64,000 nucleotides of DNA, taken from contig OZ251233.1 in the NCBI GenBank assembly GCA_965240325.2, positions 1,922,001 through 1,986,000 on the forward strand, in the 5' to 3' direction. The DNA is from Rebecca billardiae RCC1528. Its lineage: Eukaryota > Protista > Haptophyta. Below the pieces are notes generated by a model, which ran no database searches, was not told the origin of the DNA, and was given only the letters and a program-made list of their open reading frames with translations. This document shows, piece by piece, positions 1 through 64,000 of this stretch (positions are counted from its first letter, which is position 1; every line of letters begins with the position of its first letter). The position numbers and the translations under genes are program-made.

Positions 1-642
1 GTCTTTATATATAGTCTAAGGCTAAGAGCTATATACTGCTATAGCAGTGATTTGTGGCGGCCCCGCGGGCGGGGCCCATTGAATCGGCATTGCTGAGCCG
101 CTGAGGCAACTAGTGCGCACGGCGCATGCGCAGATGACTCGGTCGGACCGCGACTGAGCCGAGTAGTGCATCGGCTACTGATGGATGATTGCTGACGATG
201 CAGCAGGCGCAGCATGCGCCGGACTGAGTGCTGTAATCCGCCAAGTTGAAGTGCTGACAATGTATGACTGACCGGAGTCCGGAATTAATCGGGTGCCCCG
301 AAATATATATGCCGCCCCGCCGGGATGTCAATGATCATCAACTTATCAATACTATATACATATGAATGACGATGCGCCGTAAATGCGTCGGACGCGCGCG
401 GCAGTTCGCGCTGACTGATGATGCTATAGCTGCGCGTACGGATCGAATAAGTAACGACACGTAAACCGTTGCCAGGTCCTATTATTATAATACTAACGAG
501 CCGCGCAGGCGGCTGCCAGCGCGTCCGCAGCGGCGGGCCGCATGAGTGCCAGCAGCCAGCCAAGCGGCGCCACCCGCTACGCGGAGTCGCTACACGGTGC
601 CGCCAAGTGCTTCGCGGGAGAGTTCCAGGACATCACATGAAC

Positions 643-1266
643 TCACATGAAGCCCTCGCCATACTCGTCGCCCGAGTGCAGCAGCTCCTCCGCCTCCGCA
701 GCCGGGTCGACGCGCTCCTCGGCGCCTGCGAAGGGGTCTGCTGCTCCCGCCTCCATGTCGTCCGCGTACGGCTCCAGCGCATCCGGGCCCGAAGCGTCTG
801 GCGGTAGAGCTGGCCTCTTCGCCTCCTCGATCTCCTTCTTGAGGAGCAGCAGCTCCTTTGCCCGGCCCCAGTGCTTGGCGTCCTTGCGGACGGCATAAAG
901 CACGTCTTGCACGCGCAGCTTGCCCGGCCGAGTCGCAGCCTCTGCGCTGCGCTGCAGCACGTCGGCGACGAACTCGATCGTCGCGGCCTCGACGATATCC
1001 ACCGTCTTCGGCTCCGGATCGACATCCCCGCCGAAGCCGTACATCATGTCGCCCACTGAGGCGCGCGCGAGCGTTTGGGGCAGTCGCGGGTGGCGTGAGA
1101 TGTGCGCGGGTGGCGTGAGATGTGCGCGGCGATCATGGCGACGGGATCGCGGCGTGCGCGTACGCTCTGATGAGAAGAAGCGTTCTCGCCGCTTCTGGCC
1201 GACCTGCGGCTCGCAGGCATCGGATGTGCCGGCTGCCCCTTTCTCGGGTGTGTGGGCGTCAGTCAT
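643..1266 (-). CDS. TAF13: TFIID subunit TAF13 (histone-fold); join(1164..1266, 643..1055), 171 aa
   Basis: Removing a 108-nt GT..AG intron (1056-1163) gives FSSELGDMMYGFGGDVDPEPKTVDIVE...LRVQDVLYAVRKDAKHWGRAKELL, matching the TAF13 pattern (FSKEL..MMYGFGD...P...V...E; RKD..K..R.KELL). ATG at 1266, TGA at 643-645. Confidence 0.9.
   Translation of the reverse strand: MTDAHTPEKGAAGTSDACEPQVGQKRRERFFSSERTRTPRSRRHDRRAHLTPPAHISRHPRLPQTLARASVGDMMYGFGGDVDPEPKTVDIVEAATIEFVADVLQRSAEAATRPGKLRVQDVLYAVRKDAKHWGRAKELLLLKKEIEEAKRPALPPDASGPDALEPYADDMEAGAADPFAGAEERVDPAAEAEELLHSGDEYGEGFM
1056..1163 (-). other. Spliceosomal intron of TAF13 (108 nt, 3n, no in-frame stop)
   Basis: Donor GTACGC and acceptor CCTCAG on the minus strand. 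Removal restores the conserved ELxxMMYGFG motif. Contains a 20-bp tandem duplication (1086-1125). Confidence 0.85.
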
Positions 1267-1355
1267 CCTCGCGCCGCGGGCGCCGCCATCGATGGCGGGG
1301 TCGCGAGACGAGCTCAAAGCGCGCGCTGTCGAGTCGCTGACCAACGAAGAGGACG

Positions 1356-3056
1356 ATGGCGGAGGACGACGACGACGCGCCCCTCGGCTTTGAGGACATC
1401 CTGCGACTGCCTCCCCGGGAGTTCGTGGAGCGCGCCTGGGGGCATTGTGCGCATGCCGCCGCACTCTCGCCGAGCGCACTCGCGCGCTTGCGCGCTGGCT
1501 TCGCGGACGGCGACGTTCGGCAGCTGCTGGAGAGCTGCCGCACCGCAGACAACGCGCCGTACGCGAGCGACGACATGGACGCGATGGTGCACGACGTGGA
1601 GAGCGGGCGGACGCTCGATCTGCCGTACTGCTTCTCCGACGGAGCGCGCGAGCTCGAGGCGGCGTTCCTTCTCGCCCTGCGCTCTGCCGTCCACGGGAGT
1701 GCGCTGTGCGATCTCGAGATCGGGTGCTACATCTCTCGCGCACCGCGCGGATCGGTGGCCGAGTGGCACCGCGACGAGAACCACAACGTCACCATCCAGC
1801 TCTTCGGCACGAAGGACTGGCACGTGCTCCCTGCCGACGACCCGCGCGCCGAGGGCTCGTGCGGCATGTTCGATGCGCCACGCTCGCGCGCCGAGCAGCT
1901 CGGGCGCGACCCGCCTGCCGCGGGCACGGCGGGCGGGCGCGCGGGCGGTGCGGTCGCGTGCCACTCCCTCGCGCCGGGCTCGGTGCTTTACCTGCCGCCC
2001 GGGCACTGGCACCGGGTCGTGCCCGTCGCGGGGCTGAGCATCTCCGTCAACGTGCGCATCGGCAGCGTCTCGCACGCGCGCTGGCTGTGCGAGGCCCTGT
2101 ACGTCTCGCTTGCGGCCGCGGCGCTGAGCGCCACCCACGCGCAGCACCGTCTCGCACGGCGGAGCATGCAGCCGCTCGGCGCGCGCTGCGAGGCAGGCGT
2201 GGCACCTGGGGCCTCGGCGCTCGCGCGCAGCGTCGGCCCGCACGTCGGCGCGCTCGTGCAGCGCGCGCAGCCGCTGCGCCCGCTGCTCTGCGAGCCGGAC
2301 GAGTCGGACGGGCTCGAGCGCGCGGCCACGCTCGGCTGGTTGTGCGAGCACACGCCCGCGCTTGGGGCGAGTGGGATGGACGAGGGCGAGGCGGTGTACG
2401 TCAACCCGGCCGTGGCGATCACGCTCAAGGTGCGCGACGTGCGCACGCTCGTCGTCCAGCTCTCGAGCGTCTCGTCGCTCTCCGGCCACGAGCGCCTCCG
2501 GTTCGCCATCCTTGTCGAGCCGCCGTGCGCTCAGAGCGGCGCGGCAGGGCGCAGCGCGGCCGTGGACTTGGGATGGGCCGCGGCGCTGCGCATGGCACTC
2601 GCGCGGCTCGTCGAGGACGGCGCGGCGAATGTCGGCGCGCTGCTGCCACTCGTGGGCGGCGAGGAGGTGCCCGCGACCGCGGAGGCACTCCTGCGCGTGC
2701 TGATGCACGCAAGGGTCGTCGTCAGCCTCGAGCACGACGGCGATGACGACGGCGCGCCTGATGGCCTCGGCGAGCCACTCGGCGCTGATGGTCGAGGTGC
2801 GCCGGCCTCCGACGAGACCGAGGGCCAGACGAGGCGGCATGCTGGGCGGTCACCGCCCAAGGAGGCCACGAGGGGCGGGCGCTCGCGCAAGCGCCCGCCT
2901 GCTGCTCGTCCGCCTACGGCCGCCGCCGGCGACGATGCTGATGATCGAGTCGTAAGCTACTTTACTGCAGCTCGCTTCTATTCGGCGATGGGTGCGCCCC
3001 CGCGGGTGCGTGCTCGGCGGGCAGGCGGACGCTTCGAGAGGGCGCGCGATGGCTGA
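1356..3056 (+). CDS. JmjC/cupin 2-oxoglutarate Fe(II) dioxygenase (ROXA/YcfD/NO66-like)
   Basis: Facial triad H-x-D (WHRD, 1764-1775) and distal His (LYLPPGHWH, His 2010-2012). TIQLFGTKDW supplies the 2OG-binding Lys. N-terminal F..R.W motif as in ribosomal oxygenases. The 3' end may be altered by an intron near 2952 (GTAAGC). Confidence 0.8.
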   Translation: MAEDDDDAPLGFEDILRLPPREFVERAWGHCAHAAALSPSALARLRAGFADGDVRQLLESCRTADNAPYASDDMDAMVHDVESGRTLDLPYCFSDGARELEAAFLLALRSAVHGSALCDLEIGCYISRAPRGSVAEWHRDENHNVTIQLFGTKDWHVLPADDPRAEGSCGMFDAPRSRAEQLGRDPPAAGTAGGRAGGAVACHSLAPGSVLYLPPGHWHRVVPVAGLSISVNVRIGSVSHARWLCEALYVSLAAAALSATHAQHRLARRSMQPLGARCEAGVAPGASALARSVGPHVGALVQRAQPLRPLLCEPDESDGLERAATLGWLCEHTPALGASGMDEGEAVYVNPAVAITLKVRDVRTLVVQLSSVSSLSGHERLRFAILVEPPCAQSGAAGRSAAVDLGWAAALRMALARLVEDGAANVGALLPLVGGEEVPATAEALLRVLMHARVVVSLEHDGDDDGAPDGLGEPLGADGRGAPASDETEGQTRRHAGRSPPKEATRGGRSRKRPPAARPPTAAAGDDADDRVVSYFTAARFYSAMGAPPRVRARRAGGRFERARDG

Positions 3057-3419
3057 GAGACATCTTCGTGAGCAGCGCAAGCGCGTACGCGACCGCCCGG
3101 GGAGCACGGGGCAGGCTCGACCAGCTGCTATTACAAGCGCGGCTGCCGCTGAGACTGCCAGCAGCCCAGCTGCTGACCGGATCCGATCGATTCCGGACCT
3201 GCACCATCGCCCTCGCTCGGGGCACAAGTGCGCTAGCAATATATATATATAGATATTGTCGCGTCGTCATCGCGTCATCACCGTCATCATCGGGTCATCA
3301 GCAGTAGCGCGCTTCAGCGCCGCCGCCGGCCCGCCGCTGATGATGCCGTGCGTAGCTACAAGGCGCGGGGCGTCGCGCACTCCGTCGCGTCTGGGTCAGG
3401 GTGGGCCGCGCTGGCCCGG

Positions 3420-6400
3420 TCAGGTGTCCAAAGAACCTCGGCGGAGCTGCTGGATACCGCTTCGCGGGGAGGCACGCGCTGTGCCCGAGCCGCGGGTGAA
3501 TCGGCCGGGGCCGCCTCCGCCCTGCGGCGGCCGGGACGGGCCGGCGCCGCCCTCCTCCTCGTCTGCGCCCAGCAGCGAGTCGGCCGCGTCTTCCGCCGGC
3601 TGCTGCGGCTGCCGCCCAAAGCGCTCGATGATGCCCGGCGCCTTCTTGGGCCGGCGCACGTTGGGCGGCATCGCCCTGCCCTCGGGCAGCGGCGGCGGCG
3701 CGGGCCCCTGCCCGCCGCGCGGCGTGCCCGCGCCTGACCTGCCCTCCTCCAGCTCCACGCCGCGCGGCGTCACCACGTTGGCCGAGTACACATTGGCAGA
3801 ATACATCGTGCCGTCGTCGTACGCCGGCTCCGGTCGCGGCGGCGGCAGTCGGGGCACATTGGGCCCGCGGTAGGTGCCCGCGTCGCGTGCGGATTCGAGG
3901 CCGTCGAACGAGCGCGCCGAGTCCGGGCCGCCGCGCGTCGTCTCGAGCCCGTCGAACGAGCGCGCCGTGTCCGGCCCGCCGCGCGTCGTCTCGAGCCCGT
4001 CGAACGAGCGCGCGGTGTCGGAGCCCCCGGAGCCCGCGCTGCCGCCGGGGGCGCCGGCGACATCGTCGGCAAAGCGCGGCTGCCTGCTCGCGCGCGACTT
4101 GCGCGCGCCGCGGCCGGCGATCTCCGCGGTCTCCTGCCCGCCGAAGCACACGCCGCGCCGCGTGGGCAGGTCGCTCGGCTCGGCGATGTTGCCGCCCACG
4201 TCGCACAGCTCGCTGTCCCCGAACGTGAGGCCTGGCCTGGGCTGCGGCTGCGCTGAGAAGCGCGAAGTTCGGAGGCAGCTCTTGGACGGCTCGGCGGTCG
4301 CGCCGCCGCCCTTGCCCCAGAGCGAGGGGATGGGCAGCTGCACCGCCCCGTCGTCCCCGTCCTCCTCCTCCTCCTCCTCCGACTCGTCCTCCTCGTCCTC
4401 CTCCTCCGAGCTCTCCTCCTCCTCCTCCTTGTCGATCAGCTGGTCCTCGTCGTCCTCGTCGTCGTCGTCGAATGTTTCCTCCTCCGCGTTGATGCACCAC
4501 GCGCGGAGGCACAGCACGCCGATCACGCAGATGCAGATGCACACGGCGATGAGCAGGCCGATGACCGCGCCCGACTCGTAGAACTCCTTGAGCACCAGGT
4601 CGATCAGCGAGGGCGGCGTCTCCAGCTCCACCGCAGACGCCTCGCCGCCCTCGGGCGACGGCGGGTCCGAGGGAGGCAGCGGCGGCGCCGGCGGCGAGGG
4701 CGGCGGGCGCGGCGAGGCGACGACCAAAACTCTCTCGATGTTGAACGCGTAGTTCATCTTGTACGTCAGGCCGAAGGGCCCGAGCTCGCGCACCGCGTCG
4801 ATCTTCTGGCTGATGCTCGACGCGGTCACGTAGTCCGGGACGAACACTCGCACGAGCAGGACCACGGAGCCCGCGCTCCGCTCGAGCACGAACACATACT
4901 TGGTGTCGAGCTCGAGCGCCTCCGAGAGCTTCCGCCGGAAGAACATTTCGTCAAAGGTCTCGAGGTCGCCGGCGACGGTGAGCTGGATGTCGCTGTACGC
5001 GCCCGGCGGGGAGGGCGGCGGCGGGGAGGGCGGCGGGAGCGGCGGCGGCGGCGCGGGCGGCGGCGAGGGCGGCGGCAGCGGCGGCGGCGGCGAGGGCGGC
5101 GGGCTGGGCGGCGGCGAGGGCGGCGGCGGCGGCGGCGACGGGCTGGGCGGAGGCGGCGGCGGCGAGGGCGGCGGGCTCGGTGGCGGGCTGGGCGGTGGGC
5201 TGGGCGGCGGGCTGGGCGGCGGGCTCGGCGGCGGGGAGGGCGGCGGGCTCGGCGGCGGGGAGGGCGGCGGGCTCGGCGGTGGGCTGGGCGGCGGCGAGGG
5301 CGGCGGGCTGGGCGGCGGCGAGGGTGGCGGGCTGGGCGGCGGCGTCGGCGGCGGGCTGGGCGGCGGGCTGGGCGGCGGCGAGGGCGGCGGGCTCGGTGGC
5401 GGCGAGGGCGGCGGGCTCGGCGGCGGGCTCGGCGGCGGGCTCGGCGGCGGGTTTGGCGGCGGGCTCGGCGGCGGGCTCGGCGGCGGGCTCGGCGGCGGGT
5501 TGGGCGGCGGCGAAGGCGGCGGGCTGGGTGGCGGGCTGGGCGGAGGCGAGGGCGGTGGCGGCGAGGGCGGCGGGCTGGGCGGCGGGCTCGGCGGCGGGCT
5601 CGGTGGCGGTGGGGAGGGGGGCGGGCTGGGCGGCGGGCTGGGCGGCGGGCTGGGCGGCGGGCTGGGCGGCGGGCTCGGCGGCGGCGGGCTCGGCGGCGGG
5701 CTCGGCGGCGGCGGGCTCGGCGGCGGCGACGGCGGCGGGCTCGGCGGCGGCGGCGGGCTGGGCGGGCTCGGCGGAGGCGAGAGGAAGCGATAGTACGGGG
5801 CAGAGGCCCACGCGCCTTCGCCGCCCGCGCTGATCGCGCGGATCGAGACGGTGTAGTTCACGCCCGGCAGCGCGCCGCTGCACACCGCGCCGTCGAACGG
5901 CGGCGTCGAGCCCAGGTAGTCCGGGCAGTGCAGCGAGCCGTGAGGCCACACCTTGAACTCATACTTGCTGATTGCGGCGTTGCCCAGGATCTCAAAGGCG
6001 TCGGCCGAGCGGGCGGGCGCGTCCCAGAGCACGCGCATGCCGCGGTCGGGCTTGGGCGCGATGTTGTCCTCCACCGCGACGATCGTCGGCGCCCCCCACG
6101 CCGTGAGCACCGGCGCCTCGGGCGAGGGGAAAGATGCGTTCTTCTCGTAGCACTCGGGCGTGTCGCCTGTCGGATCCCCGACCCAGCCGGTGGCGCCGCC
6201 GGAGCACTGCACGGCGCCGATGCCCCAGAGGCCGTCGTCGTCGTCGCAGAGGATCTTGCAGTTCGTGCCCGGCGCCGAGACGATCGAGCACGTCGAGCCC
6301 GCCACGCCGTGCACCTGCAGCCCGCCCAGCCCGCTGTTGGTGCTGATCGGCGCGTCGGGGCGCGCGCACGGGCGCGTGGCCGTGCACTGGAAGTTGCCGC

Positions 6401-7486
6401 GCCACACGCCGTCGTGGCAGATCAGCTCGGACGAGGGGTACAGGCCTGTCTCGCAGCTCACCAGGCAGAACGTCCCGCTGAACGACCCCGCGCACGCCTG
6501 CAGCTCCGACGCCACCGCGCCCGACACCACCGGCGCCTCGAGGCACTCGCTGCCGCCGTCGGGCACGCTGAGTGGGAACAGCGACGCGTTGACGACACCC
6601 CCGTCGGAGACGCCCATGTTGCAGGGCATCAGCGCGGGGGCGGGGTCCTTGAGGCCGAAGCCCACGGTGCACGGCGTGTTGACTGCCGGCAGGCACGCCG
6701 CGGCGGGCGCGGCGGGGCGGGCGCGCGTGAGCCGGGGCGCCGCGGTCGCGCCATGCCGCGCTGCGGCCGCGGCGCGCGCGCCGCGCGGTCGCATCGCCCC
6801 GCGCCGCGCGCCGCGCGCGCACAGTGACACGAGTCCGTCGCGGGGCGCAGGCGGTTCGTGGCGCCGGTGAGCCAGACGCGGTAGGCGCCGGCCTGCACGC
6901 CGATCGTCGTCGCGTAGTACCACGTCTTGATCGGCACCTCGTACCCGCCGACGTCCTCGTTGAACGCGCAGTTCTGGGCGCTCTTCGCGCCCGTGATCGG
7001 CTTCACCCAGTGGCCCAGCCCGTCGGTGATGGGCACCTGGCGTGAGGTGCCGGTCCACGGGCGGTAGCACGAGATGGTGTGCTCGGAGCTCACGATGTAC
7101 CCCAGGTCGTCGTGGCCCGGCACCAGCTTGGTCGAGCACGCCTGCGACGCTTCACCCCACGGCTTGGCGGACACGAGCGAGTCGCGATACTGGTTGCGGT
7201 TCCACGGGGTGGGCATCTCGCCGCCGTCGCACGAGCCGTTGATCGGCACGGTGATGTCCACGTGATGCGGTGGGCTGATCACCACGCTCACCCCCGTGTC
7301 CTCCACCGGCAGGAAGTACGAGCCAAAGAACCACGTGACGATCGATGGGAAGTCCACATGCGTCGCCGTGCACACCGCGACGACGTGGCCGTACTCCGCG
7401 CGCGCGCCGCCCGTCGCGCACGCAGCGACGAGCAGCGCGCGCAGCAGCGCGCTCGGCCGCATCGAGCGTCCGTGCACCCACGCCAT
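3420..7486 (-). CDS. Single-pass cell-surface glycoprotein: signal peptide, Cys-rich head, 2 sushi-like modules, FN3, SPPP stalk, SEA-like domain, TM, acidic/repeat tail; join(6823..7486, 3420..6682), ~1308 aa
   Basis: Two ORFs (6629..7663 and 3420..7139) join in frame through a 140-nt GTGCGC..GCAG intron (6683-6822). Signal-like LLRALLVAACATGGARA. FN3-like RVLWDAP...PGVNYTVSIRAISAGGEG. SEA-type AGSVVLLV (4860-4871). TM AVIGLLIAVCICICVIGVLCL. Confidence 0.8.
5005..5778 (-). repeat. Coding (Ser-Pro3/4)n extensin-like repeat of the single-pass surface protein
   Basis: Continuous GGC/GGG-rich repeats on the + strand encoding SPPP/SPPPP on the - strand. Confidence 0.95.
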
Positions 7487-8049
7487 GGCCCACACGCGCC
7501 GCCCGAAAGCCGCGACTGGCTGGGCAGGCGGCGGCTGCGGCCCAGGTTTATCTAGTGGACAGCTGGGAGAACCTGCCTGCTGGCGCAGCAGCGGCAAGTC
7601 CTGCGCCGGCTGCTTGCCGAGCGAGCGCGGGCGAGTGGCCGTGAGCCGCCCTCGTTGCTCCAATAATGATTGGGCGCCAATTTTCGGCTGTTTCGCCTAT
7701 TCGGTTTCGCCCGGCTGTCCGGACCAATCTCGAAGGCCCTGATGCCGTGAATGCATGGCCGCGTGATTGACGTGGCCGAGTGGCTTATCCCAATCCTGTG
7801 ATGCGATAATCAACGCGGGCGCGCTGAATGCCATCGATGCGATGCAAAAGCTAAATGGCGATCTAACCACCTTCGCCAATCTTGTTGGCGATGATTGTAT
7901 GCCCTTTACCCACCCAACCCAAAAATACGCCCCGCTTGGCAACCGTGCGTCCGGCGTCCGCCGCGTTGCTGCGGTTTATCTCGAGCCCGAGCTCGTCACG
8001 CATCATCGCCCAGCTAGTTTTTCGTGCCCTGTTGGTAGCCCGGGCCCCA
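7487..8049. promoter_or_regulatory. Probable bidirectional promoter between the two paralogous surface-protein genes
   Basis: 563-bp, comparatively AT-rich interval between divergent ATGs (7486 and 8050), with several CCAAT/ATTGG words (e.g. CCAATAATGATTGG near 7660-7673). Confidence 0.5.
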
Positions 8050-9161
8050 ATGGCGCGCCTGCGGCCCTCGGATGGCACGCGCCGACCGGCGCTCGCGCGG
8101 CCGCTCGCGCTGCTCGCGCTTGCGCTGCCGCTTGTGCGGGCGCACTTGTCGTCCTTCTGCTCGGCGACCAGCCCCGACGCGCCGGGCGTCGTCACGTGGT
8201 TCCTTGGGACATACCACGGTCACCCCGACTACACGCCGGGGCGGATGCACGTCGTCCCGCCCGACGGCCAGCCGTTTGACTTCAACTTTGACAACTGGTG
8301 CGACGCGGGGTACACGGACCTGATCGAGGACTACGATGCGTACGTCCGCTCGCTCCTGTACGCCGCGCCGTACGGGTCGTCCTCCCTCGCGTGCTCGACC
8401 AAGACGGTGCCGGGCAACGCGCAGCTCGGCGAGATCGTGTCCGAGAACCACTTCATCACGTGCTACACGGAGTGGGACGACGGCACGGCGCCGGCCGACG
8501 GCGGTCTGGGCACGTGGGTGCGCCCAACCGACACCGCCCCGGGCGTCTCGCAGAACTGCGGCTTCTCCCGCTTCAAGATCACGTGGGGGTATTACTCCAA
8601 CTGGTACAACCAGCCGGTTGACATGGTCACGTGGTACTACAACTCGTTCGTCGGCTTCAAGGCGGGCGTGTACCAGATCTGGACGGAGGACTACGACGAC
8701 AAGCTCCGCTCGGCCGACGAGTACTGCTCCACCTGCACCCAGTCCGAGCCGATGACGAGCGACCCGCTCAAGTACCCGTGCCGCATGGGCTACGAGGTGA
8801 GCCAGGGAGACACGGCGCCCAAGCCGATCCTGATTGGCGCGAGCGTGGCCGACGGCGGCGCGGAGTGCACGAGCGCGCCGTCGGTGCCCAACGTGCAGCC
8901 CAGCTCGATCGCCGACTGCGTCAACGTCTTCTCAGGCTTCTTCTGCCCGGCGAGCTGCCTGAGCGGCTACCAGCAGGTCGGCGAGCTCAAGTGCGAGGAC
9001 GGCGTCTGGAGCCCTGACTTTGCCTGCACGACTGACGCGCTGTGCACGCGGCCCGTGCCCTCGGACGCGTCGTGCCCGTCGTTCGACTTCTTCCTCTGCA
9101 CGCAGGAGGCGGCCGAAGCCCGCCTCAGCGGCGGCGGCGGCGGCGGCGGCGACGATGACGA

Positions 9162-9203
<42 letters not shown>

Positions 9204-10549
9204 CGGCGACCGGCGGCGGCGCCGGCTGAGCGCCGCCGGCGCGCGCGGCAAGAACAGCACGGCCTCCGGCGCTGTGCCAAGCCGCCGCCGCCTCGCCCCG
9301 GGGGACAAGGACGCCGGCACGGGCGGGGGCAAGACACAGGTCGAGGAGTACTGCCCGCGGTGCAAGTACGGCGGCCTGTGCGACGGCTGCTGCTCCCGGC
9401 GCAACGCGGACAACTCCGACACCGGCTGCTACCCCTGGAGGTTCAACGAGTGCATGCGGCGCAAGCGCGCGCGCGACGACTACATCTGGTGCGGCAACTA
9501 CGAGCCGCCCACGCCCGAGGACGAGGTGGACGAGGGCCTCACGTGCGAGCAGGCCAAGACGGAGAACTACGGGTACATCTACCTCACGCCGTGGCAGGGC
9601 ACGCTCGACCTCGTCGTCGATCTGTCGTTCTCGGCCGTGACCGCGTTCGATTGGGTGAACGCCGATCTCGAGGAGGAGATCGACGGCGTGTACTACATCA
9701 CGACGCGGGCCGGCGAGTACGAGTTCGTGCGCTTCACCGCGTCGGCCGAGCCCGTGCAGCCGCGCGTGTACTGCGCCGACATGATCACCCCGCGCCTCGT
9801 CGGCGTCACACAGAACGACGAGGGCGAGATGTGCACGATGATCAACCGCGAGGGCAAGGTGTGCGGCGTGGCGTGCTCGGCCGAGGAGGGCGAGTGGGGC
9901 TCGGGCGAGGTGGTGTGCGGGCCGGACGGCGTGTGGCGCGTGCGCCCGACCAACCCGGCCACCTGCCACAAGCTGGAGGAGGACCACAAGCCCAACCCGC
10001 CCGTGCTCGACCTGATCACAGCCAACCCGGAGGGGTCGGGCACGCGCGTGTTCTGGACGGCGCCGACGACCGACGGGACGGCGCGCTCGGCCGTCTCGCA
10101 GTACACGTTCGAGATCGGCCCGGCGAACGGGCTGGTGTGCCCGCTGTTCATCGGCGCGCAGCCGCCCGCCGCCGGCCTCGTCTGCTCCGGCTCGCAGCCC
10201 GGCGTCACGTACACCGTGTGCGTGCGCGCGCACAACGCCAAGGGAGTGTCCGCCTGCTCCAACACGCTCACGTACACGCGCTCGCACTCGCCGCCGCCGC
10301 CGAGCCCGAGCCCGCCGCCGCGGCCGTTCTCGCCGCCGCCGAGCCCGGCGCCGCCGCCGAGCCCGCCGCCGCCGCCGCCAAGCCCGCGCCCGCCGCCGCC
10401 GCCGCCGAGCCCCAGCCCGCCGCCGCCGCCGAGCCCGTCGCCGCCGCCGCCGAGCCCGCGGCCGCCGCCGCCGCCCAGCCCGCCGCCGCCGAGCCTGCCG
10501 CCGCGCCCGCCGCCACCGCCGCCGCCCAGCCCGCCGCCACCGCCACCGC

Positions 10550-10599
<50 letters not shown>

Positions 10600-10605
10600 C
10601 CGCCG

Positions 10606-10638
<33 letters not shown>

Positions 10639-10644
10639 CCGCCG

Positions 10645-10687
<43 letters not shown>

Positions 10688-10989
10688 CGCCCCGCCCGCC
10701 GCCGCCGCCGCCGCCGAGCCCGCCGCCGCCGCGCCCGCCGCCGCCGAGCCCGCAGCCGCCGCCGCCGCCGAGCCCGCCGCCGCCGCCGCCGCCGAGCCCG
10801 CCGCCGCCGAGCCCGCCGCCCTCGCCCCCGCCGCCGACCGGCTGCGGCGACCCGCTCGCGGACAACTACGACTCGAACGTTGTGGTGAACGTGCCGACCG
10901 CGTGCCAGTACCACGGCTGCACTGACCCGGCTGCGTTCAACTACGACTCGACGGCGACGGAGGGCGGCGGCGTGCTCTGCCACTACTCG

Positions 10990-11026
<37 letters not shown>

Positions 11027-11187
11027 CGCCGCCGCCGAGCCCGCCGCCGCCGAACCCGCCGCCGCCGCCGCCGCCCAGCCCGCCGCCGCCGCCGCCGCCG
11101 AGCCCGCCGCCGCCGCCGCCGCCGAGCCCGCCGCCGCCGCCGCCGCCGAGCCCACCGCCGCCGCCGCCGCCGAGCCCGCCGCCGCCG

Positions 11188-11220
<33 letters not shown>

Positions 11221-11265
11221 CCGCCGAGCCCGCCGCCGCCGCCGCCGCCGAGCCCGCCGCCGCCC

Positions 11266-11298
<33 letters not shown>

Positions 11299-12804
11299 CC
11301 GCCGAGCCCGCCACCGCCGAGCTCGCCGCCGCCGTCACCAACGCCGCCGCCGCCGAGCGCGCCGCCGCTGCCACCGCCCAGCCCGCCGCCACGGCCGCCG
11401 CCAAGCCCGCCGCCGCCGAGCCCGCCGCCCTCGCCGCCGCCGTTGCCGCCGCCTCCGCCGCCGCCGAGCCCGCCGCCGAGCCCGCCTCCGGCCCCGCCGC
11501 CCTCGCCGCCGCCGCCGCCTGCGCCGCCGCCCAGCCCGCCGCCGTCGCCGCCGCCGCCCTCACCACCGCCCTCGCCGCCGCCGCTCATCCCCGCGTCGGT
11601 GCGCATGACCCGGCCGTTCTACTTCCGCGGCGAGGACCAGCACTCGATCTACTGGATCGAGCCGCGCGTGGTGAACGAGAAGAACTGGATCGGCATCTTC
11701 CGCCCCGAGGACGCCCGCCGCTTCCGCCGGCTGAGCGAGGTTGAGGCGGAGCTCCATGATGGCCGCCGGCTGGAGGGCGTCGAGGACATTCTGATCGGCG
11801 AGGGGTCGGGCAAGGAGCCGCTGGCGTGGCACTACGCGGTGAACCAGACGGGGGACGTGGACTTCGGGCACAACGTGAGCGACATCTCGGACTACGTCGT
11901 GTGCCTCTTCTGGAACGACACGGAGGCGGTGATGGCGCAGACGGTGATGAACGTGGTCGACCGACCGCTGCCGCCGCCGAGCCCGCCGTCGCCGCCGCCC
12001 AGCCCGCCGCCCAGCCCGCCGCCGCCGACCCCGCCGCCGAGCCCGCCGCCGTCGCCGCCGCCGTCGCCGCCGCCGTCGCCGCCGCCGTCGCCACCGCCCA
12101 GCCCACCGCCGAGCCCGCCGCCCGCCCTGCCGCCCGCGCCGCCGCCGAGCCCGCCGCCGTCGCCGCCGCCGAGCCCGCCGCCCCCCAGCCCGCCGCCGTC
12201 ACCGCCGCCAACCCCGCCGCCGTCACCGCCGCCGAGCCCGCCGCCGTCACCGCCGCCAGCCCCGCCGCCGTCACCGCCGCCGAGCCCGCCGCCAGCCCCG
12301 CCGCCAGCCCCGCCGCCCAGCCCGCCGCCCAGCCCACCGCCAACGCCGCCGCCGTCGCCACCACCCAGCCCGCCGCCTTCGCCACCGCCATCGCCGCCGC
12401 CATCGCCGCCGCCATCGCCACCGCCGAGCCCGCCGCCGAGCCCGCCACCGGACCAGCCGCCCGCGGCACCGCCGACGCCTCCGCCGTCGCCGCCGCCGAG
12501 CCCGCCGCCGAGCCCGCCGCCACCGCCGCCGCCGAGCCCGCCGCCGAGCCCGCCGCCGAGCCCGCCGCCGCCAAGCCCACCGCCGGCGCCGCCACCGACG
12601 CCGCCGCCGAGCCCGCCGCCGCACCCGCCGCCGAGCCCGCCGCCGCCCACCGGCTGCGGCGACCCCAAGGCTGACAACTACGACTCGAACGTGGTGGTGA
12701 ACGTGGTCGCCGAGTGCCACTACTTCGGCTGCACCGACCCCGGCGCGTTCAACTACGATTCGACGGCCACGAGCGGCGAGGTGTCGCTGTGCGAGTACTC
12801 GCCC

Positions 12805-12838
<34 letters not shown>

Positions 12839-15800
12839 CGCCGAGCCGGCCGCCGCCACCGCCGCCAAGCCCGCCGCCGTCGCCGCCGCCGTCGCCGCCG
12901 CCGTCGCCGCCGCCGAGCCCGCCGCCGTCGCCGCCGCCGTCGCCGCCGCCGAGCCCGCCGCCGAGCCCGCCGCCGCTGCCGCCGCCCAGCCCGCCGCCCA
13001 GCCCGCCGCCCAGCCCACCACCATCACCGCCGCCGTCGCCGCCACCCAGCCCGCCGCCGTCGCCGCCGCCGTCGCCGCCGCCGGCTCCGCCGCCGTCGCC
13101 GCCGCCGAGCCCGCCGCCGAGCCCGCCGCCACCGAGCCCGCCTCCTTCGCCGCCGCCGAGCCCACCGCCGTCGCCGCCGCCGAGCCCTCCGCCACCGTCG
13201 CCACCACCGAGCCCGCCGCCGAGCCCGCCGCCATCGCCGCCGCCATCGCCGCCGCCATTCCCGCCACCGTCGCCGCCGCCGTCGCCACCGCCGAGCCCGC
13301 CGCCACCGAGCCCGCCGCCGTCGCCGCCGCCCAGCCCGCCGCCCAGCCCACCACCGAGCCCGCCGCCGTCGCCGCCGCCGACGCCGCCGCCGTTCCCGCC
13401 GCCGCCGTCGCCGAGCCCGCCGCCGCCCTCGCCCAGCCCGCCACCGCCCTCGCCGCCGCCGAGCCCGCCGCCGTCGCCGCCTCCGAGCCCGCCACCGCCA
13501 AGCCCGCCGCCCTCGCCACCGCCCACCCCGCCGCCAAGCCCGCCGCCCTCGCCCCCGCCGCCGAGCCCGCCGCCGAGCCCGCCGCCATCTCCGCCGCCCT
13601 CCCCGCCGCCCCTACCGCCGCCGAGCCCGCCGCCGAGTCCGCCACCGTCTCCGCCCCCGAGCCCGCCACCGGTGCCGCCGCCGAGCCCGCCGCCCAGTCC
13701 GCCGCCGCCGAGCCCGCCGCCGAGCCCGCCGCCAAGCCCGCCCCCAAGCCCACCGCCCAGCCCGCCGCCGTCCCCACCGCCGTCGCCGCCACCGTCCCCA
13801 CCGCCGCCGAGCCCGCCGCCGAGCCCGCCGCCAACGCCGCCGCCAAGCCCGCCGCCGTTCCCGCCGCCCAGCCCACCGCCCAGCCCGCCGCCATTCCCTC
13901 CACCGAGCCCGCCGCCACCGAGCCCGCCACCGAGCCCGCCTCCCAGCCCGCCGCCCAGCCCGCCACCCAGCCCGCCACCTCCGAGCCCGCCGCCGAGCCC
14001 GCCGCCGAGCCCGCCGCCGAGCCCGCCGCCGAGCCCGCCGCCGATCCCACCGCCGTCGCCGCCGCCGAGCCCGCCGCCGAGCCCGCCGCCGCCCAACATG
14101 CCGCCATCGCCGCCGCCGAGCCCGCCGCCGAGCCCGCCGCCGAGCCCTCCACCACCGAGCCCGCCGCCGAGCCCGCCGCCGAGCCCGCCGCCGAGCCCGC
14201 CGCCGAGCCCGCCGCCGCCAAGCCCGCCGCCCAGCCCACCGCCGAGCCCGCCGCCGAGCCCACCGCCGGCGCCGCCACCGTCGCCTCCGCCGAGCCCACC
14301 GCCGTCGCCCCCGCCACCCTCGCCGCCGCCGAGCCCGCCGCCGAGCCCGCCGCCGAGCCCGCCGCCGATCCCACCGCCCTCGCCTCCGCCCTCGCCTCCT
14401 CCAAGCCCGCCGCCGCCGAGCCCGCCACCCAGCCCACCGCCCGGCCCACCGCCCAGCCCACCGCCCAGCCCACCACCCAGCCCGCCGCCCAGCCCACCGC
14501 CAATCCCGCCGCCAAGCCCACCGCCGAGCCCGCCGCCGAGCCCGCCGCCGAGCCCGCCGCCGCCCATCCCACCACCGTCGCCGCCGCCGAGCCCGCCGCC
14601 GAGCCCGCCGCCCAGCCCGCCTCCACCGAGCCCGCCACCGAGCCCGCCACCGTCGCCGCCGCCGAGCCCACCACCGAGCCCGCCGCCATTCCCTCCGCCG
14701 AGCCCGCCGCCGTCTCCGCCACCCTCGCCGCCGCCTCCGAGCCCTCCGCCCTCGCCGCCACCCTCGCCGCCACCGAGCCCGCCGCCGAGCCCACCGCCCG
14801 CACCGCCGCCCAGCCCGCCGCCATCGCCGCCGCCATCGCCGCCGCCGCCGAGCCCGCCGCCGAGCCCGCCGCCGTCCCCACCGCCCTCGCCGCCGCCGGC
14901 GCCGCCGCCCAGCCCGCCACCATCGCCGCCGCCCAGCCCGCCGCCGAGCCCACCACCACCCAGCCCACCGCCGTCCCCGCCGCCCTCGCCCCCGCCGAGC
15001 CCGCCGCCCTCGCCCCCGCCCATCCCGCCGCCGAGCCCGCCGCCGAGCCCGCCGCCCTCGCCGCCACCGCCGTCGCCGCCGCCGTCGCCGCCGCCATCGC
15101 CGCCGCCCAGCCCGCCGCCAACGCCGCCGCCGTCGCCGCCGCCCAGTCCACCGCCGAGCCCTCCACCAAGCCCGCCGCCCTCACCGCCGCCCAGCCCGCC
15201 GCCATCGCCGCCGCCATCGCCGCCGCCGCCAAGCCCACCGCCGAGCCCGCCGCCGTCCCCACCGCCCTCGCCGCCACCGGTACCGCCGCCCAGCCCGCCA
15301 CCATCGCCGCCGCCCAGCCCGCCGCCCAGCCCGCCACCGCCGAGCCCACCGCCGTCCCCGCCGCCCTCGCCGCCGCCGAGCCCGCCGCCCTCGCCCCCGC
15401 CCATGCCGCCGCCGAGCCCGCCGCCGAGCCCGCCGCCCTCGCCGCCACCGCCGTCGCCGCCGCCATCGCCGCCGCCGTCGCCGCCGCCGAGCCCGCCGCC
15501 AACGCCGCCGCCGTCGCCGCCGCCGAGCCCACCGCCGAGCCCTCCACCAAGCCCGCCGCCCGCACCGCCGCCCAGCCCGCCGCCCTCGCCGCCGCCATCG
15601 CCGCCACCGCCGAGCCCGCCTCCGAGCCCGCCGCCGTCGCCACCGCCCTCGCCGCCGCCGGCACCGCCGCCCAGCCCGCCACCATCGCCGCCGCCCAGCC
15701 CGCCGCCCAGCCCGCCACCGCCCAGCCCACCACCGTCCCCGCCGCCCTCGCCGCCGCCCAGCCCGCCGCCCTCGCCCCCGCCCATGCCACCGCCGAGCCC

Positions 15801-18800
15801 GCCGCCGAGCCCGCCGCCCTCGCCGCCACCGCCGAGCCCGCCGCCGTCGCCGCCGCCGAGCCCACCGCCAGTGCCGCCGCCGTCGCCGCCGCCATCGCCG
15901 CCGCCCAGCCCACCGCCGAGCCCTCCACCAAGCCCGCCACCGCCGAGCCCGCCACCCTCGCCGCCGCCCTCGCCACCGCCCTCGCCACCGCCGAGCCCGC
16001 CTCCATCCCCACCGCCCGCACCGCCACCGAGCCCGCCGCCCAGCCCACCGCCGCCCAGCCCGCCGCCCAGCCCACCACCCAGCCCGCCGCCCAGCCCACC
16101 GCCGTTCCCGCCACCGAGCCCACCACCGTCGCCGCCGCCGTCGCCGCCGCCGTCGCCGCCACCACCCAGCCCGCCGCCGAGCCCGCCGCCGTCGCCGCCG
16201 CCGAGCCCGCCGCCGTCGCCGCCGCCATCCCCGCCGCCTAGCCCGCCACCGAGCCCGCCGCCCAGCCCGCCGCCACCAAGCCCGCCGCCGTCGCCGCCGC
16301 CGTCGCCGCCGCCAACACCGCCGCCTAGCCCGCCACCATCGCCGCCACCAAGCCCGCCGCCCAGCCCGCCGCCCAGCCCGCCACCGCCGAGCCCACCGCC
16401 CAGCCCGCCGCCATCGCCACCACCGTCGCCGCCGCCAATGCCGCCGCCGTCGCCACCACCGTCGCCGCCACCGAGCCCGCCACCGAGCCCACCGCCTCCG
16501 AGCCCACCGCCATCGCCTCCGCCGAGCCCGCCGCCGTCCCCGCCGCCGTCCCCGCCGCCCAGCCCGCCGCCCAGCCCGCCGCCCAGCCCGCCACCGCTCC
16601 CGCCGCCCTCGCCGCCGCCAAGCCCTCCGCCGTCGCCACCACCGAGCCCGCCGCCGCCTTCTCCACCGCCGAGCCCGCCGCCGAGCCCGCCGCCGACACC
16701 TCCGCCCAGCCCGCCGCCGAGCCCACCGCCAGCGCCACCGCCGTCACCACCGCCGAGCCCGCCGCCTCCGAGCCCACCACCAAGCCCGCCGCCGAGCCCG
16801 CCACCGAGCCCACCGCCCACACCGCCGCCGTCGCCGCCGCCTTCCCCGCCGCCGAGCCCGCCGCCGAGCCCGCCGCCGAGCCCGCCGCCGAGCCCGCCAC
16901 CCAGCCCGCCGCCGCCGAGCCCGCCGCCGAGCCCACCGCCGAGCCCACCGCCTTTCCCTCCACCCAGCCCGCCGCCGTCGCCGCCGCCGTCGCCACCGCC
17001 AAGCCCACCGCCGCCGTCGCCACCGCCGAGCCCACCGCCGAGCCCGCCGCCAGCGCCGCCACCAAGTCCGCCGCCAAGCCCGCCGCCGAGCCCACCGCCA
17101 TCCCCGCCGCCGCCGAGCCCGCCGCCGAGCCCACCGCCATCGCCCCCGCCGAGCCCGCCTCCGAGTCCGCCGCCCACCCCGCCACCGTCGCCGCCGCCCA
17201 GCCCGCCGCCCTCGCCGCCGCCACCTTCGCCGCCGCCGTCCCCACCGCCGAGCCCGCCGCCGAGCCCGCCGCCAATGCCGCCACCGAGCCCGCCGCCGAG
17301 CCCGCCGCCGAGCCCGCCGCCATCCCCGCCGCCGCCGAGCCCGCCGCCGAGCCCACCGCCATCGCCACCGCCGAGCCCGCCTCCGAGTCCACCGCCAACC
17401 CCGCCACCGTCGCCGCCGCCCAGCCCGCCGCCCTCGCCGCCACCACCGTCGCCGCCACCATCGCCGCCGCCATCGCCGCCGCCGAGCCCGCCGCCCAGCC
17501 CGCCGCCGAGCCCACCGCCATCGCCCCCGCCGAGCCCGCCTCCGAGTCCACCGCCAACCCCGCCACCGTCGCCGCCGCCCAGCCCGCCGCCCTCGCCGCC
17601 GCCGCCATCGCCGCCGCCATCGCCGCCGCCATCGCCCCCGCCATTCCCGCCGCCGAGCCCGCCGCCGAGCCCGCCGCCGAGCCCGCCGCCATCGCCGCCG
17701 CCGTCGCCGCCGCCGCCGAGCCCGCCGCCGAGCCCGCCGCCTTCACCTCCACCAAGCCCGCCGCCCGCTCCGCCGCCCAGCCCGCCACCGTCGCCGCCGC
17801 CCAGCCCGCCGCCTTCGCCGCCGCCACCGTCGCCGCCGCCATCGCCGCCGCCATCGCCGCCGCCAAGCCCGCCGCCGAGCCCGCCGCCGAGCCCGCCACC
17901 CACGCCGCCACCGTCGCCTCCACCGAGTCCTCCGCCCTCGCCACCGCCGACGCCGCCGCCGAGCCCGCCGCCGTCGCCACCGCCACCATCGCCGCCGCCC
18001 AGCCCGCCGCCGAGCCCGCCGCCGTCGCCACCACCGTCGCCGCCGCCGAGCCCACCACCATCGCCGCCGCCCTCGCCGCCGCCACCCTCGCCGCCGCCTT
18101 CGCCGCCGCCTTCGCCCCCGCCAACGCCGCCGCCCAGCCCGCCGCCCAGCCCGCCGCCCAGCCCGCCGCCGCCGACTGGCTGCAGCGATTCGCTCGCCGA
18201 CAACTACGACTCGAACGTCGTCATTCTCGACGTGAGCACCTGCGTGTACTTTGGATGCACCGACTCGTCCGCGTGGAACTTCGACTCGACGGCAAACACC
18301 CAGGGCAACTCGACGTGCCACTACAGCCCGCCGCCGAGCCCGCCGTCGCCCCCACCGAGCCCGCCGCCGCCGAGCCCACCTCCGAGCCCACCACCGTCGC
18401 CGCCGCCGAGCCCGCCGCCGAGCCCGCCGCCGAGCCCGCCGCCGTCGCCACCGCCGAGCCCGCCGCCGAGCCCGCCACCCTCGCCTCCGCCGTCGCCGCC
18501 GCCGTCGCCGCCGCCTTCCCCACCGCCCAGCCCACCGCCATCGCCACCGCCACCCAGCCCACCGCCATCGCCGCCGCCATCGCCGCCGCCCAGCCCACCG
18601 CCGAGCCCGCCGCCGAGCCCGCCGCCGAGCCCACCGCCGTCCCCGCCGCCCAGCCCGCCGCCCAGCCCGCCGCCCAGCCCGCCGCCGAGTCCGCCACCGT
18701 CACCACCACCGCCCAGCCCGCCGCCGTCGCCGCCACCGAGCCCGCCGCCCAGCCCGCCGCCGTTTCCGCCACCGAGCCCGCCGCCGTCGCCGCCGCCGAG

Positions 18801-21800
18801 CCCGCCGCCGAGCCCGCCGCCGCCAAGCCCGCCGCCATCGCCGCCACCGAGCCCGCCGCCGAGTCCGCCACCAAGTCCGCCGCCATCGCCGCCCCCCAGC
18901 CCGCCTCCGAGCCCGCCCCCGAGCCCACCGCCGCCAAGCCCACCGCCATCGCCGCCGCCGAGCCCGCCACCCTTCCCGCCGCCGAGCCCGCCGCCATCGC
19001 CGCCCCCCAGCCCGCCGCCGAGCCCGCCCCCGAGCCCGCCGCCGCCGAGCCCGCCGCCATCGCCGCCGCCGTCGCCGCCGCCGTCGCCGCCGCCGTCGCC
19101 GCCGCCGTCGCCGCCGCCGAGCCCGCCGCCGAGCCCGCCGCCGAGCCCACCGCCGCCGAGCCCGCCGCCGAGCCCGCCGCCGAGCCCGCCGCCGAGCCCG
19201 CCGCCGGCACCGCCGCCGAGCCCGCCGCCCTCGCCACCGCCCTCGCCGCCACCCAGTCCACCACCGCCCAGCCCACCGCCCAGCCCACCGCCGAGCCCGC
19301 CGCCGTTCCCTCCACCCAGCCCTCCACCATCACCGCCGCCGTCGCCGCCGCCCAGCCCGCCGCCCAGCCCGCCACCGCCCAGCCCGCCGCCCAGCCCGCC
19401 GCCCAGCCCACCGCCGTCGCCGCCACCGACTCCGCCGCCATCGCCACCGCCATCGCCACCGCCAAGTCCGCCACCCAGCCCGCCCCCATCGCCGCCGCCA
19501 AGCCCGCCGCCGTCGCCGCCACCGAGCCCACCGCCCAGCCCACCGCCCAGCCCGCCGCCGAGCCCGCCGCCGCCGAGCCCGCCGCCGTCTCCGCCACCGT
19601 CACCGCCGCCCCTCCCTCCGCCAAGCCCACCACCGTCGCCGCCGCCATCGCCACCGCCATCACCGCCGCCGCCGTCCCCTCCGCCGAGCCCGCCCCCAAG
19701 CCCGCCGCCAAGCCCGCCACCGGCCCCGCCGCCATCGCCACCACCATCGCCGCCACCGAGCCCGCCGCCGCCGAGCCCGCCGCCGAGCCCGCCGCCGAGC
19801 CCGCCGCCGAGCCCGCCGCCGAGCCCGCCGCCAAGCCCGCCACCGTCGCCGCCGCCGTTCCCGCCGCCAAGCCCCCCGCCTTCGCCGCCGCCTTCGCCGC
19901 CGCCGCTCCCGCCGCCGAGCCCGCCGCCAAGCCCGCCCCCGAGCCCGCCCCCGAGCCCCCCGCCGCCAAGCCCGCCGCCGTCGCCGCCGCCGTCGCCGCC
20001 CCCAAGCCCGCCGCCGTCGCCTCCGCCTCCCAGCCCGCCGCCGAGCCCGCCGCCGTCCCCACCGCCGAGCCCGCCACCGATGCCACCGCCCTCTCCGCCG
20101 CCCTCTCCGCCGCCATCGCCACCGCCCAGTCCACCGCCGCCGAGCCCGCCGCCCTCGCCGCCGCCCTCGCCGCCGCCCAGCCCGCCGCCCTCGCCCCCGC
20201 CAAGCCCGCCGCCGAGCCCGCCACCGAGCCCGCCGCCCTCGCCACCACCGCCGAGCCCACCGCCCTCGCCGCCGCCGTCCCCGCCGCCGAGTCCGCCGCC
20301 CTCGCCACCGCCGTTCCCTCCGCCGAGCCCGCCGCCGAGCCCGCCACCGTCGCCACCGCCGCCGAGCCCGCCGCCAAGCCCGCCGCCGTCGCCGCCACCG
20401 AGCCCGCCGCCGTCGCCGCCACCGTCCCCGCCGCCGAGTCCGCCGCCCTCGCCACCGCCCTTCCCGCCGCCGAGCCCGCCGCCGAGCCCGCCGCCGTCTC
20501 CGCCGCCCAGCCCACCGCCGCCCAGCCCGCCGCCCTCGCCGCCGCCATCGCCGCCACCGAGCCCGCCGCCGTCGCCCCCACCAAGCCCGCCGCCAAGCCC
20601 ACCGCCAAGCCCGCCGCCCTCGCCACCACCGCCGAGCCCACCGCCCTCGCCGCCGCCATCCCCGCCGCCGAGTCCGCCGCCCTCGCCACCGCCGTTCCCG
20701 CCGCCGAGCCCGCCGCCGAGCCCGCCACCGTCGCCGCCGCCGCCGAGCCCGCCGCCGAGCCCGCCGCCGTCCCCGCCGCCGAGCCCGCCGCCCTTGCCAC
20801 CGCCAAGCCCGCCGCCGAGCCCGCCGCCGAGCCCGCCACCGAGCCCGCCGCCACCAAGCCCGCCGCCGAGCCCGCCACCATCGCCCCCGCCGAGCCCTCC
20901 GCCCAGCCCGCCGCCCTCGCCGCCGCCCGTGCCGCCGCCGAGCCCGCCGCCGTCGCCTCCGCCAAGCCCGCCGCCAAGCCCACCGCCAAGCCCGCCGCCC
21001 TCGCCGCCACCGCCGAGCCCGCCGCCCTCGCCCCCGCCGTCCCCGCCGCCGAGTCCACCGCCCTCGCCACCGCCGTTCCCGCCGCCGAGCCCGCCGCCGA
21101 GCCCGCCACCGTCGCCGCCTCCGCCGAGCCCGCCGCCGAGCCCGCCGCCGTCCCCGCCGCCGAGCCCGCCGCCCTTGCCACCGCCGAGCCCGCCGCCGAG
21201 CCCGCCGCCGAGCCCGCCGCCGAGCCCGCCGCCGCCGAGCCCGCCGCCGAGCCCGCCACCATCGCCCCCGCCGAGCCCACCGCCCTCGCCGCCGCCGAGC
21301 CCGCCGCCATCACCGCCGCCGAGCCCGCCGCCGAGCCCGCCGCCACCGAGCCCGCCGCCGAGCCCGCCGCCGAGCCCGCCGCCGAGCCCGCCGCCGAGCC
21401 CGCCGCCATCGCCGCCGCCATCCCCGCCGCCGAGTCCACCGCCCTCGCCACCGCCGTTCCCGCCGCCAAGCCCGCCGCCGAGTCCGCCGCCGTCGCCGCC
21501 GCCGCCGAGCCCGCCGCCGAGCCCGCCGCCGAGCCCGCCACCGAGCCCGCCGCCGTTGCCACCGCCGAGCCCGCCGCCGAGCCCGCCGCCGAGCCCGCCG
21601 CCGAGCCCGCCGCCACCAAGCCCGCCGCCAAGCCCGCCGCCATCGCCCCCGCCGAGCCCTCCGCCCTTCCCGCCGCCCTCGCCGCCGCCCTCGCCGCCGC
21701 CGAGCCCGCCGCCGTCGCCGCCCCCACCGAGCCCGCCGCCGAGCCCGCCGCCGAGCCCGCCGCCGAGCCCGCCGCCGAGCCCGCCGCCTCCATCACCGCC

Positions 21801-24800
21801 GCCGTCGCCCCCGCCGTCGCCGCCGCCGAGCCCGCCGCCGAGCCCGCCGCCGAGCCCGCCGCCGTCGCCGCCGCCGTCGCCACCGCCATTCCCGCCACCC
21901 TCGCCTCCACCGAGCCCACCGCCAAGCCCGCCGCCGATCCCACCGCCGAGCCCTCCGCCGAGCCCGCCGCCGAGCCCGCCGCCGCCGAGCCCGCCGCCCT
22001 CGCCGCCGCCCTCGCCGCCGCCCTCGCCGCCGCCAAGCCCGCCGCCGCCCAGCCCGCCGCCCAGCCCGCCGCCCAGCCCGCCGCCATCGCCTCCGCCGTT
22101 CCCGCCACCGAGCCCGCCGCCCTCGCCTCCACCCAGCCCGCCGCCGTTCCCTCCACCCAGCCCGCCGCCCAGCCCGCCGCCCAGCCCGCCGCCCAGCCCG
22201 CCGCCGCCCTCGCCGCCGCCAAGCCCGCCGCCCTCGCCGCCGCCCTCGCCACCGCCCAGCCCACCGCCGCCCAGCCCACCGCCCAGCCCACCGCCGAGCC
22301 CACCGCCATCGCCTCCGCCAAGCCCGCCGCCGAGCCCGCCGCCCTCGCCTCCGCCCAGCCCGCCGCCGTTCCCTCCACCCAGCCCGCCGCCCAGCCCGCC
22401 GCCCAGCCCGCCGCCGTCGCCGCCGCCGCTTATCCCAGCGACCCTCGCCACGTCGCAGCCGTACTACTTTGTGGGCGAGGACCAGCTGGTGGACTACTGG
22501 GTGGAGCCGCGCACGGTGCACACGGAGAACTGGGTGGGCATCTTCGCGCCCGACCGGCGGCGGCGCGAGCTGCTGCAGATCGACCAGATCATCCTGCACA
22601 CGCACTCGGGCGACCCGCCGCTCGCGTGGGCGTGGGCGAGCGCGCAGCAGGGCCGGATCAACATGGGGCACAACGTGTCCGAGCTGCAGGACTACGACGT
22701 GCTGCTCCTGTGGAACAGCAGCTACAAGGTGATGGCGCAGGCGGTGCTGCGTGTGGTCGACCGGCCGTCGCCGCCGCCGAGCCCGCCGAGCCCGCCGCCG
22801 AGCCCGCCGCCGAGCCCGCCGCCGAGCCCGCCGCCGAGCCCGCCGCCATCGCCGCCACCCTCGCCGCCGCCCAGCCCGCCGCCTTTCCCGCCGCCGAGCC
22901 CGCCGCCATCGCCACCGCCGAGCCCGCCGCCCAGCCCACCGCCGCCGAGCCCGCCGCCTTCGCCCCCGCCGAGCCCCCCGCCCAGCCCGCCGCCGAGCCC
23001 GCCGCCACCCAGCCCGCCACCCAGCCCGCCGCCCAGCCCGCCCCCGTTCCCACCGCCATCGCCTCCCCCGTCACCGCCGCCGTCGCCGCCGCCGAGCCCG
23101 CCGCCATCGCCGCCGCCGAGCCCGCCGCCGAGCCCGCCACCATCGCCGCCGCCGAGCCCGCCGCCGAGCCCGCCGCCGAGCCCGCCGCCGAGCCCGCCGC
23201 CGAGCCCGCCGCCGAGCCCGCCGCCGGGCCCGCCGCCGAGCCCGCCGCCCTCACCGCCGCCGAGCCCGCCGCCCTCGCCGCCGCCGAGCCCGCCACCGCC
23301 GAGCCCGCCGCCCTCGCCGCCACCGAGCCCGCCGCCGAGCCCGCCGCCGAGCCCGCCGCCGCCCTCGCCGCCGCCACCGCCCTCTCCATCGCCGCCACCG
23401 CCCTCTCCATCGCCGCCACCGCCGAGCTCGCCCCCCGAGCCGCCACCGAGCCCGCCGCCGACGCCGCCGCCGTCGCCGCCGCCGTCGCCGCCGCCGAGCC
23501 CGCCGCCGAGCCCACCGCCGAGCCCACCGCCATCGCCGCCGCCGAGCCCGCCGCCGAGCCCGCCGCCTCTCCCGCCGCCCTCGCCGCCGCCGAGCCCGCC
23601 GCCGAGCCCTCCGCCCTCGCCACCGCCGCCTCCGCCATCGCCGCCGCCGAGCCCGCCGCCGAGCCCACCGCCGTCGCCGCCGCCGAGCCCGCCGCCGAGC
23701 CCGCCGCCGTCGCCGCCGCCGTCGCCGCCGCCTCTCCCGCCGCCGTCGCCGCCGCCGTCGCCGCCGCCCGGGCCTCCCCCGTCCCCGCCGCCACTCCCGC
23801 CGCCCTCGCCGCCGCCCTCGCCCCCGCCGAGCCCGCCGCCGCTGTGCCTGCCCGGCGAGTACCTCGACGGCCGTTACTGCTCACCCTGTCCGGTCGGTTA
23901 CTGGAAGGACGGGCGCGGCAACGAGGAGTGCTCGCGCTGCGACTCGATCGACCCGTTCCTCACGACGTTCGGCGAGGGCGCGCCCGACGCCGACTCGTGC
24001 GAGTGCGTGCACGCCGGCTACGTCAAGCAGGGCAACGGCACCGACGCGCGCTGCGTGTGCGCCGCCGGGTACGGCGCTGCCAACGTGACGAACACCAGCG
24101 CGCTCGGCTGCGAGCCGTGCGCGATCGGCACGTTCAAGCACTGGGTCGGCACGGACCTGTGCTCCGCGTGCGACGCCATCGACGCGCACCTCACCACCGA
24201 GGGCACGGGCGCGACCAACTCGTCCCTCTGCGTGTGCGACGACGACTCGCTCGTCGAGGTCGGCGACGGCACCGAGCGGCAGTGCCTCTGCCCTCCCGGC
24301 TACGAGTATGACAACACGCTCCGCACGTGCACCGAGTGCCGACTCAACTACTTCCGCAACGGCACGTCGCTCGACGCGTGCCACTGGTGCAAGGAGCTGG
24401 ACAGCTTCCTCGTCACCGCGCGCACCGCCTCCGTCTCGCCCAACGACTGCTTCTGCGAGGAGACCACGCGGCGGCGCGGCGAGACCACCGTGTACACGGT
24501 GGGCGACGGCTGGGGCCGGCGGTGCGAGTGTGCCGAGGCCTACGAGCGCGTCGAGGCGGGCTGCACGCTCAAGCAGGAGGGCACGCTGCCCGAGACGACG
24601 GGGCCCGAGGGCAACGTGATCGACCAGTGCGCCGACATCGACCCGCACCTCACCTCCGCGCCCGGCGGCGCCGCGTCCGTCGACGACTGCATCTGCTGGC
24701 ACGACTCGTTCGTGCTCGCGACGAGCGCCGCCGGCTTCCCGACCTGCCTCTGCCCGGCGGGCACGGGCTATGACGCGGTGAGCCGCACGTGCTGCCCGTG

Positions 24801-27800
24801 CCCCGCGGGGTACTTCAAGTCGACCGTCTCGCGCGACGAGTGCGCGGCGTGCGCGGACACGGACCCGCACCTCACCACGTTCGCCACGGGCGCGATGAGC
24901 ATCGAGCAGTGCGTGTGCTCGCACCTCACGTTCGAGCTGCGCGGCTCGGGCGCCACGGCCTCGTGCGTGTGCCCGGCGGGCACGCGCTACGACGGCGTCA
25001 ACCGTGCGTGCGAGGAGTGCGGCGAGGGCACGTTCAAGCCCGAGCGCGGCAACCACGACTGCCGCTCGTGCTCGGAGCTGCGCGCGCCCAACCTCACCGC
25101 GATGGCGCTCGACGTGCACGCGAGCACGCACTGCACGTGCGACTACTTCGGCTTTGAGGTACGGCACGGCGAGTGCGTCTGCCCGCCAGGCTACCGGTAC
25201 AACTCTGCGGACACGCGCTGCGTCAAGTGCGCGCCCGGCACGTACAAGAACAAGTACGGCAACGGCGGGTGCGACAAGTGCAAGCCGGGGACGTACCGAT
25301 CGTACGCGGGCGCGACCGACTGCGCGGGCTGCGCCGCCGGCTTCTACTCGGACGAGGAGGGCGCGACCTCGTGCCGCACGCGCTGCCCCGCGGGCTCTTT
25401 CTCGTGGGAGCGCGCGACCGAGTGCGTCGAGTGCGGCCTGCTCGGCTCGGGCAACTGCTCGTCCGGCGTCTTCCGCGGCTCGCTGCCCGGGCAGTGGGCG
25501 TGGCCCATCTCGATGGACTGGCTCGACGAGCAGGACGGCAACCGGCTGGCGCAGATCGCCTTCTACGACTGCCCTCAGCCCGAGTACTGCGGGGGCGGGC
25601 TGGGCTCGTCCTGCTGCGGCGGGCGCGACGGGCCGCTCTGCGCCGTGTGCGCGCCGCGCACGTGGCGCACGCTGCTCGGCGACTGTGAGGCGTGCGAGAC
25701 GGTCGAGTACTTCTACCCGCCGCCGCTGCTCGTCGCGACCGCGGCCTTCCTCACCCTCGTGCTGCTCGGCTGGGTCCGGCTGTGCGGCTGGTTCTGCAAC
25801 CGGCGCGCGGACATCGCCGCGCTGCGCCGCGTGACGCGATCGTCCGCGTACGACTCCTCAGGGGCGCCGTGGCGCGCGTCGCGCGCGTCCACGTTCGCGC
25901 GCGGCTCGGGGGACAGCCCCGACGGGCTGACCGAGCGCTCGGGGGCGCTCTCCTCGCGCTTCGGCTTCACGCCGCGCACCGCGCGCACCAACGACTTCAA
26001 CGCCGCGCGCAAGTCGCGCATGTCCATGTCTCCGGGCTACGGCGGCTTCACCGAGCGCGGCGGGATGACGCGCCGCGGCTCGGCGCAGGGCGGCGCCGGC
26101 CCCGACTTTGCGCCGCCCACCTCGCGCGCGAGCACGGCCGCGCGGCTCGGCCTGTACGACGACACGTCGCTCGCCGCGCGCGTGATGCGCTTCATGCGCT
26201 TCACCGCGGACGAGCGCTTCAAGATCACGATCGCGTACCTGCAGATCATCTCGACGCTCGACTACGCGTACACGGTGCCGTGGCCCACGCCCTTCCGCTA
26301 CTTCGTCAACTTCTGGCGCTTCCTGATGCTCGACATGCGCTGGTGGGGCTTCGCGTGCATCTCGCTCGACACCGTGTACGTCCGCTTCGCGGTCAAGGCG
26401 GCGATCTGCCTCGTCGCCTTCTTCGTGACGCTGCGCGGTCTCAAGTGCTGCCGGTGCGAGGGCGCGTCCGTCACGTGGGACCGCTCGCTCTTTAAGGCGC
26501 GCCTCTTCGCAGGCTTCCTCGCGTTCCCCGTGATGGCGTACTCGGTGGTCGAGCTGTACCCGTGCGTCGAGCTCGGCGACGGCGTGAGCTTCCTCGACGC
26601 GGAGATGACGATGCGCTGCGAGTCTGAGGCGTGGAGCGCGTATGCGGCGCTGGGCGCGGGCTTTGGGCTGCTCTACATGGTCGGCGTGCCGCTCTTCTAT
26701 GGCGGCGTGCTGCTGCACGCGCAGCGCTGGCCCGCGCTGCCGTGGGAGTCGGACGAGGAGTTCGTGCGCAACCTGATCTCGCAGGGCGTCAAGTCGGGCG
26801 CGATCAACAACGACAACTTCATGGCGGCGGCCATCTACACGACGCAGCACCGCACGCGCCCGTTCCTCGACCACCTCGGTCGGCTGCTCATCCGCTGCGG
26901 CGGCGAGCGCGCGCAGGTGTACGTCGAGGAGGCGCAGAAGGGCGGCGGCGAGCCGTCGCGCTCGGCGCGGCTGCTGCACAAGAAGAACCTGCGCGCGTTC
27001 GGCCTCATCTTCGGCGCGTTCCGCCCGCACGTCTGGTGGTGGGAGTTTGTGGACATGGCGCGCAAGCTCGTGCTCGTCGCGCTCACGATGGCCGCCTTCC
27101 GCGGCACCATCCTGCAGCTCGTCGTCTCGCTCGTCACGGCGTTTTTGTACGCGCTGCTGCTCGCGAGCGTGCAGCCGTACAAGGACGTGGTCGACTACCG
27201 CGTCGCGCAGTGCGCCAACGTGTGCCTCTGCATCCTGTACACCCTCGCGATCCTCACGGTCGGCTACTCGGAGCGCGTGCAGCTGCGCCGCGACGTGTGC
27301 TTCGGCACGCCGCCGCCCGCGGACGACGCGCAGGCGGCGCTGTGGTTCGCGATCCTGCTGATCCTCATCGGCATCGTGCCGGTGCTCTGGTCGCTCGTGC
27401 CCGCCAAGGCCACGCGCAAGCTCAACCGGCGCACGCGCTCCGCGCTCGTCGCGTACCTCATGCGCCGGCAGCGCCTGCACGCGCCCGACGACGACGACGA
27501 CGACGACGAGGACGCGATGAACCGCCAGTGGGTGCGCGACGTGATCGCGCCCGGCGAGCGCGTCACGCCGCGCAAGAAGCCGGTCGAGCAGCTGGCCGCG
27601 CAGATCGGGCGCACCGCGCGCAGGTCGCGCAGGAGCTCCCGCCGCCGCGGCCAGAGGTCGGACCGCTCTGACCTGAGCTTCCCTGGCGAGGACTTCGGTG
27701 CCGCCGACTCCGCGCGTGCGCAGCAGCGTCGCCGTGGCTCCGGTGGCGACGCCGAATTCCCTGGCGAGGACTTCGGGCCAGCGTCTGGCCGCAGTGCAGG

Positions 27801-30800
27801 CGGTGCCCGCCGTGGCCCGGGCACCGACCGCTCTGACCTGAGCTTCCCTGGCGAGGACTTCGGTGCCGCCGACTCCGCGCGTGCGCAGCAGCGTCGCCGC
27901 GGCTCCGGTGGCGACGCCGACTTCCCCGGCGAGGACTTCGGGCCAGCGTCTGGCCGCAGTGCAGGCGGTGCCCGCCGTGGCCCGGGCACCGACCGCTCTG
28001 ACCTGAGCTTCCCTGGCGAGGACTTCGGTGCCGCCGACTCGGCGCGTGCGCAGCAGCGCCGCCGCGGCTCCGGTGGCGACGCCGACTTCCCCGGCGAGGA
28101 CTTCGGGCCAGCGTCTGGCCGCAGTGCAGGCGGTGCCCGCCGTGGCCCGGGCACCGACCGCTCTGACCTGAGCTTCCCTGGCGAGGACTTCGGTGCCGCC
28201 GACTCGGCGCGTGCGCAGCAGCGTCGCCGCGGTCCTGGTGGCGACGCCGAATTCCCCGGCGAGGACTTCGGGCCGGCGTCTGGCCGCAGCGGTGCCCGCC
28301 GTGGCCAGGCGACGGACCGCTCTGACATGAGCTTCCCTGGCGAGGACTTCGGTGCCGCCGACTCCGCGCGTGCGCAGCAGCGTCGCCGCGGTCCTGGTGG
28401 CGACGCCGAATTCCCTGGCGAGGACTTCGGGCCGGCGTCTGGCCGCAGCGGTGCTCGCCGTGGCCAGGCGACGGACCGCTCTGACATGAGCTTCCCTGGC
28501 GAGGACTTCGGTGCCGCCGACTCCGCGCGTGCGCAGCAGCGTCGCCGCGGTCCTGGTGGCGACGCCGAATTCCCTGGCGAGGACTTCGGGCCGGCGTCTG
28601 GCCGCAGCGGTGCCCGCCGTGGCCAGGCGACGGACCGCTCTGACATGAGCTTCCCTGGCGAGGACTTCGGTGCCGCCGACTCCGCGCGTGCGCAGCCGCG
28701 CCGCCGCGGCTCCGGTGGCGACGCCGAATTCCCCGGCGAGGACTTCGGGCCGGCGTCGGGCCGCAGCTCGTCTGCACCGCGCCGTGGCCAGGCGACGGAC
28801 CGCTCGGATTGGAGCTTCCCTGGCGAGGACTTCGGTGCCGCCGACTCCGCGCGTGCGCAGCAGCGTCGCCGCGGTCCTGGTGGCGACGCCGAATTCCCTG
28901 GCGAGGACTTCGGGCCGGCGTCTGGCCGCAGCGGTGCTCGCCGTGGCCAGGCGACGGACCGCTCTGACATGAGCTTCCCTGGCGAGGACTTCGGTGCCGC
29001 CGACTCCGCGCGTGCGCAGCAGCGTCGCCGCGGTCCTGGTGGCGACGCCGAATTCCCTGGCGAGGACTTCGGGCCGGCGTCTGGCCGCAGCGGTGCCCGC
29101 CGTGGCCAGGCGACGGACCGCTCTGACATGAGCTTCCCTGGCGAGGACTTCGGTGCCGCCGACTCCGCGCGTGCGCAGCCGCGCCGCCGCGGCTCCGGTG
29201 GCGACGCCGAATTCCCCGGCGAGGACTTCGGGCCGGCGTCGGGCCGCAGCTCGTCTGCACCGCGCCGTGGCCAGGCGACGGACCGCTCGGATTGGAGCTT
29301 CCCTGGCGAGGACTTCGGTGCCGCCGACTCCGCGCGTGCGCAGCAGCGTCGCCGCGGTCCTGGTGGCGACGCCGAATTCCCTGGCGAGGACTTCGGGCCG
29401 GCGTCGGGCCGCAGCGCTGCCCGCCGTGGCCAGGCGACGGACCGCTCTGACATGAGCTTCCCTGGCGAGGACTTCGGTGCCGCCGACTCCGCGCGTGCGC
29501 AGCAGCGTCGCCGCGGTTCTGGTGGCGACGCCGAATTCCCTGGCGAGGACTTCGGGCCGGCGTCGGGCCGCAGCGGTGCTCGCCGTGGCCAGGCGACGGA
29601 CCGCTCTGACATGAGCTTCCCTGGCGAGGACTTCGGTGCCGCCGACTCCGCGCGTGCGCAGCAGCGTCGCCGCGGTTCTGGTGGCGACGCCGAATTCCCT
29701 GGCGAGGACTTCGGGCCGGCGTCGGGCCGCAGCTCGTCTGCACCGCGCCGTGGCCAGGCGACGGACCGCTCGGATTGGAGCTTCCCTGGCGAGGACTTCG
29801 GTGCCGCCGACTCGGCGCGCGGCCCAGCGCAGCGGCGCGGCGGCAACACGGCACGCTCCGACGCCAGCGTGCCATTCCCAGGAGACGAAGACATTTTCCG
29901 TGAGACGCCCGCGCCCTCGCGTCCGGAGAGCAACCGCAACTCCCGCCGCGGCCCGGGCACCGACCGCTCGGACCTGAGCTTCCCGGCTGAGGACTTCGGT
30001 GCCGCCGACTCGGCGCGCGGCCCAGCGCAGCGGCGCGGCGGCAACACGGCACGCTCCGACGCCAGCGTGCCATTCCCAGGAGACGAAGACATTTTCCGTG
30101 AGACGCCCGCGCCCTCGCGTCCGGAGAGCAACCGCAACTCCCGCCGCGGCCCGGGCACCGACCGCTCGGACCTGAGCTTCCCGGCTGAGGACTTCGGTGC
30201 CGCCGACTCGGCGCGCGGCCCAGCGCAGCGGCGCGGCGGCAACACGGCACGCTCCGACGCCAGCGTGCCATTCCCAGGAGACGAAGACATTTTCCGTGAG
30301 ACGCCCGCGCCCTCGCGTCCGGAGAGCAACCGCAACTCCCGCCGCGGCCCGGGTACCGACCGCTCGGACCTGAGCTTCCCGGCCGAGGACTTCGGCGCTC
30401 CCGACTCTGCCCGCGCTACAGGTTGGCGACCTTGGCGTCGCCAGCCCAGCTCGGCTCGCCAGCCCAACACGGCGCGCTCGGAGGCGGAGAGTGTCGCGTT
30501 CCCCGCAGACGACGGGATCTTCAGAGACTCGCGCCCCGAGAGCCAGCGTACCGATGGCCGCGGTCGGCGGCCGCCGGGCACGGCTCGCTCCATGGGTGAG
30601 AGCAGCGTCGGCGACGCGTTCGGCGACCCGAGCGCATTCAACTCTCGCCCCGAAAGCCAGCGCGCCAGCACGCGGGGGGGGCGCGCGGCCAACACGGCAC
30701 GTTCTCAGGCGGAGAGCGTCGGCAGCGCGTTCCCCGATGAGGACATGTTTCACGACTCGCGGCCGGAGAGCACGCGCAATACGGGACGCGGCTCGCGCGC

Positions 30801-30888
30801 CCTGACGGGTCGCTCCGAGGCGACCGATGGCGGGGCGTTCGAGGAGGATGCCGAGCAAATGTTCGACGACTCGTCGCTGCGCATTTGA
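8050..30888 (+). CDS. Giant (7612 aa) multi-pass surface receptor-like protein: signal peptide, Cys-rich head, sushi-like, FN3, ~4500-aa SPPP stalk with embedded domains, GCC2_GCC3/ephrin-receptor-like Cys repeats, ~9-TM TRP/FLC-like module, tandem-repeat tail
   Basis: Single uninterrupted ORF. ATG 8050 is followed by hydrophobic LALLALALPLVRA. CxPCPxGx[YF]K repeats 23842-25700. TM module with KITIAYLQIIS...VPWP, WWWEFVDMARKL and VQPY motifs typical of protist Cys-rich multi-pass proteins. Confidence 0.85.
10288..23841 (+). repeat. ~13.5-kb coding (x-Pro-Pro-Pro)n repeat, x mostly Ser, interrupted by 5 globular inserts
   Basis: Directly visible CCG/AGC/TCG repeats. Inserts at 10837-10986, 11584-11965, 12649-12798, 18175-18324 and 22429-22763. 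Confidence 0.97.
27661..30410 (+). repeat. Coding tandem repeat array (13 x 159/165 bp, then 3 x 198 bp) in the cytoplasmic tail of the giant protein
   Basis: GACCGCTC unit starts at 27661, 27826, 27991, 28156, 28315, 28474, 28633, 28798, 28957, 29116, 29281, 29440, 29599, 29764, 29962, 30160 and 30358. Confidence 0.95.
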
Positions 30889-30957
30889 GCTGATGGGTCG
30901 GTCCGTCCCCGCCAGGTTACAGTCGATGATCATCTGGCATGTGTGCATTAACATTAT

Positions 30958-31080
30958 CATATATATATATATATATATTCATATATATATTCATATATAT
31001 ATTCATATATATATTCATATATATGAATATATATATGAATATATATTCATATATATGAATATATATGAATATATATATAT
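30958..31080. repeat. AT-rich compound microsatellite (TA)n with ATTCAT/ATGAAT variants
   Basis: Visible directly; lies just 3' of the giant ORF stop. Confidence 0.9.
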
Positions 31081-31627
31081 AGCACGCAGGCTCAGGCTGA
31101 CTAGCAGCAGTTATACAGTAGCACGCACTCAGCGGCTCCGTGATCCGCCCGTCCTTATATTGACCTTAAACTCCTTAAAGCGCCTGCGCCCGCGACCAGT
31201 GATCCACTAGACTGTCTGTGATCCAAGATTCCATTAGTCCAAGGCAGCGCGCAGATGGCCAAGCGAGGAGGGCAGGCACACGCCGGGCAGGGCGGAGCCA
31301 CGCGGCGTGACACCAGACTTAATACATTGTATGGGCGGATTTTCGTTCCTCGGACAACATAGTGCGAGCGGCAGCCAGTGCTCGGGCCGAGTGCGCGGCA
31401 TGAATTATTGAATAAGCCATAAGGGCCGCTCGACGTCGACACCGGACGCGCGGAGGGGCTTTTCGTTGAGCATCCAGCGCTACTACTCACCCGCCAATAA
31501 TGGCGAGATCCAGTATGATGCCGAAACTCGCCCAACCGAGAGCAGCGCGTCGCGGCACAACCCAACGGGCAGCAGTCCAGGGTCGTCGTCGTGCGTGCGT
31601 GCGCAGAGCAGGTTCAAAATGTTTCGA

Positions 31628-31680
31628 GTGGCACTGGCGGATGAGTAATAAGGGTGGCACTGGCGGATGAGTAATAAGGG
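31628..31680. repeat. 26-bp tandem duplication (GTGGCACTGGCGGATGAGTAATAAGG x2)
   Basis: Exact copies start at 31628 and 31654. Confidence 0.9.
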
Positions 31681-32659
31681 CGTGGCAATAAGAGCGGCGG
31701 CGGCCACTCTTGTCATCTTGTGCTCTGGCCGCCAAGCTTATCGTAGGCCAGCATGGCAGATTGGTGCCAGTAGTGCGGCGCAATGCGCGTTCCTCGTCCT
31801 CCGAGACAATCGATTACTGCATGTACCAATAACACCACATATGCGCGCATGCAGCAGCGGCTGCGCGGTAGTTCGTCCGTAGTATACCATTGCTGACGAT
31901 CGATGTTGTATTAAACCGCATACCGCCATACGTACCATCACTGCAGACGTCTACCATACTGCTACTGAGTCCGTGATGTATTGTCTGTGACTGCTGCTAC
32001 CGTTGTACTCTGTCTAGTGTCTGCTGTCCGCCATCACAGCCGATCGGGCATCGGCGAAGTCCATCGGGCTCGGCACCGCGTCAGGGCTTCGTCCGCTCGA
32101 TGACCGCCGTCTCAGTCTGTCACACTCTGTCTGAATCTGCTCACTGCTGGCCGTCACTGACGGCTTGTCATCGCGCGATCCGAGGGCGGTGATGCACATG
32201 ACTCGTCATCATCGGACGTCGCGATCATCCGTAACGAGGGCGGTCGTGATGTGACCCCGACCGATCGCTGTCAGCAGATGCCAGATTATATATATGATAC
32301 GTCGGCTGCCCCGGACCAACTACCAAGTCCAGCTAAGAGTCTACTATATACTATGCTGAATAAACTGAGGAGTCAGTCAGTAAGAGGGTAGGGCGGACGG
32401 GACGATCGGTGGCCAGACCCACTGGCCACTGAGTCACCCAGCACCCAGTAGTTAATTACGGTACGCGAGTAGCATTCGGGCCGAGTTATAGTACGCTAGA
32501 CGCGACTCTGACAAGCCCGGATCGATGAGCCGCGGCCCGCCGGCCGCGTGAATCGTGATGCTGGCGGCGCTGCCGTGATCGACAATATCCGCGCCTGATG
32601 CTGGCGGCAGCGGCACTACGGTCCGGACTCCGGCGGTACGGTAGCTAATACGTACTAGC

Positions 32660-32664
32660 TATAT

Positions 32665-32703
<39 letters not shown>

Positions 32704-32775
32704 CGAGTGCTGTCAATACGGTAGTCGTGGCCAATAGACTTATTATAAAACTATAATATATATATATATATATAT
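32660..32775. repeat. Two (TA)n microsatellites
   Basis: (TA)n at about 32660-32700 and 32753-32775. Confidence 0.9.
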
Positions 32776-33002
32776 CACGACCTGACGACGCGTGGCACCG
32801 CGACCACCGCGGTGGCGCGTGCGCGTCGACGCCAGACGGTGCGTCGAGCTTCCGCTCGGCGATGGAGTGATGGGCGACTATGAGGGGGGGGACGACGGCG
32901 AGGAGCGCTGATCCTGGTGTTTGTCTCTGCTGCTCGATCTGCTGCTACAGCTTGCTGACTCTGACGCCTGCCCGTTGCATACCACGTCGTTAATATATAT
33001 CA

Positions 33003-36000
33003 CGACCGGAACTATATCACAGCGCAGGATTCCGGGAAAAGATGTCGTAAGCCCCCCCCGCCGCGCGCGGAAATTCAGTATGGCTGCCGACGACGCGGCG
33101 AGGGCGCGGCGACGCGCGCGCGCGATCCCGGACGACTCGAATGAATTTCCAAACCGGCGCTGGGCAGGCCCCAGCCATCGCTCGTCGCGTTTTGGCCGTG
33201 TTGCAACTGGCCCGCGGAGCAGCCGACGAGCAACGTTGTCAGGTGAGCGCTCGTGCACGCGACTCAGATGTGCCCACTGCATGCACTGGCCAAGACTTGG
33301 GCGTGGATATGTGCGAGACGTACCAAGTGTCTCAGCCAGCCACCGTGTACCACGGACAGGCCTGGCTCAGGGCCCTGCCGAATTGATTTCAGCGTCGCGA
33401 TGAGCTGCGCGGTGATCGCTGCTCGGCTCTGGCAGCCAGTTGGTTCCACGTCCTCGTCAACGCCGGCTCATCTGCGTGGTGGAGAGCTTCTTAAGGGCAC
33501 GTTCGTGGTCAACGGATGCGCATGAGCCTGTAGGGCCCCTTCGTCCGTCTCGCCCCGCCGTTCAAGCGCTCTGGCCCTGTTCGCGCTCGTGCTTGCACTC
33601 GTCGGCAAAGGAGCCATTGCCAAGGTGATCGTGCACGTGTGCGCGCGCGCGATGCGGCGCACGAGGCTGACCCTCGCGATGATATTCTAGCTGCGGCCCT
33701 GCAATTAGGCCGAACTCTGAACTCACCGTCAATGCGTGCCGTCCATCGCGTGCTCCGCAGGTTCGCAATCACTCGCGGCAGCGGTGAATGCAGCACTCAA
33801 TCCGTGATTGCGGTAGCGTGGAGCATCTGCTCGTCTCGGCTGAGCTCCGCTCGGGACAGAGGGCGAACTCACGATGGACGAAGCTGGACACGTCCAGGTG
33901 AGCGTACGCAGGTAGCTACCGTTGCGTGCGACAGCCCCGACCAACCCGCTCCAGCCGCTGTCGGCCCGAGAAGAGCCCTGCCGCGGCGCAGACGATACGC
34001 GCTGCGGCGGGCGCTCTGCCTTGCTCAGCTTGCGACTCGCCTGGCTCCTGCCTCACATGGCGGTGGGCGCGCCCAATACGCGCAGCAGGCGGGTCGGCGC
34101 AGGTGGCCTGTCGCCTCTGGCATCGCCCAAGCTGGCAGCCCTGCCACCGCCCCATCAGCCCGCCTTCGGCGCTGGCCGTCGGCGGCGGGCCACACGCGCG
34201 GCAGTCGGCCACCGCTGGCCGCGCTCGCGCGAGCGCGCAGCAGGTGGCTCGTCAGCGTCGGCGGTCTGCCGCTGCAGCCCGCCTTCGAGCGGTCTGCCAC
34301 GCCACCGCAGCACTGCGCGCCGTCGACGCTGGCGGCCAGCTTCTGCCCAACAGAGCGCAGGTCGGCACGCCGCCGTTGATGGCACTGGGTCTGGAGTGGT
34401 CGTCGTCGACGCGGGCGACGGTGGGCGCGGTGGAGGCTACGGCGCGATTGGCGGCGCCGCTGCCGAGCGAGGCGGGCGGGCTCGCGCTGGCGGCAGACTG
34501 TGACCGTGACTGCCGGATGGCGCGGCGGGCTCGGCGGCCGAGTCGGCGGCGGCGCCGCACGGCGATGGCAGCGGCGCGGTCCGCGCCTGCGCGCGGCCGT
34601 CGTCATTCATATCCGCGCAGTCGCGCACCGTCAGCGGCCGCGGGCCGCGCCGTGCTCGGTGCCGCGCGCGTGATTCGTCGTGTCTCGTGAACGTCGTCAG
34701 TCTCAGCAGTCGGACGACGTGCCAGCACGCTGACACAGACTATACCTGACTCTGACGACCTGACGGCTGATTTATGCCGCTGCCCGGCCGCCGCCGGCTG
34801 GCCCGCGTGGCTCGGCCGGCATCGTGGCCCCGGCCGGCGGGCCGCGTCGCCAGCGCGCCGCCCGCGGCCGCGGCCGCCGGGCCGGCGCGGGGCCGGGAAC
34901 CGTGGGCAGTGCGTGTGGCTGCGCCAGCGGCAGCGGGTCGTCATCTGCGGTGCCAGTGCGCGACTTATTAGCGGATGCGCTCATCAGCAGTGACGACCTG
35001 GGCGAGTCTTGAGTCTGATGATCGACGACGAGTCTGGTCGGGTGCTGACGACTACTAATAATCCGCGGCGCGTCGACAGCTTCCCTCCGCGCCGAGCCGA
35101 GTGCCTGAGTGATTACCGCGGTGCCCGAGTCACTACTGAGCCGACGAGTCACACCTGGGTGCCGAAGTCGTAGGCGCGGCGAGCACGCAAGCATGAGATG
35201 CGTCTTGTCCACCGCCCGGCCTGCGTGCGCCATCGCCGTCTTTGCGCGGCCGACTCGAGCTGTCTGCTGCGCGGTCGCACGACCAGCATGGCCGCCTCGC
35301 TGCTAGAGCCAGACCGGTGCGGCACCACGGCAAGTGTGCTCGCACAACACTCGCAACGATCGAGTGCGGCGATGGGCGAGCTGCGCCTTGGGTATGGCTG
35401 CGACGTCGAAGAGAGTGCCGTGCCCCATCACAGCCCTCGTGCCGAGGTACACGCGCCCGTGAATATGCGCGCTCTCGGTCATCGGCATCTCCGCGCGCTC
35501 GAGACAGCGGATGCGCTGGCCGAGACCGGATGGACGTGTGCAGCCAGGGCTCCGTCAGCTGCAAGTTGTCAACTGCGCGCACGACACGCGGGTTGCGGGC
35601 GAGAATTGTCCATAAGTCGGTGATGCTCTTGCCATGGCAGATGCGCCGCATGCCGTCCAGCGCCTCGTCGCCGAGCCGAGGGGTCGCTGCGCGCGCCACG
35701 ACGGTCGAGCGACTGCCGCTGATCATCAGGTGTAGGCGCCCATGGCACGTGCGCGCGTCCACGCGGTGCAGCGAGTGCCCAAGGTGCGTCGAATGGCCCG
35801 ATCGAGGCGGGGTGCACTCCTCTGGAGGGTACGTCACTGCTCAGCCGCAGAGCCGCGGGCAGCTCGTTCGTCTCCACCCCGTCCCACCGTCAGGTACTCG
35901 CTCGACTTGATCGTCGACTCGTCGCTCTGCAGCAGCGCAGCTGTGTTGCGCACGCGTCTGGAACCAGCACGCATGGTCTTGGTGCCGGTTGGCGTCGATA

Positions 36001-36639
36001 TACCAGAGCCCACATCACGTGATATGCGCCGCACCAGTCGTTGCCCGCCAGGCCCTCATCCGGCTTCGCCATGGCCTGCGCGACGGTCGGTCGGATCGCG
36101 GCGAGCGGTTGGGCGGGGGTGGGGTCACTCGACGTTTGTGTCGTGCTTCGTGCAGTTTTTGCGCTGTAGGGCGCGCGGACCACGGCAATCGCATGGCAGC
36201 CCTGACCCCAGCAACAACCACTTATTCACCGAACCCCGCCAGATACCAGCTTCTCGCGCCGCGCGTGTCGCAAGCCGCACACCAGCCATTTCTCGAGCGG
36301 TCGGTGCACGCGTGGGCACATTGGCCGATCGACGAGCCGGTGGCGAGCCTCTACCGCGGGGTAGTAGTGGGGAACACAACCGCACACATGCACATCAACA
36401 GCGATCGATCGAACGCGCCGGCGCTGGTCGGCATCGCCGCCGTCTTCGCTCGCCCCAGGGTCGAGAAGCCCGTCGGGAGCGCACTTTCGCGCGACGCCGC
36501 CGTCCGAACGCGCCTCGCCGCGACCGTTCGGGCGACCGGAGGCCATTTCGGGCTAGACCATTTTCGGCGATTTTCCCGGATATTACCTTACGACACTGGA
36601 AAATCGGATCCCTGCGCTGTGATATAATAGTTCCGGTCG
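33003..36639 (-). mobile_element. Probable decayed TIR DNA transposon (~3.6 kb)
   Basis: Left end CGACCGGAACTATATCACAGCGCAGG...TGTCGTAAG (33003-33051) is the imperfect reverse complement of 36587-36639. A minus-strand reading frame starts at 36546 just inside the right TIR and is broken by stops and frameshifts. No recognisable intact transposase. Confidence 0.6.
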
Positions 36640-36835
36640 ACGTCGTTGACGTTATCATCGGGCGGCGCCAGTGTCGTGAGAGGGATCTGGCAGGCCCGGC
36701 TGGCGCTGCTGATGCTCATCGGACCGCGATCCGCTAATACAGCTGACTGACTCTGACTCAGTCTGACGCCTGAGGCCCGTTCACGTTGCATGCCACGGCG
36801 CGATGACGTATAGTTTTTTTAAATAAAAAATATTG

Positions 36836-38143
36836 TCACTGGTGGTGCGCCGAGTTGAATTCATTTGGGTCCTTTGACCAGATGAGGTATGAGGTGTCGC
36901 CCAGCCTGCGCGGTGAGACCTTGTGCTTGACGAAGAACGCGATCGCGAGCGCCAGGCTGATCGCGCCTGCGGGTACCAGCCAGCGGGCGCGCCAGGGGAG
37001 AGGGTCGGTGGGCGCGGGCGCCAGGTGCACAGGGCCCACGGCTGGCCGCCGGTGCGGCGCGCGTGCGACGCGCGGCGCGTGCGCGCGCACCGACGATGAT
37101 ATATGCCCAGCCGAGGAACGGGTTCTTCCCGCCGATCCACGAGGTGGTGGTGAGCACGACGTACTTGTGCCCGCGGAACGTGTGCACCGGGTACAGGAAG
37201 CGCTGCGACTCGTTCGTCCACTTGTTCACCAGCTTGCCGCGGTCGTCCTCCTCCGCACCGTTGCCAATCTCCAGCTCATACTCGCCCGCGGGCAGCTCCT
37301 GGTCGATGCGGCGGTAGAGCTTGCGGAAGGTGGGCAGGCCGGCGGTGCGCATCCACACGATGAAGTCCTCGTCCTCCACGCATTCGCCCGAGCCCCGGCG
37401 GCAGTCCATCCCCGCGAACGGCGGGAAGTTTTTCCCCGTCTCCGCCGAGTTGTTGTACTTGTCGCGCACGTCGGACGGCCACGCGATCCCGCGCTTGCGC
37501 AGGGGCACGCGCCGGCCGTCGGGCTTGTACAGCTTGAACGTGTCGTTGAAGAGGGACCAGGCGATCAGCCCGCACGGGTTGATCGTGTTGCCCAGCGAGT
37601 CGTCGCCGTCCGGGTCGAACTTGGCGCGCGGCGCGCAGTCCGCCAGGGCGCTGTCGCTCGCTGCCAACCCCGTCTCGCCACGCAGCTGGCGGTCGGAGCG
37701 CGACTTGACGTATCGCCTGTGGTTCTGGTAGAAGTTTTCGAGCATGTAGTACATGTTGATGGGCGGCTCCATTTTCGTCGGGATCTGCCCGCCGCGAGAC
37801 CCACCGGGCGCAGCGCGCGATGAGCGCTGGGCAGCGCGCGCAGTCGGTGCGCGCGCGCGCGCACCTTGATCGAGATCCGGCAGGGGTTGAAGTCGACGCG
37901 GTCCTCGTCGCCCACCGCGCAATTCTTTTTGCAGCACGCCTCGTCGTACGCCACGCTCTTCACCTCGACGAGCTGGTTGGACGCATCGAGGCACACGAAG
38001 CCGATCGGGATGAAGACGACGCCGACGGCGGTGAAGGTGCTGATCACCCAGAGCGGCGTGAGGATGGGGCGCCACGCCTTGAGCGTCTGCTGCCGGAACG
38101 CGGTGTTCGGCGGCCTCCTCGAGGCCGACGAGCTGTTCTCCAT
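36836..38143 (-). CDS. CDC50: CDC50/LEM3 (ALIS) P4-ATPase flippase beta subunit; join(37865..38143, 37091..37784, 36836..36966), 367 aa
   Basis: RRPPNTAFRQQTLKAWRPILTP, YYMLENFYQNHRRYVKSR, PCGLIAWSLFNDTF, EDFIVWMRTAGLPTFRKLY, WIGGKNPFLG. Introns 37785-37864 and 36967-37090 (GTGCGC..CAG) restore the frame. Confidence 0.95.
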
Positions 38144-38359
38144 CCCTACACCCCCGGCCTTGGGAAGGCAGCGGGCTGCTGCAAGATGGCCACCGCCCAC
38201 GGCCCTTGCTGCTCCGTGACGAACCGATGCCACCGGACGGGGTGAACAGCTCGATGAAAAAGAAATGCGCGAGTCTGCCCATAGAAACTCGGCGGCGGTG
38301 GGCGTTTGGTGGGCGGCCCCGCCAAAAACGGCCGTGCTGGCTCCCGCGCACGGAAGACG

Positions 38360-41300
38360 ATGGCCACCGTCGACGCGATCACGCGGTGCTGCGCGGTGCT
38401 GGCTGATCCGACGAGCTCGGCCGCGGACAAGTGCGCGGCGGAGGCGCTGCTCACGGCGTTTCGCACGCAGCCGCGCGCGTGGGCCGCGGCCGAGCAGCTG
38501 CTCAGCGCCAGCGCCGACGTGCACACGCGGCTGTTTGCCCTTCAGATCTGGCAGTCAGAGGTGTCGCGCGTGTGGAGCGCGCACGGCCGGCACGCGGCGG
38601 AGCGCGAGGAGCTGCGCGCGCTGCTCGTGCGCCACGTGCTCGCGCTCGCCGCGCTCGACGAGCCGCCGCGCGACGTCGCCATCGTGCGCGACAAGCTCAA
38701 CGCCACGCTAGTGCGCGCAGTCGGAGCCGAGTGGCCGCACTCGTGGGGTGCGTTCGTGCCCGAGCTGCTCGGCGGCGCGCCGGGCGGCGCGCTCGCGCGG
38801 AACGCGCTGAGGCTGTGCAGGCTGCTCGGCGAGGAGGTGCTCGACCCGGACAACGCCGCGCGCGCGCACTCGGCCAGCTCGGCGCGCCGCGTACGCGTGG
38901 TGTTGGCTGCGCACGCGCCGCCAGTGATCGCACTGGCGGGCGCGGCGCTCTCGGGCGGCGGCGGCGGCGCGGACGAGGCGAGCGCGGACGCGCTCAGCGT
39001 GCTCGAGGCCTTCGCGCCGTGGCTCCCCGCCGCGCTCGTCTGGGCCGCGCCCTCGGCCGTCCACGCGCGCGTGGTCGCGCTCGCGTGCGCGCACGGCAGT
39101 GGGCCGATCGTGCGCGCGCGCGCGCTCGGCGCGCTCTGCGGGATGGTGGCGGTTGAGCTGGGCGCGGAGGGCTCGGCGGAGCGCGATCACGCGGAGCAGC
39201 TCATCGCCGACGCGCTGGGCACCCTCGGCGAGCTCGTCGCCGCCGAGAGCGCGCGCGCGCGCGCCGGGCGCGCGCCGGATGCTTGGCCGAGCGCAGTGCC
39301 CCTGCCGCCGCCGCCGCCGCCGTGGGGCGCGCAGCAGCAGCACGCGCTGGTGCGGCTGTGCCGCTGCGCGTGGCGTGCGCACGCGGCGCGGCTCGTCCCG
39401 CCCGCCAGCGCGCCGCCGCGCGCCGCGCCGCGCTGGGAGCCCGCCCTCGCCCTCGTGCTGCGCGCGCCGCTCAGCTGCGCGGCGCGCGCGGACGCGGACG
39501 CGGATGAGGAGGAGGAGGGCTGGCGCGAGGCGGCGGAGCTGTGGGCGGCGGTGCTGGGGCACGTGCGCGAGCGCCCGCCGGCGTCGGGCTCGGCGTGCGC
39601 CGCCGCGCTCTCCGCCGCGCTGCCGCCCATCGGCGCCGTGCTCGGCCGCCGATTCCCGCGGCCGGCGGCGGTGCGCGTGTGGTGCAGCTCAGATGGCGAT
39701 CTCGAGATCGAGGCAGATACGGAGCGGCCGGACTGGGCGCGGCCGGACTGGGGCGCGGAGGAGGCGGAGGCGGCGCCCGAGGGCGCGGGCGCGGACGGCG
39801 CGGCGGACAGCGCGTGGCTCACCTGCGCCCGCGCCGCGCGCTCCCTCGGCGCGCTCGGCTGCGCGCGCGCCATCGCCGAGCACGCGGCTGCGCTCTGCGT
39901 CGGCGCCGCCTCCGCCTCGGCGTGGGGCGGCGCGTGCCGCGCGAGCTGGGCGGCGGCGGCGGCGATCGGCGGCGTGGCGGACGCGTCCGAGCGCGTGGCG
40001 CTCAGCGTCGGCGTGTGCCGCGCGCTCCTCTCGCGCGCCGCCTCCGCCGCAGCCGCCGAGCTCGGCGGCGACGACGCGGCCGCGGCCGCCGCGGCAGCCG
40101 CGTGCGAGCTCGCGCGCGCGCTCGCGGCCGAGCTTGCCGGCGGCGCGGACGAGGCCACGTTCGGCGCGCTCGCGGGGGCGCTGGGCTCGTGGGCGGCGCT
40201 GGACGGCTCGCGGCCGGCGGACGATGGTAGCGCGGCCGCCGCGGTGCAGGGCGCGGCCGCCGCCGCGCTCTGCGCGCTCAGCCGCGCCGCGCCCGCCGCG
40301 CGCGCGCACGCGCTCGGCAGCGAGCTCGCCGGAGCGCTCGCGCAGCCGCGCTCGGCGGCGGGGCTGGCCGCTGGCGCGTGCGCGCTGCCTGAGCGTGCGC
40401 TGCTGCGCGCGCACGCGGCGGCGGCGGGCGCGGCGCGCGCGCTGCTCGGCTCGGGCCACGCCGCGCAGGCCTGGGCGCTCGCCGCCGCCGCGCTCCGCCC
40501 CACCTCCCGCGCAGTCCTCGACCCGTCGTGCCGCGCGCCGGCTGCGCTGATCGCCGCGTCCGCAGCCAAGGCGTGCGCGCTTGCGCTGCGTTCGCACGCA
40601 ACGCTCGCGCGCGCGGCCGGTGGCTGGCTGTACGCGATGGGCGCGGCGGGCGCCGCGTCCGGCGCGGACGCGGCGGACGCGGCGGCCGCGCTGCACGCGC
40701 TCGTCCTCGCCGAGCTGTGCGGCTGGGCCGAGGCGATGCCGCCGATGGTGGCGGAGGCGCGCGCGGCCGGCGGCGCGCCCGCGCCACGCACGCGCGCGCT
40801 CGCGCGCTGCCGCGTCGCCGCGCTGAGCCTGATCCGAGCTGTGCTCGGCGCGGCCGAGCGCGGCGCGGAGAGCGGCGGCGGCGTGCAGCTCGGAGGGCCG
40901 GGCGCGCTCGACGCCGCGTGCGCGCGCGCGACCGCCGCCGCCCTGCGCGGCAGCGGCGCGCCCGCCGAGCGCAGCCTCGACAGCGCTGACCACGCGTGCG
41001 CGTGCACACTTGCATCGTTGGGTGTGCGCGGCGCGGCGCGCGGCGCGGACGGCGCCGGCGGCGCCGGCGGCGTGTGCGCGAGCGCGCTTGCGTTCGCGCT
41101 CCGCCCGCTCGCGCACCCGTACGAGGCGCGTGCCGACGACGCGCACGACGCCGCGCGCGCGGCGGCCGCCGCCGCCGACACCGACGCCGAAGGCGCGGCG
41201 GCGCCGTTTGCAGCAGCCGCCGCCGCGCTGTCCGACGATCACTTGCGCGCGGCGGCTGCGCTGCTGGCTGCGGCCGTGGCGGAGGCGGCGGCGCGCGGCG

Positions 41301-42025
41301 GCGCGGGCGGGGCGGAGCAGGCGGCGGGCATGCTCTTCGGCCCGGCGGACGGCGCGGCGGGAGGCGCGCCGCTCGGCGCCGCCGCCGCGCCGCCGCCCGC
41401 GCTGCCCCGCCCGCTCGGTGCGGCATGCGCACACGCGCTCTGCGCCGATTCGCTCCGGCCGGCGCGCGGCGCGGCCGCGGCGGCGGAGGGCGCGCGCGCC
41501 GCCGCGGCGCTGCTGCGTGCTGGCGTGCTGCCGCCGAGCTGGTGCCTGCAGCTCGGCGGCGGGTGGGCAGCTGACGGCGCGGGCGCGCCCGCCGAGCCGG
41601 TGCTGTGCGCGCGCGCGCTGCGCCGCCTCGCCCCGCTCGCGCGCGCCGCGCCGCCGGCTGCGCCCGGCGCAGGCGCCGCCGCCGGTCCAGACGGCGCGGG
41701 TGCGGCCGGCGCGGGCGGCGCCGAGCGCGAGGCGCTGGAAGGCCTGCTGCGCGCCGCGTGCGCGGCGCTCGCGGGCATGGGCGGGCTTGCGGGCGGGAGT
41801 GGGAGCGGCGGCGGCGGCGGCGGCGGGGAGCACGCCGTGGTGCTCGGCCTCGCGCGCGCGCTCAGCATTGAGCTCGGCTCGGGCGCGGCCGCGGACGGCG
41901 AGTGCGAAGCCGACGCGCTGCGCGCAGCGTCGCTGCTGCTCGGGGCGGCGCGCGCGGCGGGCGGCGCATTCGAAGACGTGCTCCGCGCGTTTGCGAGCGA
42001 GCATGCGCCCAAGCCGGCCGAGTGA
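38360..42025 (+). CDS. Divergent exportin-1/CRM1-like HEAT-repeat karyopherin, Ala-rich, 1221 aa
   Basis: IBN_N-like start (AEALLTAFRTQPRAW...TRLFALQI) and Xpo1-domain motifs KLNATLVRAVGAEWPHSWGAFVPELL and LCRLLGEEVLD. The C-terminal half is very degenerate. Confidence 0.75.
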   Translation: MATVDAITRCCAVLADPTSSAADKCAAEALLTAFRTQPRAWAAAEQLLSASADVHTRLFALQIWQSEVSRVWSAHGRHAAEREELRALLVRHVLALAALDEPPRDVAIVRDKLNATLVRAVGAEWPHSWGAFVPELLGGAPGGALARNALRLCRLLGEEVLDPDNAARAHSASSARRVRVVLAAHAPPVIALAGAALSGGGGGADEASADALSVLEAFAPWLPAALVWAAPSAVHARVVALACAHGSGPIVRARALGALCGMVAVELGAEGSAERDHAEQLIADALGTLGELVAAESARARAGRAPDAWPSAVPLPPPPPPWGAQQQHALVRLCRCAWRAHAARLVPPASAPPRAAPRWEPALALVLRAPLSCAARADADADEEEEGWREAAELWAAVLGHVRERPPASGSACAAALSAALPPIGAVLGRRFPRPAAVRVWCSSDGDLEIEADTERPDWARPDWGAEEAEAAPEGAGADGAADSAWLTCARAARSLGALGCARAIAEHAAALCVGAASASAWGGACRASWAAAAAIGGVADASERVALSVGVCRALLSRAASAAAAELGGDDAAAAAAAAACELARALAAELAGGADEATFGALAGALGSWAALDGSRPADDGSAAAAVQGAAAAALCALSRAAPAARAHALGSELAGALAQPRSAAGLAAGACALPERALLRAHAAAAGAARALLGSGHAAQAWALAAAALRPTSRAVLDPSCRAPAALIAASAAKACALALRSHATLARAAGGWLYAMGAAGAASGADAADAAAALHALVLAELCGWAEAMPPMVAEARAAGGAPAPRTRALARCRVAALSLIRAVLGAAERGAESGGGVQLGGPGALDAACARATAAALRGSGAPAERSLDSADHACACTLASLGVRGAARGADGAGGAGGVCASALAFALRPLAHPYEARADDAHDAARAAAAAADTDAEGAAAPFAAAAAALSDDHLRAAAALLAAAVAEAAARGGAGGAEQAAGMLFGPADGAAGGAPLGAAAAPPPALPRPLGAACAHALCADSLRPARGAAAAAEGARAAAALLRAGVLPPSWCLQLGGGWAADGAGAPAEPVLCARALRRLAPLARAAPPAAPGAGAAAGPDGAGAAGAGGAEREALEGLLRAACAALAGMGGLAGGSGSGGGGGGGEHAVVLGLARALSIELGSGAAADGECEADALRAASLLLGAARAAGGAFEDVLRAFASEHAPKPAE

Positions 42026-42250
42026 TGAGTGGCGAGTCGTAGGAGACGAACCCGGGTCGTCGTAGCCGGCGGCGGGCTGCATGCCCGGTGACGTCGACTG
42101 TCACTGTCAATGCTGTCATCAGTCTCATGGAATTGTAGATCTGCTCTGCTCAGGACTGCAGTCCTTTCTCGCTCGTGACTGTTTCGCCCAACACGGGCAG
42201 CTCCATGGAGGCCCCGAGCGCAGCTGGCCAGCACATCCGCAGCTGAGCAC

Positions 42251-45200
42251 ATGGCGTCGCTCGGCGGCATGGCGACGGCGACGACGCCGATGTCGGCGGC
42301 GCCGGCGCCGCAGTCGACCGCGTCGATCGCGGCGAAGGCCACCGCGCTGTACACGTGGGGCGACGGCGCGAGGGGCGCGCTCGGCCACGGCGACACGGCG
42401 TGTGTGATGGAGCCTGAGCGAGTGTCTGCGCTGAGCAAGCAGCGCATCGTGTCGGTGAGCTGCGGCTCGGAGCACACGGTGGTGCTCGCGGCGAGCGGCG
42501 ACGTCTTCTCCTTCGGCTCGGGCGCGGCGGGCGCGCTCGGCCACGGCGAGGCCGAGAGCGCCGACTGCTGCACGCCTAAGATGATCGAGGCGCTGCAGGG
42601 CAAAAGCGTCACGGCGATCGGCGCGGGCGGGCGGCACTCGGCGGCGGTGACGGTGACGGGCACGCTGTACACGTGGGGCACGGGCGCGGACGGCCAGCTC
42701 GCCATGCCCGACAGCACGCCCGACGCCACCGCCACCTGCTGGAAGCCGCGCATCGTGCCGTTCACGGCACACGGCATGTCCATGCCGGCGGCCGTGACTT
42801 GCTCCGCTCACAACACGGCGCTGCTGCTGAAGAACGGCACGCTCGTGACGTGCGGGCTGGGCGGGCCGCAGCTGGGGCACGAGGACGTGCTCGACGCCAC
42901 CGACGGCCCGCGCAAGGCCAACCCGCTGCTCGGCGAGCACGAGACGACAGCCATCGGGGTGGCGCTCGGCGAGGCGCACATGGCGATGGTGACACATTTC
43001 GGAGCGGCGCTCACCTGCGGCTCGAACGGGCGGTACCAGCTGGGCGCGAGGCCGCCGGAGCAGGGGAAGGTGGGCGACGTGCGCGAGCTGGTGGCGCTCT
43101 CCAAGCAGAAGAGCGCCGCCGCCGCCGCCGCGGGCGCCGCCGCCGACGGCGCGGGCGCGGCGGCGGGCGCGGCGGGCGCGGGCGCGGGCGCGGCGGCGGC
43201 GGCGGCGCAGCAGCAGCCGCAGCCGCCGTCCGGCGCGGGCGCGGCGGCGGCGGCGGCCGGTCGTCTGGGCAAGCCCGGCGCCAGCGCGTCGTCGGGCTCC
43301 CCCGACGCCGTCTCCCGCCGCCGCGGCCTCAAGCTCCTCTCCAACATCGTCACGACCGAGACGGCGGCTGCGCCCAAGCCGTCCGCACCTTGGCGGCTCG
43401 CGCTCGCATCCAAGGAGCGCATCACGCAGGTGGCGTGCGGCGCGCAGCACACGCTGGCGGTGTCGGCGGTGAACGGCGTGGTGTACAGCTGGGGCGAGGG
43501 GCGGAACGGACAGCTCGGCCACGACGAGTTCCTGCCCGAGCCCATGCCGCGCGTGGTCGCCGGGCTGCGCCGCAGCATGGCCGCCCTGGAAGTGTCAGGC
43601 CGGGCGCGGCGCACGCCGACGGGAGTGCCCGGCGGCGGCGGCGGGCCCGATGGCGGCACGCCCTTGTCGGCGGGGCCGGGGCCGGGCGGAGGGGCGGGCC
43701 GCGCCTCGCTCGACCCGTTCACGCCCACCACCCCGTCCAACCGCCGCTCCGTCGACTCGGTCGCCGAGTCCACCGCGGGCGCGCTCGAGGCCGCGGCGCG
43801 CTCGCCGCGGCTGCAGCAGCTGCACGCAGACGGTGGCGCGGCCGCGCTCGCGCCCTCGCCCGCTGTGTGGGAGCGGCCGCCGGTGACGAGCTCGCCGGTG
43901 AGCGTGTGCGCGGGCGGCTCGCACAGCCTGGTCGTGATGGACGACGGCACGCTCTACGCCTTTGGCCTCGCCTCCGACGGCCAGCTCGGCACCGGACTCT
44001 CCTTTGCGCGCCGGTGCGCGTGCCCGATGCGCGTCGAGGCGCTCGCGCGGCCGGGCCTCAAGGTGCTGAGCGTGGCTGCGGGCATGTTCCACTCGGCCGC
44101 CATCGTGGCGGAGGACGTGGGCGCGGAGATCTCGGAGTCGCTGTACCACGTGCGCCCCGTCTCGCGCGCCGCCGCCCGCCCGCCCGCCCGCGCCCAGCCG
44201 GGCGGCGCCACGCCCCCCGCGCTGCCGCCAGCGCCCATTCTGTCCCCTGGGCGCACGGCCGCGCTGCGCGGCCGAGCGAGCGCGGGCGCGCGCGCGAGGG
44301 AGGGCGGGCTGCCGCGCGTGGGGCGCGCGCGCGGCGGCGAGGGCGGCGGCGCGGGCTCGCCGCTTGAGGCCGCGAGCGCGCTCGTCGACGCGCACAGCCC
44401 GCTCACCCCCGCCCCGTACGTGCACGCCTCGCACGAGTTCAACAGCCTGACGGGCTCAGTCTTACGGGAGCGGCTGGGGGGCGTGTCCAAGGCAGCGACC
44501 GCCTTTGGCCAGGGGCTGCTGCGGGATCGGCAGGTGCGGCGCGGGGCGTGAGCGCGCGGGCGCGTGCACGGCGCACTCGCGCGCACGCCGCCAGCGCCCT
44601 GCCATGCCGGCTGACCCACGCGGCTGCGCCCCACACGCTGCTGCCGCGTCCCCGCGCGCCGCGCGCCGCGCGCCCCGCGCCGCGCGCCGCGCGCGGCGCG
44701 CCGCGCGTTCCGCGCGTTCCGCGCGCCCTGGCGTGAGCAGGAGCTGCAGGAGCTCGTCTCCGCGGAGTCGGAGATCGAGGTGGCGCAGGCGCTCGCCTCG
44801 TCGCACTCGGCCGAGTTCGAGCGCGAGTACGCGAAGGTGCTGCACGACACGGCGGCGCAGGTCCAGTCCATGCGGCAGACCGAGGCCGCTGCGCGTGCGG
44901 AGTCGGACATGCGCGCCAGGGAGGAGGCCCGCCCGTTGTGGGCGGGCGGCGGCGCGCGGACGCTCGGCGCGGGGGGCGGGCTGGGCGGCGCGCGCGGCGC
45001 GCGGCAGACCAAGCTGGACCCGCGGCTCAAGCTCTCCTACCTCGGCATCACGCCCGACGTGCTCCATGCCATCGACCACCCCACGTCCGGGATCGCCGCG
45101 CGCATCGCCGCGGAGGTGGCCAAGGGCGAGCGCAGCTCCGGCGAGCAGGCTGCCGGCGTGGCGCGCGCGGTCGAGGACGGGAAGCGCGGCGGGCCGTTCG

Positions 45201-45538
45201 TGCTCGAGTCGGCCGCGCGCGCGCAGGCGCGCGCGGAGGCGGCGAAGCGGCGCACCCTCGAGGACACGCCGCCGCTCGGACGCCGCGTGCGCGGCGGCGC
45301 GCAGGCGGGCCGCACGCGCGCGGCGCGCCGAGCGGCGGCGCGCGTCGCGACCGGCGGCGCGGCGGCGGCAGGCAGCAGCAGCGACGTGCTCGACGTTGGC
45401 AGCCCCGACGCGAGCTTCCGGTCGAGCCGCGCCGCGAAGAAGCCGCACGACTTTGAGCGCATCGACGGCAGCGACGAGCTGTCGACGCGTGCGCTCGCTG
45501 CGTGGTCAGACTTCCGCCTCTCGCTGACCGAGCCGTGA
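42251..45538 (+). CDS. RCC1/BLIP-II beta-propeller repeat protein with a coiled-coil/low-complexity C-terminus; join(42251..44533, 44741..45538), ~1026 aa
   Basis: Multiple RCC1 repeats (LYTWGDGARGALGHG, VSCGSEHT, VACGAQHT, VYSWGEGRNGQLGH, LYAFG..SDGQLG). A phase-0 intron 44534-44740 links to ORF 44780..45538. A further intron may start at 44150. Confidence 0.85.
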
Positions 45539-46044
45539 GTACGATAATGGCGCACGCATCATATGTGCATGCACTGCTGATGAGTGCTGTATCACACGAG
45601 CACTTACTCGGGCACGTCCGTGGCCGTGCTTACTTATTATATTCTACTTATTTATTATTAGTTATTAATATAATAATATTAGTATATTATTATACTCCGA
45701 TCGATGATGCTGCTGATGAATTTGGACTCGTCGGACCGCTCCAGGTCACGCGCCGTCACCGCGGCATTGCCGAGTGAGCCGGTCCCGCGCGCCGCCTGCT
45801 CGTTCATCCGCCATCATGCATGACGACGATGGCCCCTCATCCGTGATTCCGAGGCGGCTCCGAGGCGGAGACCGAGGCGGGCAATGGTGCACGTTATATG
45901 CGACGACGGGACTGTTTTTTATAAAACCGATCCGTGAGGAGCCCATCTCACTGACTCACGATTTGCGCGCAACTCGTCGCACGCGCGCGCGCGGGCGCGG
46001 CATGCCACGGAAATAACAACGGGCGCTGCGGCGCCCCGGCGGCC

Positions 46045-46845
46045 TCATTGGCGCAGCCCGCCGCTCCAGTGCGAGGTGATGCTGCCGCGCTTGGGGCCGT
46101 GATCAGGGCCGCCCTGCTTCTGCAGGTGCGTCCACGTGCTGCGGTCATCGTACAGCCGGTTGTACCGCCGGGGGGGCGTGTTGGGGTACGAGGGCGCCTC
46201 GCTGTAGCGGCGGGGGACGGCCTCGTGCGGCAGCGGCGCGGCGTGCTCCCCCAGCGTGGGCGCCGCCGAGCGCCGCCTCGAGCGGAACGAGCCGACAGGA
46301 GGCGGCAGCTCGCGCTTGCTCAGCTCGCGCGCGATGATGTGCTGGGGCACGAGCCCGCGGCTGCTGGGCACGGGCACCGGGCTGATGCCCTTGTGCATCG
46401 AGCTTAACGCGCGGATGTCGTCGTAGAAGCGCGTGGGCTGCGGCTTGGTCACGCCGTGGTAGCTGACCCCATACTCGTCGCGCAGAGTGTCGGCCGCAGC
46501 GTTCCAGTACGACGGCACGCCGCTTGGGAGGGGCGCGCGCTCGACCGCCTCGGCCGAGAGGAGGCGGTCGACGAGAGCTGACGGCGAGACGTCCTTTGCC
46601 TTCGCGCACAGCTGCACCGCCGCGCAGAACTGCTCGTAGCTGATACGCTTGCCGCCGGCCGCCGCCTTGGTGTACGCGAGGTCGATCGTCGTGAGCGTGA
46701 GCTTCTTCTTGTCGAGCAGGCCACGGTCGCGCATCAGCTTGGCGAAGTTGCGGGAGCTCATGCCGGTGCCTGCGGCCCCGTCGCCGCCGAAGCGGGAGTA
46801 GTGATCGTACAGCGTGTACAGCGAGCTGTCGTGTTCGATGTCCAT
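46045..46845 (-). CDS. TPPP/p25alpha-family tubulin polymerization-promoting protein, 266 aa
   Basis: MSSRNFAKLMRDRGLLD..LTLTTIDLAYTK...RISYEQFCAAV is the p25alpha core. Two C-terminal R[FL]YDD...H..(GGP) motifs follow. Confidence 0.85.
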   Translation of the reverse strand: MDIEHDSSLYTLYDHYSRFGGDGAAGTGMSSRNFAKLMRDRGLLDKKKLTLTTIDLAYTKAAAGGKRISYEQFCAAVQLCAKAKDVSPSALVDRLLSAEAVERAPLPSGVPSYWNAAADTLRDEYGVSYHGVTKPQPTRFYDDIRALSSMHKGISPVPVPSSRGLVPQHIIARELSKRELPPPVGSFRSRRRSAAPTLGEHAAPLPHEAVPRRYSEAPSYPNTPPRRYNRLYDDRSTWTHLQKQGGPDHGPKRGSITSHWSGGLRQ

Positions 46846-47159
46846 CGGGCGTCAGTGGGGGGGGTTGGACGTCCTTGGCTGCCGAGCAGGTCGACTTCGC
46901 GGATCGAGGGGTGCGCCGGTCGTTTGAGCCCGCCAATTGAGGGGGAACGGGGCGAGCAAGGGGCCACAAAAAGGGAGATCGTGCCTGGCTGCCGCTGCAA
47001 CTGATCCGGTTATCCCGTTGGCGTACAACTATGGAACGCCCCCGTTCAAGCTAAATCATCAAGCCGGTTCGTCATCATATTTCAGCCTCACGCGAGAGCT
47101 GCGAGATGCAACGACACGAGCAGGGTTAAAATGGCCGCCGGCTGGGTCACGTGCTGTGC

Positions 47160-49823
47160 TCACTGGCCGCCGGCCTCGACGACGGATGGCCGCCGCTGCG
47201 CGTTTCGAGCGGCGCTGGGCACCGGCGCGCCTTTCACCGGCGAGGGTAGGTGCAGCTGGAACTTGCCGCCGCCGCCGCCGCCGGGGCTCGGGCTCAGCCC
47301 GTCGCCGCCCGGACTCGCCTGCGAGCCGCGCAGCCCCGGCCGGCCCCGGCCCGAGGGCGACGCCGGGTGGCGCGGGTCGACGTGTCCGCGCGGCGTGCTC
47401 ACCTCGACCAGCCGCTGCATCGCCACGAGCGCCTCGTCGCCCGCCTCGCGCTCGGCGGCCGTGTCGCGCATCTCGCCGCCCTTGCCCGCAGACACCTGCA
47501 GAGCGCGCTTCGGGCCCGCCGCCTCGCCAGGCGTGTGCCCCCCCTTGGGCGCGGTGCGAGGCGTGCCCGACGGCGCCGCGCCGCGCGGCGCGCGCGCTAC
47601 CCTCGCGAGCGGCGCGACCGGCTGCGCCGCCGCGCCGCTGCGACGGTGGGCACGCGCGGGGGCGGGGGCGTGGCGCGCGTCAGAGGCAGCTGGCAGGCTC
47701 GGTGCTTTGGCTGGCGTGGCGCGCGGGCGCGCACGCGCGATGGCGGGCGCCTCTCGGCGCGTGCGCTCGCACCTGCTCGCTCCTGCCCCCCCCGCCGCTG
47801 CCGCGGCCGCCGCCGTCGCGGCCGCCTCCGTCGCCGCCTCCGCCTTGGCCCCGCCCGCCGCCGAGGCCGCGGCCGCGCTCGGCGGCGCCCGGCCGTCAGG
47901 TGCCCCGCCGCCGCCACCCGGCGACAGTCCCGCGCCGCCGCCGCCGCCGTGCACGTTGGGCAGCACCACCCTCGGCGGCTGCCCGTGCCCCGCCGCGCCG
48001 CCGGGCGGCGCCCCGCCGGCCTTGGCCGCCTGCGCCGCGGCCGCCTGCTCCGAGATCGCCCGGAACATGTCCGCCTTCCAGATCGCGATCTCGTCGTGCT
48101 CGGCGCCCAGCACCGCCTCGAAGATCGTCTGCGCCGAGATCACGAGCGGCTCGGCGTCGGAGCGCGCGTCGTTGTGCACGAAGTGGAGCGCGAGGTTGCC
48201 GAGGTTGCGTGCCACGCCGACGAGCAGCTCGCGCTCGCCGTCGGCCGCGCCGCCGCCGCGCGCCGCCGCCGCCGCCGCCTCGGTCGCCTCCGTCTCCGCG
48301 CGCGCGCGCGCGAGCTCGTCCGCGAGCGCGCGCTGGTCAGCGTGCTGCTGCGCGCGCAGCTGGTGCAGCTCGGGCGTGTCGTCGAGCTTGGCGAGCACGC
48401 GCGCGAGCTCCTCGCCCTTCCGATGCCGCGTCGCCGCGAGCTCGTCCCGCCGCGCCTCGGCCGCGGCCACCTCGGGCGGCTTGGCGCCGCGCAGCTCGGC
48501 CGCGGCGCGCTTGGCGCCGTCCGCGTCCGCGCGCGCCCGCCGCTCTGCGAGCGTCAGCGCGCGCGCCTCGGCCTCGAGGGCGAGGACGCGCTCGTGCTGC
48601 GGCGCGAGCTGCGCGAGCACGCCCGCCTCGAGCGCGTGCAGCGCGCCCTGCTTGCCGTCGAGCTGCGCCTGCAGGTTCGCCGAGAGCCCGCCGTAGTCGA
48701 GCGTCGCGTTCACGCGCGCGCGCACAACCACGTTCATCGCCTGCTGCCCAAACTCGAGCGAGTTGTGGGTCTCGAAGGTGTCGCGCTTGGAGGGCGCGAC
48801 GCAGACGATCAGCGTGGTCTTCGCGTTCCCGCCGATCGCATTCGACAGCAGCCGCGTCAGCTTCGACTCGCGGAACGGCGGGCGCTCGCTCTTCGAGTTC
48901 TTGGCCATCGCCTCGATGCAGCGGCCGAGTGTCGTGAGCGACTTGTTGATCGAGATCGCCTCGTCGAGGCCCTGGCCCTCGACGCCGGACTTCTTGATGC
49001 GCTCCGAGCCGGCGAGGTCGACGAGGTACAGCTTGCCCATCAGCGTGCGCGTGCCGCCGCGCCGCGTGAGCTGCAGCATCATCACGGCGTGCGAGCGCGA
49101 CGAGTCGGCGTTCATCTGCGTCGACGCGGTCGCGCGGTTGCGGTTGCCGTCCGCGAGCACGGCGCGCGCGTCGTCGGGCGAGTGCACGGGGCGCCAGCTC
49201 AGCCCGGTGGTGAAGACGCCGGTCTTCGTGTCCTCGCGGATCTGCACCTCCGCGCTCGGCTCGAGCAGGTCGTACAGCGCCTCGAGGTACACCTGCAGGT
49301 ACGCCATCTCGACCGAGTACTCGTGCTCAGCGTCCGCGCCGATGTGCGCAAAGATCTCGTCAAAGGCGCGGATCATCACGCCCGAGCCGGTGCCCGGCGC
49401 CTCGTTCGCGAGGGTGTGCGTCTTCCCCGCGCCCGTCTGCCCGTAGCACATCACGCACCCCGTGAACCCCTCGAGCACGCTCTTGATGATGCGCTCGGCG
49501 GCGGCGTCGTACACCGCCTCCTGCGTCCCGCTGGGCGGGATCACGCGGTCGAAGACGAACTGCTTGGGCGCCTTGGCCGTGGCCTTGCTAAACGAGGTGC
49601 CGTCGCCGCCCTCGTCCGCGCCGAGCGCCCACACCATGTCGCGCGCCAGGTCGGCCTGCAGCGACATGTTGTCCGCGCCGCCCTCGTCGGCGCTCAACGG
49701 CGGCCGGATGCGCACGACGACGTTGACGCGCTCCTCGTCCTTCTCCTTGGGCGAGGGCTCGGCATCGCCCTTCTTGCGCGCGCTCTTCTTCGTCAGCGTG
49801 CCCGCGCGCGCGGGCGCGCTCAT
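47160..49823 (-). CDS. N-terminal-motor kinesin with coiled coil and a KLC-type TPR; probable 135-nt intron at 47638-47772
   Basis: VVVRIRP, P-loop GQTGAGKT, switch I NADSSRSH, switch II DLAGSER, PFRESKLTRLL. ATG at 49823. Confidence 0.93.
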   Translation of the reverse strand: MSAPARAGTLTKKSARKKGDAEPSPKEKDEERVNVVVRIRPPLSADEGGADNMSLQADLARDMVWALGADEGGDGTSFSKATAKAPKQFVFDRVIPPSGTQEAVYDAAAERIIKSVLEGFTGCVMCYGQTGAGKTHTLANEAPGTGSGVMIRAFDEIFAHIGADAEHEYSVEMAYLQVYLEALYDLLEPSAEVQIREDTKTGVFTTGLSWRPVHSPDDARAVLADGNRNRATASTQMNADSSRSHAVMMLQLTRRGGTRTLMGKLYLVDLAGSERIKKSGVEGQGLDEAISINKSLTTLGRCIEAMAKNSKSERPPFRESKLTRLLSNAIGGNAKTTLIVCVAPSKRDTFETHNSLEFGQQAMNVVVRARVNATLDYGGLSANLQAQLDGKQGALHALEAGVLAQLAPQHERVLALEAEARALTLAERRARADADGAKRAAAELRGAKPPEVAAAEARRDELAATRHRKGEELARVLAKLDDTPELHQLRAQQHADQRALADELARARAETEATEAAAAAARGGGAADGERELLVGVARNLGNLALHFVHNDARSDAEPLVISAQTIFEAVLGAEHDEIAIWKADMFRAISEQAAAAQAAKAGGAPPGGAAGHGQPPRVVLPNVHGGGGGAGLSPGGGGGAPDGRAPPSAAAASAAGGAKAEAATEAAATAAAAAAAGGAGASRCERTRREAPAIARARPRATPAKAPSLPAASDARHAPAPARAHRRSGAAAQPVAPLARVARAPRGAAPSGTPRTAPKGGHTPGEAAGPKRALQVSAGKGGEMRDTAAEREAGDEALVAMQRLVEVSTPRGHVDPRHPASPSGRGRPGLRGSQASPGGDGLSPSPGGGGGGKFQLHLPSPVKGAPVPSAARNAQRRPSVVEAGGQ

Positions 49824-50230
49824 CCCACCCGCGCGGGCGACACTCGCGCCCGCCGGGCTTGGGAAGCGAGAGATGTGGCGGGGAGCGGTGGCGAGCCCCC
49901 TTCGATCGCTCGAGCAAGACTGCAAGAGCAACCCAAATTTGGATAGGATCCATAGCACGGATGACTGTTACGGGGGCCTCCATCTTGATCGCTCCTGATC
50001 AGTGGATGACACCGGACCTCTGAAACGATACGTGCTCTTGCGTCTGAGGTCATGGGCGGGTTCAAACCAGTTTCCAGGTATGGGGGTAGACCTCTCTTCG
50101 GAGAGCGTGCGATGAAGGATGGCGCGGCAACCTGCTCACCAGGACCGTGAGCCTTACGCACGTTAAAACAAATAAACTGTATCATCGTCGATCATTCGAT
50201 GACGAAGCCAGTCTCAATACAGTACTGACT

Positions 50231-52462
50231 TCACCACTGGAAGGGGATGCGCTCGCGCAGCACGCGCGCGCCGCCGTTGATCCACTCGCTGCGCTGCACC
50301 CACAGCTCGTTCATCACCTCGCTCGAAGCGACGAGCGCGCCGCCGCGCCACGCGAGGCTCGCGCCGTCCGCCTTGCACGCCTCGGGCGCGTGCAGCACCT
50401 CGACGGCCACGGCCGGCTCGGGGCCGGCGCCGGAGGCGCGCGCGGGGGCGCCCGCCAGCCGTGCCGCGATGAGCGCGCGCAGGCGCGACGCGAGGCCGGG
50501 CGTCGCGCTGCAGCTGCCGCTGAGCAGGACGCAGCCGTACAGCTTCTGCCGCAGCTCAGGCCGGCCGTGCGCGCCGACCACGCGCACGACCGCCTCGTCG
50601 ATGCCCATCGCCTGCGTGTCGCACGCGCGGCCCGTTAGCGCGGAGAGAGTGTCCTCGTCGAAGGCGCGGCGCGCGGCGGCGGTGGGCGGCGGCGGTGCGC
50701 TCGCGGCGTGCTCGGCGGCGGCGCCGCCTTCGTCCACCTCCATCGCGCCGTCGGGCACGTCCGGCGAATCGCGCTTCCGGCTGCTCTCCGGAGCGCCCGG
50801 CTTCTCCCGCGGACCCTCTGGAGGGCTCTCGCGGGCGGCCGCGGCTGCGCCCTTGGCCGCACCGCCGCCGCCGCTTTCTCGGGGCTGCTGCTGCTGCTGC
50901 TGCTGCTGCTTGGGCTTGGCGTGGTGCGAGCGCGTGTCCGCCGCAATCTCCGTCGCGATCAGGTCGTCGAGGTAGTCGGAGTGGTCCACACTCGCGTGCA
51001 TCCACGGCGGCGGCAGCTCGCGCGCGGCCGACGCGCGCGCCTTCGCGCTGGCCGCCGCGGCCGCGGACGGCAGCGCGCCCGGCGCTCCTCCCGTCGTGTC
51101 GCCCGGCAGCGGCTGCAGCGCGCACGCTCGGAGCGCGCGGTGCTCGGCCCTCTGCAGCGGCGCGCGCAGTCGCGCGTCGAGCAGGACGAGCGGCGGCGCG
51201 TGCGTCGCGAGCGCCGAGAGCTCGCACTCGCCGCCGCTCGCCGCCTCGCCTTCCGAGCGCTTACTGGCACCGGCCGCCGCCGCCGCTCCGGCGGGCGTGG
51301 GCACAAAGCGCGCGCTCGCCAGCTCCGCCTCCGAGCGCGCGCGCAGCGTGCAGCGCGAGGCGCGCACCCAGCTCAGCAGCTGCATGTGCCGGGCATCGCG
51401 CGGGTCCAGCTGCAGACCGCCGAGCTCGGAGCGCCGCGGGCCGCCGAGCGACTCGGCGCCGAGCGTCGGCGTTGGCGCGTTGGCGGCACCGGCCGGCGCG
51501 CCCGCGGCCGTGCCCGCGCGCGCCGCGCCCCCCTGCGGCTCGTCCGCAGGCGCGGCGGCGGGCGGGCTCGGGAGGAAGGCGTCGAGCCACGCGTCGTGCG
51601 CGGAGAGCTCGCCGCGCGCCTCGGCGCCGAGCAGCCACAGCAGGTACGCCTCCACGTCGCGCCCTCCGAACGGCAGGCACGCGCGCGCGCGTGGCACACA
51701 CACGCCGTCGTCGACGGCCGCGACCTCGACCGTGTCCGCCTCCACCTCGACGACGCACGCCGCGGGGAGGCCGGCGCCGAGGGCGGCGCAGACGGAGCGC
51801 ACGTGGACGGAGAGCGCGCCGAAGCCGATCTCCGCGAGCACGTCGAGCATCTCCTTCACCTCGCGCCGCTCGAACGAGTCCGGGAGCAGCAGCAGGACTC
51901 CCATCGCGCCCAGCTCGGACGCGGACAGCTCGAGCACCTCGAGCAGCGCGTGCGACCAGAGCAGCCGCAGCGAGTCGGAGAGCTCGCGCGGCGAGAACGA
52001 GCGCCCCGGCGCGCCGTTCGCGCCGACGCCCGCGGAGCCCGCGTAGTTGAAGCGGCCGCGGCGCAGCGGGAAGAGAAGGTCGTACGGAGCGTCCGCTGGG
52101 AGCCGGCGCGCGGCCTCGCCACACAGCACCCGCGCCGAGGGCGGCGGCTCGTCCGTCGGCGAGCCGCGCCCGGCGTCTGCGGCGATGGCGGGCGGTGGGA
52201 TCGCGTGCTCCGCGCCGACGAGCGCCACCGGCGAGAGCTCGCGCAGCACCGCCGCGGTCGCGCCGAGCAGCTCGGCGTGCTCGGGCTCGGACGGCGCGGG
52301 CGGCACGGCTGGCGCGCTTGCCGGCTGGGCTGCGCAGTGTGCGCCGCGGCGGTAGGCGAGCACGTGCGGCACGGCGGTGGGCACCACGTCGGTCGCACGC
52401 CCGAGCAGCAGCTGCTGCGAGCCCGGCTGGAGCACGATTACCGAGTTGGCAATGTCGCCCAT
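50231..52462 (-). CDS. ARP8: Nuclear actin-related protein ARP8 (INO80 complex), 743 aa
   Basis: N-terminal VIVLQPGSQQLLLGRATDVVP..VPHVLA, FPLRRGRFN, LLLPD.F.R.EVKEM, and C-terminal AWRGG...ELWVQRSEWINGGARVLRERIPFQW match ARP8-type motifs. Confidence 0.85.
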   Translation of the reverse strand: MGDIANSVIVLQPGSQQLLLGRATDVVPTAVPHVLAYRRGAHCAAQPASAPAVPPAPSEPEHAELLGATAAVLRELSPVALVGAEHAIPPPAIAADAGRGSPTDEPPPSARVLCGEAARRLPADAPYDLLFPLRRGRFNYAGSAGVGANGAPGRSFSPRELSDSLRLLWSHALLEVLELSASELGAMGVLLLLPDSFERREVKEMLDVLAEIGFGALSVHVRSVCAALGAGLPAACVVEVEADTVEVAAVDDGVCVPRARACLPFGGRDVEAYLLWLLGAEARGELSAHDAWLDAFLPSPPAAAPADEPQGGAARAGTAAGAPAGAANAPTPTLGAESLGGPRRSELGGLQLDPRDARHMQLLSWVRASRCTLRARSEAELASARFVPTPAGAAAAAGASKRSEGEAASGGECELSALATHAPPLVLLDARLRAPLQRAEHRALRACALQPLPGDTTGGAPGALPSAAAAASAKARASAARELPPPWMHASVDHSDYLDDLIATEIAADTRSHHAKPKQQQQQQQQPRESGGGGAAKGAAAAARESPPEGPREKPGAPESSRKRDSPDVPDGAMEVDEGGAAAEHAASAPPPPTAAARRAFDEDTLSALTGRACDTQAMGIDEAVVRVVGAHGRPELRQKLYGCVLLSGSCSATPGLASRLRALIAARLAGAPARASGAGPEPAVAVEVLHAPEACKADGASLAWRGGALVASSEVMNELWVQRSEWINGGARVLRERIPFQW

Positions 52463-53538
52463 CGCCCTCGGTCTTCCGCGCAGACCGCGCCGATCGCCGC
52501 GGCGACGACGCTGCAGAGTCCGGACAGCAGCGGCTGGCCTGCTCCGCCGCCGGGCTCGCTCGGGCTGAGGAAGGCGGGAAGCACTTGGGCACGGCCGATG
52601 TCGGGCGAGTGGTCGGCTATGGCCTCCCCGACCCGCCCGGAGCAGGCGACCCGAGCATCACCCTGCCGCTGGGACCTAATAGTTCGGTGGGCTGCACTCT
52701 GGCAGATCGGCGCGGGTGCGCAGCACGACACCGCTGCCGTGGCGCGCGCCGGACCGACGGCCTCGCGGGGCGGCGCGGTTGATGCCGCACCCTGACCCTA
52801 CGGGGCAGGACGGCCGAGCAGCATCACGGGGTATTAGGGGCAACTCTCGAGGCTGGCATGTGATGTCATCCCGACGAACGCATCCGTAGTACACTGTCTT
52901 GCCCGGCCACAGGCGCCCTGTCATCAGGCATAACAAGGTCGCATTCAGCGGCAGAGTCGGGCCCGACTCAGTCGGCGCCGGGCCCGGTTCACACGCGGTG
53001 CGGTGATCGAGCGCACGCTGACGCACGTCGGCGCGAGGTGAGTCAGAGGAATAATGGACCCCTCGCGTGTTCGGGCGGGGCAAGACACTCCTCGAGCCTC
53101 CCACATCTGAACATGCGCCAACAACTCCACTCAGTGCGGGGTGAAGTCCCACGTCGTTGCGTTCAGCTTCATTCATGATCAGGGGCGAATCACCGCTTTT
53201 CGGCTTCGCGCGCTGGGTCGCTCGGGCCTTGCTCGGGCCTGGCTGATTGAGACCCAGCCGTTTCATCTCCGCGACGTCGATTTTCTGGCGACGCCGCGGA
53301 GCGGCTGGCACTTTCCAGTAGCGGCGGCTCAGAGGCCGCCATCGTGCCGATGGCGAAGCGGCGCACGAAGCGGAACCTCGTCGAGCGAAGCCCCTCGCAC
53401 GGAGGCGCGGGGGGCGCCAATGACGGCGCGCGCGCCGCCGCCGCGAATCGGAGCGGTCCGGATGGGTCTGGGCCGGCTGTCTCGCCTGGTGCGCGCCGCG
53501 AGCGCGCCGCGCTCACCGCACGCGCGCTGCTTGTTTAC

Positions 53539-54098
53539 ACCCGGGTGGTTTTGGGCGCGACGGGCACATGTCGGGCAACAACAGCCGTATGACACACTTG
53601 GACACACTTTGACGCGTTGGGGGGGCTGGTGGGGGTCATGCTTGACACGGCCCATGTGGCACCTTTTTGGGTCTCTTTGGGTCTCGGCCGCAATCCGTCA
53701 TCGCACTCACGCCGTGCGCATCTGGCCGCTCCCGTTGCGCCCCGCCGTCCGCGCACGCCAGGCGAGCTGGTGCGTGTCCTCAGCAGTTCAACGTGCACCA
53801 GTCCCATCTACTAGAATGGGCCGGGTGGAGCCCTCATGGCAGCCTTTTCGCCAGATGAGTAGCATGCGCGCAGCGTTCACCGCGCAAGCATTGCGTTCGT
53901 TGCCACCCGGGATGGCTTGGCGGTTGCGACGGGCACATCGGTCGGGCGACAACAGCCGTATGACACACTTGGACACACTTTGACGCGCTGGGAGGGCTGG
54001 TGGGGGTCATACTTGACACGGCCCATGTGAAAGCGGCTTGGTTTTGTTTGGTTCTCGGCCGCAATCTGTCGTCTCACTCATGCGGTGCACATCTGGCC
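53539..54098. repeat. Imperfect direct repeat pair (~190 bp each; 53539-53727 and 53905-54098)
   Basis: Both copies contain ACAACAGCCGTATGACACACTTGGACACACTTTGACGCG...CTTGACACGGCCCATGTG...TCTCGGCCGCAATC...CATCTGGCC. Confidence 0.9.
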
Positions 54099-55793
54099 AG
54101 TCAAGTCGGTTGAGGTGCCCCCATCTCGGTGTGCGGAGGGCAAGTCGATGAGCAGCATTCAGCAGGTGGTGGCGCGCCTCCCCCGCACGCCGGCATAGTA
54201 ACCCCAGCCGCGCTACCCGCCGTTGGCAAGCACCCTCGCCACGAGGACTTAAACGACGACGGACGAGGACGATACTGATTACCGGCACGCGCGCGAAGAC
54301 GAGTTGGACGCTGTGACTGTGACTGGCAACAGAAGCTACTGTGACTTGCTCAGCTCGACGCCACCGTCCCGGGCGTCGTCACGTCGGCCTACGAAGTGAC
54401 ATCTCGGCCGGCGTCCCTGCGTTGGGCCTGCTGCAAGAGCCAGCGAACAGGTAGCTTAGCTGCGAGTGCCGCCGCCGCGCGGCGGTGCCTTTCTTGCGCT
54501 CTCCGCGCGGCAGTCGGAGACCATCAGCTTGGATGGGCCGGGCGAAGCCTCGTGCTCGGCACTTACGCCGCTTACGCCGCATGGGTGCCATACTCACCGT
54601 GCTCACACAGCACGGCTTGGTTATGCGTCGACACTGGTCAGTCTGAAGAGTGACGCCGGGACAGTGCCCCTATACTGCAGTGCCACTCGCAGCTGCGCGT
54701 GCTGCGGGTGCTACTGTCAGCTGAACGCGGCCTCGTGACACAGCAGGACGCACTCTGAGACTCTGAAGCATGGGAGTAGGCGAAGCTGCCAAAGCTCCAC
54801 CTATCTGCTTCTGCCGTGAACACGAGGAGCAGCCTGTGCAGCTTGGGCTCTCGACGTTCGACGTGCAACATCATGAGCATCATCATTGAAGCAAGTGCCT
54901 CACTGGCGCGGACGGGACTCACGACGATCGCGCGTTTGCACGGCCCTCGCATGGCAGCCTGACGCGACAACGTGCTGGCTATCTACTGAGCCTACTGGAG
55001 CCGTGATCGCTCGGCTCGCCGGCGCGCGTGTGTCCACAGGAGTGCTCAAGCCGGCGCAGCGGGCCGTGGTGCCGTGAGACTGAGCATACATGATGCGGCG
55101 TGAGCTGGCGTGAGGCTGTCAACATGGGTGGCATCAGCACAGGTGACAGCGCAGACAGGGACGGAACGCGTTACAGTGCGGACGGCGCCGAGGCGTAGGC
55201 GCTCGCGGGGGCGGCGACAGCGCGAGGGCAGGAGCGGGGACGGCGCAGCAGGGCCGAGGCGCCATGCTGGCTCCGGTGCGGCGGGCTTGAAACGGCCGGC
55301 CGCTTTTACTGGAAAGCGCCCGCCGCTCCGCGCCAGCGCGGAGCTCGCCAGAAAAGGCGGGGTCTCAACCCGCCAGCGCGAGGCTCTACCCGACCGGTAC
55401 CGGTATCCATAAAAATAAAAAGCCCTTGACGTTGCGAGAGTACTACTACTAAGTAAGCTGTCGATCGAAGATTCTCCTGCAACGTCAAGTTTGAAACACC
55501 GAATCCTTGTGTTTATAAATAACCAATTTTGGGGCTGTAGCGGTGTAAAACCCATGCCAAGGCATCCATTTCATGCAGGGATGAATATGGAACCGATTTT
55601 TACGGGTGACTCAATATGAGGATTACAAAACGACGGTTCAGGTTTAAGATTGGCTATCCATTATCCGTGGTATTGGGGAAAAGTGAATCGTCAAACGCGA
55701 TGACAAACACATCTTCACGTCTTCGCAACAAAACTTCGCGGCGGCGGCGCAGACGACGCATCAAGTCGATCGCTCTGCTCCGCGCTGCTCGGG

Positions 55794-57113
55794 ATGGACA
55801 CGCAGTCCTCCGCGCTACTCGTGTGCAGCGGCGCCTCCGCCGACGAGGCTGCCACCACGGAGGCCAAGATACGCGCGGCCGGATTCGCGCGGGTCGACGT
55901 CTCGTGCTCCTTCCTGTGCGCGCTCGAGGCGATCGACTCCGACGTGCGTGACAAGGGCTGCGTGGCGCACGCGCGCATCTTCTGCGACGTGGGCGCGTGG
56001 GAGGACAGCGCTGTCACCTTCTTGCGCACGCTCTTCTCGACCGGCTGGCCGGTCTCCATCGTGCTCATCGCTGAGCCTGCCGCATGCAACTCGTCGCCAA
56101 GGGCCCGAGCTGCGGCTGCGCTGCTCAGCTCCTCGACCGGCATCGACGGCATGCTCTCGCGCGACGCGAGCGCGCTCGAGTTCGCCGACCTTGCGTGGAG
56201 CGGCCTTCAAGGGACAGCCGGGCGCTCGCTCTTTGCTAGCGCCCCCGTCGGCCCCATGCTCACACGCTGCGGCTCAGACCGCAGCGAGGCCAGAATATCT
56301 CCGCGCGGCGTCGAGGGCTCCGGGGCGTTCTCGCGCGAGCGAGCTCGTCATGGGGACGTGATGCCAGGGGAGCAGATGGAGACGCATGCCATTGTGATGG
56401 GCTGTGCGCTGCTGCTCGAGCGGCTGCTCGCCGAAGGTGGCGGCGCGGACGCAGCGGTGGGGGCAGCGGCTGGCGGCGGCGGCAGCGGCATCGCGCTCAA
56501 GGCGCGATGCTCACGCTGTTCAACGGACAGCTCGTGCAACGCGTTCTTCACCTCGCGCGTCGATGATAGCCCGCGTGGCGCGCCATACCTCTCCGACGAG
56601 AGCGATGCGGAGGACGGCGGCTATTGCGAGTCGGCCCGCTCCCACGCATCCTCATCCGCCTCCTGCGCGAGTGGCAGCGACGCCTCGGCGTCCGCTGCAG
56701 ACGGCCCCACGTCTCCCTCCGCCGAGGCGGTGTACCGCTTCCTGCTCGAGCTCCAGCCTCAGCTGCAGCTTGGCAACTCGCTGCTGGTGGTCGTGGCAGT
56801 GTACTTGCAGCGGCTGTGCGCAACGCTGGGCGCAAGCTCGCTGCGCGCCCGATGGCGCGAGCACGTGGTCGGCGTGGCGTTGGTTGGGATCAAGGCGCAC
56901 TCAGACGCGCCGCCCACGCTGGGCGCACTGAGCTCGCGGCTTGCCATCTGGAACTGCGACGCACAGCAGCTGCGCCAGCTCGAGGCGACGGTGCTGCGTG
57001 GCCTCAGGTGGCACACGCTTGTGCGCGCGTCGCAGTACGAGGGCACGCGCATGCACCTACGCGTGCTGCACGAACGTAACGCGCTGCCCGCTCGCACACG
57101 GCAGCGAGCGTGA
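55794..57113 (+). CDS. Cyclin (cyclin-Y/PHO80-like box) with an N-terminal receiver-like domain, 439 aa
   Basis: C-terminal VYRFLLEL...VVVAVYLQRL...WREHVVGVALVGIKAHSD...LRQLEATVLRGLRW parallels the cyclin-Y box, with conserved K and E. The N-terminus has a REC-like beta/alpha pattern. Confidence 0.7.
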   Translation: MDTQSSALLVCSGASADEAATTEAKIRAAGFARVDVSCSFLCALEAIDSDVRDKGCVAHARIFCDVGAWEDSAVTFLRTLFSTGWPVSIVLIAEPAACNSSPRARAAAALLSSSTGIDGMLSRDASALEFADLAWSGLQGTAGRSLFASAPVGPMLTRCGSDRSEARISPRGVEGSGAFSRERARHGDVMPGEQMETHAIVMGCALLLERLLAEGGGADAAVGAAAGGGGSGIALKARCSRCSTDSSCNAFFTSRVDDSPRGAPYLSDESDAEDGGYCESARSHASSSASCASGSDASASAADGPTSPSAEAVYRFLLELQPQLQLGNSLLVVVAVYLQRLCATLGASSLRARWREHVVGVALVGIKAHSDAPPTLGALSSRLAIWNCDAQQLRQLEATVLRGLRWHTLVRASQYEGTRMHLRVLHERNALPARTRQRA

Positions 57114-57481
57114 GGCGTCATCACGCCGGAGCATCGCAATCAGTCAGCACCCGCAGCCCCGGCGCCGCGTGCCCCGCTGCTGGCTGGCTGATGCGCGATC
57201 ACGATGTCGATGACGATCGAGTAGCCTCCGTCCGTGCGGGTTGATGATGCTGCCGACAGAATGATGATACGGCCCGCTGTCGACTCGCTCTCGCGGCCCG
57301 CGGCACTGCATGGCACCGAAATCGGCGCGGGTGAGCGCGCCGGCCCGCGTATATATATATATGTATTATTCGTATATTCAATTCTAAGAGGCATAAAATA
57401 TGACCGCGTTCCGCGGTCCTTCCGTAAAACCAACGTAGTTAGGGGCCCGCGGTGCAACCTCCGTCGGCTGCTGTCTCAGTC

Positions 57482-64000: not shown

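What the first reader, a model, noticed from the sequence alone, without database searches (positions are those of the whole stretch)
3420..30888. Head-to-head paralogous pair of stalked surface proteins with the same head but different membrane anchors
Seen: the two divergent genes (ATGs 563 bp apart) share a collinear ectodomain. Examples are VTWFFGSY/VTWFLGTY, ACSTKLVPG/ACSTKTVPG, GLGHWVKP/GLGTWVRP, TWYY..G..AG.Y..W, DGGSEC/DGGAEC, C.DGVW and the FN3 PGVNYTV/PGVTYTV. Each head is followed by an SPPP stalk. One gene has a ~260-aa stalk, a SEA-like domain and one TM; the other has a ~4500-aa stalk, Cys repeats and ~9 TM. Knowledge: globular heads on hydroxyproline-rich shafts are the design of volvocine sexual agglutinins and pherophorins. 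Inference: a co-regulated two-part adhesion, recognition or mechanosensing system (short sheddable partner plus long channel/receptor-anchored partner).
Basis: partly seen in the sequence, partly recalled or inferred. Interest (0 to 1): 0.85.

Follow-up and report, generated by a model that had tools for sequence, protein, structure and literature searches.

The report
Stalked surface-protein gene pair, alga
A very GC-rich haptophyte alga has two back-to-back genes that put the same kind of protein head on a short (about 0.09 micrometre) and a giant (about 1.3 micrometre) proline rod; the giant one resembles the core protein of Chlamydomonas flagellar hairs, and its tip is a previously unnamed domain that begins with a conserved histidine.

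Summary
Gene A (minus strand, ATG 7486, one inferred 140-nt intron, 1,308 aa) and gene B (plus strand, ATG 8050, one 7,612-aa ORF) start 563 bp apart. Their heads are homologous (37% identity over 310 aa, E 4e-51; 35% over 171 aa, E 2e-20).

Both heads sit on Ser-Pro3 rods. A continues with a domain carrying an SEA-type G-S-V-V motif and one TM helix. B continues with Ephrin_rec_like repeats, 8-9 TM helices weakly matching the TRP/Flc-Pkd2p family, and a repetitive tail.

New here:
- The first ~200 aa of the head belong to an unnamed protist family in which a histidine follows the signal-peptide site in about 30 of 30 non-A-type members. B keeps this histidine and a conserved TYH motif; the A-type genes have lost the TYH histidine.
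- Diacronema lutheri has both orthologues. Its public gene models splice out the in-frame rods.
- In D. lutheri the two genes lie 8.8 kb apart with five genes between, and a third species has no B-like gene within 10 kb. Head-to-head adjacency is therefore not conserved.

The closest known system is Chlamydomonas MST3/Mstax, by architecture only. Co-regulation and function are untested, because no RNA run was listed. This scan has already noted other giant proline-stalk genes in this genome.

The parts
3420..7486 (-). Gene A, 1,308 aa. Exon 1 is 7486-6823, the inferred intron is 6822-6683, and exon 2 is 6682-3420 including the stop.
   Evidence: The intron position and ends match the D. lutheri orthologue model.
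6823..7387 (-). Gene A N-terminal beta-sandwich head domain (A-type). The aligned His is kept but is preceded by E-Y-G, and the TYH histidine is replaced (GSYF).
5781..6680 (-). Rest of the gene A head: two Cys-rich sushi-like modules and an fn3-like domain.
   Evidence: alignment to B. fn3 scores 20.5 bits, below the cut-off of 25.
4971..5813 (-). Gene A Ser-Pro3 stalk, about 281 aa, or about 87 nm if it forms a PPII helix.
4713..5003 (-). Gene A juxtamembrane ~97-aa domain with a conserved AGS[VT]V (SEA-type G/S) motif.
   Evidence: No Pfam or PDB match. An atlas SEA cluster scores 0.82.
4509..4565 (-). Gene A single TM helix. It is followed (3420-4508) by an acidic then repeat-bearing cytosolic tail.
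   Evidence: Hydropathy 3.25. 48-nt x2.6 repeat.
7487..8049 (.). 563-bp divergent intergenic region with a GC dip. It is a possible shared promoter.
   Evidence: No expression data were available.
8050..30888 (+). Gene B, a single ORF of 7,612 aa.
   Evidence: The D. lutheri orthologue is also one uninterrupted ORF of 4,136 aa with the same module order.
8143..8799 (+). Gene B N-terminal domain, starting at the His that follows the signal-peptide site (V-R-A|H), with GTYH about 25 aa later. It belongs to an unnamed protist family.
   Evidence: AF2 model pLDDT 75, pTM 0.77, beta-sandwich. No convincing structural neighbour. No Pfam family.
8800..10287 (+). Rest of the gene B head: sushi-like module, a ~255-aa insert (poly-Asp, Cys-rich, small beta region), a second sushi-like module, and an fn3-like domain.
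10288..23877 (+). Gene B stalk region: 4,262 Pro-rich residues (about 1.3 micrometres as PPII) in six segments. They are interrupted by three ~45-aa four-Cys modules (about 10840-11010, 12650-12800, 18170-18330) and two ~100-aa NW[IV]GIF modules (11602-11949, 22447-22749).
   Evidence: The module order is conserved in D. lutheri.
23878..25700 (+). Gene B Cys-rich Ephrin_rec_like repeats.
   Evidence: PF07699, E 6.6e-30, 7 stretches.
25726..27390 (+). Gene B multi-pass membrane region with 8-9 helices, TRP/Flc-Pkd2p-like.
   Evidence: Hydropathy. PF06011 scores 15-17.7 bits in B, 24.7 in the D. lutheri orthologue and 29.6 in relative P0041, against a cut-off of 28.5. Atlas features score 0.94 to PF06011-bearing clusters.
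27642..30415 (+). Gene B cytosolic tail tandem repeats: 159 nt x13.5 and 198 nt x3.4, at 94-96% identity.
   Evidence: No comparable repeat tract is seen in the D. lutheri orthologue tail (read by eye).

Best explanation
Shown or strongly supported:
- A and B are an inverted-duplicate pair of type-I surface glycoprotein genes in a pavlovophyte haptophyte related to Diacronema lutheri.
- Each encodes a signal peptide and a homologous head. The head consists of a new ~200-aa beta-sandwich domain, two Cys-rich sushi-like modules and an fn3-like domain.
- Each head is followed by a Ser-Pro3 rod of the extensin/hydroxyproline-glycoprotein type.
- The duplication predates the split from D. lutheri. 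After it the anchors diverged.
- A has a ~87-nm rod, a juxtamembrane domain with an SEA-type G-S-V-V motif, one TM helix and an acidic tail.
- B has a ~1.3-micrometre rod with conserved small modules, an Ephrin_rec_like collar, an 8-9-helix TRP/Flc-Pkd2p-like base and a long repetitive cytosolic tail.

Inferred:
- B forms a thin glycosylated surface or flagellar hair with its N-terminal head at the distal tip and a channel-like base. This is the design of Chlamydomonas MST3/Mstax. Pull or ligand capture at the tip would be reported at the membrane.
- The conserved mature N-terminal His and the TYH motif of the B-type head suggest a metal- or ligand-binding site.
- A shows a faster-evolving head that lacks the TYH histidine, close to the membrane and possibly sheddable at the SEA-like site.
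- The 563-bp head-to-head arrangement is specific to this lineage.
For: - Paralogy of the heads: (E 4e-51 and 2e-20).
- Gene models.
- Rods.
- Anchors.
- Orthologues in D. lutheri, with the same module order and a single 4,136-codon ORF.
- Tree: a pavlovophyte clade of five (support 97/94), with B-type orthologues at 100/99.
- Rates: B-type N-terminal regions are 64% identical between the two species, against 36% for the A-type heads.
- His after the signal-peptide site: present in all ~30 non-A-type members. TYH, or TYxH, is also conserved.
- SEA-type motif: AGS[VT]V is kept in three A-type orthologues that are only 29-35% identical in this domain.
- Literature: MST3 is 8,572 aa with a distal N terminus, and a single glycosylated PPII helix can span over 100 nm; it also has a PKD2-like TMD (PMC11015965; bioRxiv 10.1101/2024.12.24.630281). 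The Pkd2p/Flc family is stretch-activated (PMC9727806, PMC6727746).
Against: - There is no expression, protein or localisation evidence.
- Hydroxylation and glycosylation are assumed from the sequence type.
- The PF06011 match of B itself is below the Pfam cut-off.
- There is no PKD_channel match, and BLASTP shows no similarity to the membrane part of the Bigelowiella relative.
- The stalk is plain (SPPP)n without an MST3-type repeat unit. Its 37-aa super-period is absent in D. lutheri, so nothing indicates a decorating partner.
- The head model has no significant structural neighbour, so ligand type is open.
- His1 status rests on a simple -3/-1 rule, not on a trained signal-peptide predictor or N-terminal sequencing.
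- The length of the 13.5-kb repeat depends on the assembly and could not be checked with reads.
Confidence: 0.55

Rival explanations
1. First reader's reading. A and B are a co-regulated two-part system that works together in adhesion, mating-type recognition or mechanosensing, as a short sheddable partner plus a long receptor. They would be driven by one bidirectional promoter and might interact through their heads.
For: - The start codons are 563 bp apart, with a GC dip between them.
- The heads are homologous.
- The SEA-type G-S-V-V motif is conserved in A-type proteins.
- The genes are still linked and divergent in D. lutheri.
Against: - Adjacency is not conserved. Five unrelated genes lie between the D. 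lutheri orthologues.
- No B-type gene lies within 10 kb upstream of the A-type gene on a third species' contig, and the flanks are not syntenic.
- A-type heads evolve much faster and have lost the conserved TYH histidine, which argues for divergent rather than shared binding.
- Expression could not be tested.
Confidence: 0.2
2. Metal-capture or redox head. The B-type N-terminal domain is a histidine-brace-like metal (for example copper) site held far from the cell on the rod. It would serve metal capture for, or gating of, the channel-like base (like bacterial 'anglerases'), or oxidative chemistry on extracellular polymers (LPMO-like).
For: - His directly follows the signal-peptide site in about 30 of 30 non-A-type family members from haptophytes, chlorarachniophytes, diplonemids and metagenomes. 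Conservation begins exactly at that His.
- A conserved Tyr-His lies about 24-25 residues later.
- The fold is a beta-sandwich, as in LPMOs, CopC, YcnI and Ang-1.
- A conserved N-terminal His is a reliable predictor of metal binding, and such domains occur fused to membrane permeases (PMC12537917).
Against: - No sequence match to any known histidine-brace family: Pfam scan of all 34 members and PDB profile search.
- No LPMO, CopC or YcnI among the structural neighbours.
- The geometry of the two histidines was not measured.
- The base is not a known metal permease.
- A micrometre-long rod is an odd way to hand a metal ion to the membrane.
Confidence: 0.2
3. Passive structural coat. Both proteins are simply hydroxyproline-rich components of the cell covering or flagellar fuzz (spacing, hydration, drag, anti-grazing). 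The membrane parts act only as anchors and there is no signalling.
For: - SPPP rods are the hallmark of wall and matrix glycoproteins.
- Many other giant proline-stalk genes with unrelated heads were noted in this genome, so this is a common building plan.
- Rod length differs twofold between species, 4,262 against 2,022 aa, which suggests loose constraint on length.
Against: - A 9-helix TRP/Flc-like module, an Ephrin_rec_like collar and a >1,100-aa cytosolic tail are far more than an anchor needs.
- The B-type N-terminal domain and membrane part are well conserved between species, at 64% and 44-51% identity.
Confidence: 0.2
4. Artefact. The 23-kb ORF is not one gene. Either the GC-rich repeat merely stays open by chance or is an intron or non-coding satellite, or its length is an assembly error.
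For: - In 83-86% GC sequence, other frames and the opposite strand also stay open for 1,000-2,000 codons.
- The public D. lutheri annotation treats the rods as introns.
- No reads were available to check the array.
Against: - The same frame runs through the head, three Cys modules, two beta modules, the Cys repeats and the membrane part.
- D. lutheri keeps the same order in one 4,136-codon frame.
- The 'introns' of the public models are in frame and code SPPP.
- The repeat units are degenerate at the DNA level, 68-72% matches, as expected for an old coding array rather than a collapsed satellite.
Confidence: 0.05

Closest known systems
Chlamydomonas reinhardtii MST3 / Mstax (mastigoneme axial protein) with its partner MST1
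   Same: Both are giant secreted hydroxyproline-type proteins: 8,572 aa for MST3 and 7,612 aa for B. Both have the N terminus at the far end, a rod hundreds of nm to about 1 micrometre long built of Pro-rich PPII, small folded modules near the N terminus, a C-terminal multi-pass TRP-superfamily-like membrane domain and a cytosolic tail. A second, shorter protein with a Ser-Hyp3 helix also exists in that system (PMC11015965; bioRxiv 10.1101/2024.12.24.630281).
   Different: - No sequence relationship was found.
- B's membrane part weakly matches PF06011 (Flc/Pkd2p), not PKD_channel.
- B's rod is plain (SPPP)n without the P13...P11(XXP)3 units that bind MST1.
- B has Ephrin_rec_like repeats and a different head.
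- A is membrane-anchored and is a paralogue of B, whereas no paralogy between MST1 and MST3 is reported in the sources read here (whether MST1 itself has a membrane anchor was not checked).
- Localisation is unknown.
Fungal Pkd2p / Flc family (Pfam TRP, PF06011)
   Same: Signal peptide, large extracellular N-terminal part, about 9 TM helices and a cytosolic tail. S. pombe Pkd2 is activated by membrane stretch (PMC6727746, PMC9727806).
   Different: B's score is below the Pfam cut-off (15-17.7 bits against 28.5). Only a distant relative, P0041, passes (29.6). The extracellular part is completely different and about 5,900 aa long.
Histidine-brace proteins: LPMOs, CopC, YcnI and the bacterial 'anglerase' Ang-1/Ang-2 domains fused to HupE/UreJ permeases
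   Same: A His is predicted to become residue 1 after signal-peptide cleavage and is invariant across the family. The fold is a beta-sandwich. The domain is tethered to a multi-pass membrane protein (PMC12537917).
   Different: No sequence or significant structural match. Metal binding is untested. The tether is a micrometre-long rod. The proteins are eukaryotic.
Volvocine sexual agglutinins, pherophorins and plant extensins
   Same: Globular domains on Ser-(Hyp)n shafts.
   Different: No Pherophorin or extensin-domain match. No Tyr cross-link motifs in the rods. These proteins are integral membrane proteins, not wall-bound or peripherally attached.
SEA-domain mucins (e.g. MUC1)
   Same: In A, a long O-glycosylatable stalk is followed by a ~100-aa juxtamembrane domain with a G-S-V-V type motif, then one TM helix and a cytosolic tail.
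   Different: No Pfam SEA hit or PDB profile hit. The fold was not modelled. Autoproteolysis is untested.

Membership tests
MST3/Mstax-type mastigoneme axial proteins | PKD2-like (PKD_channel) transmembrane domain | tested here: not met
   There is no PKD_channel hit in B or its D. lutheri orthologue. Only PF06011 appears, weakly.
MST3/Mstax-type mastigoneme axial proteins | Repeated P13...P11(XXP)3 units that template MST1 binding | tested here: not met
   The rod is about 80-90% SPPP/SPPPP units. The 37-aa super-period is not conserved in D. lutheri.
MST3/Mstax-type mastigoneme axial proteins | Giant secreted Pro-rich protein with the folded N-terminal part distal and a multi-pass C-terminal anchor | tested here: met
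   Signal peptide, head, 4,262 Pro-rich residues, 8-9 TM helices and a tail in one ORF.
MST3/Mstax-type mastigoneme axial proteins | Location in flagellar hairs | not testable with these tools
   No proteomic or imaging data are available.
Pfam TRP (PF06011; Flc/Pkd2p) | Score above the gathering cut-off (28.5 bits) | tested here: inconclusive
   B scores 15-17.7 bits, the D. lutheri orthologue 24.7 and relative P0041 29.6. Atlas features score 0.94 to clusters carrying PF06011.
Pfam TRP (PF06011; Flc/Pkd2p) | Extracellular N-terminal part with signal peptide, about 9 TM helices, cytosolic C-terminal tail | tested here: met
   Hydropathy gives 8-9 helices. There is a basic loop after TM1 and a basic tail.
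Ephrin_rec_like (PF07699) | Pfam match above cut-off | tested here: met
   103 bits, E 6.6e-30, 7 stretches. The D. lutheri orthologue scores 86 bits.
Extensin / Ser-Hyp glycoproteins | Tandem Ser-Pro3-4 repeats | tested here: met
   In B's two longest stalk segments there are 607 SPPP and 82 SPPPP units. A has 43 SPPP units.
Extensin / Ser-Hyp glycoproteins | Tyr cross-linking motifs | tested here: not met
   No Tyr appears among the non-Ser residues of the rods.
Extensin / Ser-Hyp glycoproteins | Prolyl hydroxylation and arabinosylation | not testable with these tools
   This is a chemical modification and cannot be read from DNA.
SEA domain (PF01390) | Profile match | tested here: not met
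   No Pfam hit at E<=0.1. No PDB profile hit at E<=10. An atlas SEA cluster scores only 0.82.
SEA domain (PF01390) | G|S-V-V-V type autoproteolysis motif in a juxtamembrane ~100-aa domain | tested here: met
   AGS[VT]V is conserved in window A, D. lutheri KFE25_012416 and contig L004. Cleavage itself is untested.
Histidine-brace metalloproteins (LPMO AA families, CopC, YcnI, Ang-1/2) | His as first residue of the mature protein | tested here: inconclusive
   In B and about 30 relatives, His follows a hydrophobic stretch with a small residue at -1, and most also fit the -3 position (27 of the 30 representatives plus B and its D. lutheri orthologue; P0031 and P0032 fail at -3). Conservation starts at that His. 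This is a simple rule only, not a trained predictor or N-terminal sequencing. In A the His is preceded by E-Y-G, and D. lutheri A has Arg.
Histidine-brace metalloproteins (LPMO AA families, CopC, YcnI, Ang-1/2) | Sequence or fold membership in a known family | tested here: not met
   No Pfam family for any of the 34 members. No PDB sequence hit. The best structural Z is 5.1, to generic FN3/Ig/CBM sandwiches.
Histidine-brace metalloproteins (LPMO AA families, CopC, YcnI, Ang-1/2) | Metal coordination by His1 plus a second ligand | not testable with these tools
   Model coordinates are not exposed. Only strand adjacency could be inferred.
Volvocine agglutinins / pherophorins | Homologous globular domains (e.g. 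Pherophorin PF12499) | tested here: not met
   No such Pfam hit.
fn3 (PF00041) | Pfam match above cut-off (25 bits) | tested here: inconclusive
   20.5 bits in A, 19.5 in B and 21.1 in D. lutheri B, at the equivalent position just before the rod.

The most novel reading that the evidence does not exclude
The head's first domain founds a new eukaryotic family of N-terminal-histidine (histidine-brace-like) metal-binding domains. In B it sits at the tip of a ~1.3-micrometre glycosylated rod wired to a TRP/Flc-like channel module. That would be a 'fishing-rod' sensor, or an oxidative tool, reaching far beyond the cell surface. The neighbouring paralogue A would be a version that has lost the metal site.
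Probability: 0.2. Interest if true: 0.85.

Novelty: new variant of a known kind. Interest (0 to 1): 0.62.

Why it matters
The finding shows that the MST3 plan, a micrometre-long hydroxyproline-type rod with its own channel-like base, is not confined to green algae. It also occurs in a haptophyte, here with a different TRP-superfamily module.

The pair is a natural experiment: the same head on an ~87-nm rod and on a ~1.3-micrometre rod, with different anchors.

It defines an unnamed protist-wide domain with an invariant predicted N-terminal histidine. This is a directly testable candidate metal site.

It shows that public D. lutheri gene models (KFE25_012416 and KFE25_012422) cut out in-frame rods. 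Such proteins are therefore systematically under-annotated.

It may also bear on the molecular identity of the fine non-tubular hairs and knob-like surface bodies described for Pavlovales. That link rests on my own background knowledge and was not tested.

Tried and rejected
- Single-sequence AF2 of the B head failed (pLDDT 31).
- The language-model atlas gave nothing for the head.
- Foldseek against the PDB, VIA wide and the atlas shape search gave only generic sandwiches.
- Word-indexed protein searches with the head profile and with the whole head returned almost nothing.
With A6 it found no relatives.
- No RNA run was listed, so read laying could not be used.
- My guess that the NW[IV]GIF module is a SKICH domain was not supported.
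- The membrane part of the Bigelowiella relative shows no BLASTP similarity to B. I therefore claim only similar architecture, not homology of the bases.
- The 37-aa super-period of B's rod was considered as an MST3-like binding register. I rejected this because the D. lutheri rod lacks it.
- I rejected D. lutheri itself as the source organism: the N-terminal region of the B head is only 64% identical.

Full report
**What is in the sequence**

The window is 60-86% GC. The long minus-strand ORF 3420-7139 is in another frame.

Removing 140 nt (6822-6683, GT..AG) joins the two frames into one 1,308-aa product. At the junction this product aligns with gene B. The D. lutheri orthologue model has an intron at the same position with near-identical ends (GTGCGCGC...GCAG|TC). 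The junction remains an inference, because no RNA run was listed.

Gene B starts at 8050 and runs as one ORF to 30888, giving 7,612 aa. The two start codons are 563 bp apart. The gap contains a GC dip to 50-57%.

**The heads are homologous**

BLASTP gives 37% identity over 310 aa (E 4e-51) and 35% over 171 aa (E 2e-20). The matches are collinear. B carries a ~255-aa insert with a poly-Asp run. No third copy exists in the window.

Pfam sees only a sub-threshold fn3 just before each rod and nothing for the first ~220 aa.

**Rods and anchors**

A has 281 Pro-rich residues. B has 4,262 in six segments, overwhelmingly SPPP and SPPPP. At about 0.31 nm per residue for a PPII helix (the value used for MST3 in PMC11015965), this gives about 87 nm for A and about 1.3 micrometres for B.

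B's rod is interrupted by three ~45-aa four-Cys modules and two ~100-aa modules with an NW[IV]GIF motif.

After its rod, A has a ~97-aa domain, one strong TM helix and an acidic, repeat-bearing tail.

After its rod, B has:
- Ephrin_rec_like repeats (E 6.6e-30);
- 8-9 hydrophobic helices;
- a >1,100-aa tail with 53-aa x13.5 and 66-aa x3.4 repeats.

The membrane part matches Pfam TRP (PF06011, the Flc/Pkd2p family) weakly. B scores 15-17.7 bits, its D. lutheri orthologue 24.7 and a distant relative 29.6, against a cut-off of 28.5. Language-model features also point to clusters carrying PF06011.

**The N-terminal domain is an unnamed protist family with a conserved first histidine**

A profile of the two domains found 34 representatives among 1.84 billion proteins, 6 of them at E<=1e-10. 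One of these, P0022, a 1,608-aa repeat protein, looks unrelated.

The named sources are Diacronema lutheri, Bigelowiella natans and the diplonemids Namystynia and Diplonema. The rest come from metagenomes or transcriptomes.

In every non-A-type member with an intact N terminus (about 30), a His directly follows a hydrophobic stretch with a small residue at -1. Most also have a suitable residue at -3 (27 of the 30 representatives). Conservation starts exactly at that His. The pattern is H-x4-C-[ST]-x-T, then G-T-Y-H about 24 residues later, or T-Y-x-H in one clade.

This is what one expects if His is residue 1 of the mature protein. A conserved N-terminal His is the signature used to find LPMO-like and other metal-binding proteins, including 'anglerase' domains fused to membrane permeases (PMC12537917).

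With the 34-sequence alignment, AF2 gives a beta-sandwich (pLDDT 75, pTM 0.77). If strands 2-9 and 16-23 form a hairpin, the Tyr-His would lie next to His1. This is inferred, because coordinates are not exposed.

No known family claims the domain:
- no Pfam hit for any member;
- no PDB sequence hit;
- best structural Z of 5.1, to generic FN3, Ig and carbohydrate-binding sandwiches.

B keeps V-R-A|H and GTYH. All three A-type genes lack the TYH histidine. The D. lutheri A-type gene also has Arg in place of the first His, and window A has E-Y-G before it.

**Relatives and synteny**

D. lutheri (43.5 Mb, 73% GC; PMC8379373) has both types on contig JAGTXO010000011. KFE25_012422 is the B-type gene and KFE25_012416 the A-type gene.

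Identities between the window genes and the D. lutheri orthologues:

| Comparison | Identity |
|---|---|
| B-type, first ~320 aa of head | 64% |
| B-type, membrane region | 51% |
| B-type, whole C-terminal part | 44% |
| A-type, head | 36% |

The window therefore comes from a related but different pavlovophyte.

The public models are too short. The B-type locus is one uninterrupted 4,136-codon ORF with 2,022 Pro-rich residues and the same module order, lacking only the second NW[IV]GIF module. The 2,000-aa public model splices the rods out. The A-type model removes an in-frame 657-nt stretch that codes the end of fn3 and an SPPP rod.

The two D. lutheri genes are divergent but 8.8 kb apart. 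Between them lie five unrelated genes: an isochorismatase, an ABC transporter, a PX-domain protein and two without Pfam hits. None of these is in the window.

A third, 71.5%-GC metagenome contig carries an A-type gene (37% identity over 508 aa) that includes the SEA-like domain. It has no B-type gene within 10 kb upstream and no shared flanks.

A maximum-likelihood tree groups the five pavlovophyte heads (support 97/94). The B-type orthologues join at 100/99 on short branches. The A-type branches are long, and window A is unresolved among them. The duplication is therefore older than these species, while the tight head-to-head arrangement is not conserved.

The Bigelowiella relative (1,851 aa) also has head, a Ser/Thr/Pro-rich stretch, a Cys-rich part and many TM helices. 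Its membrane part shows no BLASTP similarity to B.

**SEA-like domain of A**

Pfam and a PDB profile search find nothing. The atlas gives an SEA cluster at only 0.82.

The motif AGS[VT]V, followed by a hydrophobic strand, is conserved in three orthologues that are otherwise 29-35% identical in this domain. It resembles the G|SVVV autoproteolysis site of SEA mucins; that comparison is from my own knowledge. Shedding is possible but unproven.

**Comparison with known systems**

The closest system is the Chlamydomonas mastigoneme. MST3/Mstax is a protein of 8,572 residues (described as nearly 8,000 in the second source). Its N terminus is at the distal tip, it has long glycosylated poly-Hyp helices, and a PKD2-like membrane domain joins PKD2 and SIP. 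It is wrapped by MST1, which has a Ser-Hyp3 helix (PMC11015965; bioRxiv 10.1101/2024.12.24.630281; PMC7265326).

B shares the plan but fails the membership tests. It has no PKD_channel match, no MST3-type repeat unit, a different head, and a 37-aa super-period that is absent in D. lutheri. I therefore call it 'works like', not 'is a member of'.

The PF06011 family includes S. pombe Pkd2, which is activated by membrane stretch (PMC9727806, PMC6727746). That makes a tension-reporting base plausible but unshown.

**Context within this scan**

Notes from the scan describe many other giant SPPP-stalk genes in this genome, with RCC1, LRR or integrin-like heads and polycystin-1-like bases. One follow-up also pointed to the Chlamydomonas hair core. 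The rod design is thus a recurring plan in this alga.

Particular to this locus are the paralogous pair with swapped anchors, the TRP/Flc-like base and the His-first head family.

**Verdict**

The structural and evolutionary reading is solid, at about 0.85. The functional reading, a hair-like tip sensor with a channel-like base, is inferred at about 0.35-0.4. A metal-binding head is a testable minority reading at about 0.2. The co-regulated two-part system is untested and is weakened by the lack of conserved adjacency.

Noticed in passing
L003:3001-15411 and L001:10001-14276 (D. lutheri JAGTXO010000011): The public gene models KFE25_012422 (2,000 aa) and KFE25_012416 (1,161 aa) treat in-frame SPPP-coding stretches as introns. 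The B-type locus is one 4,136-codon ORF. The A-type model removes an in-frame 657-nt stretch that codes the end of fn3 and an SPPP rod.
   Followed up: yes
window 10840-11010, ~12650-12800, ~18170-18330: Three ~45-aa four-Cys modules, each made of two half-repeats of the type C-x-D-x-x-A-x-N-[YF]-D, punctuate the rod. Three copies sit at the equivalent places in the D. lutheri orthologue. There is no Pfam family (only EsV_1_7_cys at E 0.089).
   Followed up: partly
window 11602-11949 and 22447-22749: Two ~100-aa modules with an NW[IV]GIF motif lie inside the rod, and D. lutheri has one. My recollection of a SKICH-like motif was not supported by Pfam or by a PDB profile search.
   Followed up: partly
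window 27642-30415: The cytosolic tail of B has 53-aa x13.5 and 66-aa x3.4 tandem repeats at 94-96% DNA identity. No comparable repeat tract is visible in the D. lutheri orthologue tail, so this looks like a recent lineage-specific expansion. A's tail has a short 16-aa x2.6 repeat with a similar D-[ST]-A-R-S...F-[DP]-G flavour.
   Followed up: no
window 9055-9820: The ~255-aa insert in B's head includes 21 consecutive Asp residues flanked by Gly and Arg runs, plus a Cys-rich stretch. The D. lutheri orthologue has a shorter, different insert here.
   Followed up: no
window 12769-22467: B's two long rod segments show a 37-aa (111-nt) super-period, with one SPPPP every 37 residues and occasional hydrophobic XPPP. 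The D. lutheri rods lack it. It probably marks the unit of recent amplification.
   Followed up: yes
P0006 (Bigelowiella natans, 1,851 aa): A chlorarachniophyte protein has the same His-first head, a sushi-like module, a Ser/Thr/Pro-rich mucin-like stretch, a Cys-rich part (weak DUF7630 match) and many TM helices. The overall plan is similar in a very distant lineage, but homology of the membrane parts is unproven.
   Followed up: partly
L002 (Logan contig from run ERR14847151): A 2,980-nt public contig is 99.97% identical to window 5735-8715, including the inferred intron and the intergenic region. At least one public run therefore holds DNA of this same organism.
   Followed up: no

Follow-up and report, generated by a model that had tools for sequence, protein, structure and literature searches.

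A pseudo-receiver–cyclin Y fusion protein predicted in the haptophyte Rebecca billardiae

The gene and its surroundings

The whole 64-kb stretch of Rebecca billardiae DNA that was analyzed is called the window here, and positions are counted from its first base. The gene studied lies on its forward strand, and its organization and that of the encoded protein are as follows:

55400..55720, no strand: AT-rich intergenic stretch, probably the promoter region (read from the sequence)
55794..57113, + strand: complete single-exon coding sequence of 439 codons plus a stop codon (ORF listing, codon periodicity)
55806..56207, + strand: pseudo-receiver domain (REC, CheY-like), residues 5 to 138
56208..56363, + strand: disordered linker, residues 139 to 190 (pLDDT 24 to 29)
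56364..56435, + strand: conserved pre-cyclin helix, residues 191 to 214 (helix in the AlphaFold2 model; H198, M202 and G203 invariant in the family)
56439..56708, + strand: Ala/Ser/Gly-rich insertion, residues 216 to 305 (alignment gap in all relatives; pLDDT below 35; composition)
56721..57083, + strand: single cyclin box of the cyclin Y type, residues 310 to 430 (phmmer, family profile, Foldseek)
57340..57440, no strand: AT-rich stretch with a (TA) run 3' of the stop codon, probably the 3' end region (read from the sequence)

The window is very GC-rich, and long chance ORFs were found in every frame. The length of an ORF is therefore no proof of coding by itself, and we relied on the GC content at the three codon positions, which is. 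Across the 439 codons, these values were 0.68/0.59/0.83. GC3 was the highest of the three in nearly every 30-codon block of the ORF and reached 0.87 to 0.97 over the first 75 codons. GC1 exceeded GC3 only at residues 181 to 225; this region is rich in Gly and Ala, and the excess is as expected of Gly/Ala codons, not a sign of an intron. A hidden in-frame intron in the low-complexity insertion was also considered and found to be unsupported, since GC3 was highest over most of the insertion. The ORF contained neither a stop codon nor an AT-rich break, and the in-frame sequence upstream of it reached a stop codon without an earlier ATG. An independent Logan contig from run ERR14847148 was 100% identical over 2,076 bases including the gene; a second run, ERR14847151, contains this contig as well. 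As predicted from the DNA, positions 55794 to 57113 thus correspond to an intact, intron-free gene. Could two genes or exons have been joined here by a chance open frame? The abundance of long spurious ORFs in all frames and the lack of homologues for residues 139 to 190 and 216 to 305 would be in keeping with such an artefact, but we consider it very improbable: the codon periodicity keeps one frame across the linkers, no internal stop codon or AT-rich break interrupts it, and the single complete transcript ORFs of relatives (see below) share the order of receiver, H..MG helix and cyclin box.

The GC content per 500-base bin was 0.654 at 55000 to 55499 and 0.572 at 55500 to 55999, and the bins within the gene gave 0.706 and 0.690. 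A sharp AT-rich island with (TA)7 was located at 57340 to 57400, directly 3' of the gene, with a counterpart upstream at 55400 to 55720. Such islands seem to mark gene boundaries in the Rebecca billardiae genome. A motif search found no E2F-type site near the gene, and the E2F-type motif TTTSSCGC occurred twice in the 64 kb, compared with about 12 occurrences expected from shuffled sequences. No second copy of the receiver-cyclin family was found within the 64-kb window.

Other ORFs in the window were also inspected. The ORF at 50231 to 52462 on the reverse strand has 742 residues, of which the last 125 or so matched Pfam Actin (E 1.6e-20) and the preceding 600 or so had no Pfam match; the alternatives are an actin-related protein that carries a long extension and an over-long ORF in GC-rich DNA. 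Two ORFs that overlap on opposite strands, 57452 to 58669 (+; 405 residues) and 57482 to 58519 (-; 345 residues), have a GC content of 74 to 79%, and neither had a Pfam match.

The cyclin box and the receiver-like domain

When the protein was compared with the PDB by phmmer, the sole meaningful match was human cyclin Y (9r2i_D, E 1.2e-3, residues 307 to 431). A profile of the family's C-terminal regions matched human cyclin Y over the whole box with an E value of 5.4e-26. This was the only match at E<=0.01; PHO80 and cyclins A, B, C, D, E, H, K and T were absent from the PDB matches at this threshold. In the full-length model, residues 310 to 430 formed a five-helix cyclin box (pLDDT about 80), for which the top Foldseek matches were 9r2i_D and 9r2n_D. 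With Pfam Cyclin_N, the whole protein scored 13.5 bits and the C-terminal piece, or box, alone scored 16.8 bits, below the cut-off of 23, and the protein by itself remained under every Pfam threshold. The chain ends at residue 439, nine residues past the last helix of the box, and therefore has a single box, as does cyclin Y (PMC13168255). In cyclin Y, K225 hydrogen-bonds the PCTAIRE helix of CDK16 and E253 pairs with helix a3 (PMC13168255). Both residues have counterparts here that are invariant in the family:

56892..56894, + strand: Lys367, aligned by phmmer with cyclin Y Lys225 in the CDK-contacting helix a3
56982..56984, + strand: Glu397, aligned by phmmer with cyclin Y Glu253 (helix a4; partner of the Lys)

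We infer that the surface bearing Lys367 and Glu397 binds a CDK, which the box would activate or target. Human cyclin Y needs an N-terminal segment and 14-3-3 sites to activate CDK16 (PMC13168255), and these have no counterpart here; a motif scan of this protein found no 14-3-3-type motif of the form Rxx[ST]xP or Rxxx[ST]xP. Together with the score of the box alone, which stays under the Cyclin_N cut-off, these differences would suit a protein in which the cyclin fold is a scaffold, not a CDK activator, and most of the function lies in the receiver-like domain. Such an arrangement appears quite unlikely, given that the family profile matches cyclin Y over the whole box (E 5e-26) and that the Lys/Glu pair contacting the kinase helix is invariant in the family.

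For the N-terminal region, a Pfam search with residues 1 to 150 gave no match, PF00072 being absent even at E 10, and phmmer of the same residues against the PDB gave nothing meaningful, with a ribosomal protein as the best hit (E 0.38). The ESM Atlas returned weak leads only, namely, unnamed clusters, OKR_DC_1_N, and Response_reg at about 0.90. A BLASTP comparison of residues 1 to 150 with the N terminus of the relative P0003 gave an E value of 5e-13, with 40% identity over residues 23 to 92, and an exhaustive HMMER search matched P0003 (E 2.4e-9) and P0004 (E 7.5e-9). When aligned by hhalign with a profile of four other receivers of the family, residues 5 to 93 matched with a probability of 97.7% (E 1.9e-12). 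Three of these four receivers match PF00072, two of them above its cut-off. The homology of this protein to PF00072 is therefore transitive, because there is no direct Pfam match and the connection runs through hhalign to relatives that match PF00072. With the N-terminal profile of the family, the PDB yielded receivers only: RpfC (4e-6), followed by CKI1, SLN1, CheY and ETR1.

AlphaFold2, supplied with a five-sequence alignment, modeled the N terminus as a (beta-alpha)5 flavodoxin-like domain (pLDDT 77, pTM 0.76). A Foldseek search with this model gave 43 matches at E<=1e-3, nearly all of them receivers, with TM scores of up to 0.79. Residues 94 to 140 (a4-b5-a5) are beyond the significant alignment, and their assignment to the receiver comes from the model only (pLDDT 60 to 79). 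According to the family alignment, 16 receiver positions are invariant across three subfamilies. Besides the hydrophobic core, the invariant positions make up two motifs specific to the family: D50, G55 and C56 within an insertion of 7 residues between a2 and b3, and W85-P86-x-S88, located before b4. The state of the active site is as follows:

55830..55838, + strand: b1-a1 loop G13-A14-S15, aligned with the canonical DDD in the family alignment; the metal-binding pair is lost
55986..55988, + strand: Asp65, the phospho-acceptor position at the end of b3, retained (alignments, including the RpfC profile alignment)
56070..56072, + strand: Ala93 at the Thr/Ser position of b4 (family and RpfC alignments)
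56160..56165, + strand: Arg123-Asp124 replacing the Lys-Pro of b5 (family alignments)

A profile alignment with the solved receiver of RpfC confirmed the columns of the acidic pair, the acceptor, the Thr/Ser and the Lys. Four of the five receiver-defining residues for phospho-acceptance are replaced, Asp65 being the sole survivor, and the acidic residues nearest to the lost b1 pair are D17 and E18 in helix a1. Phosphotransfer in CheY-type receivers requires Mg2+, which is bound by the acidic pair; the Thr and the Lys link phosphorylation with the change in conformation. With the Mg2+-binding pair and both switch residues lost, direct phosphotransfer, or His-Asp input, to this copy is unlikely judging from its sequence, with residual phosphorylation through the retained Asp65 being conceivable. 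The protein would thus be best named a pseudo-receiver–cyclin Y fusion.

A receiver that still works as a phospho-acceptor would have Asp65 phosphorylated by a relay protein, with, for example, Asp17 and Glu18 as metal ligands, and would connect a His-Asp relay directly to a CDK. Some features lean that way, since Asp65 is retained whereas two sister lineages have Ala or Glu at this position, Arg123 is a conservative replacement of Lys, and the positions of the lost acidic pair are followed, at a distance of two to three residues, by Asp17 and Glu18. However, none of the three b1-loop columns is acidic, the switch Thr is replaced by Ala, and Arg-Asp stands in place of Lys-Pro; moreover, receivers like FrzS that lack these residues bind neither Mg2+ nor phosphoryl analogues (PMC1974792). 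We therefore regard a working acceptor as improbable.

Relatives of the fusion protein

An exhaustive HMMER search of 1.84 billion representatives found 11 proteins with an E value of 1e-3 or lower. The N terminus was matched by P0003 (512 aa), P0004 (659 aa) and P0011, and the cyclin box by P0003, P0004 and P0002 (442 aa). The Pfam Response_reg cut-off of 30.2 was passed by P0003 (54.6 bits) and P0004 (48.4 bits). With Cyclin_N, these two proteins scored about 20 bits, and P0002 passed with 29.6 bits. P0002, P0003, P0013 and P0015 are MMETSP transcript ORFs, and P0004, with MMETSP/EukProt identifiers, comes from Pavlova sp. CCMP459 (Pavlovales). The complete MMETSP transcript ORFs P0002, P0003, P0004 and P0013 each contain both domains, so that the two domains are carried by one mRNA in related algae. 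The H..MG helix precedes the cyclin box in every family member. Members of this small receiver-cyclin Y family were found only in material from Pavlovales haptophytes, to which the family seems specific, and in unlabelled assemblies.

Other searches were also performed. A word-index protein search with the single sequence returned the sequence itself only; with the family alignment, it returned P0004 and the query only, probably being swamped by low-complexity words; and with the cyclin region of P0003, it added just the fragments P0018 and P0019. A metagenome scan with the family alignment yielded a single contig (L007), which was rejected as a family member: it encodes a GC-rich tandem receiver without a cyclin and is probably bacterial. 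Searching the ESM Atlas with P0003 revealed no cluster of 50 or more members that joins a receiver and a cyclin. In the searchable full-text literature, a paper describing a receiver-cyclin protein was not found, and the combination of a receiver with cyclin Y is apparently not described.

These results bear on a preliminary description of the locus, which had proposed a receiver-like domain fused to a cyclin Y-like box at about 56720 to 57060, in an architecture that it did not know as described. Homology, the models and the transcript ORFs of relatives all confirm that the two domains belong to one protein, and the searchable literature likewise holds no description of it. The same account had placed an Asp at the phospho-acceptor position, on which the family and RpfC alignments agree, and had reported the b1 acidic pair and the b5 Lys as absent, as is evident from G13-A14-S15 and Arg123 in those columns. 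The CheY-like fold and the existence of further receiver-cyclin proteins, both raised there as points to check, were borne out by the model and by the four two-domain transcript ORFs, respectively.

The relatives differ in their active sites. P0003 and P0004 keep DDD, the acceptor D, T and K. In a second subfamily, the acceptor is Ala in P0002 and Glu in P0007, and both keep the Lys. Since all receivers descend from forms with the canonical residues and one subfamily still has the full set, the predicted ancestor of the fusion must have had a working receiver; the active-site losses are read from these alignments as derived and independent between subfamilies. A genomic locus that belongs to the second subfamily and encodes Glu at the acceptor position was found in runs SRR30872635/6 (L005:1805-3036 and L006:308-1539). 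An intron separates the linker from the cyclin box at this locus, and the box is cut off by the end of the contig.

RxxSxP motifs are present on both sides of the cyclin box in P0003 and P0004/P0015, and P0013 is also among the relatives with such motifs. Judging from their setting, they could be chance matches in linkers rich in Arg, Ser and Pro.

P0005 and P0006 are 3' fragments that are 61 to 68% identical to the cyclin-box end. The sequencing runs that contain them also contain this gene, so that they are probably paralogues in the same genome. Both fragments have a GT-AG phase-1 intron after the Lys-Ala-His codons in the box, which is exactly absent here; P0018 has an unspliced insertion at the same position. 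With the exon pieces of the paralogues used as aligned codon blocks, the Nei-Gojobori dN/dS against the two fragments was about 0.4 to 0.5 over 81 codons, a small sample that suggests some constraint. The Logan contigs L001, L002 and L003 (1-400), which represent two paralogue fragments, all start at the codon of query residue 347, 69 bases before the GT-AG phase-1 intron. A stretch shared by the paralogues and breaking the assembly graph would explain this common start.

The comparison with the paralogues also raises the question of whether this copy is decaying. A functionless paralogue would have lost the intron, the receiver chemistry and the 14-3-3-type motifs after duplication, gained the insertion, and would now be drifting. 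The loss of catalytic residues fits such a course, as does the lack of RxxSxP motifs, unlike in the canonical relatives. No relative shares the 90-residue Ala/Ser/Gly insertion of this copy, which is also compatible with relaxed constraint; the paralogue intron is missing exactly, as expected of a reverse-transcribed copy; and a dN/dS of 0.4 to 0.5 does not indicate strong constraint. On the other hand, the 439 codons are uninterrupted and have a strong GC3 periodicity that is highest over the receiver. Both domains retain their hydrophobic core and the motifs specific to the family, the Lys/Glu pair is kept as well, both domains model confidently, and AT-rich promoter-like and 3' regions flank the gene. 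Decay is thus unlikely in our view.

Proposed role and comparison with known systems

We think it fairly probable that the gene is an intact, diverged paralogue encoding a pseudo-receiver and a CDK-binding cyclin Y box, in which the receiver acts independently of phosphorylation. The predicted two-domain protein has its pseudo-receiver at the N terminus and its single cyclin box at the C terminus, with disordered linkers between them, and has diverged within the Pavlovales receiver-cyclin Y family, whose ancestor had a complete phospho-accepting receiver. The sequence analysis shows the gene, the folds and homologies of both domains, the states of the residues and the family; binding to a CDK and the role of the pseudo-receiver are proposals. 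Its box may bind and activate, or target, a CDK through Lys367 and Glu397. Without the acidic pair, the switch Thr and the Lys, the receiver most likely accepts no phosphoryl group, and a phosphorylation-independent role of the receiver fold is favored because these residues are gone. The pseudo-receiver might dock partners, possibly relay proteins, the canonical paralogues or the kinase itself, or it might gate the cyclin box in the same chain.

The preliminary description had gone further and envisaged a direct link from two-component or clock input to CDK activation. For this copy, such a two-component link is not supported, with four of the five phospho-acceptance residues replaced; the mechanism is plausible only for canonical relatives such as P0003 and P0004, going by their DDD/D/T/K residues. 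The idea of a clock connection finds no support either, as the protein has no CCT domain (Pfam, E up to 10) or other feature of PRR/TOC1, and its C-terminal domain is a cyclin box. A broader scheme, which we offer as possible but doubtful, is that in Pavlovales, receiver-cyclin fusion proteins connect His-Asp phosphorelays directly to a CDK activator of the cyclin Y type. This copy would then be a phosphorylation-blind member that competes or pairs with the phosphorylatable paralogues for the kinase or a relay partner and sets a baseline of CDK activity that does not depend on a signal.

As a rule, cyclins are regulated through their synthesis, their destruction and phosphorylation on Ser/Thr. 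In His-Asp relays, the output switch is a receiver domain, which in most cases governs a transcription factor or an enzyme. A receiver and a cyclin in one protein would link environmental sensing to a cyclin-dependent kinase by a short path, in a group of algae that are of ecological importance and in which the control of the cell cycle has barely been studied. The family is also a natural comparison set, with canonical, Asp-less and Asp-only receivers on one cyclin scaffold, that can show the effect of the receiver on the cyclin. This copy itself is of less interest, its receiver most likely not being phosphorylated.

Human cyclin Y (CCNY) is an activator of CDK14/CDK16 and is N-myristoylated. 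It was the only solved protein matched by sequence (PDB 9r2i/9r2n) and was also the best fold match. The two proteins have in common a single box, the pair K225/E253 (K367/E397 here) and disordered flanks, and they are about 26% identical over 132 aligned columns (Foldseek). CCNY has no receiver domain, whereas the present protein has one. Conversely, human cyclin Y has RxxSxP 14-3-3-type motifs flanking the box and this protein has none; furthermore, it starts with MDTQ and lacks the glycine after the initiator Met that is required for N-myristoylation.

The canonical Pavlovales fusions (P0003 and P0004) share with this protein the domain order, the pre-cyclin helix, the receiver motifs (D..NGC loop and GWPxS) and the acceptor Asp. 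They differ from it in having DDD, Thr and Lys-Pro, in passing Response_reg, and in having RxxSxP on both sides of the box. Close relatives also have an intron inside the box, which is absent here. Compared with CheY-like receivers (PF00072; CheY, SLN1, CKI1 and RpfC), this protein lacks the acidic pair, the Thr/Ser and the Lys, and it has a longer a4 region as well as the family insertion of 7 residues between a2 and b3.

Plant PRR/TOC1 proteins have pseudo-receivers that keep the fold without the phosphorylation chemistry and serve as interaction modules. In FrzS of Myxococcus (PMC1974792), the receiver fold is likewise kept, the phosphorylation chemistry is lost and the domain is an interaction module, as is proposed here. 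This protein has neither a CCT domain nor a coiled-coil output (Pfam), and its relationship to PRRs and FrzS is that of a shared superfamily only. Whereas PRRs and FrzS have lost the acceptor Asp, the pseudo-receiver described here keeps this Asp and has lost the other residues.
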